A stretch of 64,000 nucleotides of DNA from Alphaproteobacteria bacterium (GTDB lineage Bacteria > Pseudomonadota > Alphaproteobacteria > UBA828). Shown here piece after piece: positions 1 through 64,000 of this stretch. Positions within the stretch are counted from its first letter, which is position 1. Each line of letters opens with the position of its first letter. The stretch covers positions 3,392,001-3,456,000 of the forward strand of contig OZ243972.1 in assembly GCA_965214705.1 (NCBI GenBank). The letters run 5' to 3'. The notes under the pieces are model-generated. The model made no database searches. It saw only the letters and a program-made list of their open reading frames with translations, and was not told the DNA's origin. The position numbers were made by a program, and so were the translations under genes.

Positions 1-1510
1 TCGACATCAAGGGCCGCGACGGGCGCATCGCCAGCGCGCTGATCGTCGCCAGGATGGTCCATCCCGCCAGCGAGCGTGATACCAGCCGCTGGCTCCGCCA
101 CGACAGCGCGGCCGCCGAGCTCCTGGGCCTGGAGGGCGACCGCAAGGCGCTGCGGCGCAAGACGCTCTACCGCATCGGCGACCTGCTCTGGCGCCACCGC
201 GCCGCCATCCAGCGGGAGCTGTTCAACCGTGAGCGCGCACTGCTCGACCTGCCCGAGACGATCGCCTTCTACGATCTCACCAACGTCCACTACCACGGCC
301 ACACGGGCGGCGAGCTTCCCAGGTTCGGGCGCTCCAAGCAGAAGCGCGACGACTGTCCCCTCATCACGCTGGCGCTGGCGCTCGACGGCGCGGGCTTCCC
401 GCGCAGTTGCGAGATCCTGCCGGGCAACGTGAGCGAGCCGGGCACGCTGCACGAGGCGCTGGCGCGGCTCGAGGCGGTGTGCGGCGGCACGGCGCCGAAG
501 CCCACGGTGGTCATGGACGCGGGCATCGCCACCGAGAAAAACATCGCGTGGCTGGGCGAGCAGGGCTACGACTGGATCGCGGTCAGCCGCGGTGCCAGGC
601 CTGCGCCGCCCGAGGGCGGACCCGAGGCCCTGCTGATCACCAGCGCGCGCCACGAGGTGCGGGCCTGGCGGCTTGCCAGCGAGGACGGCGAGGCGCGGCT
701 CTACGTCGTCAGCGAGGGCAAGAAGAAGGCCGAGAACGCGATCATCGGCCTGAGGCGGAACCGCTTCGAGGCGGCGCTGGAAAGGCTCCACGGCGGCCTC
801 CCGGTCAAGGGCCGCCTCAAGCGCTACGACAAGGTGCTGGAGAGCATAGGCCGCCTCAAGCAGCGCTTCTCCGCCGTCGCCAGGCACTACGAGATCACGG
901 TCGAGAGGGCGAAAACCGGCCCCAATGCCACCGCCGTGCGCTTCAAGCGCAGGCCGCGATACGACGAGGCCGATGAGGGCGCCGGTGCCTATGTGCTGCG
1001 CACCAGCCACGTCGACTGGGACATCGAGACGGTCCTGCGGACGTACTGGCGGATCACGGATATCGAGGCGACATTCCGGAGCCTGAAATCCGAGCTCGGC
1101 CTTCGCCCGATCTGGCACCAGCTCGACCGGCGCATCGCGGCCCACCTGCTGATCGCCGTGCTGGCCTACCACGCCGTGCATCTGATCCGTACCCGGCTGG
1201 CCGCGCGCGGCATCCACAAGTGCTGGGCGTCGATCCGCGAGAGCATGCGGACCTGGGTGCGGATCACCACGCGCCTGCGCCAGACCGACGGCACCTTGAT
1301 CGTCAACCGCCAGGACACGCGCCCGGCCGCCGAGGTTGCCGCAATCTCCTCGGCGGCGGGCGTGGACCCCGCCATCCACCGCACGAGGACCCGTCTGATG
1401 AGCTGACAGAATCTCACAAAATGTGGGGCCATGTTGGAATCGACCGAGAAAAATATCGCGTTGAATCAAACCAATAGGGAACACAGGCAGCGGAAAAGTG
1501 CCAACTTGGG
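1..1510 (+). mobile_element. IS1634-family element, right part
   Basis: Transposase followed by an AT-rich tail ending ...AAGTGCCAACTTGGG (1510), which resembles IS1634 termini. The left end is outside the window, so IR and DR cannot be confirmed. Confidence 0.6.
3..1406 (+). CDS. IS1634-family DDE transposase (5' end runs off the window)
   Basis: Frame is open from base 3, upstream of the ATG at 54. Motifs FYDLTN, RFGRSKQKRDDCPL, ILPGNVSE, VVMDAGIATEKN, YVLRTS, IEATFRSLKSELGLRPIWHQ are typical of IS1634 transposases. Confidence 0.9.
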   Translation, partial: DIKGRDGRIASALIVARMVHPASERDTSRWLRHDSAAAELLGLEGDRKALRRKTLYRIGDLLWRHRAAIQRELFNRERALLDLPETIAFYDLTNVHYHGHTGGELPRFGRSKQKRDDCPLITLALALDGAGFPRSCEILPGNVSEPGTLHEALARLEAVCGGTAPKPTVVMDAGIATEKNIAWLGEQGYDWIAVSRGARPAPPEGGPEALLITSARHEVRAWRLASEDGEARLYVVSEGKKKAENAIIGLRRNRFEAALERLHGGLPVKGRLKRYDKVLESIGRLKQRFSAVARHYEITVERAKTGPNATAVRFKRRPRYDEADEGAGAYVLRTSHVDWDIETVLRTYWRITDIEATFRSLKSELGLRPIWHQLDRRIAAHLLIAVLAYHAVHLIRTRLAARGIHKCWASIRESMRTWVRITTRLRQTDGTLIVNRQDTRPAAEVAAISSAAGVDPAIHRTRTRLMS

Positions 1511-1603
1511 TTTGGCGAATCTGACGTCCGCCGCATGATGCAGGAGAATGTCATCGCAAGCCCGCCGACCCAGCGACGGACCTCAGCGGACTCTGACTGA
1601 CGC

Positions 1604-2665
1604 CTAAAATATTGATGGCGGTTTGGTCGGGCGCGGAGCGTCCGATGCGCGGAACGGCCAGGTAAACTCACGCCCACCCAGCAGGCCGGCAGGGCGGAAC
1701 ACCAGCACGGCCACCATTGCCAGCGCCAGCACGATCTCCTGCAGCCCGCTCGGCGCGCTGATCGTGACCGAGCCGACCTCGAAGCCCTGCTCGATACGGC
1801 GCAGGAGCTCGATCAGGATGGTCACCGAGACCACGCCCAGCACGGCGCCGGCGAGGCTGCCCATGCCGCCCAGAATCAGCATCGCGAGCGAGATGAAGGT
1901 CATGTCGAGCCAGAAGACATCGACCGATATCGTGCCCAGGTAATGACCGTAGAGGACACCGCCGATGCCGACGAAGAAGGCGCTGAGAGCGAGCGCACCG
2001 ATCCGCAACAGGTAGACGTTGATGCCGGCCGCGCGCGCCGCCACTTCGTCTTCCCGCGATGCGCGCAGGATCAGTCCGAACCGCGTCCCTTGGTAGAGGT
2101 AGGCGACTGCTATCGCCACGGCCGCCCAGGCTAACCCCACGAACTTATCGACGTAGATGGGCAGTCCGATGATCGAGGTCGCGCCGCCGGTCCACGGGTC
2201 CCAATTCTCATAGATCGACTTCATCACCACGAGAACGGCAAAGAGCGCGATGCTCGCCGCTATGCCGGAGAGGCGCATGAGAGGAATACCGATCACCACG
2301 GCGAAGGCGCTCGCGAGGAGACCGGAGATCAACGCCGCCGGCAGCAACGGAACACTGGTTTCCATGAGGAACGGCGGCAGGCCGGTCATGAAGAGCGGTT
2401 TGAGCCCCGGACAGCAGGTCTGCCAGGCCGTTGCATAGGCGCCGATGAGCATGAAGCTGATGTGACCGAACGATACGATCCCGGAGTTGCCGACGAATAT
2501 GTAGAGGCCGACGACGACCACGACATAGATCAGGGCTTCGGTGACGACTCGCTCCAGGACAGGATCGCCGATCCCCCAGGCGATCACGACGAACATGACG
2601 AGGACCAGACTGAGGCCCACCGGCGGCCAGGCGCGCCGGGCAGCGAGCTTGGGGAACGCCACCAC
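1604..2665 (-). CDS. Branched-chain amino acid-type ABC transporter permease (LivM-like)
   Basis: Hydrophobic; GNSGIVSFGHISFMLIGAY, RFGLILRASREDEVAARAAGIN, ILGGMGSLAGAVLG. Confidence 0.92.
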   Translation of the reverse strand: MVAFPKLAARRAWPPVGLSLVLVMFVVIAWGIGDPVLERVVTEALIYVVVVVGLYIFVGNSGIVSFGHISFMLIGAYATAWQTCCPGLKPLFMTGLPPFLMETSVPLLPAALISGLLASAFAVVIGIPLMRLSGIAASIALFAVLVVMKSIYENWDPWTGGATSIIGLPIYVDKFVGLAWAAVAIAVAYLYQGTRFGLILRASREDEVAARAAGINVYLLRIGALALSAFFVGIGGVLYGHYLGTISVDVFWLDMTFISLAMLILGGMGSLAGAVLGVVSVTILIELLRRIEQGFEVGSVTISAPSGLQEIVLALAMVAVLVFRPAGLLGGREFTWPFRASDAPRPTKPPSIF

Positions 2666-2669
2666 TTGA

Positions 2670-3578
2670 CTAGACCCGCTGCTTCATCGCGCGCACTTGC
2701 ATGAGGCCCTGCGGCCGCAGCACGAGAATGAAGATCACGAGGCCGAAGACGAAGGCATCGCGCGCCGAACGAAGACCTTCGGGCAGAATGGCCTGCAGGA
2801 TCACCGTGAAGAAGCCGATGACGAAGCCGCCGAGTACGGCGCCGACGATGCTCCCCATGCCGCCCACCACCGTCGCCACGAAGGCTACCAGAACCAGGGG
2901 AATTCCCATGCGGTAGTCGAGCACGCCGGTCTTGGTGACGAGAAGCAGTGCCACAACCGCGGCGAGCAGGCCACTGATTGCGAAGGCGAGTGCGATGACC
3001 GTGTTCGCGCGCACCCCCAGGAAGCGCGCCATACGGAAGTCCTCGGCGGCGGCGCGCATCTGGATGCCGTAGGAGGACTTCCGCAAGAACACTGCCAGTC
3101 CTCCAAGCAGACAGAGGCAAACGAGGATCGTCACGAGGTCGAGGAGTGGCACGCGAAGGCCGGCCCAGGTCAGATGCTCTGCCATTCCCGGCCAAATGTT
3201 GACCGCTTTGGGGCGGCCGCTGTGCACCAGCAGCAGCACGTTCTGCAGCAGATAGCTGACCGCAAACGAGGAAATAAGAAGGGTGGCAGGGGCCGCGTTC
3301 CTCATCGGGCGGAACGCTACCCTCTCTGTCGTCAGCGCGAGCAACATGATGATCGCCACAATCGCGGCGATCAGAAGCGGGGCCGGCCAGTTGCCGATGA
3401 ACTTCGTCGCGACTTGCGCGCTCGAGGGTACCACCAGGGCGTACGCGCCCCATGTAATGTAGTCGCCATACGCAAAATTGATCAGCCGCATGATGCCGAA
3501 GATCAGCCCGATCCCCAGCGCCGCGAGGGCGTAGAGGCCTCCCAGGCTGACCCCGTCGATCACGTACTGGAGGACCAT
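2670..3578 (-). CDS. ABC transporter permease (LivH-like)
   Basis: GGLYALAALGIGLIFGIMRLINFAYGD, GIQMRAAAED, VGGMGSIVGAVLGG. Confidence 0.92.
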   Translation of the reverse strand: MVLQYVIDGVSLGGLYALAALGIGLIFGIMRLINFAYGDYITWGAYALVVPSSAQVATKFIGNWPAPLLIAAIVAIIMLLALTTERVAFRPMRNAAPATLLISSFAVSYLLQNVLLLVHSGRPKAVNIWPGMAEHLTWAGLRVPLLDLVTILVCLCLLGGLAVFLRKSSYGIQMRAAAEDFRMARFLGVRANTVIALAFAISGLLAAVVALLLVTKTGVLDYRMGIPLVLVAFVATVVGGMGSIVGAVLGGFVIGFFTVILQAILPEGLRSARDAFVFGLVIFILVLRPQGLMQVRAMKQRV

Positions 3579-3590
3579 GGCTGCGAGCCC

Positions 3591-4307
3591 TCAGTCCGCC
3601 AGGAAACCGAAATAGGCTTGATGTAGGTCCTCGTGGTCCTCGAGCTCCTCGCTTGTCCCCGAAAGCTCGATCTGCCCCGTGCGCATAACGTAAATCCGGT
3701 CCGCAACGTCGAAGGCACGTTCCACGCTCTGCTCCACGACGAGCATGGTCACGCCCTGCTCGCGCAGCTCCCAGAGAATGTCGTAGACGGTATCGACCAT
3801 CTGCGGTGCGAGCCCCAAGGAGGGTTCGTCCAGCAACACGATCTGGGGCCCGGTCATGAGCGCGCGCGCGATGACCAGCTGCTGCTGCTCACCGCCAGAG
3901 AGCTTGCCCGCCGGTGCCCTGCGACGCTCCTTGAGGATGGGAAACTGGCCGTATATGCGCTCGACATCCCGCTCGATCGCGCCGCGATCCCTGCGCATCT
4001 TTGTGCCGAGCCGCAGGTTCTCTTCGACCGTGAGGGTGCCGAAGACATGCCGCCCTTCCGGTACGAGCGAGAGCCCGAGGCGGGCGAGAGTCTCGGGCGG
4101 CCTGCCCAGAAGGGGGCTGCCGTTCAGCTCGACCACGCCCTCGGCCTGCTGCAATCCACCGGCGATCGCGAGCAGGGTGGAGGACTTGCCGGCGCCATTG
4201 GGGCCGACGATGCAGACGATTTCGCGCTCTTCCACGTCGAGCGAGACCCCACGGACTGCGGTAATCTCGCCGTAACGAACGTGGAGGTCACTGACGCGCA
4301 GGAGCAC
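3591..4307 (-). CDS. ABC transporter ATP-binding protein (LivF-like)
   Basis: Walker A GPNGAGKSS, signature LSGGEQQQL, Walker B VLLDEPSLGLAP. Confidence 0.93.
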   Translation of the reverse strand: MLLRVSDLHVRYGEITAVRGVSLDVEEREIVCIVGPNGAGKSSTLLAIAGGLQQAEGVVELNGSPLLGRPPETLARLGLSLVPEGRHVFGTLTVEENLRLGTKMRRDRGAIERDVERIYGQFPILKERRRAPAGKLSGGEQQQLVIARALMTGPQIVLLDEPSLGLAPQMVDTVYDILWELREQGVTMLVVEQSVERAFDVADRIYVMRTGQIELSGTSEELEDHEDLHQAYFGFLAD

Positions 4308-5121
4308 GGCGACGGCGCCTCCTCTTCGAACCGAGATAGGCCTCGATCACGCGCGCGTCGCTGCGGACTTCCTCTGTCGGCCCTTCCGCAATCGTCCGTC
4401 CACCGTCGAGAACGTGCAAGGTTTCGCACACCCCCATGATCACGCGCATGTTGTGCTCGATCAGCAGGACCCCGCATTGAAAGTCTTCGGGAATGCGAGC
4501 GACTGTCGCCATCAGCTGATCGCATTCAGCTTCGTTGAGCCCTGCAGCGGGTTCGTCAAGCAGCAGGAATTTGGGGCGCGGAGCCAGAGCCCGAGCCAGG
4601 CCGATCTGCCGCTCCCCACCATAGGGAAGCGCGCCGGCCTTCAGGTTTGCAAGGTCGGCGATGCCCATCCACTCGAGCACTTCCATTGCGCGGGCCCTAG
4701 CCGCGTTGCGCCTAAGCCCCATGCCGGCCGCGCTCGCTTCGACGTTCTCTCCAACTGTCAGACCTGGGAAGAGACGCACGCCCTGAAAGGTTCGAACCAC
4801 GCCGGCGCGCGCGATGCTATCGGGGCGCCAGCGCGTGATGTCGGTCTTGTCGATCGTAATCAGCCCGATGTCCGGCTTCTGAAAACCGGTCAACACATTG
4901 ATGAGCGTTGTCTTGCCCGCACCGTTCGGCCCGATGAGACCGAGGCAAACGCCAGGTCGGATCGAGAGACTGACATCCTCCAGCGCCGTGACGCCCTCGA
5001 AGTGGACCGAGACGTCACGGCATTCGAGTAGCTGGTGTCCGTCAGCCTGCTCCGAAGCTGCGGCGGTCGGGCCCGCCGCAGCCTGAGCGGGCCCGGACTC
5101 CTCGGCTAGTTGGTCCACCAC
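4288..5121 (-). CDS. ABC transporter ATP-binding protein (LivG-like)
   Basis: GPNGAGKTT, GVVRTFQ, LPYG, LLLDEPAAGLN, C-terminal VIEAYLG. Confidence 0.93.
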   Translation of the reverse strand: MVDQLAEESGPAQAAAGPTAAASEQADGHQLLECRDVSVHFEGVTALEDVSLSIRPGVCLGLIGPNGAGKTTLINVLTGFQKPDIGLITIDKTDITRWRPDSIARAGVVRTFQGVRLFPGLTVGENVEASAAGMGLRRNAARARAMEVLEWMGIADLANLKAGALPYGGERQIGLARALAPRPKFLLLDEPAAGLNEAECDQLMATVARIPEDFQCGVLLIEHNMRVIMGVCETLHVLDGGRTIAEGPTEEVRSDARVIEAYLGSKRRRRRRAPARQ

Positions 5122-6314
5122 TCTACGTATTCACCGATCCTGGGATCGTAGTAGCCTTGAGGAATAGGCTTCCCGTTTGTGAATTCGAAGACGAGCATTG
5201 GACGCAGGAAGTTCGTGTGAAAATCAGACGTGAATGTTGTCAGCCCCGCCAGCAGGGGTTCATCAGTGAACTTCTCGAGCTCGGCCAGCACCGCATCGGA
5301 GTCGAATGTGCCTGCGCGCTCGACCGCCCGAGACCAAGCGTGCACCACGCTGTGCCCCAGCACGCCTTGCCCGGTCGGTGGCCGCTCACCGTTGCGGCTA
5401 ATGAAATCGTCGACGAACTTGTGAATCTCCGGCCTGGGGTCGTCGCCACGCATTGACGCATAGGAAGCGTAATAGACCTCGTTGAGGTGTTCCGCCGGCA
5501 CCGAATCGTGCCATGCGTCGCCATCCATCGAGACGCCGCCGATCATCGGCGTATCGATCCCGGCCGCGCGGAACTGGCGAATGGCCGCTGGGAAGCCCGG
5601 CGTGACGCCACATATCGCGATGACGTCCGGCGGGGTTTCCAGCGACTTGAACCGGGTAATCTGTGCGGACACCGAGGGGTCGTCGTTCTTATAAGAATCG
5701 CGGCCCAATACGTTCTCTTCGCCGGCAATCTTCACCCATTCTTTGTCGAAGCCGCGACAGACCGATTTGTTGTACTCGATGATTGTGTCGACAAAGACAT
5801 AGGCGGTACGCCATCCCTTGATGTGGTAACCCCAGTGCGCCACCAATGAACCGCTTGCTTCTGCGTCGGTCGCCATGGTGAATACGTAGGGGCCAATCGC
5901 TTTGTTGCCGAGCTTGATGTCGGCGCCACAGGACGAGAAAGCGATAATCTTGTTCTGATTGGCCACCAGAGCCGGCGGCCCACCCATGTCGAAGTCGCAG
6001 GAGACGATCATCATCTGTGCACCACGCGCCACGAGTTCAGCGCCGGCCTTGGCGCCCTGCGCCCGGTCGGTCTTCGTATCCACATGTTGCATTTCGAGTT
6101 TCTTGCCAAGCAACCCACCCGCTTCATTGACTTCGTCAATTGCCATCCGGGCGGCCGCGGTCGGACCTTCGTCGTAGGGCGCCATCCAGCCGCTGGTCGC
6201 AGTGGCTGCGCCAATCAGAATCGTGTCGTCCTCAGCCGAAGCACTTGGAACCAGGGTCGCACTCAACGCGAGCGCGCCTGCCGCAGTGAGTCCTACTAAC
6301 AAGCGATTTGTCAT
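5106..6314 (-). CDS. ABC transporter periplasmic substrate-binding protein (LivK/LivJ fold)
   Basis: Likely start ATG at 6314 after GGGAGG; signal peptide MTNRLLVGLTAAGALALSATLVPSASA; AIDEVNEAGGLLGKKL. The ORF-track start at 6605 is probably too long. Confidence 0.88.
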   Translation of the reverse strand: MTNRLLVGLTAAGALALSATLVPSASAEDDTILIGAATATSGWMAPYDEGPTAAARMAIDEVNEAGGLLGKKLEMQHVDTKTDRAQGAKAGAELVARGAQMMIVSCDFDMGGPPALVANQNKIIAFSSCGADIKLGNKAIGPYVFTMATDAEASGSLVAHWGYHIKGWRTAYVFVDTIIEYNKSVCRGFDKEWVKIAGEENVLGRDSYKNDDPSVSAQITRFKSLETPPDVIAICGVTPGFPAAIRQFRAAGIDTPMIGGVSMDGDAWHDSVPAEHLNEVYYASYASMRGDDPRPEIHKFVDDFISRNGERPPTGQGVLGHSVVHAWSRAVERAGTFDSDAVLAELEKFTDEPLLAGLTTFTSDFHTNFLRPMLVFEFTNGKPIPQGYYDPRIGEYVEWWTN

Positions 6315-6588
6315 TGTCGCCTCCCCATCCGGGTCGTGCTCGACCCTCGTGTCGTTGTTGTGCTTTCGCGTTCGACCGGGAGGCTGCAATGCCAACCCGT
6401 TCGCCTTCTCCAACGTCGCCACCAATTGTGGCGTTGGCACAACTTGGGCTCGGAATTCTTGTCGTGCGCGTCGAGCCCGCCGGGACTTATCCTGACATGC
6501 GGATACCGAGCCCATATATTGGAACGTAACACGCATCAACTTCGTGGAACAACACGTATGGCGGCCGGCACCGCTCCGGCATGCCCGG

Positions 6589-8267
6589 GGGTGTAGGTCT
6601 GGCATGGCGATCGTAAGTCATTGATTTAGCGCGATTGGCGGGTGGCCGTAGGCAGCCAGAATCGGGTTTTCGTGACAATCGGCCGGTGCAGGGCCGGATT
6701 TTGTCACAACGGCGGCATCCAGCAGTGGTGGGTGGGAACGCTCCGCACCGCGAGATGCGGTAGGATGCCGCGCCGACAACCCAACATCAGACCCAACATC
6801 AGGAGCGTTCCCATGCCAGTGTCGCAGTCTCTCATCGCCTCGTCCATCGACCTTTTGGGCCTGCCTGCCGAAGTCGCCGAAGCGGTCGCCCAGGTGGTGG
6901 AGTTCTGTCGCGAACAGGCTGGGTCTGACCCGTCTGCCGAGACGTTCGAAACGGTTGAGACGGGGCTGCGGGACGCCATGAACGGCTTGGGTTGCAAGCT
7001 CCTTGGGGCCTTCGCCGAGAGCCGCGACGACGGTGCGAGCCGGATCGAGCGCGACGGACAGAGCTGGGTCCGGGTGGCGGCGACGCCGAAGACGATCATG
7101 ACGACGCTCGGTCCCGTGACCTATCGGCGTGCGCGCTATCGCAGCGGCGCGAGCAGCACGTCGCTGGTGCCGGTGGACGAGAGCCTGGGCCTCATCGACG
7201 ACTACCTGACGCGGCCGGCGGCGCAGCTCGGGCTGATGATGATGGGCCACTGTACGCCGCGTGAAGCGGAGGAGTTCTTCGCGAAAATGGGCGGAATGAC
7301 GCCGTCGGTGAGCACGCTGCAGCGCCTGGCCCTGAGCATGCATGAGCACTGGGAGAGCGTCGCCCCGGAGACGCTGGCCAGCATCCGTGAAACCCAGGGC
7401 ATACCGCCCGATGCGGTCACCGCGTCCGTCTCCCTTGACGGCGTCATGGTGGCGCTGCGGGCCGGCGAGGACGGCCGTGCCGAGGCGTGCTGGCGCGAGG
7501 CCTCTTGCGGCACGGTCTCCTTCCACGACGCCGAGGGCCAACGGCTGAAGACCCTCTATCTCGGCCGTATGCCCGAGAGCGGCAAGGCCGCGCTGAAAGC
7601 GCAACTTGCAAGCGAGGTCGCCCATATCCGCCGTGTGAGCCCGAAGATCAGGATCGGCGCCGTCGCCGACGGGGCCGCCGACAACTGGACCTTCCTCGAA
7701 AGCCTCTCGCCCGAGACCGAGGTCATCGACTTCTGGCACGCTTGCGAGCATCTCCGCGTGGCCTCTGACCATGCGGTGGCGCGCCACTGGTTCGAGAAGC
7801 ACCGCGAAATCCTGCGCCACGACCCCCGCGGCGTCGACAAGGTGATCCGGGCACTGCGCTACCTCCTGGACAGGGCAAAGGGGGACCCGGCCGAGATCGA
7901 GCGCGAGCTGGCCTTCTTCCGAAAGCACCGCCATCGGATGCGCTACCACGCCCTGAAGGAAGAGGGCATCGCCATCGGCTCGGGTGTGGTCGAGGCGGCC
8001 TGCAAGACCCTCGTCGCGCAGCGCTTGAAACGCTCGGGCATGCGCTGGCGGATCGACGGCGGGCAGGCGGTTCTGACCTTCCGCGCCCTGATCAAATCCG
8101 GCCTCTTCGACCGGGCATGGGATGCGCTCATGGACGCCCGATCCGGACCAGCTAACGACAACATCAGCCCAACCGAAGTCCTGGCACTCGCTGCTTGACC
8201 AAAATGAACCAGCCCATATCCTTTAGCGCCATCACGACTGGCATATCGCCATACGAGAATCACACCC
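6589..8267 (+). mobile_element. Complete ISKra4-family (IS256 superfamily) insertion sequence, 1679 bp
   Basis: Imperfect terminal IRs GGGTGTAGGTCTGGCATGGCGAT (from 6589) and revcomp GGGTGTGATTCTCGTATGGCGAT (to 8267); 8-bp direct repeat ATGCCCGG at 6581-6588 and 8268-8275. Confidence 0.9.
6813..8198 (+). CDS. ISKra4-family transposase
   Basis: RBS AGGAG at 6801, ATG at 6813; TTLGPVTYRRARY, SLDGVM, ADGAADNW, IDFWHACEHL, IGSGVVEAACKTLVAQRLKRSGMRW. Confidence 0.88.
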   Translation: MPVSQSLIASSIDLLGLPAEVAEAVAQVVEFCREQAGSDPSAETFETVETGLRDAMNGLGCKLLGAFAESRDDGASRIERDGQSWVRVAATPKTIMTTLGPVTYRRARYRSGASSTSLVPVDESLGLIDDYLTRPAAQLGLMMMGHCTPREAEEFFAKMGGMTPSVSTLQRLALSMHEHWESVAPETLASIRETQGIPPDAVTASVSLDGVMVALRAGEDGRAEACWREASCGTVSFHDAEGQRLKTLYLGRMPESGKAALKAQLASEVAHIRRVSPKIRIGAVADGAADNWTFLESLSPETEVIDFWHACEHLRVASDHAVARHWFEKHREILRHDPRGVDKVIRALRYLLDRAKGDPAEIERELAFFRKHRHRMRYHALKEEGIAIGSGVVEAACKTLVAQRLKRSGMRWRIDGGQAVLTFRALIKSGLFDRAWDALMDARSGPANDNISPTEVLALAA

Positions 8268-8278
8268 ATGCCCGGTTG

Positions 8279-9706
8279 CTAACGCGACTCGATCATACGG
8301 CGGAGCGCGCGTCGGTCCGCCTTGCCGGTTGGCCCGAGTGGAAGTTCCGAGCGCAGGTGCAGGTAATCCGGCAGCTTGTAGTGATCGAGCCGCTCACGCG
8401 CCCAAACGCGTAAGGATGCCAGGTCAGGCTCAATGCCAGAGCGGGGTACCACGCACAGGTGGATGGCCTCGCCGCGCTCTTCGTCCCGCGCGCCAGCTGC
8501 CAACGCTGCGTCGACATCAGGATGGTCCAGAAAAACCGCCTCGACCTCGAGCGGGGACACCTTGTTACCCGCCCGATTGATGATTTCCTTCGCCCGGCCC
8601 TTGAGCGCGACGCGACCATCGGCCCTCGCCTCAGCCAGATCACCGGTGCAGAACCAGCCGTCATCGAACGCCGCCGCGGTCTGATCGGGATCGTCCAGAT
8701 AGCCGCGCATGATGGTGGGCGTCCTGATTTGCAGCTCGCCGTCAGGCTCGGCGATACGATAGGCGATGCCGGGCGCCGGTCTGCCAATCGTTCCCGCGCC
8801 CTCGTCGTACTCGTCAGCGGGCAGGAAGAAGTCGCAGGTGTTGGTCTCGGTCAAACCATAGCCGTCCCAGAGAGCAGCGTCCGGCCACAACCTGCGCAAC
8901 GCGCGACCGAGCGGAGCCGGCAATGTTTCGCCGCCACAATGCACCATGCCGGAGAAGGCCGGAACCTCGGCCTCGGGATCGCGCTGCAGCAGCGCACGGG
9001 CCATCGTCGGCACGATCGCGGTCCGCGTGAGTCCGTGCTGTATGAGGGCGGAGCGCGCCGCATCGGCCCGAAAGCGCTCGTGCACGTACACCGTTCCGCC
9101 GCGCAACAAGGTGAGCAGCGCAACCCACTGTCCGTAGCTGAAGGTGAGCTGCAACACCAATAGAACCCGCTCCTGCTCTCCAAACCGCGCCACCTGATCG
9201 ATCATCTCGAGCTTTGCGGTGTAAGGCTCGTGAGCCAGAACGACGCCTTTGGGAATACCTGTCGAGCCGGAGGTGAAAACGACAAGCGCAGCACCTTCGA
9301 GTAACGCCCGGCGCGCCGGGGCGGGACAGTCGAGCCGAGCGACCGGCGACGCGCCGCGCAGCGCCGCCGGCGCGGGCAAGTCCGCACGCGCGTTGACCAC
9401 AAAACGTGCGGCCGTGCGTTCCAACAAAGCGGACACGGATGCATCCACCGAGGCGCGGTGAACTGGAATTGCAACCGCGCCGGCCCGCCACACGCCGAGC
9501 AGCCCCGCAACATCGCGCGCGCGATTGGAGATGGCGACGAGAACCGGCTCGTCATTGGAAACGCCCTGCGCCCGGAGTTCGCGAGCAATGTCGTCCGCGC
9601 TGGTCAGGAGGGCGTCGTAGCCTAGACTCTCCTCGGCATCCACGAGCGCCGTGCGGTTGCGATGGCGCGCGCAAGCCTCGTTGACGAGATCGCCAAGGTT
9701 AGACAT
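8279..9706 (-). CDS. Class I adenylate-forming enzyme (acyl-CoA synthetase/ligase)
   Basis: AMP-binding VFTSGSTGIPKGV, YGLTET, GWFCTGDLA, GRAKEIINRAGNKVSPLEVE, LPLGPTGK. Confidence 0.92.
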   Translation of the reverse strand: MSNLGDLVNEACARHRNRTALVDAEESLGYDALLTSADDIARELRAQGVSNDEPVLVAISNRARDVAGLLGVWRAGAVAIPVHRASVDASVSALLERTAARFVVNARADLPAPAALRGASPVARLDCPAPARRALLEGAALVVFTSGSTGIPKGVVLAHEPYTAKLEMIDQVARFGEQERVLLVLQLTFSYGQWVALLTLLRGGTVYVHERFRADAARSALIQHGLTRTAIVPTMARALLQRDPEAEVPAFSGMVHCGGETLPAPLGRALRRLWPDAALWDGYGLTETNTCDFFLPADEYDEGAGTIGRPAPGIAYRIAEPDGELQIRTPTIMRGYLDDPDQTAAAFDDGWFCTGDLAEARADGRVALKGRAKEIINRAGNKVSPLEVEAVFLDHPDVDAALAAGARDEERGEAIHLCVVPRSGIEPDLASLRVWARERLDHYKLPDYLHLRSELPLGPTGKADRRALRRMIESR

Positions 9707-10157
9707 CGGGCCGCCCCCTGGCTAACGGCGTCGCCTTGGTCATCTTGCGCAACCCTGTACGCACCGCTCATCCGTGGCGTGCGCTCCCCTCTGCCAAAGA
9801 TGCGCCAAACCCGATACGCGCACAACACTCCACTCGTTGGAGCGGCGGCAACAGTGTGGAAAATCGGCGCTGGGTTGGGCGGGTCCCGTGGAAACCAAAT
9901 TCGCGCAAACCAAGTTGCCCTCCTCCGCTCGGTTCCACCGGCCGGCGAGCGCGACCGACATGATGCCGATGCGCTCGAATTCCATCAGGACGACCCTGCG
10001 GGAACTGGTCGCAGGGAACACCTGCGGTGCCAAACGGCCGCCCAACATTCGTGCCGACAGCGGATCGATCGGTGATCAGATGCCTCTTGACCCCACCCCA
10101 GCAATCGGCAAGGCTGCGTGCCCGAATATTTTGGGAGTTCAAACGGGGAGGGCAACA

Positions 10158-10787
10158 ATGGAGAACCTTTATGACGTCGGCGGTTACGGCTACAAGAAGA
10201 TTGGCTTCGGCGAAAAAATAGCTATTCTCACCGTTGATCTGCAAAACGGTGTGACCAATCCGAAGGCGCTCATGGGGCGCAGTCCAAGTGCTCAGAATGC
10301 CGTCGAGAAAGTGGCACTCATTTGTGAGGCGGCACGGCAGAGGGGTCTGCCCATCATTCACTGTAATACGGCGTTTCAGCCAGACCTCAATGACATGCCT
10401 CCGTGGAAGATCAAGTGCATGCAGGACTGGATTATTGGCTCATGGGAAGTTCAAATCGATGACCGCCTGTGGCGTCCCGGCGACGTCCTCGTGTGCAAGA
10501 AGGTGCCATCAATCTTCTTCGGAACACATTGCTCGACAGTGTTATCAAAATACCATGTCGATACCGTTATTTTGACCGGCGCCAATACGGGCGGCTGCAT
10601 TCGTGCCTCCGCGATTGACAGCTTCTCACACGGCTTCCGCACCATTGTGCCTCGCGAATGCGTATTCGATCAAGGCATCGAATCGCATAACCAAAACCTC
10701 ATCGATATCGAACTCCGCTATGTGGACGTTGAGCCCTATGAAGTTGTGTTGGACAAATTGGAGACGATAGAGAAGCTGGCTGCTTGA
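10158..10787 (+). CDS. Isochorismatase-family cysteine hydrolase (N-carbamoylsarcosine amidase / maleamate amidohydrolase-like)
   Basis: RBS GGAGG before ATG 10158; D-K-C triad in VDLQNG, CKKVPSIFFGT and TGANTGGCIRASAID. Confidence 0.85.
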   Translation: MENLYDVGGYGYKKIGFGEKIAILTVDLQNGVTNPKALMGRSPSAQNAVEKVALICEAARQRGLPIIHCNTAFQPDLNDMPPWKIKCMQDWIIGSWEVQIDDRLWRPGDVLVCKKVPSIFFGTHCSTVLSKYHVDTVILTGANTGGCIRASAIDSFSHGFRTIVPRECVFDQGIESHNQNLIDIELRYVDVEPYEVVLDKLETIEKLAA

Positions 10788-10863
10788 TCTGTCTCCGTTG
10801 TAACGACGCAACCGGGATAAATTGAGGCGCAACGCTAACCCGCGCGGACAAGAGGTGCCACAC

Positions 10864-12927
10864 ATGACCACTCGTTTGGCTGCGGATATCGGCGGTACCT
10901 TTACCGATTTGGTATTCATGGACGAGAAGGGAAGCCTCTCCGTCGAAAAAACCCCTTCTACGCCGGACGAGTTCAGGCGCGGTGTGATGACCGGCGTCGA
11001 AAAGATCTTGGCGACGGTCAATGATGGGGACGGGGACGCGATCGACCTGAAGGACGTCGAATACTTCGTCCACGGCGCGACGGTCGTTTTGAACGCTGTT
11101 ATTCAACGCAAATTGCCAGTGACGGCGCTCGTTACGACGAGCGGTTTTCGCGATGTTCTCGAGATCATGCGGACCAACAATCCGCAGATGTACGATATGC
11201 ATTACGTGAAGCCGAAACCTCTGATCCCGCGCAGGCTGCGGTTCGAGGTGGCGGAGCGCGTGCGGCATACGGGAGAGGTACTTGCGCCGCTGAACGAGGA
11301 TGACGTACGCAGCGTCGCGAAAGATCTTCGCGAGGCCGGCGTCGTTTCGGCGGCGATTTGCTTTCTGCATTCCTACGCGAATCCGGAGCACGAGCGCAGA
11401 GCACGGGAGATCCTCGCCGAGGAGTGTCCCGAGATCGTGGTGTGCCTGTCGTCGGAGGTGGCGGGAGAGGTACGCGAGTTCGAGCGCGGCTCTACGACGA
11501 GCATGAACGCCGCAACCATGCCGATCATTCGCTCGTATCTCGATCGCCTGAACGCCGATCTGCGCGACCTGGGATTACCGCGAGAGCTCTATGTCATGCA
11601 ATCGAATGGCGGCGTCATCAGGGCGAGTAGCGCCCAGACGTTGCCCGTAAGAACGATGTTGTCGGGACCCAGCGGCGGTGTCGTCGGCGGGGCGTACCTG
11701 GCGAATCAGATCGGCCTGCAAAACGTCGTTACCCTGGACATGGGGGGAACCAGCACGGACATCGGCGTGATTGCGGATGGCCGCGCCATGACCGTGGACG
11801 AAAGCAAGATCGATGAGTGGCCGGTCCTCGCACCGATGATCGAAATACTCGCGATCGGCGCGGGTGGGGGCAGCATCGCCTGGCTCGATTCGGGTGGCGC
11901 GCTTCGCGTCGGGCCGCAAAGCGCAGGCGCCATGCCTGGGCCGGTCTGCTATGGACAAGGCGGTGATGAGGCGACCGTTTCGGACGCCTGTCTCGTGCTC
12001 GGGCGGCTGGACCCGGATTACTTTCTCGGTGGCGAGATGTCGCTCGACGTGGACGGAGCCTACCGGGTCATCGAGCAGAAGCTGGCGAAACCCATGGGCA
12101 TGAGCATCCATGAGGCGGCGCTTGGCGTCGTGACGGTGGTCACCACAAATATGGCCAGGGCCATGCGTTCGACCCTGATCGCTCGCGGCCTTGATCCACG
12201 GGACTTCTGCCTCATGGCGTTCGGTGGGGCCGGCGGCATGGTCGTAGGCGATCTTCTGAAGGCGGGCGACATCAACCGTGCGGTTGTGCCCAACGATCCG
12301 GGTGCGCTTTGTGCATTTGGCATGTTGGTGACCGACTTCCGGCACGACTTGGGCGCCACAATGGTCCGGCCTCTTTCCGATGTGGATGGAGAGGAAGTCG
12401 CCCGTCTGTTCGCCAAACTCGAGATGGATGCGGTGGGGCGTCTGGAGAATGACGGTGTGGAGAGTGAGCGCATAACGCCAGAACGCTTCATCGATGTCCG
12501 CTATATCGGCCAGGAGTACTATCTCAAGATTCCCGTCGAGAACGACTCGGTCGACTTCGGGAAGCTACAGAGCGATTTCAATGCGGCGCACGAGCGCATC
12601 TACGGATACGCGACGCCGCAATTCCCTTGCGAGCTCGTCAACCTGCGTGTCACGGCGCTTGGCAAGGTCGAGCGACCGACAATTCCGCGATACTCTCTCC
12701 GCAGCACTGACGATGGCCCACTCGCTCCGATCGGCAATCGGAAAGTTCACTACCAGACGGGTGTCTTGGATACCGACATCTACAAGATCGAATCCATCCG
12801 CGCTGGCGACCGCTTCGATCGGCCGGCAGTGATCGAGGACCCACGCTCCACGTTCGTCGTGTTGCCAGGGCAAGTCGCCCGTGTCGATGAACACCGCAAT
12901 GTACATGTCGAGGAGGTGGCCGCCTGA
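10864..12927 (+). CDS. hyuA: Hydantoinase/oxoprolinase A subunit (ATP-dependent cyclic amide hydrolase)
   Basis: ADIGGTFTD, HGATVVLNA, REFERGSTT, MQSNGG, SGPSGG, LDMGGTSTD, GAGGGSIA, GPQSAGAMPGPVCY. Confidence 0.9.
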   Translation: MTTRLAADIGGTFTDLVFMDEKGSLSVEKTPSTPDEFRRGVMTGVEKILATVNDGDGDAIDLKDVEYFVHGATVVLNAVIQRKLPVTALVTTSGFRDVLEIMRTNNPQMYDMHYVKPKPLIPRRLRFEVAERVRHTGEVLAPLNEDDVRSVAKDLREAGVVSAAICFLHSYANPEHERRAREILAEECPEIVVCLSSEVAGEVREFERGSTTSMNAATMPIIRSYLDRLNADLRDLGLPRELYVMQSNGGVIRASSAQTLPVRTMLSGPSGGVVGGAYLANQIGLQNVVTLDMGGTSTDIGVIADGRAMTVDESKIDEWPVLAPMIEILAIGAGGGSIAWLDSGGALRVGPQSAGAMPGPVCYGQGGDEATVSDACLVLGRLDPDYFLGGEMSLDVDGAYRVIEQKLAKPMGMSIHEAALGVVTVVTTNMARAMRSTLIARGLDPRDFCLMAFGGAGGMVVGDLLKAGDINRAVVPNDPGALCAFGMLVTDFRHDLGATMVRPLSDVDGEEVARLFAKLEMDAVGRLENDGVESERITPERFIDVRYIGQEYYLKIPVENDSVDFGKLQSDFNAAHERIYGYATPQFPCELVNLRVTALGKVERPTIPRYSLRSTDDGPLAPIGNRKVHYQTGVLDTDIYKIESIRAGDRFDRPAVIEDPRSTFVVLPGQVARVDEHRNVHVEEVAA

Positions 12928-12973
12928 ATCGTGAATGGCGGGCGCGAATACTCAACGATTGAGGACTGACGTC

Positions 12974-14761
12974 ATGGCAAAAGCGCTAACCGACGTTCCC
13001 GTCGAATCAGTCAACCAGACGAGCAAGATCGATCCGATCACCCTCGAAGTTGTACGCACGGGGCTCATCGCAATCGTGCATGAGATGACCATCACCCTTG
13101 CGCGAACCTCTTACTCGACGATCATTCGAGAGGTGCACGACTACAGCTGCGTTTTGTTCGACGCAAAAGGGCGGCTGATCGCGCAGGCTGAGGGTATTCC
13201 CATATTCAATGGAAGTATGAATTTCGTCATCGATGAAGTGCTGAAGAAATATCCGGTCGAGGACATCGAAGAGGGAGATATCTTTATATCGAACGACCCT
13301 TATACCGGGGGCGGAACGCACAAGAATGACATCAACATCGTCATGCCCATTTTTTGGGATGGCAAGCTGGAGATGTTGAGTGCGAGCAAGGCACATCACT
13401 TGGACATAGGCGGTAAAGACCCTGGAAGCTGGTCCGCCGATGCGCAAAACACGTTTCAAGAGGGATTAAGCTTGCCGATCATAAGATTGGCGAGAAACGG
13501 CGAGATCAATGAGGCCGTCACAGATATTTTATTTGCCAATATGCGGGTGCCTCAGCTCTCGCGCGGAGACTTTTCCGCGCAAATTGCTGCGGGAAAAACG
13601 GCCGAGATGCGTGCTCATGCCTGGCTCCAGAAGAACGGAGTACAACTGTTCCGGGATGCTGCCGAGGAACTGATTGACCATGGTGAGCGTCTTACTCGCG
13701 CAGCGATCGAAGCCATACCGGATGGTGTTTATATCGCTGAGGGTTACGCCGATATCGAAGCCAACTCAAACGAGCCGATTCCGGTAAAGGCGACCGTAAC
13801 CGTTCAAGGTAGTGATATCGAGATCGATTTCTCGGGAAGCGCGAGGCAACGCAATGCCGCGTCGAGCAACTGCCATTGGGTCAATACGGTGTCCATGACC
13901 CGAGAGTTCATGATGTTCTTGACCGACACCTCGCTCGGAGCAAACGAGGGCTCGTATCGGCCGATAAAGATCAAGGCAGAGGCTGGTTCAGTGTTCAAGC
14001 CCGAATACCCAGCGCCAGTAACCACCGGCATGGGAGATATGGGTACGCGACTGGTCGAGCTGCTGTTCCAAGCACTGTCCGGCGTCCTGCCGAATGAAGT
14101 GATTGCCGGCACCTTCGGTAACTTCAGCTGTATGACGATTGCCGGTTTCGACCCGGATACTGGCGCGGAATTCGTCCATTTCTCGCCCTACGCCGGTGGC
14201 TGGGGAGGCCGAGCCTTTGCGGATGGCAACACGGCTGTGGTCTCCCTTGGTAGTGGAGACAACTTCAATATCCCATGCGAAGTCATGGAAACGAAGATGA
14301 CTGGTCTCTTGGCGGAAAGCTTTCGCTTGCAACCGAAATCAGCAGGGCACGGCAAGCATCGAGGCGGATTCGGCGTTGCCTACGATTACCGACTGCTTTG
14401 GCCGGGAGAGTTCACGATTGCGCTGGATCGCGATCAGTATCCACCCTATGGCCTTTTTGGGGGAGGCGAGGGCTCGGGGAGCGGACTCCACGTCAACCCA
14501 GACAACGGCAGTGAAGAGATTTGGCATCGGAAAAGCGGCGTGCGTGTGCCAGCGGGTACCATTCTCAGCCACAGAACGGCGGGTGGAGGCGGATATGGCA
14601 ACCCAACCGAACGTGAGCCGGAGTTGGTGCTCGAAGATGTCCAAAATGAGCTCGTGAGCTGCCGGGACGCAAGGAACATTTACCGTGTCGTCATCAACGA
14701 GAATGATATGAGCCTCGATGAGGACGGCACTGCGAGGCTCAGGGCCCAGGCCGCGCGTTAG
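12974..14761 (+). CDS. hyuB: Hydantoinase/oxoprolinase B subunit
   Basis: DPITLEVVR, YSTIIREVHDYS, NDPYTGGGTHKND, HHLDIGGKDPGS, TAGGGGYGNP; GAGGA before ATG 12974 (alternative start 12935). Confidence 0.9.
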   Translation: MAKALTDVPVESVNQTSKIDPITLEVVRTGLIAIVHEMTITLARTSYSTIIREVHDYSCVLFDAKGRLIAQAEGIPIFNGSMNFVIDEVLKKYPVEDIEEGDIFISNDPYTGGGTHKNDINIVMPIFWDGKLEMLSASKAHHLDIGGKDPGSWSADAQNTFQEGLSLPIIRLARNGEINEAVTDILFANMRVPQLSRGDFSAQIAAGKTAEMRAHAWLQKNGVQLFRDAAEELIDHGERLTRAAIEAIPDGVYIAEGYADIEANSNEPIPVKATVTVQGSDIEIDFSGSARQRNAASSNCHWVNTVSMTREFMMFLTDTSLGANEGSYRPIKIKAEAGSVFKPEYPAPVTTGMGDMGTRLVELLFQALSGVLPNEVIAGTFGNFSCMTIAGFDPDTGAEFVHFSPYAGGWGGRAFADGNTAVVSLGSGDNFNIPCEVMETKMTGLLAESFRLQPKSAGHGKHRGGFGVAYDYRLLWPGEFTIALDRDQYPPYGLFGGGEGSGSGLHVNPDNGSEEIWHRKSGVRVPAGTILSHRTAGGGGYGNPTEREPELVLEDVQNELVSCRDARNIYRVVINENDMSLDEDGTARLRAQAAR

Positions 14762-14891
14762 GGTGACGAAGAGCGACCGGAAATAGCGGGGGAGGCAACA
14801 CGTACCTCAAGAGCATTCGCAACCAGCAAGAGACGAGCATTGCCAATGCTAGGGCGGTGCTCGTGCGAACGGGGAGACAGAGGAGGAGACG

Positions 14892-16250
14892 ATGGGAAAG
14901 CGAAACAGCAAGGCCAAGGCAACCGATAAGGGAACGACCGGCACCAGCCGGCGAGACTTTCTGAAAACCTCGGCACTCGCCGCTGGCGGTGCGGCAGTCG
15001 GCGGGGGACTCTTGATCAAGACAGGTCGCCCTGCCAAGGCGAATGGAGAGCCTATTCCCATTGGCTGCATGACGGCGTTGACCGGCCCCGCCGCGGCGTC
15101 AGGGCAGGAGACGAAGCGTGGCTTCGAACTGGCCGTGGAAGAGATCAACGCCATGGGCGGCATCGTCGGTCGTCCAATCGAGGGGCACGTCATTGACACC
15201 AAGAACCGGAGTGCCGAGGAGGTCGTGGGTGCGGCGAACCTGCTCATCGATCGGCATGGCGTGCACGCCATCGTCAACGGGCACAACATCGGTTCCCAAA
15301 ATGCGGAATACGAAACTGTTGCCGATGCCGGGATTATCTACATCCACACCAATACATTGCTGTCCCATCGTGAAGTTGTGACCAGCGATCCCGAGCGGTA
15401 TTTCAGCATCTTCATGGGCGATCCGGCGGAGTACTGGTACGGGCCCGGATGGCTCCGTTATGCCGCCCATCTTCGCGATTCGGGGAAATGGACCCCAGCA
15501 AACAACAAGCTCGCGCTCGTGAGCGGCAGTTCGCCTTACAGCATCACCATCATTAATGCAGCGCAGCAGACGGCAGCCGACTTCGGCTGGGATCTGGTGT
15601 TCGGGCCTGAAATCATCCAAACGCCGACGACTCAGTGGGGTCCGGTTTTGGCCCAGCTGCGCGATATCAACCCGGCTCTGCTACTTCACTCACATCTCTA
15701 CGCCGGTGACATCGCGAACTTCATGATCCAGTTCCGGCATAACCCAACCCAGACGTTGATCTACTTCCCTTGGGGTCCCTTGCTTGCGCCGTTCCGTGAA
15801 ATCGGCGGTACCAGCGCCGAAGGGGTCATCAGTTCCACGGTTATGGGACTTCCCCAGGATCGCATCGGGGAGGAGTTCAACGCCAAGTACACCGCGCGTT
15901 ACGGCGCGGATTCATCCGCGATCGCGGGTTGCGTACCCTACGGGCTCCTGCACCACTTCGCGCTGTGTGCGGCGGCAGCCGGGGGGACGGGCGAGCCCGG
16001 CGATTACGAGCAGAACCGGAAGATCGCGGAGCAACTCAAGCGTATCAAGTATCGGGCTGTCTTCGGCACCATCAACTATCATCCCGAGTGGCAATCGGCG
16101 GTACCGTACCCTGACTATGAGGAGAAGGATCCATCCCTTGGGATGCCGCACCTGTTCTACCAGATTCACGATCATACGGATTACCCCAAGCTGATCGCGC
16201 CCTATCCGTATGACGCAAACGAGTTCAGGTTGCCTGCTTGGCTGGCATAG
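14892..16250 (+). CDS. ABC transporter substrate-binding protein (Liv-type) with Tat signal peptide
   Basis: RBS GGAGGAG; twin-arginine SRRDFLK followed by a hydrophobic segment; LAVEEINAMGGIVGRPI. Confidence 0.88.
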   Translation: MGKRNSKAKATDKGTTGTSRRDFLKTSALAAGGAAVGGGLLIKTGRPAKANGEPIPIGCMTALTGPAAASGQETKRGFELAVEEINAMGGIVGRPIEGHVIDTKNRSAEEVVGAANLLIDRHGVHAIVNGHNIGSQNAEYETVADAGIIYIHTNTLLSHREVVTSDPERYFSIFMGDPAEYWYGPGWLRYAAHLRDSGKWTPANNKLALVSGSSPYSITIINAAQQTAADFGWDLVFGPEIIQTPTTQWGPVLAQLRDINPALLLHSHLYAGDIANFMIQFRHNPTQTLIYFPWGPLLAPFREIGGTSAEGVISSTVMGLPQDRIGEEFNAKYTARYGADSSAIAGCVPYGLLHHFALCAAAAGGTGEPGDYEQNRKIAEQLKRIKYRAVFGTINYHPEWQSAVPYPDYEEKDPSLGMPHLFYQIHDHTDYPKLIAPYPYDANEFRLPAWLA

Positions 16251-17093
16251 GTGGCCGTCGCGTTGGATTCTGGTAACGGGACGCATGACGCGTCCCGACC
16301 GCTGCTGTCGTGCCGAGGTATCTCCAAGTATTTCGGCGCGATGGCGGCGATCAAGGATCTCCATTTTGACGTTCTGCCGGGAGAGGTGCTGGGCATCGGG
16401 GGACCGAACGGCGCGGGAAAAACGACGCTGTTCGATGTGATTTCGGGCGTTACGCCTGCAGATGGCGGATCGCTCGAGTTCGACGGCGTACAGCTTCTAG
16501 GGAAGAGCGCTCACGAAATCTGCCACCGGGGTATCGTCAGGACATTTCAGCTCGATGCCGTTTTCGACACGCTCACCGTGCGGGAAAACATTCTGTGCGC
16601 GTCATATTTCGGCTCTCGAAACGTATTCTTTCCGAAAGTTAAGTACGATTCAGAATCCGTCTCGCAAGCGGACGCCGCAATCGAGCTGACGCGGCTCGGC
16701 GATTTTGCCGACTTGCCGGCAAACCAGTTGCCGGTATTGCAGCGCAAGCTCTTGATGATCGCGAGTGCGATTTCGATGAGGCCTAAGTTGCTGCTTTTAG
16801 ACGAACCGGTCGGGGGACTGACACCGCCGGAAATTGACCAGGTGCTTGAACTGGTTAATGAGCTACGGCGTGTCAGCGAGCTGCCCATTGTGGTTATCGA
16901 GCACGTTATGAGATTTCTTGTGGCCTTGTCCGATCGCATCATGATCATGCATCACGGGGAGAAGATCTACGAGGGGTCGGCGCGAGGTTTGGCGCAAAAT
17001 CCCACTGTTGTCGAGGTATATCTCGGTAAGGGTGCGACGGCCCGGCTGCAACATATGGTCGACGCGGAGGAGGGTGCGCGGGCCGGTGTCTGA
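16251..17093 (+). CDS. ABC transporter ATP-binding protein (LivG-like)
   Basis: GPNGAGKTT, GIVRTFQ, LLLDEPVGGL, VVEVYLG. Confidence 0.92.
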   Translation: MAVALDSGNGTHDASRPLLSCRGISKYFGAMAAIKDLHFDVLPGEVLGIGGPNGAGKTTLFDVISGVTPADGGSLEFDGVQLLGKSAHEICHRGIVRTFQLDAVFDTLTVRENILCASYFGSRNVFFPKVKYDSESVSQADAAIELTRLGDFADLPANQLPVLQRKLLMIASAISMRPKLLLLDEPVGGLTPPEIDQVLELVNELRRVSELPIVVIEHVMRFLVALSDRIMIMHHGEKIYEGSARGLAQNPTVVEVYLGKGATARLQHMVDAEEGARAGV

Positions 17094-17802
17094 ACCTCTC
17101 CTGCGGGTAAGCAATATTTCGGCTGGCTATGGCGGAAAGATTGTCATTCGGGACGTGTCTCTGGAAGTGCCTGAAGGTGGAGCGGTCGGTATTGTAGGGC
17201 CGAACGGCCACGGCAAAACGACGCTTCTCAACTGTGTATCGGCGTTCGTGCCGCTATTGGGCGGCGAAATCCGTCTCAGCGGTCAGCGGCTGGACGGGAA
17301 ACCGCCTCACCGAATTGTGGAATATGGCGTCGTGCATATTCCGCAGGACAATAGAATATTTCCCGAGATGACAGTCCACGACAATTTGATGATGGGCGCT
17401 TATCTTCGGAAATCCCAAAAGGACGCGCCGGAACGCCTTAGATACGTCTTTACCCTGTTTCCACGTTTGGAAGAGCGACAAAAGCAGGTCGCCAGCACGT
17501 TGTCGGGCGGCGAGCGGCGAATGCTCAGTATTGGTCGAGGGTTGATGACTGGGGGGAGGCTGCTCATGATCGATGAGCCGACCCTCGGTCTCTCTCCTCT
17601 TATGGCGGAAACCATTTATGGCACCCTGAGTCGCTTGCGGGAAGAGGGCTACAGTATCCTTCTGGTGGACGAAAATCCCACGCGTATCACCGAGATTGCG
17701 GAACGGGTCTACTTGCTTGACGACGGCTCATTCGTCTGGAGCGGAAATTCGTCTGAACTGGAGCACAGCAGCGAATTGCTCGAGACGTACCTGGGTGGGT
17801 GA
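17086..17802 (+). CDS. ABC transporter ATP-binding protein (LivF-like)
   Basis: GPNGHGKTT, LSGGERRML, IDEPTLGLSP; likely GTG start at 17086. Confidence 0.92.
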   Translation: MSEPLLRVSNISAGYGGKIVIRDVSLEVPEGGAVGIVGPNGHGKTTLLNCVSAFVPLLGGEIRLSGQRLDGKPPHRIVEYGVVHIPQDNRIFPEMTVHDNLMMGAYLRKSQKDAPERLRYVFTLFPRLEERQKQVASTLSGGERRMLSIGRGLMTGGRLLMIDEPTLGLSPLMAETIYGTLSRLREEGYSILLVDENPTRITEIAERVYLLDDGSFVWSGNSSELEHSSELLETYLGG

Positions 17803-18689
17803 GGGAAACCTTGGACGCTTTCGTTCAAGTGATCGTGAGCGGGCTCACCCTGGGTGGTATGTACGCCGTGAGCGTGATCGGCCTCGCCCTCGTCTGGGGC
17901 GTTGTCGGCATGCTCAACATGGCGCATGGCGCAATGCTGGCGATCGGCGGCTACGCCTCATTGGTCGCCGTGCAGTATCTGGGCCTTCCATGGATGTTCG
18001 GTCTACCGGCTGCCGTAGTCATCGGCGTCATCGCCGGTGCGCTTGTCTATTACGGAATCGTCCATTGGATGGTGAGTTCTCCCTTATTTGAGACGAATAT
18101 TATCATTGCGACGGTGGGTCTTGCGATTGTGATCACGAGCGTGATGACGACAGTCTTTAGCGGTTATCCCAAGAAGCAGCCATTTTTTGTTGAAGGCGGC
18201 GTACGGGTTAGTGAAATCCTGGTTCCCTATCAGACGATCATTATCATCATCGTTGCATTGGCGATGATGTTTCTCATTTATCTCTTGCTCAGCCGCACGA
18301 GAATGGGCCGTGCCATTCGCGCGACAGCTCAAGATCAACGGGGCGCTCAAATCGTCGGGGTGCCGGTCAAGCGCGTATTTCTCCAGGTCATGATGATCGC
18401 AGGTGCCGTGGCCGGTCTATCAGGCGTCATGCTGTCTTCGGTTTCTACCCTTTCACCCCAGGTGGGAACCGACCCGATGCTCAAGGCCTTCATCATCTGC
18501 GTGATAGCGGGGCTGGGCAATGTACCCGGTGCGATGTTGTTCGCTTTCGTCCTTGGTCTATTTGAGGTCGGTGTTCAGTTCATCATTGGGTCCAAATGGG
18601 GCTTCCCGGCGATGCTAGTTGTCGCCATTATCATCTTGATTTGGCGCCCCTACGGTGTCTTCGGTCAGAGGACGGTGCGTCGAGTGTAG
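17799..18689 (+). CDS. ABC transporter permease (LivH-like)
   Basis: GLALVWGVVGMLNMAHG, GRAIRATAQD, IAGLGNVPGA. Confidence 0.92.
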   Translation: MRETLDAFVQVIVSGLTLGGMYAVSVIGLALVWGVVGMLNMAHGAMLAIGGYASLVAVQYLGLPWMFGLPAAVVIGVIAGALVYYGIVHWMVSSPLFETNIIIATVGLAIVITSVMTTVFSGYPKKQPFFVEGGVRVSEILVPYQTIIIIIVALAMMFLIYLLLSRTRMGRAIRATAQDQRGAQIVGVPVKRVFLQVMMIAGAVAGLSGVMLSSVSTLSPQVGTDPMLKAFIICVIAGLGNVPGAMLFAFVLGLFEVGVQFIIGSKWGFPAMLVVAIIILIWRPYGVFGQRTVRRV

Positions 18690-18691
18690 CC

Positions 18692-19741
18692 ATGCTCTTC
18701 GTCACTCGAATGCGGCCGGAGCCTGTCATTGCCGTCCTGCTTGTGGCGTTCGCCATTGCCATTCCCTGGATGGGACCATCGAAGTACATTCTCAATCAAC
18801 TCGTCCTCTTTTTTATCTGGGCAGGAATCGTCACCCAGTGGAATCTCGTCTTCGGGGTCGCGGGAATCTTCTCGTTGGCGCAAATGCTCGTGTTCGCCAC
18901 CGGCGGATACAGCGCGGCGATGATTTCCCTCTACCTCGGCTGGTCTCTGTGGATCACGGCACCGATCGGTGCTGTAATTGCGGTCGTGGCCAGCACCATA
19001 GTCGGCGCCGCCACGCTACGCTTGCGTGGCGTCTATGTGGCATTGCTGACGCTCGCGTTCGCCGTCATCATGCGAACGATGATTGTCACCGATACGGATT
19101 GTTTCTTCTATAAGGGAGTGACGTGCTACAATTTTACGGGCGGCCCCAGAGGTTTGTCGCGATTCGGCGATTTTCACTTTCGTGACTGGCTCGGCTTCAG
19201 GCACGCCATATGGGGCAACTACTATTTGGGCTTGTTCCTATTGTCCGTCGGGACGGTGTTTGCATTTACCGTGATTCGAAGCCCACTCGGCCATGTCTTT
19301 CGCGCGTTACGTGATAATGAGATCGTAGCGTCAACGCGCGGAATCAACCGCGTCAAGTATCAGTTGATCGTGTTCGCCCTTTCCGCATTTTTCACCGGAT
19401 TGATGGGCGGCTTCTACGCCGGGCACTTCAAAGCAATGGGCCCAACCATCCTCGACTTGTCGACAATGCTGTTTCTGCTGTCGATGATGGTGGTGGGTGG
19501 CTTGGGCAAGCCGTGGGGACCGCTGCTGGGTTGTGCCCTAATGATGTTTGTGGATGACGCCCTCAAGGACTTTGCGGAGTGGCGCATGGTTGGGTTCGGA
19601 CTGATAACGATTCTGTTCATTCTGTTTATGGGGAAGGGCGTCGCCGGTCTGATAGAGGATGTGTGGTCGTGGCTTCTCAGAGGTGCGCCGTTGCGGGTGG
19701 GCGCACTCAAAGTCAGTCTTATGAGGAAGCGACAGAGCTAA
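18692..19741 (+). CDS. ABC transporter permease (LivM-like)
   Basis: WNLVFGVAGIFSLAQ, LRLRGVYVALLTLAF, RSPLGHVFRALRDNE, VGGLG. Confidence 0.92.
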   Translation: MLFVTRMRPEPVIAVLLVAFAIAIPWMGPSKYILNQLVLFFIWAGIVTQWNLVFGVAGIFSLAQMLVFATGGYSAAMISLYLGWSLWITAPIGAVIAVVASTIVGAATLRLRGVYVALLTLAFAVIMRTMIVTDTDCFFYKGVTCYNFTGGPRGLSRFGDFHFRDWLGFRHAIWGNYYLGLFLLSVGTVFAFTVIRSPLGHVFRALRDNEIVASTRGINRVKYQLIVFALSAFFTGLMGGFYAGHFKAMGPTILDLSTMLFLLSMMVVGGLGKPWGPLLGCALMMFVDDALKDFAEWRMVGFGLITILFILFMGKGVAGLIEDVWSWLLRGAPLRVGALKVSLMRKRQS

Positions 19742-19805
19742 GGGGGCAGGCTCGCAGGCTGGAGCCCGAAATGCGCGCTGCTCGGACGTCAAGGTGTGTG
19801 TCGGT

Positions 19806-21512
19806 CTACCTTTGCGACGCGTCGTAGCCGTACACCTCCCGCGCGCGGCCTTCGGTCAGGTAGCCGTTCCTGATGTCGTCGGCGATGGCGTGCCGCGGCC
19901 GCTCCTTCGGGTCGCCATAGCCGCCGCCGTTGCCGGTGACGATGCGCACCACGTCCCCCTGACCCAGCCCAAAGTTCGTTACTTCCGCATGGCGCTCGAC
20001 GGTTCCGTCGGTGCGACGGATCTCGACGTAGTTGGGCGAGCCGTCGCGCCCGCCGGCAAGCCCCCAGGGTGGGAAGCGCGAGCGGGTGTAGAAGCAGGTG
20101 AGGAAGCCGTCTTGCGCGCGCACGCGGTAGTCGGCGCGAATTCCTTTTCCGCCCCGCTCGCGGCCTTCGCCGCCGGGGTCCGGGTTGAGCTCCAGCCGAT
20201 CCACGAACAGGCCGTTGCGCGCCTCGTTGATCTCGGCCGGGCAGTTGAACGTGAGGCCGTGAAAGCCCGAGAACACGGCGCTCGATCCGTCGCCCGCCGG
20301 ATGCCCGCCCCAGCCGCCGAGCTGGGGCTCCACGATCGTATATGGCCGGCCGGTGTCCGGGTGAATGCCGCCGAGCACGGTGGCGCACATGGAGGCGTGG
20401 TGGCCGGCCGGCAGCATCTCCGGCAGGTGGCTCGCGAGGCAGCGCCACAGCAGGTCGTAGAGCCTGAGCACGGTCTCGTAGTAGACGCCGTGAGCCGCCG
20501 GCTCCTCGGGGTCGAAGACCGTGCCCTTCTTCGTGAAGAACTGCAGCGGCCGGAAGTTGCCGCCGTTGCAGATCGGCCGCGGGTCCGACACCGCCTTCAG
20601 CAGAAGCTGGGCGGCGAGCAGCGAGGCGTCCCGGCTGATGTTGTAGGGGCCGGGCTCCGGCGGGTTGTCGCGCACGTCCACGATAAACGTGTCGTCGCGG
20701 ATCTCGATCGTGCAGCCGTAGACCAGCCCGGAATCCTGCTCCTCCTTGTACGTGAAGCGCCCCTTCGGCAGCTCCTTCAGCGCCTCGCGGGTCATGCGCT
20801 CGCCATAGTCGAGATAGCGCTCGATCGCTTCGCGGAAGATCGGCGCGCCGTACTTGCGCACGACCCCCTCCAGCCTGCGCGCGCCCACGCGCACCGCCGC
20901 GATGCCCGCCCACAGGTCGCCCTCGAGGAAGTCCGGCATGCGCGAGTTGATCTTCATCACTTCGATGAGGGGCTCGTTGGGCTCGCTCTTGGCGACGATC
21001 TTGACGCCGGGCAGGCGCAGGCCCTCCTGGAAGATCTCGGTTGCGGTCGGCGCCATGGAGCCGGGAACCATGCCGCCCACATCGTTCCAGTGCGCGATGT
21101 CGGCCGTCCACGCCACGATCTCGCCGTCGACGAAGACGGGCATGAGGAAGGCCACGTCGTTGAGGTGCGTGACGCCGCCATTATAGGGGTCGTTGGTGAC
21201 GAAGACGTCGCCAGGCTCGATCTCGATCCCTTCGGCCTCGCACTTGCGGATCATGAACAGAACCGCTTTGTCCAGGCCGGCCACGAAGAGCGGAATGCCC
21301 GCGCCTGCGCTCGCGAGATTGCCCTTCGGGTCCACGATTGCGGTTCCCATGTCGAGAACCTCGTAGATGATCGCGCTCATCGCGGTCTTGCGCATGGCGA
21401 CGAACATCTCGTCGCAGATCGCCTGCAGCGCGTTCTGGATGATCTCGATCGTGAAGGGATCGTGTTGCTCGGTGACGCCGAGACTCGTGTCGTGCGACGG
21501 CTGAGTGGCCAT
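19806..21512 (-). CDS. hyuB: Hydantoinase/oxoprolinase B subunit (second copy)
   Basis: DPFTIEIIQNAL, NDPYNGGVTHLND, HWNDVGGMVPGS, TGNGGGYGDP; GGAG before ATG 21512. Confidence 0.9.
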   Translation of the reverse strand: MATQPSHDTSLGVTEQHDPFTIEIIQNALQAICDEMFVAMRKTAMSAIIYEVLDMGTAIVDPKGNLASAGAGIPLFVAGLDKAVLFMIRKCEAEGIEIEPGDVFVTNDPYNGGVTHLNDVAFLMPVFVDGEIVAWTADIAHWNDVGGMVPGSMAPTATEIFQEGLRLPGVKIVAKSEPNEPLIEVMKINSRMPDFLEGDLWAGIAAVRVGARRLEGVVRKYGAPIFREAIERYLDYGERMTREALKELPKGRFTYKEEQDSGLVYGCTIEIRDDTFIVDVRDNPPEPGPYNISRDASLLAAQLLLKAVSDPRPICNGGNFRPLQFFTKKGTVFDPEEPAAHGVYYETVLRLYDLLWRCLASHLPEMLPAGHHASMCATVLGGIHPDTGRPYTIVEPQLGGWGGHPAGDGSSAVFSGFHGLTFNCPAEINEARNGLFVDRLELNPDPGGEGRERGGKGIRADYRVRAQDGFLTCFYTRSRFPPWGLAGGRDGSPNYVEIRRTDGTVERHAEVTNFGLGQGDVVRIVTGNGGGYGDPKERPRHAIADDIRNGYLTEGRAREVYGYDASQR

Positions 21513-21525
21513 GCGACCGTCTCCG

Positions 21526-23607
21526 TTATCCCTGGCGGACATGTAGAATTACGTTCCCGAATCTGTCGATGGCCGCGTCATCGCCAGGGCGGACGACGAT
21601 GGTTGCGCCGGCTTCCTCGATGATGGCGGGCCCGTCGAACCTCATGCCGGGCTCCAGCATAGCGCCGTCGTAGAGGGTGGCCTCGTGCCGGCCCTCGAGG
21701 TCGAAGTCGACCATGCGGCGGCCCTTCTCGGCATCGGCGAGGTCTCGGCCTTGCACGGGCTTCTCGACCAGCGCGAGCTTGCCGACCTCCGCCTGTCCGA
21801 CGAGATGGAGGCCGACCACCTCCACCGCTGTATCGAGGCGGTAGGTGTACTCGCGTTCGTAATTGGTCTCGAAGCGTTCTCTGACAGCGGTGAGGTTCCC
21901 GCCGGTGACGCCTTCATCCGGCAGCAGCACTTCCGCAGAGTGCTCCTGGTTGCGGTAGCGGAAGCGGGCGAGGCGAACGAAGGTGACGCCGCCGGTATCG
22001 AACCCCTCCGCATCGAACTGGGCCAGCGCCTGGCGCTCCATGAGGTCGAAGGCGTCGCCCAGCGCTGCCGGCGCGTCCTCGTCAAGATCGCAAAGGAAGG
22101 TCCTGAAGTAGTCGCGCCGCAGGTCCGACATGACCATGCCCCAGGCCGCGAAGACCGCGGATTCCGCTGGAATGATCACCTTCTCGATCTGCAGCTCGGC
22201 GGCGAGCGCGCTCGCGTGCATGCCGCCGCCGCCGCCGAAGGCGAGCAGCGTGAAGTCGCGCGGATCATGGCCGCGGTTGAGCGAGACCAGCTTCAGCGCG
22301 TTGATCATATTGTGATTGGCGATGCGGACGATCCCGCGCGCCGCCTCCTCGCGCGAGACCCCGAGCACGCCCGCGAGGGTGTCGAGCGCGCTGTTCACGG
22401 CCGCCATGTCGGCTGTGATCGCGCCGCCGCAGAAGTAGTCGGCGTTGATTCTGCCGAGCGCCAGGTTCGCATCTGTGGTGGTGGGCTCGCTGCCGCCCTT
22501 GGCGTACGCGACGGGGCCGGGGTCGGCGCCGGCGCTGCGCGGCCCGACGTGGAGCCGGCCGAGATGATCGACCCAGGCGATGGACCCGCCGCCATTGCCG
22601 ATCTCCACCAGGTCCACCACCGGCACCAGGATCGGGTAGCCAGCGCTCTCCCGGTCGCGCTCGATCCAGTAGTCGGAGATGATCGTCACGTGCCCGCCTT
22701 CGACGAGCGAGCACTTGGCGGTGGTGCCGCCGATGTCGAGCGCCAGCACGTTGGGCTCGCCCAACAGGCGGCCGAGTTCCGCCGCTCCCCACACGCCGCT
22801 CGCCGGCCCCGATTCCACCATCTTGATCGGCGTCTCGCGGGTCGCGTCCACGGTGTCGACGCCGCAGTTCGACTGCATGATGTAGAGCTGGCCGCCGAAC
22901 TCGCTGGCCTCCAGGGTCTGGTTGAGCTTGGACAGGTAGCGATCGGCGGCAGGCTTAACGTAGGCCGAGAGGACAGCCGTGTTGGTCCGCTCGTACTCCC
23001 GCCACTGGCGCGTGATCTGGTGGGACGCCACGGCGGAAAGTTCAGGCGCCAGGCGTTGCACCGCCGCCAGCGTCTCGGCCTCGTGGGCGTCGTTCGCATA
23101 AGAATGCAGCAGGCAGATGGCAACGGCCTCGACCTCCGCCGCCCGCAGGGCGTCCACGATCTCCGGTAGGCCAGAGAGGTCGAGCAGCTGCAGCTCGTCG
23201 CCCGCGTAGCTGATGCGGCCGGGGACTTCGAAGCGCAGATAGCGCGGCACGAAGGGCGGCGGCTTGCGGTAAGTCAGGTCGAAATAGTTGGGGCGGTCGC
23301 CGCGTGCGATCTCGAGCACGTCGCGAAAGCCCTCGGTCGTGATGAGCGCCGTCCGCGCGCCCTTGCGCTCGGTCACGGCGTTGATGACCACCGTGGTCCC
23401 GTGCGCGAGAAAGGCGATGTCGGCAAACGCGACGTCCGACTTCTTCAGGACCTCGAAGACGCCCCGCTCGTAGTCGGGCGGGGTTGTGTCGACCTTGGCG
23501 GTCCGCACGGTTTGATGGCCGGTTTTCGGATCGGCCTCGAAGCACACGAGGTCGGTGAAGGTTCCGCCCACGTCGGTTGCGACTCTCACATTTCCTCGTG
23601 CCGTCAC
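21526..23607 (-). CDS. hyuA: Hydantoinase/oxoprolinase A subunit (second copy)
   Basis: TDVGGTFTD, HGTTVVINA, REYERTNT, ESGPASG, DIGGTTAKCS, GNGGGSIA; start uncertain (GTG 23607 chosen). Confidence 0.9.
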   Translation of the reverse strand: MTARGNVRVATDVGGTFTDLVCFEADPKTGHQTVRTAKVDTTPPDYERGVFEVLKKSDVAFADIAFLAHGTTVVINAVTERKGARTALITTEGFRDVLEIARGDRPNYFDLTYRKPPPFVPRYLRFEVPGRISYAGDELQLLDLSGLPEIVDALRAAEVEAVAICLLHSYANDAHEAETLAAVQRLAPELSAVASHQITRQWREYERTNTAVLSAYVKPAADRYLSKLNQTLEASEFGGQLYIMQSNCGVDTVDATRETPIKMVESGPASGVWGAAELGRLLGEPNVLALDIGGTTAKCSLVEGGHVTIISDYWIERDRESAGYPILVPVVDLVEIGNGGGSIAWVDHLGRLHVGPRSAGADPGPVAYAKGGSEPTTTDANLALGRINADYFCGGAITADMAAVNSALDTLAGVLGVSREEAARGIVRIANHNMINALKLVSLNRGHDPRDFTLLAFGGGGGMHASALAAELQIEKVIIPAESAVFAAWGMVMSDLRRDYFRTFLCDLDEDAPAALGDAFDLMERQALAQFDAEGFDTGGVTFVRLARFRYRNQEHSAEVLLPDEGVTGGNLTAVRERFETNYEREYTYRLDTAVEVVGLHLVGQAEVGKLALVEKPVQGRDLADAEKGRRMVDFDLEGRHEATLYDGAMLEPGMRFDGPAIIEEAGATIVVRPGDDAAIDRFGNVILHVRQG

Positions 23608-23852
23608 TGCTGCAGCGCCTGCCTTGTCGCGGTGTATTCCGCCATTCTCGACCCGTCGGGATGGGCTCGTCCATGTTGTCAAAATTCTCGGCGGTTTCAA
23701 ATGTTCGGGTGCGGGCACACACAGGACGGCATGCGATAATGTTGTGGACAGGGTGGAATGCCGCGCAACCCAATTGGGTCGCGGCCTTGCTGTCTGCGCA
23801 GTCGCGCTCACGTCAACAGGAGGGGCGGCGGCCGTGAGGTCGCCGCGAAGGC

Positions 23853-24827
23853 ATGGCGAACATTGGCTGGGATGCCCATAGCTGCGTTCCGCTGAAGGCG
23901 GACTACGACATCGTTTCGCTGAAACGGCATCGGAACGCCGGCTTCGATTTCGTCTCGATCAATGTGGGTATGGACATGACGCCGATTGCCGACGTCGTGT
24001 CCTTGATCGCGTCATTTCGCGCGCAGATCGCGCGCGAACCCGAATTCGTTGCCGCCTGTTCCATCGAGGATGTCCGCACGGCGGCGCAGCAGAACAAGCT
24101 CGCGGTCGGCTTCGATCTGGAGGGCTCGAAGCCGCTCTTGGCCAACCCCTCGATGGTTGCCCTCTACGCCGAGCTTGGCGTTCGGCAAATGCTCCTCGCC
24201 TACAACCGCGCCAACGAGGCCGCTGGTGGGTGCTACGAGGTCGACGCTTCCCTGACGGCACTCGGGGTAGAGTTCGTGCACGCCTGCGAGGAGGCGGGCA
24301 TCGTCGTCGACTGCTCCCACATGAACGAGCGGACTGCGATGCGGATTATGGAAATCGCAGAAAAGCCGACTGTCTTCAGCCACTCCAACGCGCGCATGCT
24401 GAACGGCAATCTGCGCAACATTACCGACGACATGATCGATGCGTGCGCCGCGCGCGGCGGCGTCATCGGCGTCAACGGCGTGAGCGCCTTCCTGCCCGGC
24501 GGCGAGGCCGAGGCCGACGCGATGATCCGGGTCATCGACTATCTGTCCGAGCGCGTGGGCACCCGGCACATTGGCGTCGGGTTAGACTACGTCTACGACT
24601 TGGAGTTGGAAGAGCTGCCGGAAGGGACGGATCCCGCCTACTGGTTCCCGCCGGAGTTCGGCTACGACGAAGGCTTCTACAAGAGCCTCGATTTCGTCTC
24701 ACCGGAAGCGGCCGGTGGTCTCAGTGTGCGGTTGGCGGCGCGCGGTTACGAAGCCGACGAAGTCGCGGCCATTATGGGAGGAAACTTCCTCCGCGTGGCT
24801 GAGCAATGTTGGAGCCAGCAACAATGA
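23853..24827 (+). CDS. Membrane (renal) dipeptidase, peptidase M19 family
   Basis: WDAHSC, FDLEG, GVRQMLLAYN, IVVDCSH, FSHSNAR, HIGVGLDY, IMGGNFLRV. Confidence 0.9.
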   Translation: MANIGWDAHSCVPLKADYDIVSLKRHRNAGFDFVSINVGMDMTPIADVVSLIASFRAQIAREPEFVAACSIEDVRTAAQQNKLAVGFDLEGSKPLLANPSMVALYAELGVRQMLLAYNRANEAAGGCYEVDASLTALGVEFVHACEEAGIVVDCSHMNERTAMRIMEIAEKPTVFSHSNARMLNGNLRNITDDMIDACAARGGVIGVNGVSAFLPGGEAEADAMIRVIDYLSERVGTRHIGVGLDYVYDLELEELPEGTDPAYWFPPEFGYDEGFYKSLDFVSPEAAGGLSVRLAARGYEADEVAAIMGGNFLRVAEQCWSQQQ

Positions 24828-24847
24828 ACGGGAGCGGACTATTGATC

Positions 24848-25027
24848 GGTGGGTGCCCCCTGCCGACGGCATCGCGATCTGCCACGGTGCTGGCGCATCG
24901 GACTACCTGAAGGAGGAGTCATCCGTCAAACGAACCAGCAATTTCGGGATCGATCTCGATAAGCGCCGCCTTCAGCCGCATGGGGTTCGGGCAAACGGAT
25001 CGGTTGTGTTCCACAAGATGGTGCTAA
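24848..25027 (+). pseudogene. IS110-family left end and degenerate transposase N-terminus
   Basis: GGAGGAG RBS is followed by GTC at 24925 where a start codon is expected, then KRTSNFGIDLDKRRLQPHGVRANGSVVFHKMVL, resembling the IS110 'IGIDLAKxxFQLHG...GxVVFRKKL' start. Interrupted by IS5; resumes briefly (RVEL*) after 26230. Confidence 0.65.
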
Positions 25028-26229
25028 GGAAGGTCTGATCAAGTCGGGTGTGCCATGATTTTCGTAGGAGTCGCAGATTGGATGATCGGGTCATGGCACA
25101 GGCGAGCTTTTCGGAACTGGAGCACGACTTGAAGAAGCGCCGGACGCGGCGCGAGCTGTTCCTGGAGAAGATGGACAAGCTGGTTCCCTGGGAGCGGCTG
25201 GAACGGCGGATCGAGCCGTTCTATCCGAAGGCGGGGCGCGGTCGGCGCCCGTACCCGCTTGCGGTGATGCTGCGCGTTCACTGCGTGCAGCTGTTCTACA
25301 ACCTGAGCGATCCGGGGATGGAGGACCTGCTCTACGAGGTGGAGTCGGTGCGGCGTTTCGTGGGGCTGCGGCTGGCGGAGGCGTTGCCTGACGAGACCAC
25401 CATCCTGAACTTCCGGCATCTTCTGGAGAAGCACGGCCTGGGCGAGGGTCTGTTCGAGGAGATCAATGCGCACCTGGCGTCGCGCGGCCATTGGCTGCGC
25501 ACGGGGACGATCGTTGACGCGAGCATCATCGAGGCGCCGTCGTCGACGAAGAACCGGCGCCGCGCACGGGACCCTGAGATGCGTCAGACGAGGAAGGGCA
25601 AGCAGTGGTATTTCGGGATGAAGGCGCACATCGGGGTGGACGCCGGGTCGGGTCTGGCACACAGCGTGGTGACGACGGCGGCCAACGCAAGCGACGTGAC
25701 GCAGGCGGGAGCGCTGCTGCATGGCGCTGAGACGACGGCGTGGGGCGACGCGGGCTACCAGGGGGTGGAGAAGCGGCCTGAGCACCGGGATGGCGGTGTC
25801 GAGTGGCGTGTGGCGATGAAGCCGGGGCGGCGCCGGCTGCTGGCCGGGGGTGGCGCCGAAGCGGCGGCCGAGACGCGCAAGGCGTCGGTGCGGGCGAAGG
25901 TGGAGCATCCGTTCCTGTACGTGAAGCGGCACTTCGGCTACGCCAAGGTGCGCTACCGGGGCGTGGCGAAGAACAGGCAGCGCATCGCGTTGCTGCTGGG
26001 GTTCTCGAACCTGCTGATCGCCGGCCGCTACGCGACGCAATGACAGGGGAGCAGTCCGCCCGCCGCCGGCGGGACGACGGGGAATGCGGCGGATCGACGC
26101 GGATATCGCCCGTTCGCTCCGTATCCCGCGACAAAAGCAGCCCCCGGCCTGCCGGCAATATCGTCGAGCTTCAAATCCAAGCCCCCTCTCCCCCTCGAAG
26201 CCGCCAAGATGGGGTTGTTCAGACTTTCC
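25028..26229 (+). mobile_element. Complete IS5-family (IS5 subgroup) element, 1202 bp
   Basis: IRs GGAAGGTCTGATCAA / revcomp GGAAAGTCTGAACAA; CTAA target duplication at 25024-25027 and 26230-26233. Confidence 0.93.
25093..26043 (+). CDS. IS5-family transposase
   Basis: RTRRELFLEKMDKLVPW, LPDETTILNFRHLLE, IVDASII, QWYFGMKAHIGVD, GDAGYQG, VRAKVEHPF. Confidence 0.95.
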   Translation: MAQASFSELEHDLKKRRTRRELFLEKMDKLVPWERLERRIEPFYPKAGRGRRPYPLAVMLRVHCVQLFYNLSDPGMEDLLYEVESVRRFVGLRLAEALPDETTILNFRHLLEKHGLGEGLFEEINAHLASRGHWLRTGTIVDASIIEAPSSTKNRRRARDPEMRQTRKGKQWYFGMKAHIGVDAGSGLAHSVVTTAANASDVTQAGALLHGAETTAWGDAGYQGVEKRPEHRDGGVEWRVAMKPGRRRLLAGGGAEAAAETRKASVRAKVEHPFLYVKRHFGYAKVRYRGVAKNRQRIALLLGFSNLLIAGRYATQ

Positions 26230-26323
26230 CTAAGAGTCGAACTCTGACCCCGCAGGATCCAGCCTGCAACAAAAGTGGGTTACGGTACCGATCGGCGGCA
26301 CTCCGATCTGCACTTACCCTCAC

Positions 26324-26378
26324 TGATCCTCCCCCATCGAACTGGTCCACCTTTAGGTTTGGGAAAGAGTAGGACTGA
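26324..26378 (+). mobile_element. Possible orphan IS3-family left end
   Basis: TGATCCTCCCCCATCGAACTGGTCCA...AGGACTGA resembles IS3/IS407-group left ends as I recall them; no orfA follows. Confidence 0.3.
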
Positions 26379-26626
26379 CCTGCTTCCTAGAATCCCGGCC
26401 ACGGGTAACCAGGGGATTCTCGGTTAGGTTTTCGATGGGTGTCGCGCCCGCTGAATGTCGCGCTCACCCTCGGCTGGAGCCTGACCGCTTCTCTGCGGCC
26501 CGACGTCGCCTTCGCGACGGCGGAGCCATTTTTGTTCACAATCCCCACGCACAGAAATTTTGGCCGGAGCCTCTTGACCCCGGCCTGATTGAAGTGCGTC
26601 GGAGGCGCGGATAGGAGCGCATCGAG

Positions 26627-26839
26627 TCAGTCGCTTGATTTGGCCCTACCACCATTCACCGCCAGCGCGATGGCCACACCGATGCGTTCAGCCCCGGCCT
26701 CGGTCTCGCGGTCGCCAACGTGTGCATAGCGCAGCGTCATGCTCGGCCGCTTGTGGCCGAGCAGGCGCGAGCCGACGGGCAACGGGATGCCCTGCAACAC
26801 GGCGTGGCTCGCGAATGAGTGGCAGAAGTCGTGTATAAT
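26627..26839 (-). pseudogene. Tyrosine integrase C-terminal fragment
   Basis: Minus-strand translation IHDFCHSFASHAVLQGIPLPVGSRLLGHKRPSMTLRYAHVGDRETEAGAERIG; the HxxR arginine is replaced by Cys and there is no N-terminal part. Not in the ORF track. Confidence 0.8.
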
Positions 26840-26936
26840 TCTGCAAACTGCGGCTGCTGGCGCCTGAGATGCGCTGAGGTATGATTAACCACTATATAAC
26901 AGCAGCTTGTGACAAGTCGTTTGGCAGATTCGGGGC

Positions 26937-26966
26937 TTGAATTCGGCAGGCGGTGCGGCTAATACT
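26937..26966 (+). promoter_or_regulatory. Candidate sigma70 promoter for the integrase pair
   Basis: TTGAAT-N17-TAATAC about 70 bp upstream of the integrase start. Confidence 0.35.
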
Positions 26967-27037
26967 GCCTCGTTCATCCGCCCGGTCGGTTCCTGCTTGC
27001 TACCGGATTTTCGACCGCCGAAAACCGCGAGTGCCGA

Positions 27038-28237
27038 ATGATGCCGAAACGGAATGCCATTCGGATTTCCAGGCGGTCGGTGGAACGCCTGACCGTCGAG
27101 CGCGGCGATGCGCTGTTCTGGGACCGCGACCTCACGGGCTTCGGCGTCAGGGTCTATGCGACCGGCCGCAAGGTCTACGTGGCCCAGACGCGGGGGCCGA
27201 CGGGCCGGTCCAGGCGCGTGCCCATCGGCGTGCACGGCGCCGTCGCGCCGGACGAGGCGCGCGGCGAGGCGGCGGCGGTCCTCGACCGCCTCGGGCGCGG
27301 CGAGGACCCGTTCCCGCCGGAGCCGGAGCCGGAACCGACGATGGCCGACCTGGCCGAGCGTTACGTCAAGGCCCACCTCGAAGTGAACTGCCGGCCGAAC
27401 ACGGTGAAGACGTGCCGGCGCGTGCTCGATCTCCACATCCTGCCGGCGCTGGGGCACCTGCCGGTGGCGTCGGTCGAGCGCTCCCATGTCGCGGAGCTCC
27501 ATTTCAGGATGCGGGACAAGCCCGCCCAGGCGAACCAGGCGGTGGAGGTTCTCTCCAAGATGTTCCGGCTCGCCGAGACCTGGCGCATGACGCCGCCGCG
27601 CCGCAGCCCGTGTCGGCGGATACGCGCCTACAAGAGGGTTCGCCGGGAGCGTTTCCTGACCCCGGAGGAGTATCGCCGCCTCGACCGCGTGCTGGACGAG
27701 GCGGAGGCGGCGGGCGGGTTCCTGCCGTCCGGCATCGCCGCGATCCGGCTGCTGCTGCTGACGGGCTGCCGCAAGAACGAGATCGTCACGCTCCGGTGGG
27801 ACGACATCGACCGCACCGCGGGCGAGATCCGGATTCGCGACGCCAAGACCGGCGCGCGGCGCGTCCCGCTGACGCGGGCGGTGGAGTTCGTGCTGGCCGG
27901 CATCCCGCGGATCGAGGGCAACCCGTGGGTCATCGTCGGGCAGAATCCGGGCGACCACCTGAAGAACCTCGACCAGATCTGGCTCAGGCTGCGCCCGCGC
28001 GCCGGGCTCGACGGCGTGCGCATTCACGATTGCCGACACAGTTACGCCTCCCGCGCGCTGGCGATCGGCGAGGGCCTGCCGATGATCGGCAAGCTGCTCG
28101 GGCACCGCAAGGTGACGACGACGGCGCGCTACGCGCATCTGGTGCGGGACACGGAGAGGGCCTCGGCGCACAAGGTCGGGCGCAGCATCGGCGGGGACAT
28201 TCTGGGCGGGAACGCGGACGACGCCCGCGCGGCCTGA
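27038..28237 (+). CDS. Tyrosine recombinase/integrase 1 with N-terminal arm-binding domain (DUF4102-like)
   Basis: FWDRDLTGFGVRV; catalytic TGCRKNE, DAKTG, IHDCRH, LLGH, TARYAH all intact. Confidence 0.93.
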   Translation: MMPKRNAIRISRRSVERLTVERGDALFWDRDLTGFGVRVYATGRKVYVAQTRGPTGRSRRVPIGVHGAVAPDEARGEAAAVLDRLGRGEDPFPPEPEPEPTMADLAERYVKAHLEVNCRPNTVKTCRRVLDLHILPALGHLPVASVERSHVAELHFRMRDKPAQANQAVEVLSKMFRLAETWRMTPPRRSPCRRIRAYKRVRRERFLTPEEYRRLDRVLDEAEAAGGFLPSGIAAIRLLLLTGCRKNEIVTLRWDDIDRTAGEIRIRDAKTGARRVPLTRAVEFVLAGIPRIEGNPWVIVGQNPGDHLKNLDQIWLRLRPRAGLDGVRIHDCRHSYASRALAIGEGLPMIGKLLGHRKVTTTARYAHLVRDTERASAHKVGRSIGGDILGGNADDARAA

Positions 28238-28269
28238 CGGGCGGCGCGCGGCGGAATCGGAGGACGGGC

Positions 28270-29460
28270 ATGGCCCGGTTCAGGACGAAGACGATATCGA
28301 AACGGACGGTCGACGCGCTGAAGGTGGACCGGGACACATTCTTCTGGGACAGCGAGCTCGCGGGCTTCGGGGTCCGGGTCCATCCCACGGGGCGGAAAGT
28401 CTACGTGGTGCAGACCCGGGCGGGCGGCGAGGCGGCGAAACGGGTGACGGTCGGCCGGCACGGCGTCATCACCGCCGAGGAGGCCCGGCGGCGCGCGGCG
28501 CAGATCATCTCGCGGATCAAGGCCGGCGAGGACCCGGTGCCGGAGCCGGCGGCGGTCAGGCTGGCCGCCAGCCCGACCGTGGGCGATCTGGCCCGGCGGT
28601 ATCTCGAGGAGCACGTCGCGGTGCGCTGCAAGCCGAAGACGGAGGCGACCTATCGGCTGGTGGTCGAGAAGCACATCCTGCCCCGGCTCGGCAAGCTCCC
28701 GGCGCTGGCCGTCGGGCACCGGGAGGTCACGGAGCTGCATCACGCGCTGCGCGCTACGCCGGTGATGGCGAACCACGTCGTCGATCTGCTGTCGCGCATC
28801 TACAACCTGGCGGAGGACCGGGGCGAGATCCCGGAGATGAGCAACCCCTGCCGCCTGGTCGCGAAGAACCGCGAGCGCAGCCGCGAGCGGTTCCTGACCG
28901 AGGAGGAGTTCCGGCGCCTCGGGCGGGTGCTGGACGAGGCGGAGACGAGCAAGGGGGTGTCGGCGCACGCCGTCGCGGCGATCCGGCTGCTGCTGCTGAC
29001 CGGCTGCCGCAAGGGCGAAATCCTGAACCTGCGGTGGGACCAGGTTGACCTGGAGGCCGGGGAACTGAACCTGCCCGACACCAAGACGGGGCCGCGCACG
29101 ATCGTGCTGTCGCCGGAGGCGGCGTCGGTGCTGCGGCGGATTCCCCGGCTGGCGGACAATCCGCATGTGATCCCGGGGAAGATCAGGGGCAGGCCGATGC
29201 GCAACCTGAACGACCCCTGGGAGATCGTCTGCGAGCGCGCCGGGCTCAAGGACATGCGGCTTCACGACTGCCGGCACTCTTACGCGTCCAGGGCGCTGGC
29301 GCTCGGCGAGAGCCTGCCGATGATCGGGCGCCTGCTCGGTCACACGCAGGTGGAAACCACGGCGCGGTATGCGCACCTGGCGCAGGATTCGGTGAAGGAG
29401 TCGGCGGACCGGGTGGCCGACAGCATTGCCGCCGATCTCCTTGCGAGGTACGCAGGCTGA
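28270..29460 (+). CDS. Tyrosine recombinase/integrase 2, paralogue of integrase 1
   Basis: GAGGA before ATG 28270; FWDSELAGFGVRV, TGCRKGE, DTKTG, LHDCRH, LLGH, TARYAH. Confidence 0.93.
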   Translation: MARFRTKTISKRTVDALKVDRDTFFWDSELAGFGVRVHPTGRKVYVVQTRAGGEAAKRVTVGRHGVITAEEARRRAAQIISRIKAGEDPVPEPAAVRLAASPTVGDLARRYLEEHVAVRCKPKTEATYRLVVEKHILPRLGKLPALAVGHREVTELHHALRATPVMANHVVDLLSRIYNLAEDRGEIPEMSNPCRLVAKNRERSRERFLTEEEFRRLGRVLDEAETSKGVSAHAVAAIRLLLLTGCRKGEILNLRWDQVDLEAGELNLPDTKTGPRTIVLSPEAASVLRRIPRLADNPHVIPGKIRGRPMRNLNDPWEIVCERAGLKDMRLHDCRHSYASRALALGESLPMIGRLLGHTQVETTARYAHLAQDSVKESADRVADSIAADLLARYAG

Positions 29461-29622
29461 AGAGGCCCGTGGATCGGTGTTCCCGATTACCTATCGGAGA
29501 GCGGATCCGGATCAATTTGAAGGCGGCGCATGCGTCCGCTGGGGTGCCAGCCGGGCGATTTGCACGGGGAAGCGTTCCGCGGGCGGCGGGGTTTTCCGCC
29601 AAGGGTCGAGGATGGCGGCGGC

Positions 29623-30918
<1,296 letters not shown>

Positions 30919-31612
30919 GCCGGCACCGTCCCGCCGGTCTTCCGGGGCGCCGTCCGTGCCGTCTTCATCGTATTCTGGCCATTCACGTTCCGCGCCTCCC
31001 CATGCTCAATTCTGGCAAAGGCCCCCGGGCGGTGCCAAGCCTGCCTCCGCGGTCGCAGCGATCCGCTGGGCTGAATAAGGCCTCCGACGGCGGAATGGAA
31101 GGAGGAGCCGGACGGAGGCCGCGCCGGCGCCACCCTGGAGGACAGGCGCGCCCGGCGGAGCCGCGAGGGGGATGGCGGGCAGGGCCAGGGAGCGGCGGGC
31201 ATCGCGCCATGGGCGCCGTTCCCGGCGGGACCGCACGACACGGCCGCCGGGGACCGGGTCATGGGGTGGGCGGCGATGTCCGCGGGCGATGTCCCGGAGC
31301 GCTGCCCGGCCTGCTTCCCCGAAGCCCCTGTCGTTCGGCGTCGCCGCATGCCCCCTCGGACCGGAAGCGGGTGAACCGGCTACTGCTGCGACCGGCGACG
31401 GATCCGCGTACCGATCGACGAATCCGGCAGGGCGGAAGCCCAAACGCTGCGGCGAACGCCGACACGAAGGCCGCAGGGGCCGCGCGCTCCGCAAACCGGC
31501 CGGGTCGAACGGGGGAAACCGCGCCATGGAGGCGTGGTTCTCGCGGCGGCGATGCCGGACCGGGAGGCGGAATCCCGGTGTCGGGCGGAAATATTTTGAC
31601 CCCTGTTTTTCG

Positions 31613-31635
31613 CGATACCTTCAATTTTGAAGGAT
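31613..31635. promoter_or_regulatory. Palindromic operator upstream of the LuxR gene
   Basis: CGATACCTTCAATTTTGAAGGAT (CCTTCAA-TT-TTGAAGG dyad), just downstream of a TTGACC; 21/23 identical to 33036-33058. Confidence 0.6.
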
Positions 31636-31821
31636 GGCAGGGGCGTGCGGGGTCCGCATAGAGTACGCCCGGCGGGCCCCGGGCCGGGCCTGTCCGGGCG
31701 GGCGGCCGCCGGCGGCGCCGGACGCCGTGGGGCGGTGGTCCGGGCCGGTCTCCGGCCGGTCTTCGGCGACCCGGTTCGCGGCCTGCAAGTTTCGGAGCAC
31801 TGAACGGGGGAGCGAGACGGC

Positions 31822-32970
31822 ATGAACCTGGACGATGCTTTCGAGCGCTGCCTCGAAGCGCTGTATGACGCCGCCCTCGACGACGCGCGCTGGCCCGCCG
31901 CGACAGCCCTGATCGAGGAGGCCGTCGGCGCCGGAGCGAACGCCCTGACCGTCGGTGAAGGGCATGATGACGGCGTGCGCATCCATTTCGCCCGCTTCCT
32001 GGAGCGCGGCGAGAGCGTCCAGGACCGGGCGCGGGTGTATTTCGACGAATACCACGCGCACGACGAAGGGCTGCCCCGCCTCAGGCTGGCTCCCCCGGGC
32101 CGGCTGGTCCGCCTCCGCGACCTCTATACCGAGGACGAGCGGAAGGCGTCGGTGGCGTACAACGAGGGCCATCGCCTTCTCGGCGGCCGGAACGCCGGCC
32201 TGAACGTGCGCTTCGAAGGGCCCGACGGCCTGCGCATCGTCTGGAGCCTCGCCGACCCCGTCGGCAGCCGCGACTGGCAGTCCGCCCGGCTCCGGCTGCT
32301 CGAGCGTGTGCTGCCGCATGTCCGCCGGACCGTGCTGATCCGCCAGGCGCTGGCGGCGGCCGGTGCGCTCGGCGCTGGCCTGGCGGGCCTGCTCGACAAC
32401 GACCGCATCGGCGTGGTGCAGCTCGACCGCGGCGGGCGGGTGCTGGTGGCCAACGCGCCGGCGCTCGGGATCCTGCGCCGGGGCGACGGGCTGCTCGACC
32501 GCGACGGCACCCTGGACGCCGTGCTGCCGGCGGACCGCACCCGCTTGCGGAGACTCCTGGGTCAGGCGCTGCCGGACTTGTGGGGCGAGGCCCCGGGCGG
32601 GGGCTCGATGACGATCCAGCGCCCCTCGGGGCGGTCGCGGCTGGGGCTGCACGTCATGCCGGTGGGCGACGCGGGAGCGGACTTCGGCGGGCGCCGGGTG
32701 GCGGCGCTGGTGCTGGCGGTCGACCCGGCGCGCCGACCACGCATCGACGCGCAGCGGGTGGCAGTGACGCTCGGGCTGACGCCGTCCGAGGGCCGGATGG
32801 CGGCGCTGATGGCCGGGGGGCTGAAGGTGAGCGAGATCGCCGCGGCCCAGGGCTGGCGGGAGAACTACGTGCGCTGGCTGGTCCAGCAGACCTACCGGAA
32901 GCTGGACGTGTCGGGGCAGGTCGCGCTGGTGCGCCACGTGCTGGCGGCGGACGCCCTGCCGCGGCGCTGA
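31822..32970 (+). CDS. LuxR-family HTH transcriptional regulator with PAS-like sensor region
   Basis: LYDAALDDARW N-terminus, GVVQLDRGGRVLVANAPA (PAS), C-terminal LGLTPSEGRMAALMAGGLKVSEIA...YRKLDVSGQVALV. Confidence 0.88.
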   Translation: MNLDDAFERCLEALYDAALDDARWPAATALIEEAVGAGANALTVGEGHDDGVRIHFARFLERGESVQDRARVYFDEYHAHDEGLPRLRLAPPGRLVRLRDLYTEDERKASVAYNEGHRLLGGRNAGLNVRFEGPDGLRIVWSLADPVGSRDWQSARLRLLERVLPHVRRTVLIRQALAAAGALGAGLAGLLDNDRIGVVQLDRGGRVLVANAPALGILRRGDGLLDRDGTLDAVLPADRTRLRRLLGQALPDLWGEAPGGGSMTIQRPSGRSRLGLHVMPVGDAGADFGGRRVAALVLAVDPARRPRIDAQRVAVTLGLTPSEGRMAALMAGGLKVSEIAAAQGWRENYVRWLVQQTYRKLDVSGQVALVRHVLAADALPRR

Positions 32971-33035
32971 GGGACCGCCGGCAGCCGGCGTTTCCTCTCC
33001 TCGCGCCGCCTTGCCCGGCTCTCGAACCGGCGTTC

Positions 33036-33067
33036 CGATACCTTCAAATTTGCAGGATTTTACAGGT
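33036..33067. promoter_or_regulatory. Palindromic lux-box-like operator upstream of the giant adhesin gene
   Basis: CGATACCTTCAAATTTGCAGGATTTTACAGGT; second copy of the 31613 motif with an extra overlapping half-site. Confidence 0.6.
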
Positions 33068-33221
33068 CTTTGGGCCCGTTTACGCTCGCGCGTACAGAAA
33101 ACCGTTGCGGCCACGGGGACCGGCCAGCCCCGGCCCGTGCGGTTGTAATCCAGGGGTGGATCGATTGGCTCGATTCCCGTCGAAAATCCTGCGCTCGCCG
33201 ACGGTTCCCGTTGAGGAATTA

Positions 33222-33275
33222 AGCCGAGCCGAGCCGAGCCGAGCCGAGCCGAGCCGAGCCGAGCCGAGCCGAGCC
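33222..33275. repeat. Pentanucleotide microsatellite AGCC(GAGCC)10
   Basis: Ten perfect GAGCC units at 33226-33275 plus a partial unit, 61 bp upstream of ATG 33337. Confidence 0.97.
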
Positions 33276-33336
33276 TATTCCTGCGTCTGCACGCCGGGCG
33301 GTTCTCCGGCAGCCTGCGTAGGGCGCGGCTGACGCC

Positions 33337-36300
33337 ATGGGCCGTGCCGGGAGCAGCCTGCGGGAGCGCCATGGCCGGCTGAGCTTCGGCGCCCGCCGCG
33401 CGGCGCCTCCACCCCCCTCTTCTTCTCCGCCTCCTTCGCGATTCCGACCCGCCCGCCTCGCGCGCGTGAGGCGGGCGGGCGTGTGCGCTCTCGGCACGCT
33501 CGCCGCCGCCCTCGTCCTGCTGCTCGGTGCCGGGGCGGCGCAGGCGCAGACGTCGAAGAAGCTGGTCAGCAACACCGGGCAGGGCGCCAGCACTTTCGGC
33601 CAGTCCGGCGACAGCAGCTATAGCCAGGCGTTCACCACCGGGGACCACGGCGGCGGCTACACGCTGACCAGCGTGAACGTCCAGATGAATCAGAATGGCT
33701 CGACGGCGCCGACCTACACCGTGAGCATCCTCTCGTCCTCGGGCAGCATCCTGGGCACGCTGACGAACCCGGCCAGCCTGCCCGGCACCAAACAAAACGT
33801 TCAGTTCACGGCACCGAAGGGCGGCATCGGCCTGGCTGCCGAGATGACGTACCGCGTGCGGATCGACATTAGCGCCAACGTGAACGCCCTCTCTGTCCAA
33901 CGCACTTTTTCCAACAATGAGGATGCGGGCTCGGAAGAGGGCTGGAGCATCGCGAACGGCGGAGAGCCGGTCCTCGCGACACCAACGAGTTTGATGATCG
34001 CCGTTCACGGCTACGCGGCGGAAGGCGTTTACTTTCGCAGCGCATCGGTGTCCGGGGCCACGCTGAAGCTCGCCTTCACCGAGCCGCTCGACGGCGCCTC
34101 CGTGCCCGCGAAGGGCAACTTCTCGGTGTCGCTGGACGGCGTGGCGCAGGCGCCGCTCGGGGTGTCGGTCGCCGGCAACACCGCGACGCTCACCCTTGCG
34201 AGGGCGGCGGCGCACGGCCAGACGGTCCGGGTCACTTACACCAAGCCCGGCTCGAACCCGCTGCGGAACGCGGTGGGCCACGAGGTGGCGGGGTTCACGG
34301 CGCAGGAGGTCGACAACGTCACCGGGGCGATCGCCTCGGTGGCGTTCACCAACACGCCGGTCGCGGGGCGCCCGATCGGCATCGGCGGCGTCATCGAGGT
34401 GACGGTGACCTTTCACGAGGCCGCGAGGGTGACCGGGGCGCCGCGCATCGCGCTCTCCCCGCCGTTCGGGTCGCGCGGCGAGAGGCGCTACGCAAGCTAC
34501 GACGGGGGCAGCGGCACCACGGCACTAGTATTCCGCTACACGGTGGCGGAAGGGGACAACTCGATCGGTGGGCGCATCAGCGTGGCGGAGGACGCGCTGG
34601 AGCTCAACGAGGGGTCGATCCGCCTGGGGACGGCGAACGCGGTGCTGGACCACGACGCGGTGCAGTCGGCCAATGACGTGATCGGGTACCGGGGCAGGAT
34701 CTCGCAGGTGTACGTTCACGAGAGTCCGGGCGTGGACGCGGATCTGGACGGCACCGCGGAGACCTTCACCGCGGTCGACGGCAATCGGGAAATCGGGGTC
34801 TGGGTGTCGTTCCTGGGCTTGGGTGAACTGCAGGTCGACACCAAGGGCGCGAACGGCAACGTCCAGGTGGTGGTGGACATCGGCGGCCAAGGCTTCGATC
34901 TGGACTACCAGGCGACGTTCTCGAACGCAATCCGGTTCGGCACCCACACAGTCGCGGCGACGCACGTGGACACTGACGGCGTCTCTGTGAAGCGCGACGG
35001 GTCGGGCAACGTGATCCGCCTCTCGAACGGCGCGACGATCAGGGCCGGCGAGTCATCCGGTGGCAACGCGCCGCGCCTGACGGCCGGCGCGGACCCTGGC
35101 GTGGGGGTACTCGATTACGATCCGACCCCGCTGATCCTGGTGCGCGGCGCGAACGCGGCCCCGACGGGCGCGGACTTCACGCGGAACGGGAACAGCGAGC
35201 TGGCCTTCGCGAAGGCGGACTTCGGGTACGCGGACGCCGACGGCGACCCGCAGAAGGCGCTGCGGATCGAGACGCTGCCGGTGGCGGCTAAGGGCGCGCT
35301 GAAGCTCGACGGCGCGGTGATCGCGAGCGCCGACCTGCCGAAGACGGTGACGCCCGCCGAGCTGGACTCGGGCGGCCTGGCGTTCGAGCCGGCCGCCGGG
35401 TTCATCTCCGGGGACACGAGCTTCACCTTCCGGGTGGTGGATTCGTTCGACGCGGCCTCGGCCGCCGCGAACACGGTGACGCTCTCGGTGACAGCAGAGG
35501 ACCAGACCCCGCCGAGCCTCGTCGGCGCGGCGGTGTACGGGGCGACGCTGACGCTGACCTGGGGCGAGGCCCTCGACGAGGCGTCGGAGCCGGCGGCGTC
35601 GGCCTTCACCGTGACCGTGGACGGGAGCGAAGTCTCGCTCGCGGCCACCGGTGCGGTGGCGGTGAACGGCCGGGCCGTGAACCTGACCCTGGCCCAGGCG
35701 GTGACCGCCGGTGAGTCGGTGACGGTGAGCTACACGAAGCCCGACAGCGCCCCCATCCAGGACCTCGCCGGCAACGCCGCCGCCAGACTTCCCGAACGGT
35801 CCGTGACCAACGGGACGGCCACGACGCATGCGGTGACCGCCTCCGCGGGCGAGGACCGGGAGGTGCTGACCGGCGCGGCGGTGACGCTGTCGGGCTCGGG
35901 GTCGTCGACGCGGGCCTATCCCGCCTACAGCTATGCCTGGACGCAGACCGCCGGGGTGACGGTGGCGCTGGACGACGCGGCCTCGGCGGCGCCGTCGTTC
36001 ACCGCGCCCGCGGTACGCACCGACCTGGTGTTCGAGCTCGTGGTGAACGACGGCACGGCCGACAGCGCGGCGGACGAGGTGACGGTGGCGGTGCGCCCGG
36101 GGCCCAACCCGTCGAGCGCGCCGTGCGTGCATCCGAAGCCGGCGGACGCTTCGTTTGCGTCGGGAACTCAGCCGTACGACAGCGTGGCCGTCGCGGACAG
36201 CTCCGTCTCATTCTCGGGCGCGGGGTCCGGCCAGTTCAGCTTCTGGTTCTGCAGCCCGGACGGGGTGCGCGCCGAGCTGGCGCAGAACGTGGGCGCCACC

Positions 36301-39300
36301 CACGTCGTGACCCAGACGGGGCTGCAGCGGTCCACCACCTACTGGGCGGCCGTGAAGCGGACCTGCGCCACCTGCCCGGCCGGCGGGAGCTGGTTCGCGT
36401 GGCGCGCGTTCACCACGACGAATGTCGTGCCGCGCCCGACCAGGGCGGCGGTCTCGGAGACTTCGCTGACCATCGCCTTCGACAAGACCCTGAGCACCGC
36501 CATCGCCCATCGGCCGGCGACGAGCGCCTTCACCGTGACCGTGAACAATGCCGCCAGGGGCGTCACGGTGGTGAACATCTCCGGCGTTGGCGTGTTCACC
36601 GGCGTGCGGCTCGGCCTGGCCTCGGCGGTGAGCTACGGCGACACCGTCACGGTGGCCTACAACGGCACCAAGCTCCGGGGCGCCAACGGGAGCACGGTGG
36701 CGACCTTCAGCGACGTGAAGGTGCAGACCCCCCCGAGCGTCACCGCGGCGACGGTGGACGGGACGGCGTTGACGCTGACCTTCAACGGGACCCTGGACAC
36801 CGGCTCGAAGCCGGCCGCCGGCGCCTTCACGGTGAGCGCGGCGGGCAACGCGCGGACGGTGAGCGGCGTCGCGCTGGACGGCATGACGGCGACGCTGACC
36901 CTGGATACGGCGGTGACCCACGGCCAGACCGTCACGGCGACCTACACCAGGCCGGCCGCGAACCCGCTGCAGGACACCGCCGGCAACGAGGTGTCGAGCT
37001 TCATCGGGCAATCGGTGACCAACTCGACGCCGATGGGCGGGGCGGTCAGGCGGGTGGCGTTCGTCTCTTCGCCGGTCTCCGGTGACACGTACCTGATCGG
37101 CGAGACGATCGCGGCCGAGGTGACGTGGAGCATTCCGGTGACGGTGGCGGGCGAAGGCGCCGACGGAGAGAACGTGGCGCTGCGCCTCGACCTCGGGGCG
37201 GATGACGGTGACCGGTCGAACAGCCGCCGGGCGATGCGCTACGTCTCGAGCACGGGCTCCGACACGCTTCGCTTCGAGTACGCGGTCAAGCCGGGCGACA
37301 TGGACGCCGACGGGGTGTGGGTACAGACCGCCTCGGGGAGCGACGACACGGTGGTGTTCCTCGCGAACGGGGCGACGCTGAGGAACGGCACGACCGACGT
37401 GGTGCGCACTCGCGCCGGGCTGCCGACGACCGGCGACGCGGGCCGCAAGGTGGACGGGACCAGCACCGCGACGGCCAACGCGGGCGTGGACCTGACGGTG
37501 GAGACCGGTTCGTCGGTGACGCTGGACGGCAAGGCCTCGACGTCGACGCGGTCGAACCCGACCTACACCTACGCCTGGACGCAGACCGGCGGTGTGACGG
37601 TGACGCTGAGCGGGGCGGATACGGCGACGCCGTCGTTCACCGCGCCTACGGTGCGGCGAGATCTGGAGTTCTCGCTCGTGGTGAACGACGGGGCGCACTA
37701 CAGCGTGCCGGACACGGTGACGGTGCTGGTGCGTCCGCCGCCCAACCCGACGAGCGCGCCGTGCGTGCATCCGAAGCCGGAGGGGGAGCAATTCCACGCC
37801 CACGTTGCAGGAGTCACCATCTCGGGGCGTACGGACAGCTCCATATCGTTCCAGGGGCATCACGCTACTAGGAGATTCGACCTGTGGTTCTGCTGGACGA
37901 ACGGCGAGGCGCAGAAGCGCGCCACGAGTGTCGAAGGCTCCCACATCGAGACCGTCCCCGGCCTGCGGAGCGGCACCCGCTACTGGGTCGCAGCAAGGCA
38001 GCATTCGTCGGGCGGGTTTGCCGTCCAATGGTCGAGATGGGTGGCGGAGACCACCACCGGCGCCCCGTCGGTGCAGGTGGTGCGGTTCACTTCCTCGCCG
38101 GCCTCCGGTGACACGTACCTGAACGGCGAGACGATCGCGGCCGAGGTCACCTGGAGCAAGCCGGTGACGGTGGCCAACGGCGGCTCGAACGCCAACGTGA
38201 CGCTGCGCCTCGACCTCGGGGCGGACGACGGTGACCGGTCGAACAGCCGGCGGGCGATGCGCTACGTCGCGGGCACCGGCACGGACACGCTGCGCTTCGA
38301 GTACGCGGTCAAGCCGGGCGACACGGACGCCGACGGGGTGTGGGTGCAGACCGCCTCGGGTGGCGACGACACGGTGGTGTTCCTCGCGAACGGGGCGACG
38401 CTCAGGAACGGCGCGACCGACGTGGGCCGGACCCGCGCCGGGCTGCCGACGACGGGCGACGCCGGCCGCAAGGTGGAAGCGGAGACCAGCACCGCGACGG
38501 CCGACGCGGGCGAGGACCGGACGGTGGAGACCGGGTCGTCGGTGACGCTGGACGGCAAGGCCTCGACGTCGACGCGGTTGAACCCGACCTACACCTACGC
38601 CTGGACGCAGACCGGCGGTGTGACGGTGACGCTGAGCGGGGCGGATACGGCGACGCCGACCTTCACCGCGCCGACGGTGCGGCGAGACCTGGAGTTCTCG
38701 CTCGTGGTGAACGACGGGGCGCACTACAGCGTGCCGGACACGGTGACGGTGCTGGTGCGCCCGCCGCCCAACCCGACGAGCGCGCCGTGCGTGCATCCGA
38801 AGCCGGAGGGGGAGCAATTCCACGCCCACGTTGCAGGAGTCACCATCTCGGGGCGTACGGACAGCTCCATATCGTTCCAGGGGCATCACGCTACTAGGAG
38901 ATTCGACCTGTGGTTCTGCTGGACGAACGGCGAGGCGCAGAAGCGCGCCACGAGTGTCGAAGGCTCCCACATCGAGACCGTCCCCGGCCTGCGGAGCGGC
39001 ACCCGCTACTGGGTCGCAGCAAGGCAGCATTCGTCGGGCGGGTTTGCCGTCCAATGGTCGAGATGGGTGGCGGAGACCACCACCGGCGCCCCGTCGGTGC
39101 AGGTGGTGCGGTTCACTTCCTCGCCGGCCTCCGGTGACACGTACCTGAACGGCGAGACGATCGCGGCCGAGGTCACCTGGAGCAAGCCGGTGACGGTGGC
39201 CAACGGCGGCTCGAACGCCAACGTGACGCTGCGCCTCGACCTCGGGGCGGACGACGGTGACCGGTCGAACAGCCGGCGGGCGATGCGCTACGTCGCGGGC

Positions 39301-42300
39301 ACCGGCACGGACACGCTGCGCTTCGAGTACGCGGTCAAGCCGGGCGACACGGACGCCGACGGGGTGTGGGTGCAGACCGCCTCGGGTGGCGACGACACGG
39401 TGGTGTTCCTCGCGAACGGGGCGACGCTCAGGAACGGCGCGACCGACGTGGGCCGGACCCGCGCCGGGCTACCGACGACCGGCGGCGCGGGCCGCAAGGT
39501 GGACGGGACCAGCACCGCGACGGCCGATGCGGGCGACGACCTGACGGCGGAGACCGGCGCAATGGTGACGCTGGACGGCACGGGCTCGACGTCGACGCGG
39601 TTGAACCCGACCTACACCTACGCCTGGACGCAGACCGGCGGCCCGGACGTGACGCTGAGCGGTGCGGATACGGCGACGCCGACCTTCACCGCGCCGACGG
39701 TGCGCACGGAGCTCGAGTTCTCGCTCGTGGTGAACGACGGGATGCACAACAGCGCGCCGGACACGGTGGCGGTGGCGGTGCGCACGCCGATCAACGCGAC
39801 GAGCGTGCCGTGCGTGCAGCCGACGGTGGCGGGCGGGCAGTTGACCGCGGTTGCCCTCTTCGAAGTCACCGCGACGACCGACAGCTCCATCACGTACCGT
39901 TCCGGGCGGCCGGAGAGTCAATCGGACATCGACACCCTGTGGTTCTGCTGGACGAACGGCGAGGTGCAGAAGCGCGCCGAGAATGTCGACGGCACGCACA
40001 GCGAGACCGTCTCCGACCTGGACAGCGGCACCACCTACTGGGTGACCGCGACCCGTGATGAGGTGAACAACAAGTGGTGGAACGCGTGGCGGGCGGTCAC
40101 CACCGCCGGCGGGGCGTCGGTCAGGCGGGCGGCGTTCACCACCTCGCCGGCCTCGGGAGACACATACCTGCCGGGCGAGACGGTCGCGGCCGAGGTGGTC
40201 TTCAGCATGCCGGTGACGGTGGCGGGTGCGGGCGCCGACGGCCGGAACGTGGTGCTGCGCCTCGACCTCGGGCCGGACGACGCGGACCGGTCGAACAGCC
40301 GCCGCGAGATGCGCTACGTCGGGGGTACGGGCACGGACACGCTGCGCTTCGAGTACGCGGTCAAGGCCGGCGACGGGGACCCCGACGGGGTGTGGCTGCA
40401 GACCGGCTCGGAGACCGACCTCACGGTGGTGTTCTTCAACAGCGGGGGCGCGAGCATCAGGAGCGGCGCGGAAAACGTGAGCCGCACCCGGCGCTGGCTG
40501 CCGACGACCGGCGACGGCGGCCGCAAGGTGGACGGGGCGCCGCCGTCGTTCGAGAGCGCGGCGGCGAAGGGCACGACGCTGACGGTGACCTTCGACGAGG
40601 CGCTCGACGACGGCTCGGTGCCGGCGGCGGCCGCGTTCACGGTGATGCGGACCCCGCGGGGGGGCAGCGCGACACGGTCGCGGCTGACCGGCACGCCCGC
40701 CATCGCCGGCGCCAAGGTGACCCTGAACCTGGCCCGGGCGGCGGCGCCCGGCGACGCGCTCACGGTGGGCTACACGGCGCCCGACGGCGACATGCTGCGC
40801 GACATGGCGGGCAACGAGGCGGGGGACTTCGCCGGCAAGCGGGCGATGAACCTCACCGGGGATCCGGGCGACGCGACGGCGCCGACGCTGCTCCAGGGCA
40901 CGGTGCGCCGCGACAAGGTGAAGCTGACGTTCGACGAGCCGCTCGACGAGGGCGTGAAGCCCGCCGCGAGCCAGCTCGGGCTCACCCCCTCCCTGGGCGC
41001 GGTGAGCGAGGTCGCGGTGAGCGGGCGCCAGATCACGTTCACCACCGCGACCGCGGCCACCGCGAGCCAGAGCGTGAGCCTCGCGATCGCCGACACGAGC
41101 GGCATTCAGGACCTCAACGGCAACCGGCTGGCGCCGGTGGACGGCTTCGCCCTGGTCAACACGCTCGGCACGGCGCCGGGCAAGCCGGGGCTTGCGCAGA
41201 CGGACACGACGATGGACGGCGCCCCGGCGGTGGACGGCGCGGCGCTCACGCTGACGTTCGACCAGGTGCTGCACGCGGGCCAGGTGCCGCCTGCGGACGA
41301 GTTCGCGGTGACGGTGGCGAGCGCCGCCCGCGGGGTGGTCGACGTCGAGGTCGCCGGCTCGACGGTGGTGCTGACGCTGGCGTCCCCGGCGGCGTCGGGC
41401 GAGACGGTGACGGTGCGCTACAAGGGGTCGAAGGCGCCCCGGATCCAGAACCCGTGGGGCCAGGTGGTGGACGCGTTCTCCGGGCAGGGCGTGGCCAACG
41501 GCACGTCCAACCGGGCGCCGGCGTTCAGCAGCCCGGCGGGCACGGTCAATGCGGTGCCGGGCAGGCAGGTTTCGCTGCCCGCGGCCGCGAGCGACGCCGA
41601 CGGCGACGCGGTGACCTTCTCGCTGAGCGCGAGCCCCCCGGACTCGCATGTGCCCGGCACATTCATCTACCAGTACACCATCGAGCGCGTGTTCTTCACC
41701 GCGAAGGACGACTGCGACCTGGAGAACCTCGATCCGCGCCCGGCCAACCCGCTCGACACGGTGGTCACCGTGACGGCGAGCGATCCGCACGGCGCGTCGA
41801 GCGAACTCGAGCTGACGTACCGCACGAACTGGGTGTGCGACAAGCCCGGCGTGACCGCGGTGGCGGTGAACGGCAAGGCGATCGCGCTGACCTTCGACGA
41901 GCCCCTGGCGCCGCTCGGCGCGGCGGGGTTGCGGGCGTTGCGCCAGGCGTTCCTGGTCCAGGGCGCGCACTACCGGGGGGCGCCGGTGCGCGACCAGTCG
42001 CCGAGCACGATCGCGATGAGCGGCGCGACGGTGACGCTGACGCTGGGTTCGGGCGTGCTGCCGAACCGGGAGACGACGGTGGAGTACGTCGCGGCGGCGG
42101 CGCGCGGGGCCGGGCTGCGCGACGCGGACGGCAACGCGGTGCCGGACTTCGTGCGCGGGGTGACGAGCATGACGGTGGGCACGGTGGCGCCGCTGCTGGA
42201 GCAGGCGCAGGTGAAGGGGCCGAAGCTGCAGGCGCTGGAGCTGACCTTCGACGCGGCGCTGGACGCGTCCTCGGCGCCGGCCGGGAGCCGGTTCCAGGTG

Positions 42301-45300
42301 TGGGCGAGCACCCGGGATACCCCGAGGTCGAGACTCATCTCCGGCACGGGCACGGCGAGAGTCGACGGGACCAAGGTGCTCGTCACGCTGGCAAAGCCGG
42401 TGCCGCAGGCTGCGTCGGTCAGGATCGACTACCACAAGGGCGGCGAGCCGAAGCCGCTGCGGGCCGCGGGGCGCGGGGCGGAGGTGGCGGACATCGACGG
42501 ATTCAGGGGCGCGGTGCTCGACGGGACGCGTCCGGAGCTGGTGGGCGCGGCGGCGACCGCGCAGGCGGTGACGCTGTACTACTCGGAGACGCTGGACCGG
42601 GGCTCGACGCCGGCGCCCGGGGACTTCGCGGTGACGGCGGGGGGCGGCGCGCGGACGGTGCGCGAGGTGTCGGTGCACGACGACGCGGTGACGCTTGCGC
42701 TGGCCTCGGCGGTGGCGGCGGGCGAGGCCGTGACGGTGACCTGGACGCCCGGCGTGGAGCCCATCCGGGATCCGGCCGGCAACGACGCGAGGGGCTTCTC
42801 GGACCATTCGGCGAACAACTGGGTGGGGGGTAACACGGAGCCGCTGATGCTCGTGACGGCGGAGGTGGACTGGAAGGTGGTGACGCTGACCTACAACCAT
42901 CCGCTGGACCCGGCGAGCGTGCCGGGGCCGGGGGCGTTCTCGTTCGACTTCGAGTGGCGGTCGGTCGAGGACGTCGCGGTGCGCGGCAAGACGGTGGTGC
43001 TGACCGTGAACGAACGGTGGCATCCCTGCGACGGGAACACCGTGATGGGCTACGCGAAGCCGGCGAAGAACGCGCTGCGCAACCTCTGGGGCACGGAGGT
43101 GGACGCCATTCCCGCGCGCGGACAGGCGGTGACGAACGTGCTGGCGGGCAATTGCCTGAACGACACGATGACCGCGACGCTGGGCAGCATCGTCCTGACG
43201 GCCAGCCGGCCGTTCGCGCAGGATGCGCCGCCGCGCAAGGAGTGGTTCACGGTCGCGGCGTCGGGCGGGCCGGTGACGGTGACGGGGGCGGCGTTCTCCC
43301 CGGACGACCCGCACCAGCTGGTGCTGAGCCTGAGCCGCGAGCCCGCGGAGGACGAGACGGTGACGGTGAGCTACCGGCGCCCCCGGGGCGAGGCCGGGCT
43401 GTGGAACGTCGACGGCAGGCAGCTCGCGGACGTCGTGGACGTGCCGGTAACCAGGAAGACGGCGGCGGCGCCGTCAGTCGAGGCGGTGGCGCTGGTCTCG
43501 GACCCGGGCGCGGACGCCACCTACGCGGCGGGCGAGACCGTCCGGGTGCGGGTCACCTTCGGCGGCGAGGTGACCGTGGACACCGAGGGCGGCACGCCGC
43601 GGCTCAGGCTCGACCTCGACCCGGCGGACGGTGGCGAGCGGTGGGCGGCGTACGAGAGCGGCAGCGGCGAGGCGGCGCTCGTCTTCGGCTACGCGGCCTC
43701 GGCCGGCGACGCCTCGGCCGGGGGCGTGGCGGTCGTCGGGAACACGCTGGAGCTGAACGGCGGCGCCATCGGGGCCGCGGCCACGGGGGCGCACGCGGCG
43801 CTGGCCCACGAGGGCCTGGACCCCGACCCGGCCCACAAGGTGGACGGGGTGCGCCCTGAGTTCGACCGTGCCTCGGTCAACGGGGCGGCGCTGACGGTGA
43901 CCTTCGACGAGGCGCTGGACGCGGGCTCGGCGCTGGCGGGGAGCGCCTTCACGGTGACGGCGGCGCCGGCCGGCGGCGAGGCGCGCGCCATCGCCGGGAC
44001 GGGCGCGGCGAGCGTCGAGGGCGCGGCGGTGACGGTGACGCTGGCCGGGCCGGTGCTCGTCGGCGAGGCGGTCACGGTGGCCTACACCCCGCCGAGCGGG
44101 GCGGAGGCCAGGCCGCTCAGGGACGCGGCGGGCAACGAGGCGGCGGCGTTCGCCGGCGAGACGGTCACGAACGGGACGGCGGCGCCGCCGTCGGTGGTGT
44201 CGGCCGGGGTGGTCTCCGAGCCGGGCGCGGACGGCGCGTACACCAGGGGCGAGACGGTCGAGGCGGCGGTGACGTTCGACCGGGCGGTCGCGGTCGATGC
44301 CGAGGGCGGCACGCCGGCGCTCGCGCTCGTCGCGGACGGGACCATCCGGCGCGCGGGCTTCGTTTCGGGCTCGGGCACCGAGCGGCTGGTGTTCGCGTAC
44401 CGGGCGGTCGAGACGGACGGTACGTTGCGCGCAGTGCGGGTGGCGGCCTCGGGGCTCAAGCTCAACGGGGGATCCATCGCGGACGCGGCGGACGGGACGC
44501 CGGCGCAGCTCGGGTTCGGCGAGGCGCCGGGCGTGACGGCGGTGTCGATCGCCGATGAGCCGGACGGGCGCTGGGAGGCGGGCGACACGGTCGAGGCGGA
44601 GGTGCGCTTCGCCGAGCCGGTCGCGGTCGAGGGCGCGCCCTGGGTCACGTTCGTAATGGGGAGCACGGTCATGCGGGGCGCCTACGCCGGCGGCTCGGGG
44701 TCGGACGCGCTGACCTTCCGCTACACGCTCGGCGATGACGACGGGACGTGGACCCGCGCGGTGCTGGTCAGCAACACGCTGGACGCCGGCGACGGGTCGA
44801 TCCGGAGCGCGGGCGGCGGGCTCGCGGCGGCGCTCGGGCACGTGCAGGGGCAGCGCACGCTCGAGCCGCCGCCGGCTCCGCCGCCGTCGGTGAGCGGCGT
44901 GGCGGTCGTCTCGGACGCGGGCGGCGACGCCACCTACGCGCTGGGCGACGTGATTCGCATCAGGCTGACGTTCAGCGAGGCGGTGAGCGTGGATACGGCG
45001 GGCGGTGCGCCGCGGCTGAAGATCAAGATGGATCCGACCTGGGGTGAGTTCTGGGCGGCCTACGAGAGCGGCGGCGGCTCGGCGGCGCTGACCTTCGTCC
45101 ACAAGGTGGCGGAGCCGAACACCTCCCCGCGCGGCATCGCGGTGCTCGCCGATACGCTGGCGGCGAACGGAGCCACGATCCGCTCGGCGGCGACGGGCGC
45201 CGACGCGGCGCTTGAGCACGCCGGGCTCGGCCACGACCCGGCCCACAAGGTCGACTGGCGGCTGTCGCCGCCGGTGGCGGCGCCGCCGCTCACGGCGTCG

Positions 45301-47607
45301 TTCGTCGGCATGCCGGACGAGCACGACGGAAAGAGCCTGTTCACCTTCGAGCTGCGCTTCAGCGAGGACTTCCCCGGGCGGCTTCGCTACACGCTGCTGC
45401 GCGACGAGGCGTTCGAGGTGACCAACGGGCGGGTGCGCAAGGCGAAGCGCGTGGCGCAGGGGCAGAACCGGCGCTGGACCATCTCGGTGCGCCCGGACTC
45501 GCACGAGGACGTGACGGTGATGCTGCCGGCGGCGACGGACTGCGCGGCGCCGGGCGCGGTGTGCACGCAAGCCGGGCGCAAGCTCTCGAACACGGTGAGC
45601 GCGACGGTGCGGGGGCCCGCGCTCCTCTCGGTGGCGGACGCCCGCGCCCGCGAGGGCATCGACCCGGCGGTGGTGTTCCCGGTCACCCTGAGCCGCGCCG
45701 CCTCCGGCGTGGTGACGGTGGAGTACCTGACCCGCGACGGCACGGCGAAGGCGGGCGAGGACTACGAGAGGACGCGCGGCACGCTCACCTTCGAGGTGGG
45801 CGAGACCGGGAAGACGGTGTCGGTGCCGATCCTCGACGACGGGCACGACGAGGGCGAGGAGACGTTCACGCTCAAGCTCCGCAACGCGCAAGGAGCCTGG
45901 ATCGTCGACGGCGAGGCGACGGGCACCATCGAGAACTCGGATCCCATCCCGAAGGCGTGGCTGGCGCGCTTCGGGCGCACGGTGACGGGCCATGTGCTGG
46001 ACGCCGTGGAGGCGCGGCTCACGGCGCCGCGCGCGGCGGGCGCGGAGGCGGCGCTTGCCGGGCAGGCGCTGCCGTCCTGGACCCCCGGATCGGGGTCCGG
46101 GGTAGGACCGGGCGCGGCGAATGACAACGGGTCCGCGGCGGGCGCGGCGCCGGACTGGGCGACCCAGGCCGACTCGGGCGAGCGCGACGTCGCGGACGCG
46201 ATGCGGCGCTGGATGGCCTTTGCCGGCGCGGACGACCGGAACGCCGGCTCCCTGTCCGGGGTGGGCGGTGGGCCGGGCTTCGGCGCGGGAGCGTCCGGCG
46301 ACGGAAGCGGGCCGGACTTCGAATCCCGCGCGGTGACGCAGCGCGACCTCCTCACCGGCACGTCCTTCGCGCTGACGGCGCAGTCCGGCGGGCCCGGCGG
46401 CAGCTTCGCGTCGCTCTGGGGCCGGGGCGCGATCTCCAGCTTTGACGGGCGCGAGGGCAACCTTACGCTGGACGGCGAGGTGACGACGGGGCTGATCGGC
46501 GCCGACTGGTCGTCGGCGCGCGACGGCGCGGGAAGCTGGACGGCGGGCCTGGCGATCGGCCACTCGACCGGTACGGGCGGCTACCGCAGGGGCAACTGCA
46601 CCGAGGGCAACTGCGGCGGCGACATCGAGGCGGTGCTGACCGGCCTCTACCCCTATGCCGGGGTGGACCTCACAGACCGGCTCTCGGTCTGGGCGTCGGC
46701 GGGCCACGGCGCGGGCGATGTGACGGTGCGGCCCGACGGGGTGGCGCCGTTCACGGCCGACCTTTCGATGAGCATGGGCGCGGCCGGTCTGCGCAGCGAG
46801 GTGCTGAAGCCGGAGAACGCCAACGGGCTCAGCCTCGCGCTCAAGGGGGACGGGCGCTTCACGCGGACCTCCTCGGACGCGGCGACGAACGCCGACGGCG
46901 GCAAGCTGGCGGCGGCGGAGGCCGACGTCTGGCTGCTGCGCACCGGGATCGAGGGCTCGCGGCGCTTCGCGCTTGGGGACGGCGGGGACGGCGCGAGCGT
47001 CACGCCGTCCTTCGAGGTGGGCGTGCGGCTCGACGGCGGCGACGCCGAGACCGGGTTCGGCGCGGACCTGGGCGGCGGGGTCGCCATCGCCGATCCGGCG
47101 AACGGACTCAGCCTCGACCTCAAGGCGCGGGCGCTGGTGGCGCACGAGGCATCGGGCTTCCGGGAGTGGGGCGCGAGCGCGTCCTTCGCCTGGGATCCGC
47201 GGCCCGAAACCGACCGGGGCCTGTCGCTGTCGCTCACCCGGACCCTGGGCGCGGCGCCGTCGGGCGGCATGGACGCGCTGCTGTCGCGCGAGACCCTGGC
47301 GGATCTGGCGGCCAACGACGACGGCCAGGGCGGCGGGTTCGAGGCGTCGGGCCGCCTGGAGGGCGAGATCGGCTACGGGCTGCCCGTGTTCGGCGGCGGC
47401 TTCACCGGCACGCCGAACCTGGGCTTCGGGCTGTCGGACAACGGCGCCCGCGAATACCGGCTCGGCTGGCGGCTGACCTCGGCGGTGCCGGGCGATCCGG
47501 GCTTCGAGGTGAGCCTCGACGCGACACGGAGCGAGCCGGCGAACGGCAACGGTGCGGGCGCGCCGGCCGAGCACGGGGTGACGCTGCGCGCCGCGATCCG
47601 GTGGTGA
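33337..47607 (+). CDS. Giant (4756 aa) surface adhesin: SwmB-like Ig repeats, PKD-like and FN3-like repeats, Calx-beta, C-terminal autotransporter-like beta-barrel
   Basis: Signal peptide ...LAAALVLLLGAGAAQA|Q; many LTLTFDEALD...LRDxAGN units; DAGEDRTV...YAWTQTGG units; Calx-beta (TRDGTAKAGEDY...ILDDGHDEGEETFTL); barrel ending GVTLRAAIRW. True start may lie downstream (e.g. GTG 33466). Confidence 0.88.
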   Translation: MGRAGSSLRERHGRLSFGARRAAPPPPSSSPPPSRFRPARLARVRRAGVCALGTLAAALVLLLGAGAAQAQTSKKLVSNTGQGASTFGQSGDSSYSQAFTTGDHGGGYTLTSVNVQMNQNGSTAPTYTVSILSSSGSILGTLTNPASLPGTKQNVQFTAPKGGIGLAAEMTYRVRIDISANVNALSVQRTFSNNEDAGSEEGWSIANGGEPVLATPTSLMIAVHGYAAEGVYFRSASVSGATLKLAFTEPLDGASVPAKGNFSVSLDGVAQAPLGVSVAGNTATLTLARAAAHGQTVRVTYTKPGSNPLRNAVGHEVAGFTAQEVDNVTGAIASVAFTNTPVAGRPIGIGGVIEVTVTFHEAARVTGAPRIALSPPFGSRGERRYASYDGGSGTTALVFRYTVAEGDNSIGGRISVAEDALELNEGSIRLGTANAVLDHDAVQSANDVIGYRGRISQVYVHESPGVDADLDGTAETFTAVDGNREIGVWVSFLGLGELQVDTKGANGNVQVVVDIGGQGFDLDYQATFSNAIRFGTHTVAATHVDTDGVSVKRDGSGNVIRLSNGATIRAGESSGGNAPRLTAGADPGVGVLDYDPTPLILVRGANAAPTGADFTRNGNSELAFAKADFGYADADGDPQKALRIETLPVAAKGALKLDGAVIASADLPKTVTPAELDSGGLAFEPAAGFISGDTSFTFRVVDSFDAASAAANTVTLSVTAEDQTPPSLVGAAVYGATLTLTWGEALDEASEPAASAFTVTVDGSEVSLAATGAVAVNGRAVNLTLAQAVTAGESVTVSYTKPDSAPIQDLAGNAAARLPERSVTNGTATTHAVTASAGEDREVLTGAAVTLSGSGSSTRAYPAYSYAWTQTAGVTVALDDAASAAPSFTAPAVRTDLVFELVVNDGTADSAADEVTVAVRPGPNPSSAPCVHPKPADASFASGTQPYDSVAVADSSVSFSGAGSGQFSFWFCSPDGVRAELAQNVGATHVVTQTGLQRSTTYWAAVKRTCATCPAGGSWFAWRAFTTTNVVPRPTRAAVSETSLTIAFDKTLSTAIAHRPATSAFTVTVNNAARGVTVVNISGVGVFTGVRLGLASAVSYGDTVTVAYNGTKLRGANGSTVATFSDVKVQTPPSVTAATVDGTALTLTFNGTLDTGSKPAAGAFTVSAAGNARTVSGVALDGMTATLTLDTAVTHGQTVTATYTRPAANPLQDTAGNEVSSFIGQSVTNSTPMGGAVRRVAFVSSPVSGDTYLIGETIAAEVTWSIPVTVAGEGADGENVALRLDLGADDGDRSNSRRAMRYVSSTGSDTLRFEYAVKPGDMDADGVWVQTASGSDDTVVFLANGATLRNGTTDVVRTRAGLPTTGDAGRKVDGTSTATANAGVDLTVETGSSVTLDGKASTSTRSNPTYTYAWTQTGGVTVTLSGADTATPSFTAPTVRRDLEFSLVVNDGAHYSVPDTVTVLVRPPPNPTSAPCVHPKPEGEQFHAHVAGVTISGRTDSSISFQGHHATRRFDLWFCWTNGEAQKRATSVEGSHIETVPGLRSGTRYWVAARQHSSGGFAVQWSRWVAETTTGAPSVQVVRFTSSPASGDTYLNGETIAAEVTWSKPVTVANGGSNANVTLRLDLGADDGDRSNSRRAMRYVAGTGTDTLRFEYAVKPGDTDADGVWVQTASGGDDTVVFLANGATLRNGATDVGRTRAGLPTTGDAGRKVEAETSTATADAGEDRTVETGSSVTLDGKASTSTRLNPTYTYAWTQTGGVTVTLSGADTATPTFTAPTVRRDLEFSLVVNDGAHYSVPDTVTVLVRPPPNPTSAPCVHPKPEGEQFHAHVAGVTISGRTDSSISFQGHHATRRFDLWFCWTNGEAQKRATSVEGSHIETVPGLRSGTRYWVAARQHSSGGFAVQWSRWVAETTTGAPSVQVVRFTSSPASGDTYLNGETIAAEVTWSKPVTVANGGSNANVTLRLDLGADDGDRSNSRRAMRYVAGTGTDTLRFEYAVKPGDTDADGVWVQTASGGDDTVVFLANGATLRNGATDVGRTRAGLPTTGGAGRKVDGTSTATADAGDDLTAETGAMVTLDGTGSTSTRLNPTYTYAWTQTGGPDVTLSGADTATPTFTAPTVRTELEFSLVVNDGMHNSAPDTVAVAVRTPINATSVPCVQPTVAGGQLTAVALFEVTATTDSSITYRSGRPESQSDIDTLWFCWTNGEVQKRAENVDGTHSETVSDLDSGTTYWVTATRDEVNNKWWNAWRAVTTAGGASVRRAAFTTSPASGDTYLPGETVAAEVVFSMPVTVAGAGADGRNVVLRLDLGPDDADRSNSRREMRYVGGTGTDTLRFEYAVKAGDGDPDGVWLQTGSETDLTVVFFNSGGASIRSGAENVSRTRRWLPTTGDGGRKVDGAPPSFESAAAKGTTLTVTFDEALDDGSVPAAAAFTVMRTPRGGSATRSRLTGTPAIAGAKVTLNLARAAAPGDALTVGYTAPDGDMLRDMAGNEAGDFAGKRAMNLTGDPGDATAPTLLQGTVRRDKVKLTFDEPLDEGVKPAASQLGLTPSLGAVSEVAVSGRQITFTTATAATASQSVSLAIADTSGIQDLNGNRLAPVDGFALVNTLGTAPGKPGLAQTDTTMDGAPAVDGAALTLTFDQVLHAGQVPPADEFAVTVASAARGVVDVEVAGSTVVLTLASPAASGETVTVRYKGSKAPRIQNPWGQVVDAFSGQGVANGTSNRAPAFSSPAGTVNAVPGRQVSLPAAASDADGDAVTFSLSASPPDSHVPGTFIYQYTIERVFFTAKDDCDLENLDPRPANPLDTVVTVTASDPHGASSELELTYRTNWVCDKPGVTAVAVNGKAIALTFDEPLAPLGAAGLRALRQAFLVQGAHYRGAPVRDQSPSTIAMSGATVTLTLGSGVLPNRETTVEYVAAAARGAGLRDADGNAVPDFVRGVTSMTVGTVAPLLEQAQVKGPKLQALELTFDAALDASSAPAGSRFQVWASTRDTPRSRLISGTGTARVDGTKVLVTLAKPVPQAASVRIDYHKGGEPKPLRAAGRGAEVADIDGFRGAVLDGTRPELVGAAATAQAVTLYYSETLDRGSTPAPGDFAVTAGGGARTVREVSVHDDAVTLALASAVAAGEAVTVTWTPGVEPIRDPAGNDARGFSDHSANNWVGGNTEPLMLVTAEVDWKVVTLTYNHPLDPASVPGPGAFSFDFEWRSVEDVAVRGKTVVLTVNERWHPCDGNTVMGYAKPAKNALRNLWGTEVDAIPARGQAVTNVLAGNCLNDTMTATLGSIVLTASRPFAQDAPPRKEWFTVAASGGPVTVTGAAFSPDDPHQLVLSLSREPAEDETVTVSYRRPRGEAGLWNVDGRQLADVVDVPVTRKTAAAPSVEAVALVSDPGADATYAAGETVRVRVTFGGEVTVDTEGGTPRLRLDLDPADGGERWAAYESGSGEAALVFGYAASAGDASAGGVAVVGNTLELNGGAIGAAATGAHAALAHEGLDPDPAHKVDGVRPEFDRASVNGAALTVTFDEALDAGSALAGSAFTVTAAPAGGEARAIAGTGAASVEGAAVTVTLAGPVLVGEAVTVAYTPPSGAEARPLRDAAGNEAAAFAGETVTNGTAAPPSVVSAGVVSEPGADGAYTRGETVEAAVTFDRAVAVDAEGGTPALALVADGTIRRAGFVSGSGTERLVFAYRAVETDGTLRAVRVAASGLKLNGGSIADAADGTPAQLGFGEAPGVTAVSIADEPDGRWEAGDTVEAEVRFAEPVAVEGAPWVTFVMGSTVMRGAYAGGSGSDALTFRYTLGDDDGTWTRAVLVSNTLDAGDGSIRSAGGGLAAALGHVQGQRTLEPPPAPPPSVSGVAVVSDAGGDATYALGDVIRIRLTFSEAVSVDTAGGAPRLKIKMDPTWGEFWAAYESGGGSAALTFVHKVAEPNTSPRGIAVLADTLAANGATIRSAATGADAALEHAGLGHDPAHKVDWRLSPPVAAPPLTASFVGMPDEHDGKSLFTFELRFSEDFPGRLRYTLLRDEAFEVTNGRVRKAKRVAQGQNRRWTISVRPDSHEDVTVMLPAATDCAAPGAVCTQAGRKLSNTVSATVRGPALLSVADARAREGIDPAVVFPVTLSRAASGVVTVEYLTRDGTAKAGEDYERTRGTLTFEVGETGKTVSVPILDDGHDEGEETFTLKLRNAQGAWIVDGEATGTIENSDPIPKAWLARFGRTVTGHVLDAVEARLTAPRAAGAEAALAGQALPSWTPGSGSGVGPGAANDNGSAAGAAPDWATQADSGERDVADAMRRWMAFAGADDRNAGSLSGVGGGPGFGAGASGDGSGPDFESRAVTQRDLLTGTSFALTAQSGGPGGSFASLWGRGAISSFDGREGNLTLDGEVTTGLIGADWSSARDGAGSWTAGLAIGHSTGTGGYRRGNCTEGNCGGDIEAVLTGLYPYAGVDLTDRLSVWASAGHGAGDVTVRPDGVAPFTADLSMSMGAAGLRSEVLKPENANGLSLALKGDGRFTRTSSDAATNADGGKLAAAEADVWLLRTGIEGSRRFALGDGGDGASVTPSFEVGVRLDGGDAETGFGADLGGGVAIADPANGLSLDLKARALVAHEASGFREWGASASFAWDPRPETDRGLSLSLTRTLGAAPSGGMDALLSRETLADLAANDDGQGGGFEASGRLEGEIGYGLPVFGGGFTGTPNLGFGLSDNGAREYRLGWRLTSAVPGDPGFEVSLDATRSEPANGNGAGAPAEHGVTLRAAIRW
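37069..40535 (+). repeat. Intragenic tandem repeat of ~1026 bp (342 aa): 3 full units plus a partial
   Basis: Anchor TCGCCGG.CTC.GG.GACAC recurs at 37069, 38095, 39121 and 40144; ~37735-38444 appears identical to ~38761-39470 by eye, and identical shadow ORFs are offset by 1026. Confidence 0.93.
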
Positions 47608-47757
47608 GCGGTGGGCCGGACGCATGGCGGGAATCCATCGGAGCGCCCGCGAGGCAGGGTCCGGCCCGTTGGTGGGCGATCCCGAAGCGAGGCAGGGTAG
47701 GCGGGCGGGGCGCGGCGCTGGTGTCCGCGGCGACAGCGGGCGGCCGGGGGTCCGGCC

Positions 47758-48309
47758 GTGACGGACGGCGAGACGCCTCCCTGGAAGCCTACGCCCCTGT
47801 GGAAGCTGATGGTCGGTCTCCGGCCCTACCGGGCGGCCTACGAGGAACAGGCGGAGCCGCCGGCGTTCGAGGAGGCCGTCTTCCCGGTACGCGTGCAGTC
47901 GGAGGCCGACCTTGCGGCGCGCGAGTCCTGGCGGATCGAGGCTTGGGAGAACCCCTTTGCGCGGGACGGTCCGGCTTCGCCGTTCCTGGCCGGCGAGCCG
48001 ATGCTGGAGGCCGAGGGTTCGGCGGAGGCGACGCCGCTCATGCCGTTTCTCGCGGCCGCGGGCGCGCGCATTGACGGGCTCCGGCTTCTGGACGGAACGC
48101 TGATCGTCAAGATCGAGCAGGACGGGCGCGCGGTCCAGGTCCGGGTGGCGAACGACGGCCCGCTGCTGTCCGGCGGCGGTTTCCGGGTCTGGTGCGATCC
48201 CGGGGCGGATCTGCCGATGACCATGGCCCGGCTGGCCGCGCTGTTGAGCGTCATGGGCGGTCCGGCCCCTCGGCCAGGGTGGGGGCGGTGGGCGAGAAAC
48301 GGGAACTGA
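47758..48309 (+). CDS. N-terminal part of an FseA-like transcriptional activator (DUF6499-like)
   Basis: LWKLMVGLRPYRAAY resembles the 'AWxFLRRNPxYRxxW' motif and SWRIEAWENP resembles 'WGLxxxEDP'; immediately followed by a DUF2285-like frame. Confidence 0.55.
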   Translation: MTDGETPPWKPTPLWKLMVGLRPYRAAYEEQAEPPAFEEAVFPVRVQSEADLAARESWRIEAWENPFARDGPASPFLAGEPMLEAEGSAEATPLMPFLAAAGARIDGLRLLDGTLIVKIEQDGRAVQVRVANDGPLLSGGGFRVWCDPGADLPMTMARLAALLSVMGGPAPRPGWGRWARNGN

Positions 48310-48311
48310 CG

Positions 48312-48509
48312 ATGGCGCTGGCGCTGAACCGGGCGAAGGTGGCGTCGCAGCGCGAGCTGGCGATCGGCTGGTGGGGCCTGGACGAGGTCGAGAAGCACTG
48401 GGCCACGAGCGACTGGATGCGCACCCGGGTGCGCTACCGGCTGGAGGCGGCGGCCGGGATCGAACGCAGCCGCCGGGAGGGCGGCTCCTCGGAGAGGGAC
48501 GGCGGCTGA
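48312..48509 (+). CDS. DUF2285-like (RovC/FseA C-terminal) DNA-binding domain, in the -1 frame relative to the upstream ORF
   Basis: ELTMALAL...ASQRELAIGWWGLDEVEKHWATSDWMRTRVRYRL resembles DUF2285 'ALD...ASxREIAxxLFGxxxVxxxW...R.RVRRL'; this frame is open from 48192. Confidence 0.6.
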   Translation: MALALNRAKVASQRELAIGWWGLDEVEKHWATSDWMRTRVRYRLEAAAGIERSRREGGSSERDGG

Positions 48510-48617
48510 CGGCGGCGATCCTTTCCGGGCGGGCACGCGGCGAGGACGGGCCGCCTCGTCGTCCGGGGAGTGCCGGCCGCCTCGACCGTGCCCGGCAGCC
48601 GGCGCCGGGAGCGGCGG

Positions 48618-49241
48618 CTACCGGACAATTCCCTGTTTCCGCGCCGTCTCCATCGCAAGGCTCTCCGAAGCATCGAGGAATGCGAACAGCGCGCTGAGGT
48701 CGTCGATGTAGTGCTGCCATTCACGCCCGGCGGCATGTTCCCAGGCGTACCGCTTTCTCCACAGTTCCACGTCGTCGTCCATATAGGCGAAGACGTCCGC
48801 GAGGCTTTGCAGCGGCCGGTTCACGGGGCCTTCCGGCACGGCGGGATCGTCGGTGCTCAGGAACGCGACCAGGGTGAAGGGATATTCGGCCGCGGCCTGC
48901 CCGTAGAGCCGCTCCAGCCCGGCTCCCGTGGAAACCCCGTGCGCGCCGAACAGTTCGTGGAGCCGGGCGAGGCGATGCCCGTCGCGGCCTGCCGGGGGTG
49001 TGACGCCGTTCAGGCGCAGGAGGCACTTCAGCCGGAGCTCCAGGGCGATCGCGAGATTGAAATGGCTGGCCGTCTTGAGGGACTCCCACACGGTGTGCGA
49101 CGGCCAGCCCGATGCGCCGTCCACCGGGGAGAGGTCTCCGCCCCTCGCCCCGAGCCTGGCGATTTCCCGCTCGGTCAGCGACGCGGACTGCCGGAAGGCC
49201 CGGGCGTCGCCGATCAGCCTGAGGAACTGCACGCCGTTCAT
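48618..49241 (-). CDS. Hypothetical protein, HEPN-like fold
   Basis: FNLAIALELRLKCLL...GHRLARLH...WRKRY pattern typical of HEPN-family helices; downstream of and co-oriented with the TA pair. Confidence 0.5.
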   Translation of the reverse strand: MNGVQFLRLIGDARAFRQSASLTEREIARLGARGGDLSPVDGASGWPSHTVWESLKTASHFNLAIALELRLKCLLRLNGVTPPAGRDGHRLARLHELFGAHGVSTGAGLERLYGQAAAEYPFTLVAFLSTDDPAVPEGPVNRPLQSLADVFAYMDDDVELWRKRYAWEHAAGREWQHYIDDLSALFAFLDASESLAMETARKQGIVR

Positions 49242-49271
49242 CGATCCGCCTCGGCCGGTTTCGGGTGAGCG

Positions 49272-49721
49272 CTAGCGATACGCGGACGCGCGCCTGGCCG
49301 GGCGCGCCGCGGCATTCCCGCTCAGCACGTAGAGATCGGGGAGCGGCAGCGCGAAGCCGCCGCTCCAGCCGGCTCCGTCATTGCCGGCCGGCGTGTCCGG
49401 ATCCCGGTCGGCCCCCAGGGGGCGAAGCCGGAGGCCGAGGGCGTTCATGACGCCGACCACGGTCGCGAAGCCGGGATTGCCGTCGCCGGAAAGCGCCTTG
49501 TAGAGACTCTCCCGGCCCAGTCCCGTCTTTGCCGCGACGGCGGTCATCCCTCTGGATCGAGCGACGTCTCCGAGCGCCGCCGCGATGAGGCGCGGATCGC
49601 CGTCCTCGAACGCCGCTTCCAGGTAAGCCACGACGTCGTCGAGGTCCTCGAGATGGTCCGCCGCATCCCAGGGGCGGGTCTTCGCCCGTGCCGCATCCGC
49701 GCGGGTTCGCGACTCCTTCAT
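49272..49721 (-). CDS. Addiction module antidote (HI1420-like HTH antitoxin)
   Basis: PWDAADHLED...YLEAAFEDGDP...ALGDVARSRGMTAVAAKTGLGRESLYKALSGDGNP; start overlaps the toxin stop. Confidence 0.9.
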   Translation of the reverse strand: MKESRTRADAARAKTRPWDAADHLEDLDDVVAYLEAAFEDGDPRLIAAALGDVARSRGMTAVAAKTGLGRESLYKALSGDGNPGFATVVGVMNALGLRLRPLGADRDPDTPAGNDGAGWSGGFALPLPDLYVLSGNAAARPARRASAYR

Positions 49722-50026
49722 CGGTCTTCCCCTTTCACCAGTTCCCGGGCGAGGCCGCGCGCCCGTTCTATGTCGTGGCGCTGGGTCGCCTTGTCGCCGC
49801 CGGCCAGCAGCACGGCCGTTGCGCTGTCGACACGACAGAAATACACGCGGTAGCCCGGCCCGTAGTCGATCCGAAGCTCCGAGACGCCGCCGCCGACCGG
49901 CCGCACATCGCCCGGGTTGCCCAGCGACAACCGGTGGATGCGGATGAGGATCCGCGATCGCGCCTGCCTGTCGCGAAGTTTCCGGAACCAGGTGTCGTAC
50001 GCATCGGTCTGGCGAACTTCGACCAC
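49718..50026 (-). CDS. Addiction module killer (HI1419-like RelE/ParE toxin)
   Basis: WFRKLRDRQARSRILIRIHRLSLGNPGDVRPVGGGVSELRIDYGPGYRVYF...LLAGGDKATQ; GTG start at 50026. Confidence 0.92.
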   Translation of the reverse strand: MVEVRQTDAYDTWFRKLRDRQARSRILIRIHRLSLGNPGDVRPVGGGVSELRIDYGPGYRVYFCRVDSATAVLLAGGDKATQRHDIERARGLARELVKGEDR

Positions 50027-50032
50027 CGGGCG

Positions 50033-50061
50033 AATGTATCCCACACGATACAATATGGCAA
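50033..50061 (-). promoter_or_regulatory. Sigma70 promoter with overlapping palindromic operator for the TA operon (leaderless mRNA likely)
   Basis: Minus strand TTGCCA-N17-TACATT with GTG 6 nt after the -10; dyad TGTATC-N6-GATACA at 50035-50052. Confidence 0.75.
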
Positions 50062-50269
50062 CGCAGCGCTCATTCGGGAAGGTCCGCGAGCGGCCTTCCG
50101 CCCGGCGTGGCGGCACGATCCTCGGATGAGGCGATCGCGCCGGGTTTGTGCGCCCGGCCTGCCGCGGACGCCCGGCAGGACACCGCCCTCCCCGGTTTCG
50201 CGCGCCCGGCGATTCGGCCCGCAGGAGTCCCGTCCGGGCCGCGGTGGCGTCTCCCCGGACCGTTCGGTG

Positions 50270-50297
50270 CGCGAATTGGCCGGCCGGCCGGTTCGCA
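50270..50297. promoter_or_regulatory. FseA-box-like inverted repeat upstream of the rdfS-like gene
   Basis: cGCGAA-N16-TTCGCa; matches in spacing and at 5/6 bases per arm the GGCGAA-N16-TTCGCC box I recall for the Mesorhizobium ICE rdfS promoter. Confidence 0.6.
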
Positions 50298-50300
50298 GCT

Positions 50301-50340
50301 CAGGCGCTCTCAGGCGTCGTGAGGCGTCGTGAGGCGCCAT
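50301..50340. repeat. Four imperfect 10-bp direct repeats (SAGGCGYYVT)
   Basis: CAGGCGCTCT CAGGCGTCGT GAGGCGTCGT GAGGCGCCAT, followed by an inverted repeat GGGAGGA...TCCTCCC at ~50349-50376. Confidence 0.85.
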
Positions 50341-50484
50341 GAGCCGGGGGGAGGATTTTTCGCGAATTTTCCTCCCTGCCGCGGCGCGCGCGTCTTCGTT
50401 TCGATGGCCGCGCATGGGCGCCCGGCAGTCGGCGGGCGCCACGGAGTTCGGAGGCCCCGGCAAGGGTCCGGGCGGGAGTGGAAG

Positions 50485-50763
50485 ATGGCGGACGACACGA
50501 AATACCTGTCGACGCGCAAGGCGGCGAAGCATCTCGGCCTGTCGCCGCGCACGCTCGACCGCTTGCGGGTGAGCGGCGGCGGACCGGTCTACCACCTGTT
50601 CGGCACGGCGGTGCGCTACCTGGCCGAGGACCTGGACGAGTGGTCGAGGACGCGGCGGCGGCGCTCGACCTCGGACGACGGCTCGGGCCCGCGGCCCGGG
50701 CCGGCTGCTCCGGCCCCCGGATCCAGTCCGGGGCAGGACTCCGGGCCGGGGGCCGCCCGATGA
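50485..50763 (+). CDS. rdfS: RdfS/AlpA-like winged-HTH excisionase (recombination directionality factor)
   Basis: YLSTRKAAKHLGLSPRTLDRLRVSGGGPVY...VRYLAEDLDEW...RRSTSD; the HTH_17 pattern and STSD tail are typical of RdfS homologues. Confidence 0.8.
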   Translation: MADDTKYLSTRKAAKHLGLSPRTLDRLRVSGGGPVYHLFGTAVRYLAEDLDEWSRTRRRRSTSDDGSGPRPGPAAPAPGSSPGQDSGPGAAR

Positions 50764-50936
50764 GCGGCCGGGAGCGGATGCGGGCGGCCGCCGCCGTGGC
50801 GGCGCTGACGACCGGCGACACCACGTTCGGCGATCGGCTCGACACGGTGGAGAACATCGTCGGCGGCACCGGCGACGGCCGCGCGGCTGAGCTCGCCGTC
50901 GGCGGCGCCGTGGCCGGCACGGCGATCGTCCGATGA
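50760..50936 (+). CDS. Small ORF (58 aa), possibly a shortened conjugative pilin (TraA-like) remnant
   Basis: ATGA-coupled at both ends; TTGDTTFGDRLDTVENIVGGTG...LAVGG loosely resembles pilin N-termini but lacks long hydrophobic helices. Confidence 0.35.
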   Translation: MSGRERMRAAAAVAALTTGDTTFGDRLDTVENIVGGTGDGRAAELAVGGAVAGTAIVR

Positions 50937-52690
50937 GCGAGACCCGGCGCCAAGCGATCACGGGCCGGATTCCGCGGGGCATTGCCGCGCACCTTCGACG
51001 GTGCGCGGGAGGCGCGGAAGCGATGCCGGCAGGACGATATTCCAAGGTCGTCGAGAGCCGTGCGGCGGGACGCCGGGCACAGGCTCGGCGCTCCCGGCGC
51101 TTCGGCTGGAGCCCGGCGGCGCTCGTCCTTTGCGCGGTTCTGCTCTCGGGCTGCGGCGCGGCGGTGTGGGAGGACGCGCGCAGCGAGACCGACGAGGCGG
51201 CGCACGACGTCGCCGCACTGAAAGAGGCGGCGGAGCGGCCGCGTTTCTCCGCCATCCGGGTGATCGAGCGGCGCCCCTGGCTCGGGCTTGCGCGTCAGGA
51301 CGCACGGGAAGAAGACGTCCTGCCGGCGCGCTTCCTGGAGCCCGGCGCCGTGACCCTGCCGCTGGCCGGGATCGGCGAAGCGTCGATGCTGGCGCGGCGC
51401 GTCGAGGCGGCGACCGGGATCCCGGTGCGCTTCATCGGCAAGGCGCATGCGGGCGAAGACTCCTCCCGCACCGACTCCGCTGCAGGAGTGTCTCCCGCAG
51501 GCTTCGGCATCGACCGTCTCTCGCCCGACGGCGGCGTCTGGACCGGGCCTCTCGATGCGCTGCTCGACGCCTGGACGGAGCCGGCCGGCTACGCCTGGGC
51601 CTACGACGCTGAGGAAGGCGCGATCGGGATCGTGCGCCGCGAGGCGGTGGCGTTCCGCATCCACGCGCTTGCCGGCAGGCAGCGCTACGAGGCGTCCGGG
51701 TCCACCGACGACGGTGTCTCGGGGGGCGACGAGGGCGGCGGCGTGTCGACGCGCCAGTCGATCATGGCCGAGACCGACTACGACCCCTGGCCCGAGATCG
51801 AGGCGCAGGCGGCGGCGCTCGCGGGGCCGGGCGCGTCGGTGACGGCGGCGCCTTCGAGCGCCTCTCTGCTGGTCAGCGGCACGCCCCGCGACGTGGAGCG
51901 GGTGCGGGCCTGGCTCTCGTGGCTCAACCGCGAGGTGCTGCGCCCGGTCACGCTTTCCGTGCACGTCTACGCGGTGCGCATGGAGCGCGAGGCGGACTAC
52001 GGCTTCGGCCTCGCCGCCCTGGTGAAGGAGCTGTTCGGAACCTCCGCCGAGCTGGCGGTGACCCCGGACTCGGTGGCGATCGTGCGGCCGTCGGCTGCGG
52101 TCGGCGACACGCTCGCGGCCACGGTGCGGGCGCTGAGCCGGGCGGGGACGGTCTCGCGGGTGCTGTCGGCGGACATCCCTTCGCTCAACGGCAAGCCCGC
52201 GCAGTTCTTCGAGCTCTACAAGGAAGCCTACGTCAAGGAGCAGCGGACCACGGCGGGCGAGGGCATCGCCCAGACCGAGATCGTGCCGGGCACGGTCTCC
52301 TCGGGGTTCGCGGCGAGCTACGTCCCGCGCATCACCGGGCCGGGCGAGGTGCTGGTGCGGCTGTTCGCGAGCCTGCGCGACCGTCCGGTGTTCCGCGAGG
52401 TCGGCGGATCGGGCACGGCGATCCAGCTTCCGGCCTATGCCAGCCGGGCGGTGCAGGTGACGCAGCGGATCCGGCGGGGAGAGACCCTGCTGGTGACGGG
52501 GTTCTCCACCCGGCGCTCGGAAGCGGACGGCTCGGGGACCTTCTCGGAAGACGTGCCCCTTCCCGGCGGCGCACGCCGGGGCGCGCTGGCGCGGTCCGAG
52601 CAGGTGCTGCTGGTAAAGGCCGAGATCGGCGCGCCGCTGGGCATTGCCGAGTCCAGGGAGCGCACCGATGGCTCGGGAGAGCCTCTGTGA
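50933..52690 (+). CDS. pilN: Type IVb pilus outer-membrane secretin (PilN/BfpB-like lipoprotein)
   Basis: Lipobox VLLSG|C; WTGPLDALLD...GYAW; LVSGTPRDVERVRAWLSWLN; SLNGKPA, IVPGTVSSGF, IQLP, GETLLVTGF. Start may be ATG 51023. Confidence 0.8.
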   Translation: MSETRRQAITGRIPRGIAAHLRRCAGGAEAMPAGRYSKVVESRAAGRRAQARRSRRFGWSPAALVLCAVLLSGCGAAVWEDARSETDEAAHDVAALKEAAERPRFSAIRVIERRPWLGLARQDAREEDVLPARFLEPGAVTLPLAGIGEASMLARRVEAATGIPVRFIGKAHAGEDSSRTDSAAGVSPAGFGIDRLSPDGGVWTGPLDALLDAWTEPAGYAWAYDAEEGAIGIVRREAVAFRIHALAGRQRYEASGSTDDGVSGGDEGGGVSTRQSIMAETDYDPWPEIEAQAAALAGPGASVTAAPSSASLLVSGTPRDVERVRAWLSWLNREVLRPVTLSVHVYAVRMEREADYGFGLAALVKELFGTSAELAVTPDSVAIVRPSAAVGDTLAATVRALSRAGTVSRVLSADIPSLNGKPAQFFELYKEAYVKEQRTTAGEGIAQTEIVPGTVSSGFAASYVPRITGPGEVLVRLFASLRDRPVFREVGGSGTAIQLPAYASRAVQVTQRIRRGETLLVTGFSTRRSEADGSGTFSEDVPLPGGARRGALARSEQVLLVKAEIGAPLGIAESRERTDGSGEPL

Positions 52691-54048
52691 GCGTCATCGA
52701 CGTCGGCGGGCGGGCTTACGCGGCCGGGCTCTACTGGCTGGAGCGCGGCGGCGCGGGGGCCACCGCGCGGACGGCGCGCAGGCTGGACCGGCCGTGGTGC
52801 GTGCATCGCGGCGAGCGCACCGGCTTCGCCGCCGACGATACGGGGGAGAGCCCCGAAGGTCTTCCGGCGCTGGCGCTGGCGCTTCTCGCGTGCATCGAGG
52901 GCGCCTTCTGGATGGCGCTGCTCGAGGGGGATGAGGACCCGTCCGGCGGGCGCCGCTACGCGCTGGTGAAGGCGCGGGGCGGCACGGTGCTGGCCGACGG
53001 GGACGAGGTCTTCGAGGACCGGGCGGCGGCGCTGGCCGCGTTCGAGCGGGCGCGGCCGCTCGGCTGGTCGCTGTTCGCCACGCCGGGATTGCAGGACGAG
53101 GTTGGTGGCGCGGGCCGGGAGGTAGCCGCGCTGGATCCGGCGGCGCTGGCCGAGGCGGCCGCCGCCGCCGGGGATACGATCGCGCTCGCGCGCGCGGTCT
53201 CGCGGCGGCGCTGGCTGCGCCCGGTTGCGGCCGCGGCGGGCGTTGCCGTGCTGGTTGCGATCGCCGTGCTGTGGTTCGAGCGCGACGCGCTGATCGCCTG
53301 GCTGAGGGGGCCCGGGACGGGTGCGGTTGCGCCAACGGTGCGGCCCGATCCCGTAGTGGCGGTGGCGGTGGACGGCGCGGCGCTGATCGCGGCCTGCCGG
53401 GAGGCGCTGATCGCCCATCCCCCCTTCCTGCCGGCATGGCGGATCGAGCGCATCGAGTGCGCGGCGCGGTTTGCCGATCCCGAGCTGAGCGGGTTGGTGC
53501 CGGAGCTGGCGGGCCGGGCGGCGCTGCTGGTGCGCTGGGGGCTGAAGGACGGCCACGCGGAGGCGGTGCAGCGCCGCGTCGCGGAGAAACATCTGGCGCG
53601 CTGGCACGCGGCGGCGGTGGCCGGCGCAAGGGCCTGGGCGGCGGCGCCGCTCGGGCCGGTGCTGCGCGTCATGGGCACTCGTGCCGGCGACGCGCCCGCA
53701 CCGGCATTCGTCGAGCTGCGCCGCGAAGTGGACAGGGCCTTCGGCGCGGGCGGCGCCCGCGTGGGCTACGCCCGGGGCGCGGGCGGCGGATGGACGGTGC
53801 GCATCGACGAATACGGGCCGCTCGGCCGGCTCGGGCCGCTCGCGGGGGGCGTCGATGGCCTGGAGATCGTCGCGCTCGCGCGCGGCGAAAGCGGCCCCTG
53901 GCGGCTGGAAGGGCGGCCGGCGGCGCCGGAGAGGGTCGCGGCCTCGCGGCTGAAGGCCCTCGGGGTGACCGGCAGACCGGCCGCGGCAAGTAGCGGACTG
54001 AACCAACTGGAGAAGGAGGCGGAGGATGGAACGCAGAGGCACGAGTGA
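52687..54048 (+). CDS. pilO: Type IVb pilus accessory protein (PilO-like)
   Basis: VIDVGGRAYAAGLYW N-terminus, VLADGDEVF, single central TM, 'ACREAL...LPAWRIERIEC'; position after the secretin. Confidence 0.7.
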   Translation: MSVIDVGGRAYAAGLYWLERGGAGATARTARRLDRPWCVHRGERTGFAADDTGESPEGLPALALALLACIEGAFWMALLEGDEDPSGGRRYALVKARGGTVLADGDEVFEDRAAALAAFERARPLGWSLFATPGLQDEVGGAGREVAALDPAALAEAAAAAGDTIALARAVSRRRWLRPVAAAAGVAVLVAIAVLWFERDALIAWLRGPGTGAVAPTVRPDPVVAVAVDGAALIAACREALIAHPPFLPAWRIERIECAARFADPELSGLVPELAGRAALLVRWGLKDGHAEAVQRRVAEKHLARWHAAAVAGARAWAAAPLGPVLRVMGTRAGDAPAPAFVELRREVDRAFGAGGARVGYARGAGGGWTVRIDEYGPLGRLGPLAGGVDGLEIVALARGESGPWRLEGRPAAPERVAASRLKALGVTGRPAAASSGLNQLEKEAEDGTQRHE

Positions 54049-55693
54049 GCCTGGGCGGATGCGCGCCGTGCGCGGGTTCAGGGCCTGGCTGCTCTCGGGG
54101 GCCAGCATGGCGGTGCTGCTGGGGGCGGGTGCCCTCGCGGCGGGGCCGGCGCTTGCGCAGGTGGCGGCGGACGAGCGGGTCTACCGCGCCGAGGCGCTGG
54201 CGCATGCGGGCGCGGTGGAGACGGCGTGGCGCAGGCTGGAGACCTTCATCCTGGAGGAATCGGGCGCGGCCGTGTCGTGGCCGGGCGCGGTGCCGCCGGC
54301 ATCGACGGGCTGGCAGGGGTCATGGACGCAGCGCGGGCTGGAGGCGCGCTACTGCGAGGACACCCTGCTGGTCTACCTGGCGCCGTACGAGCTCAAGGGC
54401 ACGGGCGCCGACCACCGGGCGGTGCACGCGGCGCCGCACGCCTATGGCGGGGGGGAGAAGCCGGTCCTGCACTGGCTCGAGAGCGGCGTGGCGCGGGGCG
54501 GCGCCGGGCGGGCTTCGGTAACGCTGCCGGACTGCCTGTCCGAGGCCGCGCAGGGCGGCCCCCTTCCCTCGGGCCGCGCCGCGCTCGCGGGCGCCGTGCG
54601 CGATCCCTTTCTGCACACGGTGGAGCGGGTGTCCCGCGAGCGGCGCGAGGAGCCGTGTCCGGCGGGAACTCACGGCGACGGCCGCACGCAGGTGCGCGAG
54701 GTGACGCGGACCGAGAACGGCCGGGGCGATCCGGTGGGCGATCCCGTCGAGGGGCCCTGGGAGATGCTGATCGACCTCTGCCGGGCCGACTACAGCCGGT
54801 GGGAACACTACACGCTGGAATGCCACTGGGACGCCGGCCCGCCCCACAACCGGCGCATGGAAGGCCGCGAGGTGTGGCGGCGGATGCGGACGGTGAGTGC
54901 GGCGGGCGAGACCCTGGGCGCGCCCGAGTTCGTCTCGACGAGCTGCTGGACCGGCAATGCGCTGCCGCCCCCGCCCACTCCGGAAATCTCGGAGACCGCG
55001 CGCGAGGAGACGAAGAGTGGGAGCTGCCCTGCGGGCTACACGGGCAGCATCGGCTACCGGCGCACCGTGACGCTGCGCTCCACGCGCTTCCCCTGGGATG
55101 AGGCGCCGGTGATGCAGACGATCTACGGCCCGTGGACCGTGGCGAGCGACGGCTGCGTGGCGGTGCCGGAGCAGGACCATGACGGCCCCGGCGACGGAGG
55201 CCACGGGGACCCCGGCGGCGACGGCGGCACGGGCGGACCGGGCGGCGACAGCTGCGGGGGGACCGACTCGGGCGCGTCGGCTCCCGGCGATGGTGTCTGC
55301 AGCGGCGACGGCATTGGCGGCGGCGACGGGGGCGGAGATGGCGGCGCGGGCGGCTGCTTCCTGACCACGGCGGTCGTGGAGCTGCGCGGCGAGGCGGACG
55401 GCGGGCCGACGCTGACGGCTCTGCGCAGCTTCCGCGACGGCTACATGGCAAGGACGGCCGAACGCCGGGCGCTGGTTGCCGAGTACTACGCCGTCGCGCC
55501 CGCGATCGTGGCGGCGATCCCCGAGGGGCATGCAGAGTGGGAGCGGATCGCGGCGGAGGTCGACACGGCCGCAGACGCGATCGCCGGCGGCTCCGACGAC
55601 GCGGCGTTCGGCATCTACGTTGGGCTGGTGAGCCGGCTGAAAGCGGACTGGTTGCCGGATGCGTCCGGCCGGACCGACGGAGGCCGGCGGTGA
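54026..55693 (+). CDS. Secreted Cys-rich protein with G/D-rich linker and CFI-box-CTERM-like domain
   Basis: Signal peptide (AGPALA|Q), CPAG repeats, linker, then GGCFLTTAVV...LTALRSFRDGYM...LVAEYYAVAPAIV. Confidence 0.75.
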   Translation: MERRGTSEPGRMRAVRGFRAWLLSGASMAVLLGAGALAAGPALAQVAADERVYRAEALAHAGAVETAWRRLETFILEESGAAVSWPGAVPPASTGWQGSWTQRGLEARYCEDTLLVYLAPYELKGTGADHRAVHAAPHAYGGGEKPVLHWLESGVARGGAGRASVTLPDCLSEAAQGGPLPSGRAALAGAVRDPFLHTVERVSRERREEPCPAGTHGDGRTQVREVTRTENGRGDPVGDPVEGPWEMLIDLCRADYSRWEHYTLECHWDAGPPHNRRMEGREVWRRMRTVSAAGETLGAPEFVSTSCWTGNALPPPPTPEISETAREETKSGSCPAGYTGSIGYRRTVTLRSTRFPWDEAPVMQTIYGPWTVASDGCVAVPEQDHDGPGDGGHGDPGGDGGTGGPGGDSCGGTDSGASAPGDGVCSGDGIGGGDGGGDGGAGGCFLTTAVVELRGEADGGPTLTALRSFRDGYMARTAERRALVAEYYAVAPAIVAAIPEGHAEWERIAAEVDTAADAIAGGSDDAAFGIYVGLVSRLKADWLPDASGRTDGGRR

Positions 55694-56907
55694 GGCGGGC
55701 CTCTCACACCCTGTCAGTCAGGGGCGCGGCGCTGATGGGCATGCTCGCGGCGGCGTTCGCGGCGGACGCCGCATGGGGCCAGGCGGCGACGGGCCCGAAC
55801 TTCAGCTCCCATGCCGCGCCGTTCTTCGAGGAGCTGTTGGCGGGACGGGTGTGGGTGCTGGAGCGGCCCAACTCGTCGCGTGCGGACGACCGGGGCGCGG
55901 CCTGGGCGCACTACCACGCGCCGGACGGCACCCTGCTGGCCTGCGCCCATCTGGGCGGCGAATACGCCGGTGCGGAGGCGCGCTGGCGGGTTGTGCCCTC
56001 GCGCGCCTTCCGCGCGCTCTACAACTACCTGGAGCCGGGCGCCGAGCCCGATCCGGGCAGGCGCCGGGGGCACACGCCGATCTTCTACGACCCCGGCACC
56101 GGCGCGCTGCACAACGAGGCCACGGGGGATCAAAGCCGCTGGGCTGTCGCCTCGCGCGGCTGGGTGCAGGAGAGCTGGCCCGCAGTGATGAAGGAGGCCT
56201 GCCCGGACCTCTCCCTGCCCCGCTCCCTTCCGGTCAACCGGCGCCAGACCGCGACGCGCATCGACGAGATGATGGCGCAGGACCCGGACGCCGTGGTGCG
56301 CAACGCGCCGGGCTCGCACCTGCGTGGCCCCGGCGCGATCGGCATCGCTGCCGCACAAGGCCGGGCGCGGCTGCCGGCCACGGACCTCGCGAGGTTTCTG
56401 GCGGAGAACGATGGCTTCGTGCTGACGGACACGGCGGGCGCCCGGCACGTTCTGGTGCTGGGCGCAGACGGCGATGAGCTCTGGCTGCTCGACGCCGACG
56501 GCGGCGTGGTCGACACCGGGCTGCTGTTGCCGGTGGCGGGGGGCGCGGAGATCGCGGTGCACTACGCACGGCTGCCGGTGCGGCCCCGCTACCGGATCGG
56601 CGACGCCCTCCCCTTCCTGCCGACCGGCGAGCGCTTCGCGGCCATGCGGATCACCGACCGGGTGGCGGCGCAGGGGACGCCGGTGGTGCTTCCCGTGTCC
56701 GGCACGAGTGTCCCCGGGCGGTCGGAGACCGTGGTGCGGCTCCGAGCGGACGGGTCTCTCTTCGCGGAGGGCGGCGGCACGGAGACGGTGCCGGGAACCT
56801 GGCGCTGGTCGCGGGGCGAGCTGGCGGTGACGCTGGAAGGCGCGGCGGGCGAGGTGAGCATCCCTTGGCGGGTGCTGGCCGACCAGGCCGGGCCGGGACT
56901 CCGGTGA
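55690..56907 (+). CDS. Hypothetical exported protein within the pilus operon
   Basis: GTGA/TGATG coupling to both neighbours; signal peptide ...AADAAWG|Q; coding-like composition. Confidence 0.7.
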   Translation: MRRASHTLSVRGAALMGMLAAAFAADAAWGQAATGPNFSSHAAPFFEELLAGRVWVLERPNSSRADDRGAAWAHYHAPDGTLLACAHLGGEYAGAEARWRVVPSRAFRALYNYLEPGAEPDPGRRRGHTPIFYDPGTGALHNEATGDQSRWAVASRGWVQESWPAVMKEACPDLSLPRSLPVNRRQTATRIDEMMAQDPDAVVRNAPGSHLRGPGAIGIAAAQGRARLPATDLARFLAENDGFVLTDTAGARHVLVLGADGDELWLLDADGGVVDTGLLLPVAGGAEIAVHYARLPVRPRYRIGDALPFLPTGERFAAMRITDRVAAQGTPVVLPVSGTSVPGRSETVVRLRADGSLFAEGGGTETVPGTWRWSRGELAVTLEGAAGEVSIPWRVLADQAGPGLR

Positions 56908-57980
56908 TGGCTGCGGTTCGCATGCCCTGCCGGCTCCCGGTCCTGGTGCTGCTTGCCGCGTTGACGACGGCGGCGGCTTGGGCGGGCGATGCGCCGGTGG
57001 CGCCGTTCCCCGGCACGAGTGTCTCCGGTACGGACGTCGAAGGCAGGCAAGAGAGCCTGCCGGAGCAGGCGCCGGAGGCCTCGGACGAGGCGGCGTCGGA
57101 AGCCGGAGCGGAAGCGGTGGGTGTGGCCGTGCCGGCGGTCGATGCGGGTCCTTCGGAGGCTGCGGTGCCCGACGGCAGCATGGCTGCGGAGAAACCGGCA
57201 GCGCCGGCGGGCGGCAGCCGCCTGCTGCGTGCGCTGGCCGATCTGCCGAAGACAGTCGGTCGGGCGCGGAGCGATGTTCCGGGCGACGTCACCCGCCCCG
57301 GAATCCCCCGGGTGTTTGCGGCCGAGGGATGTCCGCGCGCGCTGCTGCGCCGCCTGCTGGCGGGCGCGGCCGGCGAGGCGGATGCGCTGTCCGCGCTCGG
57401 GATCGAGCGGGAGATCCTCACCCTCTGCCGCGAGCGCCAGGAGATCGTCGCTGGGCTGTTGGAGACCGAGGCGCGGCTGAGCGAGCTGCGCGAGGCCGGG
57501 CGAGGCCCGGAGCCGGAGGCGGCGGCCTCGGCGGCGAGCGCGGTCCCGACGCCCCGGGTGGAAGCGGCTGGCGAGGCGCCAGCTATTGCAAGGGCTGCCG
57601 CGTCGCCCCTGCGTGCGGCGCTCGGCGGCGCGGCAGAGAAAGCGAACGAGGCAGACACTCCTGCCGGAGACACTCGTGCCGGAGGTCCTCAGGGCGGAGA
57701 ACCGCGTGGCACGGAGCCGCGGAGTCCGGCACGCGTGTCCCCGGCACGAGTGCCTCCGCGCTACGCGTGGTTCTCGATCATCGGCACCGCGGGCGCGCTC
57801 CGTGCGGGCGTCACCGACGGGACAGGCGTGTGGTTCGTGCGCGAGGGCGACCCGCTGCCGGGCGGCGCGACGATCGCCGCAATCGCGGGAAGGCCGCCGG
57901 CCGTCCGGGTGACGGGCGCCGGAGAGAGTGGGGAAGCAACCCTGCTGCCCTTCCGCGCGAGGCCGGGAGGAGTCCCGTGA
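56907..57980 (+). CDS. pilP: PilP-like type IVb pilus biogenesis protein
   Basis: Signal peptide, low-complexity/coiled-coil middle, C-terminal SIIGTAGALRAG...VREGDPLPGGATIAAI beta domain; position before the ATPase. Confidence 0.55.
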   Translation: MAAVRMPCRLPVLVLLAALTTAAAWAGDAPVAPFPGTSVSGTDVEGRQESLPEQAPEASDEAASEAGAEAVGVAVPAVDAGPSEAAVPDGSMAAEKPAAPAGGSRLLRALADLPKTVGRARSDVPGDVTRPGIPRVFAAEGCPRALLRRLLAGAAGEADALSALGIEREILTLCRERQEIVAGLLETEARLSELREAGRGPEPEAAASAASAVPTPRVEAAGEAPAIARAAASPLRAALGGAAEKANEADTPAGDTRAGGPQGGEPRGTEPRSPARVSPARVPPRYAWFSIIGTAGALRAGVTDGTGVWFVREGDPLPGGATIAAIAGRPPAVRVTGAGESGEATLLPFRARPGGVP

Positions 57981-59707
57981 GGAGTCCCGGGCAGTTGGTT
58001 GGCCAGTGGCTCGGGGACTGGCGTGGGCGGGCGCGTGCGGCGGCCGAAGCTGCGATCGGGCGGCTGGACGGAGGCCGCGGCGGAGCCGGGAAGGCGCCGG
58101 CGCCGGGCGGAGACGCTCGCGCCGGTGACGCTCGCGGCGGGGACGCCCGTGCCACCGACCTGCCGATCGACAGCAGCGCGATGGACGCGCGCTTCCGCCG
58201 GCTCTGCGCCGTCTTCGCCGACGGGCGCTGCCTGATCGCCGAAGGCTACGAGCCCGACGACCGGCTGCGCCTCGACCTGGTGAAGCTGCGCGAGGCCGGA
58301 ACGATCCCGGCGGTGCTCACGGAAGAGAGCGTGACGCTGGAGGAGATCGCGGCGCTCTGGCGGGTGCATGAGGGCGGCTCCGCGCCGGACGGCGGCGGCG
58401 CGGCCACGCGCCTGCGCTCGCTGCTGAAGGACGCCGCATCGGCGAAGGCCAGCGACGTGGTGTTCGAGCAGGGCCCGGACGCCTGCAAGGTGTTCTGCAT
58501 CGTCAACGACCGCAAGCTGCCGCTGTGCCCGGCCCTCACCCCCGAGGAGGGCCGCCGGGTCATGGGCTTCCTCTTCCACTGCAAGGACGAGGGGAGCTCG
58601 CAGACCAGCTACCGCCGCGCCTCCTTCCAGGGCTTCTCGATCCGCGCCGGCGGCGCCGTGCCCCTGCCGGGCGGCATCTCGGCGCTCCGTTGCGAGCGCG
58701 GGCCTCACGACCCCGACGCCGACCACCTCTTCGCGCGCCTCTTCTACACCGACCGCCTGGATCCGGACACGACGCTGGAAGGGCTGGGGTTCAGCGAGCA
58801 GGAGGCCGCGCTGTTCGCCGAGATCCGCATGGCGATGCAGGGCGGGGTGTTCATCGGCGGGCGCGCCGGCGACGGCAAGAGCACCACGCTCGCCGTCAAC
58901 CTGGCGCTCCAGATGGCCGAGATGGCGGGCCAGCTCAACCTGGTGACGCTCGAGGACCCGGTCGAGTACCGCATCCCCGGCGCGATCCAGATCGCGGTGC
59001 CCACGTCGGGCGCCGGCGAGACCCGCGCCGGACACTTCAAGGAGGCCCTGATGCACTTCTGCCGGGTGCATCCGGCGTCCGGCATGGTCTCGGAGATCAG
59101 GGACGCCGACGCCGCCCGGCAGGTGCTCCAGTGCGTCGACACCGGGCACCAGATCTGGACCACCATCCACGTCCACAACGCCAACGCGATCCCCTTCCGG
59201 CTGATCGACATGGGGGTGGGCGCGGCCGAGGTGGCGAAGCCCGGCAACGTGGCGCTGCTGATGAAGCAGACGCTGTTGCCGAAGCTGTGCCAGGCCTGCG
59301 CGCTGGACCGCCCGGCGGGCGGGCGTGCGGTGCCGGAGGGGCTGATTTCGCGCCTCGGCGGGATCGAGGGGCTGCGCTTCAGGAACGCAAAGGGGTGCGT
59401 CGAGTGCCGGCGGAAGGGCGGCGGCAAGGTCTCGGCGCGGGCCTGGAACGGCTATCTCGGCCAGACCGCGATCGCGGAGTCCATCCGCCCGGACGCGGGC
59501 TACCTGCGCTTCGTCCGCGCGGGCGATCCCCTCGGCGCCTGGGCGTACTGGCGAAGCGAGATGGGCGGCGTTCCCATCGGGGTGCGCATCCGCGCCATGG
59601 TGAAGCAGGGCGCGGTCGATCCCTTCGACGCGCTGCTCAAGGGCGGAGCGGGAGAGCACGAGGCGCAGGCCGATCCCGTGCCCGACGATCCCGGAGACAC
59701 CGCGTGA
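57977..59707 (+). CDS. pilQ: Type IVb pilus assembly ATPase (PilQ; GspE/PilB family)
   Basis: ASDV, Walker A GRAGDGKSTT, TLEDPVEY, SEIRD, TGHQIWTTIH, CxxC...CxxC. Confidence 0.88.
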   Translation: MRSPGQLVGQWLGDWRGRARAAAEAAIGRLDGGRGGAGKAPAPGGDARAGDARGGDARATDLPIDSSAMDARFRRLCAVFADGRCLIAEGYEPDDRLRLDLVKLREAGTIPAVLTEESVTLEEIAALWRVHEGGSAPDGGGAATRLRSLLKDAASAKASDVVFEQGPDACKVFCIVNDRKLPLCPALTPEEGRRVMGFLFHCKDEGSSQTSYRRASFQGFSIRAGGAVPLPGGISALRCERGPHDPDADHLFARLFYTDRLDPDTTLEGLGFSEQEAALFAEIRMAMQGGVFIGGRAGDGKSTTLAVNLALQMAEMAGQLNLVTLEDPVEYRIPGAIQIAVPTSGAGETRAGHFKEALMHFCRVHPASGMVSEIRDADAARQVLQCVDTGHQIWTTIHVHNANAIPFRLIDMGVGAAEVAKPGNVALLMKQTLLPKLCQACALDRPAGGRAVPEGLISRLGGIEGLRFRNAKGCVECRRKGGGKVSARAWNGYLGQTAIAESIRPDAGYLRFVRAGDPLGAWAYWRSEMGGVPIGVRIRAMVKQGAVDPFDALLKGGAGEHEAQADPVPDDPGDTA

Positions 59708-60756
59708 TCGCCCGGCTCGCCATGCCGCTGCGCCGCGTTCATGCCGCGCTGGTGATGGGGCGGAAGGCGCGCGTCGACTGCTTCCAGACCGTGGCCGACC
59801 TGCTCGCGGCAGGGTTCGAGCTGGAGCGCGCCCTCGGCGTCGCCGCGCGGGCCATGGGTGGGGGCGCCCGGGCCCGCCTGATCGCGTCGTGGCGGGCGGC
59901 GCTGCCGGCCGGAGGCTTCGCGGACGCCATGGCCGCCTCCGTGCCGCCGGCCGAGGCGATGATATTCGAGGCCTACGGAAGGGTGGACGCCGGGCGGCTG
60001 TTCGCCGCCGCTGCGCGCATCGCGGAGCTGCGCGAGCGCCAGATCGCCGCGGTGCGGAAGGCGCTCGCCATGCCGCTCCTGCTGGGAGTGGCGGTGGTCA
60101 CCATGCTGTGGGCCGCCGGCGGCTGGTTCGTGCCCGTGCTCGAAGGGGTGGTTCCGCCCGAGCAGTGGGGCCCGGCGGCAGGCCTCTTCCGGGCCGCCTC
60201 GTCCTGGCTCTACGCGCAGCCGCTGGCCTTTGCGGGGCTCTGCGTGGCCGTCCTCGTGCCGCTCGGGCTCGCCACGGTGCTGTGGACCGGGCCGGGGCGG
60301 ACCGCGCTCGACCGCATCGCGCCCTTCTCGCTCTACCGCACCGTCACCGGCTCGGCCTTCCTGTTCGTGGTGCTCGAGATGCTGGGCGCGGGCCTCGACC
60401 TCAACGACCGCGCCTTCGAGGACCTCAAGCGCCGCGCCGGCCCCTACGCCCGCCACCGCATCGGCGCGATCCAGCGCCACATGGTGCGGGGCGCCGGGCT
60501 GGGCCGCGCCATGGCGCTGGCCGGCCACGGCTTCCCCGACCCCTCGCTGGTGCCGGTGGTGGCGGCCCTCGACGGCGTGCCCGGCTGGGAGGCGAAGCTC
60601 TCCGGCTTCGTCGCGCGCTGGGTGGACCGCTCCGAGGACCTGCTGCGGACCCGCGCCGCCGGGCTCAACGCGGCGCTGCTGATCCTGGTCACGCTGAGCG
60701 TCGCCGCCGGCATCGACGCCATGTTCTCGATCCTGCAACAGGCCGGACGGTCATGA
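59704..60756 (+). CDS. pilR: Type IVb pilus inner-membrane platform protein (PilR; GspF family)
   Basis: Three TM segments; WTGPGRTALDRIAPFSLYRTVTGSAFL; GLGRAMALAGHGFPD. Confidence 0.85.
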   Translation: MIARLAMPLRRVHAALVMGRKARVDCFQTVADLLAAGFELERALGVAARAMGGGARARLIASWRAALPAGGFADAMAASVPPAEAMIFEAYGRVDAGRLFAAAARIAELRERQIAAVRKALAMPLLLGVAVVTMLWAAGGWFVPVLEGVVPPEQWGPAAGLFRAASSWLYAQPLAFAGLCVAVLVPLGLATVLWTGPGRTALDRIAPFSLYRTVTGSAFLFVVLEMLGAGLDLNDRAFEDLKRRAGPYARHRIGAIQRHMVRGAGLGRAMALAGHGFPDPSLVPVVAALDGVPGWEAKLSGFVARWVDRSEDLLRTRAAGLNAALLILVTLSVAAGIDAMFSILQQAGRS

Positions 60757-60776
60757 CCCAAGCGAAAGGAGACATC

Positions 60777-61427
60777 ATGAGAGACACTCGTGCCGGAGAA
60801 ACCGCAGGTTTCGGGCCTTCCGGCCTCCCTTCTTCCGGCCTCGCGACAGGCGGCGCCCGGCGATCGATACGGCGTTTCGGCGCCAGGCGCTGGCGGCGCG
60901 GCTTCAGCCTGTTCGGCGTGCTGCTCGGGCTCGGCCTCGCCGCCGTGGTGATCGTCGGCGCCGTCGGCACCTACAACGCGGCCCGGGAGGCCGCCAACCG
61001 GAGCGCCGCGCTGACGCTGCTGAGCCAACTCCGGGCCAACGTCGAGGCGGCCTTCGCCGGCGCACCGAGCTACGGCAACAATGCCGACCTGGTGCCGGCC
61101 ATCGACCGGCGCGGCGGCATCCCCGGCGGCGCCCGCGTGGCGGCCGGCAGCGGCGTCGAGATCCGCCATCCCTTCGGCGGGGAGGTTACGGTCACCGGCG
61201 GGCCGGGCGGGATCACCAACCGCTTCCGCATCACCTTCGAGGACGTGGACGACGCCATCTGCGCGGCGCTGGGCGACGCTTTCGCCGGGCGCAGCCGCGC
61301 CCGCGCCGGCCTCGTGCAGATGACGATCAACGGCACCGGGCTCGCCTCGCCCGTGACCAACGCCCAGGTCACCGCCAACTGCGACGACGGCGATGCCGAC
61401 AACGACATCGGGTTCACTTTCGGATGA
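60777..61427 (+). CDS. pilS: Type IVb major pilin (PilS-like)
   Basis: RBS AAGGAG before ATG 60777 (alternative start 60753); long leader, RRRG|FSLFGVLLGLGL hydrophobic helix, IRHPFGGEVTV, two C-terminal Cys. Confidence 0.82.
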   Translation: MRDTRAGETAGFGPSGLPSSGLATGGARRSIRRFGARRWRRGFSLFGVLLGLGLAAVVIVGAVGTYNAAREAANRSAALTLLSQLRANVEAAFAGAPSYGNNADLVPAIDRRGGIPGGARVAAGSGVEIRHPFGGEVTVTGGPGGITNRFRITFEDVDDAICAALGDAFAGRSRARAGLVQMTINGTGLASPVTNAQVTANCDDGDADNDIGFTFG

Positions 61428-62782
61428 CGGCCGGAGGCCGAAGACCCTCGGGCTCGGGGTCGAAGGGCATGGATGCGCGGCAGCCGACGTCCAGGCGGAG
61501 ACCCGTGCCGGAGAAACAGCGCAGGCGCGGGGCGTACCAGGGCGTTCCCCTGTACCGGGGCGTTCCCCCGTTCCGGCTTATCCGCCTGCGCCTGATGAAG
61601 CTGAGGCCGCTCCCGTGGCGGGGCCGGGGCACGCGCGGTCGCGACCGGCGCGGTCGCGACCGGTGCGGCGCGGGCGCGCTACTCGGCGTGCTGCTGCTGG
61701 GAGCGCTGGCGGGCGCGGCGCTGGCAGTTCACTACGAGACGCGGGCGGCCGAACGTGTGCAGGCCCTCGACCGCGCCGCGGGCCGCGTGTTCGCAGGCTG
61801 GGTGCATGCGGCGCACCGGGCGACCCAGGCCCACGCCGACGCCTTCGAGACGGCGCTCGAGACCCAGGTGGGTATCGTGCTCACCGTGGCGCGGTTGAGC
61901 GCGCTGGGCGCGGCGCCGCCGGACCTGCCCGCGCGTCCGGGGCGCAACGCCGCCATGACGCTCGGGGTCATCCCGGACGGCACGTCCCGGCGGACTCCGA
62001 TGGCGTTCGGGGTGCTTGAGCCCGCCGCGTCGTCGCGCCCCACGGCGATGCGCGAGGGCGCGCTGGAAGCGGGCCTCGCGGCGGTGGCGCCCGGCGGGGG
62101 CGCGCTCATGGAGGGGCACAGGCCGGCGATCGAGGCGGCGCTCGGCCGGATCCTCGGCGCGGACGCCCTCTGGGTCACCTCGGACCGGGGAATTCGGTAC
62201 CGCGAGCGCGCGCTCCATCGCCGCGCGCAGCCGGGTCGGCCCTGGCTCAACCGCATGGAGACCACGCTGGAGATGGCCCCGCCCGGCGCCGCGGACCCGG
62301 CGCACCCCGCGCGGCGGAACATAACGGATGCGGGTGCGGTGGACGCAGTGTCGGCCGAGGCCGGGACCGACGTGGCCGCGGGCGGGGACGCAACGGCGGG
62401 CGGCCGCGCGGATGCGGCGGGGCTGAGGGCGGAGACGGTCGAGGCGGGCGATCTCGCGGCGTCCGCGTTCGCGGTGACCGCCGATCTCGTGGTGGGCGCC
62501 GCCGTCACCGGGCGCCTCGCGGCCGACCGGGTGACGGCGACCGGGCCTCTGGAGGCCGGCGCTGTTCGCAGCACGGGCGCGCTCGATGCGGCGGCGCTGT
62601 CGGTGGCCGGGGACGCGGCGGTCGAAGGGGCGGCGGGGGCACGGGCGGTTGCCAGCGAGACTCTCGACGTGACGCAGTCGCTGAGCGGATCGCGGACCGC
62701 AGCCGGCGGTGTCTACGGCCCCGACGCCACGATCTCCGGCCTGCTCACCGTCGGCAGCTGCGCCGGCTGCGAGGGGCAGTAG
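61424..62782 (+). CDS. PilV-like minor pilin/adhesin 1
   Basis: G|ALLGVLLLGAL hydrophobic N-terminus; ALHRRAQPGRPWLNRMETTLEM (PilV constant-region motif); A/G/V/T-rich repeat stalk; ends TVGSCAGC. Start uncertain (possibly ATG 61595). Confidence 0.65.
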   Translation: MTAGGRRPSGSGSKGMDARQPTSRRRPVPEKQRRRGAYQGVPLYRGVPPFRLIRLRLMKLRPLPWRGRGTRGRDRRGRDRCGAGALLGVLLLGALAGAALAVHYETRAAERVQALDRAAGRVFAGWVHAAHRATQAHADAFETALETQVGIVLTVARLSALGAAPPDLPARPGRNAAMTLGVIPDGTSRRTPMAFGVLEPAASSRPTAMREGALEAGLAAVAPGGGALMEGHRPAIEAALGRILGADALWVTSDRGIRYRERALHRRAQPGRPWLNRMETTLEMAPPGAADPAHPARRNITDAGAVDAVSAEAGTDVAAGGDATAGGRADAAGLRAETVEAGDLAASAFAVTADLVVGAAVTGRLAADRVTATGPLEAGAVRSTGALDAAALSVAGDAAVEGAAGARAVASETLDVTQSLSGSRTAAGGVYGPDATISGLLTVGSCAGCEGQ

Positions 62783-62785
62783 GCG

Positions 62786-63952
62786 ATGAGACGCGCCGCG
62801 GCAAGCACGCGCGACATCCGGGAATGGGCCTTGCGGCCCGGTCGGGGACGGAGCCTGCGGCTCACTCGCGGTCTCGGCCTCTTCGAGGGTCTGCTGGCGC
62901 TGGGGCTGCTCGGGCTGCTGGTGCTGGGGGCCACGGTGTTCTTCGAGACGCAGGCGCTGGAGAAGCGCGGGCGCCTCGCGGCGGTGCAGCTCTCGGTGCT
63001 GGCGGAAGCGGCCGCGTCGTACGCCCACAGCCGCTTCCCCGCCCTGCTGACGCAGGCGCAGGCGGGACCGTCGGAACTCGCGTTGGCGACGCTCAAGGCG
63101 GCGGGATCGCTCACGGACGATTTCTCCGAGGTCGATGCGCTCGGGCGCGCCTACCGGGTGCTGATGCTGGCGGCCGGGCCGGACGCCTTCGACCTGCTGG
63201 CGACGGAGACCGTGGATGCCGGCGACACCGTGCGCCCGGCGGCTGCGCTGCTGGAGGCGGCGGGGCCTCGCGTGGGCCTCGCCGGCCCCTCGCGACTCTC
63301 GGGACCAACGGTGGACGCCGATCTCGCGGCCTTCCGGGCGGCCTTTTCCGGAGCGCCCGTGGAGGGGGCGCTGGCGGCGCTCAGGCGCTTCGACCACGGC
63401 AGCGTCTACGGCGATGCGCTCTACCGCGTCGCGATCCCCGGCTTCGCCGAGGCCAACCGCATGGAGGCCGATCTCGACATGGCGGGCAACGCCATCGAGG
63501 GCGCGGGCACGATCGAGGCGGCGAGCCTGGACGTGGAGAGGGATCTCACTGCGGGCGGCGATTTCACGGTGACCGGCGATCTCGTCGTGGGCCGCGCCGT
63601 GCGCGCCTCGGGCACGGTCGAGGCGGGAGGGGCGATGACGGCCGCGGCGGCGCGCATATCGGGGCCGGCCTCGGCGGCGTCGATGACGGTCACGGGCGCG
63701 GTGCGTGCGCAGACCGTGGAGGCGGTGAACCGGGTCGAGGCCGCGTCCATCGGCGCCGCCGGCGCGGTGGCCGCCGGCAGCGCGCGGCTGGGCGGCCTCG
63801 ACGCCCGGTCGGTGACCGCCCGGACGATGACAGCGGATTCGGTCGCCGCCGCCTCCGTCACGGCCACGCGGGTGCAGGCGGGCACGCGGCTCGATGCGGT
63901 CGACGCCGGCATTTCGCGCTTGGTCGTCGGGCGCTGCCAGGGGTGCCGGTGA
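62786..63952 (+). CDS. pilV: PilV-like minor pilin/adhesin 2 (shufflon N-terminal-type constant region)
   Basis: RG|LGLFEGLLAL prepilin motif; LKAAGSLTDDF; ALYRVAIPGFAEANRMEADLDMAGN; ends VVGRCQGC. Confidence 0.75.
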   Translation: MRRAAASTRDIREWALRPGRGRSLRLTRGLGLFEGLLALGLLGLLVLGATVFFETQALEKRGRLAAVQLSVLAEAAASYAHSRFPALLTQAQAGPSELALATLKAAGSLTDDFSEVDALGRAYRVLMLAAGPDAFDLLATETVDAGDTVRPAAALLEAAGPRVGLAGPSRLSGPTVDADLAAFRAAFSGAPVEGALAALRRFDHGSVYGDALYRVAIPGFAEANRMEADLDMAGNAIEGAGTIEAASLDVERDLTAGGDFTVTGDLVVGRAVRASGTVEAGGAMTAAAARISGPASAASMTVTGAVRAQTVEAVNRVEAASIGAAGAVAAGSARLGGLDARSVTARTMTADSVAAASVTATRVQAGTRLDAVDAGISRLVVGRCQGCR

Positions 63953-64000
63953 TGCGGGGGCCGGCAAGGAAGAGGAAGGGCGGGGCCGCGATGGCGTTGG

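Follow-up and report, generated by a model that had tools for sequence, protein, structure and literature searches.

An FseA-family activator gene, a gene for an RdfS-family winged helix–turn–helix (wHTH) protein and an operon for an IncI-like pilus of type IVb follow each other in this order on one strand of the analyzed DNA (a stretch of 64,000 nt, called here the window), as the initial annotation had proposed. On balance, the best reading of the part of the window from 27 to 64 kb, together with about 25 kb beyond it, is that of an integrated conjugative element whose transfer system is of the MPF_I (IncI/Dot-Icm) type; it has a type IVb thin pilus and an FseA/RdfS-type control head (Table 1). 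This hybrid element is probably in decay. The initial annotation had not recognized such a combination as described, and none was found in the accessible FseA/RdfS literature; DUF2285 and pil terms also did not co-occur in the accessible portions of the top-ranked results of a literature search. If this assignment is correct, excision would be tied to the synthesis of the mating apparatus by one FseA-type switch.

Table 1. Features of the element, with positions counted from the first nucleotide of the window
Feature	Position	Strand	Remarks
Two tandem P4-type tyrosine integrase genes	27038-28237 and about 28290-29460	+	Phage_integrase, Arm-DNA-bind_3; left part of element
4756-aa repeat protein, cargo	33337-47607	+	just 5′ of fseA; Pfam SWM_repeat, PKD, Big_5, Calx-beta
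ORF-A, degenerate DUF6499-like N-terminus and middle domain of FseA/RovC-like activator	47758-48309	+	183 aa
Candidate −1 recoding site, CCGGCCCCTCG	48262-48272	+	zero-frame CCG GCC CCT CGG
ORF-B, divergent DUF2285 (RovC_DNA-bd) HTH domain	48270-48509	+	−1 frame
orf207	48618-49241	−	travels with toxin–antitoxin pair; no family in Pfam or NCBIfam
HigA-like antitoxin	49272-49721	−	with toxin, region 49272-50044
HigB/RelE-like toxin	49718 to about 50026/50044	−	partner of HigA-like antitoxin
GCGAA-N16-TTCGC dyad of the initial annotation	50271-50296		arms 50271-50275 and 50292-50296; 189 nt before ATG 50485
GGAGGA-N14-TCCTCC inverted repeat, candidate FseA box	50350-50375		inside CGGGGGGAGGA...TCCTCCCTGCC
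rdfS-like wHTH gene, putative excisionase/regulator	50485-50763	+	92 aa; HTH_17 E 4.3e-8
orf58, 5′ remnant of small gene preceding traL in F-type relatives	50760-50936	+	ATGA overlaps on both sides
Recombination junction, F-type-element head/thin-pilus-T4BSS body	50922-50987		blastn
pilN-like secretin lipoprotein	50933-52690	+	start ATG 50933 or, by P1309 alignment, ATG 51023; lipobox LLSGC
Four pil-cluster genes without firm family	52687-54048, 54059-55693, 55690-56907, 56865-57980	+	GC3-based calls
pilQ-like T2SSE assembly ATPase	58181-59707	+	PF00437 E 3.8e-34; NCBIfam ATPase families all under cut-offs
pilR-like T2SSF platform protein	59704-60756	+	PF00482 E 6e-5, under its cut-off
pilS-like type IVb prepilin	60750-61427	+	start 60750 or 60918; PF08805 PilS E 7e-11; Bundlin weak
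pil-cluster gene without family	61424-62782	+	Pfam, NCBIfam
pilV-like minor pilin, Shufflon_N constant region	62786-63952	+	PF04917 E 2e-12

The comparison by blastn showed that the match to the DNA of the F-type relative P1836 stops at position 50922, and that the match to the P1309 locus begins at 50987. Error-free contigs across this join were found in four runs of two studies. The join, missed in the initial annotation, is a scar left by recombination, and it is present in real DNA. By sequence comparison, the head (integrases, fseA and rdfS) derives from an F-type element that has a relative in this genome, and the body (from pilN on) from a thin-pilus element. The integrase pair (27040-29396) has 95.5% DNA identity to that of the F-type element at C1:1.82 Mb, and the 3′ part of the giant repeat-protein gene is 67-69% identical to P1836; a similar giant gene also precedes fseA in L014. 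The rdfS-like gene is connected to pilN via the 58-codon orf58, which is 69% identical over 29 aa to a 90-aa ORF before traL in P1836. There is no intergenic space, and almost no room for a promoter of the pilus operon's own. The adjacency of rdfS and pilN noted in the initial annotation also occurs natively, at three other loci of the same genome and at six close pilN loci in genomes of other families (G054, G202 and G238), five of which have the same orientation and the sixth an inversion inside pilN.

The PilN, PilS and Shufflon_N assignments were borne out by profile searches, although the TIGR02520 PilN match (E 1.6e-46) was under its cut-off and the Secretin and Secretin_N matches of the same protein were weak. 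The pilN-like product is 79% identical to that of P1309, and the four genes that follow it are syntenic with P1309 at 77%; Pfam gave no family for these four, with a CFI-box-CTERM match in 54059-55693. The pilV-like gene has four paralogues in the genome. Overlaps of 4 nt join rdfS to orf58, orf58 to pilN (if ATG 50933 is the start) and pilN to the gene at 52687, and recur at 55690 and 59704, while the gap before pilV is 3 nt. Hence, the unbroken gene chain claimed in the initial annotation largely holds, but the GC3-based calls leave possible, start-codon-dependent gaps ahead of pilQ (about 200 nt, 57981-58180) and of pilS (about 160 nt). The former is conserved at 84% with P1309 and could hold an internal promoter. 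Neither a sigma-70-like promoter nor an intrinsic terminator was found on the plus strand from 50485 to 63952, including the rdfS–pilN join, by a scan that is weak at 75% G+C. We infer that rdfS and pilN are co-transcribed as one transcript.

Beyond the window, pilV runs into an IncI/Dot-Icm-like T4SS. Just past the end there is a prepilin-peptidase-like domain fused to a TcpQ-like domain, and the T4BSS genes encode DotD, TraI, DotB-like, IcmT/TraK, DotI, DotH and DotA/TraY proteins and a T4CP. Thus, the T4SS looked for beyond 64 kb is present, but att repeats were searched for and none were found, and the sole relaxase seen, a TrwC (L007 8860-12618, minus strand), is not part of the backbone common to this element and P1309. 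IS elements interrupt two genes, one TrbI/DotG-like and the other of 1032 aa, and the insertions come with short duplicated overlaps when set against the coordinates of P1309. Because two T4BSS genes are broken, the window copy is probably no longer self-transmissible. These observations, together with the fact that the junction falls in a truncated gene, could also mean that the whole locus is a dead relic, with no regulated excision or transfer and an accidental, functionless wiring of rdfS to pilN, which we consider a serious, if not the favored, possibility. Against it, every head and pil ORF between 47758 and 63952 is open with coding-type GC3, the junction is identical in runs of two studies, and complementation in trans by the genome's three other MPF_I systems is conceivable. 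Moreover, the native loci keep the same rdfS-like–pilN order, which suggests that the order itself has been selected.

To return to the control head, its region 47758-48509 encodes a divergent FseA-like activator. The DUF2285 profile had no match in 48192-48509, which formally spoke against the call made in the initial annotation; Pfam gave no family for ORF-A or ORF-B at E<=0.01, nor at E<=10, and neither did NCBIfam. Six-frame searches of the genome with PF20109 and with PF10074, now named RovC_DNA-bd in Pfam, also did not match the locus. The call was rescued by deeper tests. The N-terminal parts of three paralogues are 40-44% identical to ORF-A, and the next frame of these paralogues is PF10074-positive. 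In hhalign, the ORF-B family (A1) matched a set of domains (A2) of which 13 of 14 members are PF10074-positive (97.9%, E 6.2e-13, 56 columns). The AF2 model of ORF-A (pLDDT 88.5) had RovC of Yersinia (6xz5) as its sole Foldseek PDB match at E<=0.001 (E 8e-6, TM 0.53 over 157 columns). RovC is only 16% identical to ORF-A, and differs in being a single ORF and in activating a T6SS, not conjugation. The AWEFLRRN motif is degenerate in ORF-A (LWKLMVGLRPYR), unlike the DUF6499 motif of Mesorhizobium FseA, and equivalents of the Arg37–Asp210 contact residues are not evident in the activator.

Contrary to what had been assumed, the activator is not fused, and its gene is split by a conserved −1 frame change. 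Of the 27 genus loci having both parts, 24 carry the DUF2285-like part in the −1 frame. The frame change always lies at C-CCU or at an A-run, 8-9 codons (24-27 nt) after a conserved L/F-W motif, and the CCGG-CCCT core is invariant in nine loci, down to about 40% protein identity. The tRNA-Pro would slip from CCU 48268-48270 back to CCC, and the full-length activator of about 250 aa would be made only after this −1 slip at C-CCU 48267-48270, or after addition of a base by RNA polymerase, so that it would be scarce. At this site, RNAalifold found no covariation that would point to a stimulatory structure. Alternatively, ORF-A and ORF-B could be translated separately, ORF-B starting by translational coupling at GTG 48288 (other possible starts are GTG 48279 and ATG 48312), and either associate non-covalently or oppose each other, with ORF-B as a QseM-like, DUF2285-only antiactivator. 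This is possible, since GTG GGC GA and the preceding G-rich stretch, kept in the seven closest loci, could start ORF-B there, and the 102 clusters of ORF-A homologues, nearly all of 165-205 aa, are annotated as independent proteins some 180 aa long. However, we regard it as less likely: the GTG is replaced by GGG in L025 and L029, which both keep the CCGGCCCCT core, and in L035 and L099 the A-run comes just two codons after the opening of the −1 frame, and helix 1 is preceded by neither ATG nor GTG save one at its very start. The fixed −1 register at a homopolymer run in the 24 loci is what recoding predicts, and a bona fide DUF6499 without an adjoined DUF2285 domain is not reported in the accessible part of the FseA study (PMC10359603). 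No credible in-frame fusions were seen among the 102 clusters, and the four longest members, when read, were frame-shifted gene calls.

Between fseA and rdfS stands a HigBA-like pair on the opposite strand (PF21716 E 5e-27; Gp49 E 1e-6), and the promoter-like site before its toxin gene (50061-50033) is the sole sigma-70-like site in 47600-64000. A 77% identical copy of orf207 is found at the same place in L016. The GCGAA-N16-TTCGC dyad pointed out in the initial annotation is present, but it is not the conserved element: its spacing is kept in the window alone among the four closest loci, being lost in P1836, L014 and L016. In the 481-nt upstream region of the window locus alone, the same scan turned up three different dyads of this kind, against an estimated chance expectation of about 0.9 per region (5-mer, one fixed spacing), and the dyad was set aside as a regulator box. 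A better candidate for the FseA box is the repeat at 50350-50375. Perfect GGAGNN-N14-17-NNCTCC repeats with covarying arms occur 5′ of rdfS-like genes in 6 of the 17 regions examined (the window, P1836, P1309, L045, L014 and L016), and imperfect ones in L035 and L026, while a loose form of the pattern has 43 matches genome-wide and is not rare. The conserved repeat lies 110-135 nt before the rdfS-like gene, and in the window it is followed by CTGCCG, 17 nt and TTCGAT, a possible weak −35/−10 pair. The activator would bind this box and switch on the weak promoter.

The rdfS-like gene held up well: besides the HTH_17 match, the best PDB sequence match of its product is RdfS itself (8dgl, E 3.6e-14; query 5-69 to RdfS 17-81). 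The protein would help the tandem integrases to excise the element, and the transcript would read on into the pilus and T4SS genes, thereby coupling excision to synthesis of the mating apparatus. It is less likely that this protein is not a recombination directionality factor but just controls transcription of the pil/tra operon, or belongs to unrelated AlpA-like regulators, with the FseA-like gene regulating something else. HTH_17 is a broad family, NCBIfam excisionase models score under their cut-offs, no PF10074 match lies beside the rdfS-like–pilN loci of G054, G202 and G238, and rdfS is kept on plasmids, where excision is needless, according to the accessible part of PMC8627217. We nevertheless find this unlikely, given that RdfS is the best PDB match and that the chimera retains the rdfS-like gene together with integrases of the same donor-type element (90% aa identity to the P1836 copy and 95.5% DNA identity, respectively), as for a cognate pair. 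The order fseA–box–rdfS also recurs at P1309, P1652, P1836, L014, L016 and L045.

In the accessible parts of the studies of Mesorhizobium, FseA activates PrdfS via an inverted repeat whose hexamers are separated by 15-16 bp and which adjoins the −35 element, and rdfS is the first gene of the conjugation operon (PMC10359603, PMC11963761). The present locus resembles what those parts describe for ICEMlSymR7A and for the ICEs and plasmids related to it, in that the activator comprises DUF6499-like, middle and DUF2285 parts and is spread over two frames, that an rdfS-family wHTH gene has an inverted repeat 5′ of it, and that rdfS heads the conjugation operon and is not an integrase neighbor (PMC10359603, PMC11963761, PMC4755241). 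The repeat here has GGAGNN arms with N14-17. Downstream of rdfS, pilN to pilV and an MPF_I T4SS take the place of traF-msi107-rlxS with trb (MPF_T), and no traR/traI or qseM/qseC genes were noticed in the window. The frame change also differs, being +1 at UUUC after DUF6499/WGL in FseA of Mesorhizobium and −1 in the linker before DUF2285 here. A-rich runs serve as −1 frameshift sites in dnaX and in IS1/IS3-family transposases. In P1309-type copies, the A6 run (ACC AAA AAA G) where the frame changes resembles these, though its zero-frame phase is unlike the classical A-AAA-AAG; the window copy has C-CCU instead, with no upstream SD-like element or downstream structure shown. In a class-wide sample of 27 PF10074 loci treated by the same method, 18 had the published +1 type and 6 the −1 type, two were 0 or unclear and one was without the motif; four of the six −1 loci are in three other families. 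CCGG-CCCT is also found in G054 and G238, a C5 run in G202 and an A5 run in G133. That a sequencing or assembly error, or a mutation in a pseudogene, produced the frame change is very improbable: homopolymer runs are error-prone in long-read assemblies, and this one (three contigs) has 8.7% contamination, but the same register recurs at the same position in the 24 loci from many assemblies, fragmented ones included, in the four other-family genomes and in the 102 clusters of proteins drawn from several sources, with two different run types at one codon position.

The pilus and transfer genes were also compared with those of R64 (IncI1), in which thin-pilus pil genes and a Tra/Trb Dot/Icm-like T4SS stand in a known order, under the TraB/TraC activators. 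As in R64, there are a PilN secretin lipoprotein, a PilQ ATPase, PilR, a PilS prepilin and a PilV with a Shufflon_N constant region, followed by homologues of DotD, TraI, TraJ, TraK, TraM/DotI, TraN/DotH and TraY/DotA. Unlike R64, the element is chromosomal with tyrosine integrases, its control head is of FseA/RdfS and not TraB/TraC type, its prepilin-peptidase-like and TcpQ-like domains are fused, and no rci recombinase or shufflon segments were noticed among the genes called. Islands of the PAPI-1/ICEclc family have an MPF_G T4SS and other regulators. The present element resembles them in being integrated and in having a PilS/PilV-type pilus, by which these islands transfer according to the accessible part of PMC5297154.

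Because spurious ORFs were abundant at the G+C content of the window, which climbs to 71–76% from about 28 kb on, genes were called by third-position G+C (GC3), and the resulting features are collected in the table together with the transfer genes found beyond the window. The type IVb pilus operon described in the initial annotation is present: the thin-pilus genes PilN, PilQ, PilR, PilS and PilV were all represented, PF00437, PF08805 and PF04917 scored above their cut-offs, PF00482, Secretin and TIGR02520 scored below theirs, and the N terminus of PilN shows a lipobox. Five ORFs of the pil cluster gave no family in direct Pfam and NCBIfam scans. The gene after pilV has a weak N-terminal match to Peptidase_A24 (21.3 bits, cut-off 26.5; window-equivalent 64362–64700) and a C-terminal TcpQ domain, and three paralogous loci have both the gene and the weak match at this place; it may encode a fused PilU/PilL-like protein. 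The search past 64 kb for a T4SS was successful, as loci L006 and L007, downstream of the window, contain the MPF_I set of DotD, DotC/TraI, DotB/TraJ, IcmT/TraK, DotI/TraM, DotH/TraN, DotA/TraY and the coupling protein. Together these genes make up a chromosomal IncI/Dot-Icm-like (MPF_I) transfer system, thin pilus included, located beside integrases. The 4756-aa protein encoded upstream may be a surface adhesin that travels as cargo or takes part in mating, and a relative of its gene lies in the same position in L014, a locus of another genome.

Features of the region and of the sequence downstream (positions in the window or their window equivalents)
Feature	Position	Strand	Remarks
Two tandem P4-type integrases	27038–29460		upstream of fseA
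P450 gene			upstream of fseA
4756-aa repeat protein	33337–47607	+	nine SWM repeats, PKD, Big_5, Calx-beta; directly precedes fseA
ORF-A (fseA)	47758–48309	+	GC3 gene call
ORF-B (fseA)	to 48509	+	−1 frame relative to ORF-A
orf207, HigA-like antitoxin, HigB/RelE-like toxin	48618–50061	−	between ORF-B and the HTH_17 gene; unmentioned in the initial annotation
HTH_17 (rdfS-like) gene	50485–50763	+	
orf58	50760–50936	+	58 codons
pilN	50933 or 51023 to 52690	+	two candidate starts
Four genes without firm family		+	between pilN and pilQ
pilQ	58181–59707	+	
pilR	59704–60756	+	
pilS	to 61427	+	followed by one unassigned gene
pilV	62786–63952	+	
Weak prepilin-peptidase + TcpQ gene	64335–65633 (L006:335–1633)		beyond the window
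DotD, TraI, DotB-like ATPase, IcmT/TraK, DotI, DotH			beyond the window
IS elements, then SSB, DotA/TraY, coupling protein			beyond the window, after DotH

Neither ORF-A nor ORF-B matched a Pfam family, even at E ≤ 10, or an NCBIfam family. The family PF10074 (DUF2285, now named RovC_DNA-bd) was absent from the activator locus both in hmmscan at E ≤ 10 and in a six-frame search of the genome at E ≤ 1, and a six-frame genome search with PF20109 (DUF6499) did not match this locus either. The N-terminal AWEFLRRN motif of DUF6499 is missing from the window copy, which reads LWKLMVGLRPYRAAY at this place; AWKFLQRN-type motifs are kept in the paralogous elements P1309, P1652 and P680, although these stay under the PF20109 cut-off. 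The copy at C1:1.836 Mb (C1 being the contig of the window, which is G000:C1:3392001–3456000) shares 76% identity with ORF-A, and the N-terminal parts of the copies at C1:1.309, C1:1.652 and C3:0.680 Mb share 40–44% with it. In these three copies the adjoining frame is PF10074-positive above the cut-off, and the copies also have a WGLLAWEDP motif. When ORF-B with its six closest relatives was compared with 14 C-terminal domains, 13 of which are PF10074-positive, hhalign gave a probability of 97.9% (E 6.2e-13, 56 columns). The AlphaFold (AF2) model of ORF-A, obtained from a 39-row alignment (pLDDT 88.5, pTM 0.83), had one PDB match at E ≤ 0.001 in Foldseek, which was RovC (6xz5; E 8e-6, TM 0.53, 157 columns), the structural relative of FseA according to PMC10359603. 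The paralogue homology, the hhalign match and the RovC-like fold identify 47758–48509 as a divergent FseA-family gene, which fails the AWEFLRRN motif and the direct DUF2285 match. The proposal of a DUF2285/DUF6499-like activator, which had been made dependent on a DUF2285 hit, thus lost that direct HMM match and is retained on these three grounds, while its description as a fused activator is incorrect because ORF-B lies in the −1 frame. Of the 102 clusters of ORF-A homologues none had a precomputed Pfam domain, and almost all stop at about 180 aa; the four longest clusters examined (P0084, P0093, P0098 and P0101), considered as in-frame fusions, all appear to be frame-shifted gene calls.

The DUF2285 part is in the −1 frame in all five copies of this genome. 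A search with ORF-A in 49 genomes of the order gave matches in 14, all of them in the window's genus, and none in the 13 other genera searched; within the genus (for example in G046, G039 and G045) FseA-like genes are strongly expanded, with up to 13 matches in one genome and five in the window's own genome. Frames were compared at 34 loci, and at the 27 where both parts were adjacent the change was −1 in 24, +1 in two and 0 in one. As a method control, the DUF6499 and WGL motifs were located at 27 PF10074 loci that came from 401 genomes sampled across the class. The published arrangement, +1 directly after WGL, was seen at 18 of these loci; two were in frame or unclear, one was without the motif, and six were −1, two in this genome and four in three other families (genomes G133, G202, G238 and G054). 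The −1 clade was seen in four alphaproteobacterial families, with at most 13 copies per genome. In published work, the FseA shift occurs at UUUC, involves tRNA-Phe and has 4–13% efficiency (PMC4755241), and a +1 frameshift is present in about 61% of 4709 homologues (PMC10359603). The +1 shift at UUUC by WGL was not found in the window, where the reading frame is unbroken through the WGL-equivalent region and moves by −1 some 80 codons further on.

Loci of the −1 clade have the WGL region in frame, and the frame change falls in the linker that connects the middle domain to the DUF2285 domain. Its position is fixed: the homopolymer run begins 24–27 nt past a conserved L/F/I-W codon. Of 14 distinct loci recognised by the anchor pattern, nine have a CCCC(C)T run and three an A6 run, while the pattern missed the run in two, one of which has CCCT; the anchor was missing in eight further loci, including the window's own, and two duplicates were set aside. 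The window site is CCG GCC CCT CGG (48262–48273). Its CCGG-CCCT core is invariant in nine loci, down to about 40% protein identity, and the T-ending proline codon is unusual for these genes, in which third positions are about 90% G+C. The sequence GGTCCGGCCCCTC, as in the window, is also found in G054 and G238, CCGTCCCCCGGG is found in G202, and the low-G+C genome G133 has CAAAAAG at the site. In L035 and G133 the −1 frame opens just two codons ahead of the A-run. From these sequences we infer a programmed −1 event, in which the P-site tRNA-Pro would slip from CCU to CCC and an approximately 250-aa protein would be made; the −1 event could alternatively come from tRNA-Lys slipping on A-AAA or from one base added by a slipping polymerase. 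It could also be considered that ORF-B is started independently at a GTG, which is conserved in the seven closest loci, but this codon reads GGG in L025 and L029. As to the programmed −1 event, RNAalifold predicted 31 pairs over the recoding region, with a covariation term that was positive, which does not support a conserved stimulatory structure, and it is a speculation that the G-tracts after the site might form a G-quadruplex. Recoding in the −1 clade would depend on one quadruplet (C-CCU or A-AAA), placed in the linker ahead of the DNA-binding DUF2285 domain, and this clade would have replaced, or never possessed, the +1 UUU-C frameshift, so that its site would mark an independent convergence on limiting, through recoding, how much of the same master switch is made. 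The nine mentions of '1 PRF' available from the main text of PMC10359603 all concern +1, and its supplements might record −1 variants.

The RdfS-like identity of the next gene on the plus strand, also claimed in the initial annotation, was borne out. Its product matched HTH_17 (PF12728) with 33.7 bits against a 27-bit cut-off, and the best phmmer match among PDB sequences was RdfS (8dgl, E 3.6e-14), covering the whole wHTH (RdfS residues 17–81). The RdfS α1 helix (residues 3–12) is absent, with just four residues before the aligned wHTH, which does not exclude RdfS membership, since according to PMC11963761 only the ICESym clade has this helix. The sequence points to an RdfS-like protein and a putative excisionase. 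By position, the gene heads the operon from pilN to the T4BSS, 21 kb from the integrases. On the trb-type elements rdfS heads traF-msi107 beside rlxS (PMC8627217; PMC11963761). Neither traF-msi107 nor rlxS was found after the window gene, which is followed by a gene remnant, pilN and MPF_I genes instead, while traL/E/K/B/V/C come after rdfS in the sister element P1836. At L011 (G000:C1:1651380–1651977, minus strand), in the window's own genome, the rdfS-like gene before pilN encodes two tandem HTH_17 domains with a basic linker.

The dyad GCGAA-N16-TTCGC noted in the initial annotation is present at 50271–50296, 189 nt ahead of the ATG, and its spacing is unconserved: in the three closest loci the halves are altered or 7 to 26 nt apart. 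Dyads of the GCGAA/TTCGC class are also common, with three distinct ones in 481 nt. This dyad was rejected as the operator for its unconserved spacing. Eighty bases past it lies the candidate FseA box CGGGGGGAGGA-TTTTTCGCGAATTT-TCCTCCCTGCC, with arms at 50350–50355 and 50370–50375. The arms covary upstream of rdfS-like genes, being GGAGGA/TCCTCC in the window, GGAGAA/TTCTCC in P1836, L014 and L016, and GGAGAT/ATCTCC in P1309 and L045, with GGAGNN/NNCTCC spacers of 14–17 nt. A perfect GGAGNN-N14-17-NNCTCC was present in 6 of 17 upstream regions, and it was imperfect in L035 and L026. Other FseA subtypes (L030, L044 and P1652) have different repeats in the same place, while three regions without an adjacent fseA (L049–L051) have no repeat at the box position. 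The P1309 repeat, at −92 to −58, is located similarly to the published FseA box, whose hexamers, according to PMC10359603, are 15–16 bp apart next to the −35 element, the proximal one 62–67 nt ahead of the start codon. After the repeat, the window and P1309 both have CTGCCG and, 17–18 nt on, a TTCNNT hexamer, which could together form a weak activator-dependent promoter. Genome-wide, the strict repeat pattern had 4 real matches versus 23–33 in shuffled sequences and the loose pattern had 43, so the motif alone is non-specific, and its conserved place and covariation are what count. A box-like sequence, CGGGGGGAGG...CTCCCTCCTGC, is also present at G000:C1:3628171 (+), 185 kb downstream of the window's box.

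The direct scans of orf207 and orf58 against Pfam and NCBIfam were empty. The insert of orf207 and the HigBA-like pair between fseA and rdfS has a counterpart at L016:9440–10840, in a third genome, and is absent from P1836 and L014. The sole sigma-70-like promoter match of the region lies directly upstream of the HigB/RelE-like toxin gene, and this promoter points away from the rdfS promoter region. At four loci where the rdfS-like gene has no adjacent fseA (L012, on C3 upstream of 369547, and L049–L051), it is preceded by a conserved ORF that ends ...PSFV-RLR-G-SPRL-T-D-RAWM... and almost reaches the rdfS-like start; this ORF may encode another regulator of these heads.

To examine the join between rdfS and pilN, its two arms were compared with the paralogous elements. 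In blastn, the left arm matched the C1:1.82–1.86 Mb element, with 95.5% identity in the integrases, 67–69% at the 3′ end of the giant gene, 81.7% in fseA and 76.9% in the promoter–rdfS region, where the match stops at 50922. There, and likewise in L014, a small ORF comes after the same head and leads to F-type traL, traE, traK, traB, traV, traC, traU, traN, traF and traH; in L016 the same head, including the toxin–antitoxin insert, has a 97-aa ORF where traL would stand. The beginning of the small ORF that stands ahead of traL is matched by orf58 (69% over 29 aa), which is therefore a truncated remnant. The right arm, from 50987 on, is 75–84% identical over about 38 kb to the C1:1.31 Mb element, which has its own canonical-looking fseA, box and rdfS-like gene, an A+T-richer spacer of about 200 nt, and pilN. 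A misjoin of the two relative copies was rejected, as neither arm is identical to its relative, and error-free contigs span 50922–50987 in four runs from two studies (X1, 50601–51580; X3, 50598–51580; X5, 50645–51085; X6, 50867–51146). Judged from these sequence comparisons, the rdfS–pilN join is a recombination scar and not an ancestral design. Only about 36 nt of P1309-type sequence is left before the likely pilN start (ATG 51023), hence the pilus operon has lost any promoter that its native spacer held and must rely on upstream transcription. This is the strongest argument for the earlier claim that rdfS is wired directly to the pil operon, an arrangement that results from recombination.

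The adjacency of rdfS and pilN, for which a synteny search had been suggested, is recurrent. In the window's own genome an rdfS-like gene is directly upstream of pilN at all four pilN loci, abutting it at C1:1.652 Mb and C3:0.369 Mb and lying about 200 nt away at C1:1.309 Mb, and fseA is also upstream at three of the four. Close PilN homologues (58–62% identity) were found at six loci, spread over the genomes G054, G202 and G238 from two other families; the tally also covers genome G088, on which no claim depends. At five of the six, an rdfS-like gene (55–59% identical) is located 150–200 nt upstream in the same orientation, and at the sixth it lies beside an inversion-broken pilN. These loci indicate that an RdfS-family gene heading a thin-pilus/MPF_I operon is recurrent and native. 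No PF10074 match was found next to the rdfS-like–pilN loci of G054, G202 and G238, and tblastn gave a weak match in L110, 1.3 kb upstream; the adjacent fseA is a feature of the window's genus.

Overall, the observation of the initial annotation is partly confirmed and its interpretation partly supported. Published accounts link FseA/RdfS control to ICEs and plasmids of the trb type (MPF_T) and to a single +1 site. The terms 'pilus', 'IncI' and 'type IVB' are absent from the available text of PMC10359603, and DUF2285 combined with pil terms was not found in the top-ranked literature, although supplements might record other T4SS contexts. What is new relative to the FseA/RdfS scheme is the linked machinery (MPF_I with a thin pilus, and MPF_F in the sister element), the recoding geometry and the visible cassette swap. 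We tentatively propose, with slightly more doubt than confidence, a widespread FseA-type clade that relies on programmed −1 recoding, and an int-fseA-rdfS head that serves as a portable cassette and was swapped in the window. If so, the switch would also head IncI-like thin-pilus/T4BSS and F-type systems, and would be a general, exchangeable conjugation control cassette in Alphaproteobacteria. A second recoding site, of opposite direction and at another domain boundary, would show selection for activator rarity and not for one mechanism, and C-CCU would be a new natural −1 site. Annotation pipelines would overlook these genes and call their halves as separate hypothetical proteins; because Pfam and NCBIfam name neither half, mobile-element regulators would be under-counted in such genomes.

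The window copy itself is a recombinant and probably defective; the function of each step is inferred. Compared with P1309, it contains insertions of 3 kb and 2.2 kb (window-equivalent 72024–75006 and 77260–79421), and these IS insertions split two ORFs that P1309 has as uninterrupted coding frames, one encoding a 359-aa TrbI/DotG-like protein and the other a 1032-aa protein. The search beyond 64 kb for attR gave no convincing direct repeat, as the comparison of 24.8–27.1 kb with 90 kb downstream returned just 14–17 nt chance-level matches. The relaxase sought there was found only as a TrwC, the sole one seen, on the opposite strand and outside the backbone shared with P1309. The window copy is probably not self-transmissible, and three paralogous MPF_I systems are present in the same genome. 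Two identical pairs of an IS91-like Y2 transposase and a tyrosine recombinase lie downstream (L007:13066–15192 and about L007:17686–19974), and more copies of this pair, 98.7–100% identical, are found in the P1836 and P1652 regions. In the C1:1.31 Mb element (L079, G000:C1:1311501–1330000), the region upstream of fseA contains a defence-island-like cluster, with an SNF2-type helicase with NOV_C, a DUF1156 methyltransferase-like protein, DUF499 with HEPN, and PIN.

Follow-up and report, generated by a model that had tools for sequence, protein, structure and literature searches.

An apparently spreading 15-bp repeat in the pilus and DNA-transfer genes of one mobile-element family

The small dispersed repeats (SDRs) of Nostocaceae are reportedly 21-27 nt long. 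These very short repeats (Elhai et al., 2008) have been described as mobile, and their SDR5 family as inserting precisely at a short target, HIP1 (PMC4390886, PMC5861425). HIP1 itself is reported as an 8-bp motif that occurs genome-wide in cyanobacteria and whose positions are conserved (PMC5861425). REPs (20-65 bp stable stem-loops, mostly intergenic, genome-wide and GTAG/CGTC-tagged) and Rickettsia palindromic elements (RPEs, about 105-146 bp) are palindromic repeats reported in coding regions, often at termini or in linkers, singly or grouped, and the CGTC REPs are described as left without a transposase (PMC3733652, PMC3184786). The tandem repeats of Borgs are reported to be element-specific and absent from host DNA, with units divisible by three in ORFs, partial-repeat flanks, variable copy number and disordered peptides, the units being virtually unique per locus, A-rich, perfect and of inferred local origin (PMC9879509). 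How repeats far too short to code for an ordinary transposase, or to recruit one, can spread is the open question addressed here. We describe a 15-bp unit which, judged from its sequence distribution, is an unusually small spreading repeat in the pilus and DNA-transfer genes of one mobile-element family. The case is unusually tractable because the unit is only 15 bp, dense, and restricted to a single module of one clade, for which a motif-free sister clade serves as control, and because at least 112 relatives, filled and empty alleles and a second unit can be compared.

The repeat was found in a 64-kb stretch of DNA, here called the window. A genome scan returned 80 loci, of which 10 (L001-L010) belong to this operon family and only L002 is motif-positive; L002 is a related element (PilQ 80% identical) with 25 copies in 18.9 kb. 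The operon of the window contains these genes:

50485..50763, forward: excisionase-like helix-turn-helix gene heading the operon (PF12728; NCBIfam Xis models below cut-off), with orthologues in L001 and L006
50933..52690, forward: PilN-like type IVb secretin (TIGR02520, E 1.9e-46, below its cut-off; Secretin domains)
52687..54048, forward: pilO-like gene, named from position only; no family match, syntenic in relatives
54026..55693, forward: orf54026, CFI-box-CTERM domain protein (NF041770, above cut-off)
55690..56907, forward: orf55690, conserved protein; no family match, orthologues exist
56907..57980, forward: PilP-like gene, named from position only; the most decorated gene, best 120 of 355 relatives examined
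57977..59707, forward: PilQ-like pilus ATPase (PF00437), best 120 of 2331 relatives examined
59704..60756, forward: PilR-like inner-membrane platform protein (PF00482, below cut-off), carrying no copy
60777..61427, forward: PilS major prepilin (PF08805)
61424..62782, forward: orf61424, PilV-like paralogue (tblastn cross-matches with pilV)
62786..63952, forward: PilV-like minor pilin (Shufflon_N, PF04917); the empty counterpart of an L002 insertion is its stop codon

In L002, L006, L003 and L004 the pil operon is followed by DotD, TraI/DotC, DotB-like and IcmL genes, IcmL only in L003/L004. By family matches and synteny the host genes are thus assigned to a type IVb pil operon, continued in relatives by Dot/Icm-like (MPF_I) tra genes. 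The host of the repeat is probably an ICE. No tRNA lies within the window. No match with E under 0.6 came from the plasmid or phage collections, and PilQ relatives on plasmids reach about 33% identity at best.

The exact 10-mer CACTCGTGCC ranks first among the over-represented 10-mers of 47-64 kb (order-4 Markov model) and occurs at 53676, 54038, 56701, 57012, 57671, 57743 and 60785 (3 on the forward and 4 on the reverse strand). Shuffled sequence gave a mean of 0.31 and a maximum of 2 in 100 shuffles, in agreement with the preliminary description, which had counted seven exact copies in both orientations with well under one expected by chance. It had taken the motif as 10-15 bp; the exact 10-mer stands, but it forms the core of a full repeat unit of 15 bp, GACACTCGTGCCGG(A/G), and is not itself the unit. 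The dyad form also gives seven matches (chance mean 0.63), yet they are not the same seven, as 54038 lacks the dyad and 57728 has it. A relaxed family pattern gave 11 matches in 50901-64000 against a single weak one in 1-50900; the preliminary description had noticed no motif elsewhere in the window. Within the transfer module the density is about 1 unit per kb, and copies spread over about 20 kb. Those of the window are as follows, every one intragenic:

53674..53688, forward: 15-bp unit in the pilO-like gene, codon 330, GTRAG; clean 15-bp gap in L002, L006 and L001
54038..54047, reverse: partial copy (exact 10-mer, no dyad) at the overlap of the pilO-like stop and the orf54026 start; not alignable as an indel
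56698..56712, reverse: 15-bp unit in orf55690, codon 337, GTSVP; clean 15-bp gap in L002, L006 and L001
57009..57023, reverse: 15-bp unit following the predicted leader of the PilP-like protein, GTSVS; absent in L002
57654..57683, forward: two tandem units in the PilP-like gene, DTPAG DTRAG; within a 60-bp gap relative to L002
57725..57754, reverse: two tandem units in the PilP-like gene, ARVSP ARVPP; the sole array in common with L002
58112..58156, forward: three degenerate units in the PilQ N-terminal leader, GDARA x3; 0-5 units in relatives
60783..60797, forward: 15-bp unit at pilS codon 3, before the prepilin cleavage motif; L002 has a clean 15-bp gap here
61443..61513, forward: two degenerate units, 61443 being of variant type and 61498 lacking one base, within the 5'-extended part of orf61424
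51476..51492, reverse: divergent look-alike in pilN, inside a 15-bp gap relative to L002; membership uncertain
61533..61568, reverse: two tandem units of a second, 18-bp family (GGGGAANNCCCYGGTAC), YQGVPL YRGVP on the forward strand

About six degenerate copies had been proposed. Those at 57654, 57726, 61443 and 61498 and the triple 58112-58156 were retained, while the look-alike at 59018 is probably no copy, being part of a conserved PilQ peptide, GAGETRAGH, found at constant length in 56/64 close relatives. The location in linkers and leaders holds only in part, since the units at 53674 and 56698 both break into coding sequence that is conserved apart from them, not into obvious leaders. In L006 and L001, orf61424 lacks its 5' extension.

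Comparison of orthologous sites bears on how the unit arrives. Only 1/7 main window arrays is common to L002, which has 10 arrays in the same span. Clean 15-bp gaps were found at 53674, 56698 and 60783 of the window and at L002:13217, and one of 30 bp at L002:7174, the outgroups being empty at these sites wherever alignable; at L002:13217, exactly at the pilV end, L002 is filled and the window empty. At 60783 the outgroups do not align, so that both gain and precise loss may account for it, and the junction has a 4-nt direct repeat. Pairwise alignment gave 81 gaps, 31 of them of at least 9 bp; among the latter, 11 are exact multiples of 15 and 4 of 18 bp, and of the 11, 5 match the unit at 14-15/15 positions and 6 match poorly. 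In this sense, the 15-bp indels that the preliminary description had proposed to look for in orthologues exist for several window copies. The DNA junctions come from just two elements, at about 75-80% identity, and a boundary fixed in place, with 2-3 bp of target duplicated as by an enzyme, is thus inseparable from variable microhomology. In the motif-free loci (L001, L003-L010) the over-represented words were long repeats or chance, with no parallel micro-repeats.

Proteins extend this comparison. Unit peptides occur in 112 of the best 120 PilP-like relatives (of 355), which yield 573 matches in four frames where shuffled proteins yield about 39. The site after the PilP-like leader (57009) holds 0-9 tandem units among these best 120 relatives. 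Anchor-to-anchor lengths in relatives step by five residues (15, 20, 25, 30, 35; 2, 7, 12, 17, 22). About 19 site/frame groups were counted in one gene family, and across protein relatives both strands and five of six frames are used. For PilQ, the unit is present in 32/64 close relatives against 1/55 distant ones, patchily on the tree. The repeat was also sought in non-transfer proteins: a 30-residue tandem query against 1.84 billion representatives returned 4 unrelated eukaryote-like low-complexity proteins only, and a search with a 40-residue region had 5 candidates and returned 2 PilQ proteins, both searches being too insensitive to prove absence from host genes. Taken together, the alignments establish insertion or deletion of n x 15 bp at lineage-specific sites, on both strands and in five of six frames, with array length varying and the unit restricted to one clade and its transfer module. 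The unit behaves as an in-frame insertion rather than a fixed binding site, and of the readings offered at the outset the tiny in-frame-inserting repeat is the one borne out by filled and empty orthologous sites and by the five-residue steps.

The 18-bp family behaves likewise. It has 5 matches in L002 and 0 in 9 other loci, a clean 18-bp insertion at L002:11245, and lengths in relatives that step by six residues (8, 14, 20, 26). Both families contain a 5-2-5 dyad followed by GG.

The described systems each share part of this pattern. As in SDRs, orthologous sites either have the 15-bp unit as an exact block or lack it, and its insertion sites are many, unrelated and of both orientations; SDRs, however, are chromosomal and of other sequence and phylum, whereas this unit keeps to a transfer module, builds tandem arrays and shows no one fixed target. 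Like REPs and RPEs it is a dyad repeat within coding DNA, but it is shorter than either, all coding, has a single weak match in the 50.9 kb outside the operon, and lacks a stable hairpin (a single unit folds at -0.3 and 0.0 kcal/mol, the dyad stem being absent) as well as any GTAG/CGTC tag in the array flanks. No RAYT gene was found among the scanned ORFs of the window or those of L002 downstream of pilV. With Borg repeats it shares a length divisible by three, variable copy number and partial-repeat flanks, yet here one GC-rich unit recurs at 24 distant arrays, in both orientations and often as a single copy. HIP1 is likewise a short dyad over-represented in all reading frames; the unit differs in arriving as an indel, in the turnover of its positions and in its confinement, within the window, to the transfer genes.

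We consider it somewhat probable that a very small dispersed-and-tandem repeat is being copied into the transfer genes of one integrative-element clade by microhomology-primed copying and slippage. The event would be primed by the 3' end of a DNA strand under synthesis that resembles the unit imperfectly over 1-7 nt (usually RGA, sometimes CCGGNGA); this end would jump to a copy or array already present elsewhere in the module, copy one period and rejoin its own template, and slippage would afterwards alter the copy number of the tandem array. The most plausible setting would be the single-stranded phase of conjugative transfer. Survivors would be periods that are multiples of three without stops, mostly in loops, leaders and tails, with cysteine-containing frames purged from the PilP-like protein, and the repeat would be near-neutral or selfish rather than regulatory. 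The 24 arrays of the window and L002 have flanks that briefly extend the period: a purine precedes the array in 21/22, and G (16/22) and A (15/22) follow it. The terminal redundancy is about 3 nt. CCGG lies five bases upstream in 4/24 (p 0.001), with no invariant target sequence but an RGA bias only. The bases on either side are identical in 13/22, near the expectation from base composition, and a fixed one-base target duplication finds no support in these flanks. A restriction-driven model is without support because CCGG is not under-represented (ratio 1.02-1.08). All six periodic frames of the unit are free of stops, as are those of 52-65% of random GC-rich 15-mers, hence this is no rarity. 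In the best 120 of 355 PilP-like relatives, the two Cys-containing frames gave 0 matches.

Generic template switching leaves the dominance of one or two particular units unexplained, and it accounts neither for the dyad plus GG shared by both families nor for the co-variation of symmetric positions 4 and 9, which are complementary in 32/43 units (A-T 20, C-G 10, G-C 2; Fisher p 5e-5, the copies not being independent) and altered together in two of the three units at 58112..58156. Tentatively, the clade may encode or recruit dedicated machinery by which stop-free units of 15 and 18 bp are written into its own transfer genes under the guidance of few-base homology and the 5-2-5 dyad; it would be either a minimal mobile element with a putative enzyme or a self-installed array of candidate protein-binding marks on transferred DNA.

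It is doubtful that the units are written by an element-encoded enzyme, either a telomerase-like reverse transcriptase that adds templated repeats to ends by way of a short alignment region, or an HUH protein or recombinase moving a minimal non-autonomous element. The terminal redundancy, the restriction to one clade, the common dyad of both families and a very uniform consensus would fit it (positions 1, 5, 7, 11, 12 and 14 are invariant in 30 seed copies), though this uniformity is inflated because the seed copies were picked by similarity. There is also a precedent, as the bacterial reverse transcriptase DRT10 is reported to make tandem repeats (PMC12632851). However, no reverse transcriptase, HUH transposase or invertase was detected in 47 + 3 window ORFs (Pfam) or 23 (NCBIfam), nor among 8 L002 ORFs downstream of pilV, the remaining gaps of the island are too short to hold such a gene, and Rfam gave 0 matches in 25-64 kb. 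An enzyme acting in trans should strike cargo and chromosome too, against which stand the first 50.9 kb, with 1 weak match for about 43 expected.

The dyad had also been proposed as an operator of a KorB/ParB-like protein. That it is a putative binding site of an element-encoded silencer or DNA-organising protein, gained by insertion and selected for density rather than position, seems to us unlikely. The compensatory changes at positions 4 and 9, the sharp confinement to transfer genes and the absence of strand preference (15 forward and 9 reverse arrays) agree with it, but the positions turn over, unlike the conserved HIP1 sites reported in cyanobacteria (PMC5861425), the region upstream of the operon has no copy, exact copies number 0 in sister elements that carry this operon, and the build-up of as many as 9 units at a single site resembles slippage. 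Among random periodic 15-mers, 32% have a dyad of equal quality, and the scanned ORFs of the window include no ParB/KorB gene. The KorB/ParB operator role is thus unsupported by the sequence comparisons, while a role at the DNA level may still be considered because positions 4 and 9 co-vary.

Selection at the protein level, favouring disordered linkers of variable length in pilus and T4SS proteins as suggested for the Borg repeats, is improbable. Copy number varies at fixed sites, frames are filtered against cysteine in the PilP-like protein, and in the PilQ model the N-terminal and C-terminal sites and the one at residue 131 lie in or beside low-confidence segments, the 58112..58156 triple corresponding to segment 28-58; nevertheless many sites are in a cytoplasmic ATPase, and one unit is dispersed here whereas Borg units are reported as nearly all locus-unique (PMC9879509). 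As the same DNA encodes unrelated peptides in five frames, no peptide is the selected unit.

Recombination sites for an invertase, of the shufflon kind, are very improbable. As in the R64 shufflon, short repeats in both orientations lie near a type IVb pilV, here a Shufflon_N PilV; the L002 copy sits exactly at the pilV end, the 18-mer has seven bases in common with the sfx right arm, and two forward units do face two reverse ones (57654-57683 and 57725-57754), as had been described, with arms of 31 nt, 87% complementary and 41 nt apart. Against this, the 7-bp sfx core with its conserved right arm has 0 matches at up to 3 mismatches, no Rci was found in the window and no rci-like gene follows pilV in L002, which runs into tra genes and is without the opposed arrangement. 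Orthologous operons are colinear with the window, copies are scattered, and inverted-spacer peptides are absent from the best 120 of 355 PilP-like relatives, one of the three frames having a stop.

Chance, codon bias, an adapter or an assembly artefact can be dismissed: a GC content of 75% favours some look-alikes and the one at 59018 is a conserved peptide, but 0/100 shuffles reach 7, exact 12-mers number 0 in 1.30 Mb (the 79 other loci of the scan), and the copies are in frame and occur, variant and decayed forms included, in numerous proteins that come from several sources and were assembled independently.

New protein sequence in leaders, tails and loops is in this way built from one DNA word in five frames. 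The peptides first listed, GTRAG, GTSVP, DTRAG and ARVPP, are all read in true gene frames, and one Cys frame is common at the PilQ tail.

The 15-bp repeat is a real feature of this DNA and belongs among the very small mobile repeats. Its exact core, CACTCGTGCC, occurs seven times in the whole window, between 53676 and 60794, on both strands (three copies on + and four on -), as the preliminary description had counted, and it stands at the top of the over-representation list for 47-64 kb. The expectation of less than one chance copy was likewise confirmed: 100 shuffles average 0.31 copies and never exceed 2. Near matches give a period of 15 bp, GACACTCGTGCCGG(A/G), arranged singly, in pairs and in one degenerate triple. 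A relaxed family pattern matches 11 times in 50901-64000; at equal density 1-50900 should hold about 43 matches but has 1. This count applies to the window and not to the full host genome, since the leftmost 27 kb (GC 56-68%, IS on the flanks) could themselves be of foreign origin. Elsewhere in the window the motif had not been noticed, which stands for exact copies and gives way to that single weak match for the relaxed pattern.

The operon that carries the copies comprises an excisionase-like gene, a PilN-like secretin, four genes without pilus-family match in searches of the window ORFs, the PilQ ATPase, PilR, PilS and two PilV-like genes. In the window, 5' of the operon, lie:
27038-29460, two tandem tyrosine integrases with arm-binding domains
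33337-47607, an adhesin of 4756 residues that contains internal repeats besides SWM, PKD, Big_5 and Calx-beta domains
47758-48509, a pair of short ORFs that match no family in the searches of the window ORFs
48618-50026, a RelE/ParE-type toxin and HI1420-type antitoxin pair with one unassigned ORF, adjoining the operon

The giant adhesin gene is nearly devoid of the 15-mer. A 5-bp unit repeated ten times in tandem (33222-33271), about 65 bp 5' of its start, may be a phase-variation tract. An 835-codon open frame overlaps the first integrase in a different frame and terminates inside the second, and an integrase-like remnant may be present, by eye, on the - strand near 26.6-26.8 kb. The pair of short ORFs presumably resembles a split DUF2285-type ICE activator, although family searches give no support. 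Both PilV-like paralogues (61424-63952) terminate in a Cys-x-Gly-Cys motif, and there is no shufflon 3' of them.

Species-representative genomes scanned with an alignment of 47 PilQ sequences (the window and 46 of 120 relatives) yielded 80 loci; this pil operon is present in ten (L001-L010). In L002, L006, L003 and L004 the operon continues into DotD, TraI, DotB-like or IcmL genes, and several of these related operons are chromosomal, which together point to a putative MPF_I-type integrative conjugative element as host of the repeat, with no att site or relaxase seen in the DNA covered. A second related element in the window's own genome is suggested by the relatives P0007 (PilQ, 84%) and P0235 (PilP-like, 46%). 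An S24 repressor takes the place of the toxin-antitoxin pair in L001 and L006. In L008, from a Kiloniella MAG, a long repeat that is probably an insertion sequence interrupts the pil operon at three places (700-1400, 6850-7500 and 12600-13250).

The 15-bp repeat is confined to one clade and to the transfer module. Locus L002 (Rhodospirillales MAG, PilQ 80%) holds 12 exact copies and 25 family matches in 18,907 bp, and its copies extend on through the tra genes. Exact copies number one in L009 and none in L006 (77%), L001, L003-L005, L007, L008 and L010; the exact 12-mer is absent from the 79 loci besides L002 (1.30 Mb). Between elements, the copies behave as insertions or deletions. In a four-way alignment, clean 15-bp gaps at 53674 and 56698 are empty in all three relatives, while another at 60783 is empty in L002, the outgroups being unalignable there; L002:13217 is a clean 15-bp gap with the window empty, and L002:7174 a 30-bp gap. 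The suggestion of a tiny in-frame-inserting repeat, visible as 15-bp indels against orthologues, is thus borne out. The window, with seven main arrays, and the same span of L002, with ten, have a single array in common, at 57725. A pairwise census of gaps of at least 9 bp gave 11 of 31 that are multiples of 15, five closely resembling the unit and six not, and 4 of 31 of 18 bp. A degenerate 60-bp array (4 x 15) is inserted in the pilO-like gene at L002:2040-2100, beside a stretch already similar to the variant unit. At 61628-61657 of the window, a local 15-bp tandem duplication, single in L002, holds a perfect 12-bp palindrome; its sequence is unrelated to the main unit and its period is equal.

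Tandem variation is also found in the proteins. The best 120 of 2331 PilQ relatives have, at their termini and in internal loops, 0-5 pentapeptides translated from various frames of the unit; these are present in 32 of 64 close versus 1 of 55 distant relatives (one fragment removed) and patchy on the tree. Carriers with a name are MAGs of Rhodospirillales and Acidobacteriota, the latter possibly a binning error on a contig of only 5 kb. Such pentapeptides occur in 112 of the best 120 of 355 PilP-like relatives, with 573 matches over four frames versus about 39 in shuffled sequences, and none in the two cysteine-containing frames across these 120 proteins. The PilQ tail often uses one of the cysteine frames, so that frame use is filtered protein by protein. 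The N-terminal site of the PilP-like relatives holds 0-9 units. Distances from one conserved anchor to the next grow in five-residue steps. One series runs 15 (73 proteins), 20, 25, 30 and 35, leaving five proteins at 13-16 and 10 that are mis-anchored; another runs 2 (92 proteins), 7, 12, 17 and 22. A PilQ model (mean pLDDT 68) has low-confidence segments that include or adjoin the sites at the N-terminus, at residue 131 and at the C-terminus.

A second family has an 18-bp unit, GGGGAANNCCCYGGTAC plus one base, with two copies in the window (61533-61568), five in L002 (1831, 1849, 10814, 11241 and 17419) and none in nine other loci. It makes a clean 18-bp insertion at L002:11245 and six-residue length steps in PilQ (8, 14, 20, 26); matching peptides, assigned at peptide level only, are carried by 5 of the 64 close PilQ relatives and by 12 of the 55 distant ones. 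Common to both families is a 12-nt dyad (5-2-5) followed by GG, and in PilP-like relatives the 18-mer adjoins the 15-mer across a common CCGG (peptide TLVPGNSP). Ten distant PilQ relatives have a six-residue GTPWY insert, all at a single site.

The array flanks extend the period by about three bases: in 22 arrays (24 minus two weak or overlapping), a purine lies 5' in 21, and the base after the array is G in 16, then A in 15; CCGG lies five bases 5' in 4 of 24. The duplicated-looking base is often unequal on the two sides, e.g. at the pilV stop, a mismatch that, in two elements only, would fit imperfect microhomology better than true target duplication. A dyad of this quality occurs in 32% of random 15-mers, and it does not fold as a hairpin. 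Unit positions 4 and 9 are complementary in 32 of 43 units, a covariation that may represent only two or three events because the copies are related.

We lean slightly towards microhomology-primed template switching onto copies already present, which would yield whole periods, with additional slippage; both would probably occur when transfer renders the element single-stranded. That a dedicated system writes the repeats seems doubtful to us, and that a dedicated enzyme makes the units is unlikely: DRT10 offers a comparison (PMC12632851), but neither a reverse transcriptase nor an HUH gene was found among the scanned ORFs, which beyond the 3' end of the 64 kb comprise 5.7 kb of L002. Putative selected binding sites, proposed earlier as KorB/ParB-like, are rather improbable, no ParB/KorB gene being found in the same set of ORFs. 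Selection on linkers would be a still poorer account. Shufflon-type sites are very hard to credit, as these ORFs include no Rci or other invertase gene and the suggested comparison with sfx places the repeat outside that class; an artefact can practically be dismissed.

The unit works like the small dispersed repeats of Nostoc as described in citing papers (PMC4390886, PMC5861425) and like intragenic REPs and RPEs (PMC3733652, PMC3184786), its arrays are similar to Borg tandem repeats (PMC9879509), and it is shorter than the repeats compared. By membership tests it is neither a REP nor HIP1 nor, despite the similar arrays, a Borg repeat. In literature searched at abstract level, with few subscription papers, neither the 15-bp unit nor any in-frame micro-repeat that is dispersed yet limited to the genes of conjugative transfer is described. 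The unusual feature of this repeat is its tie to a transfer module.
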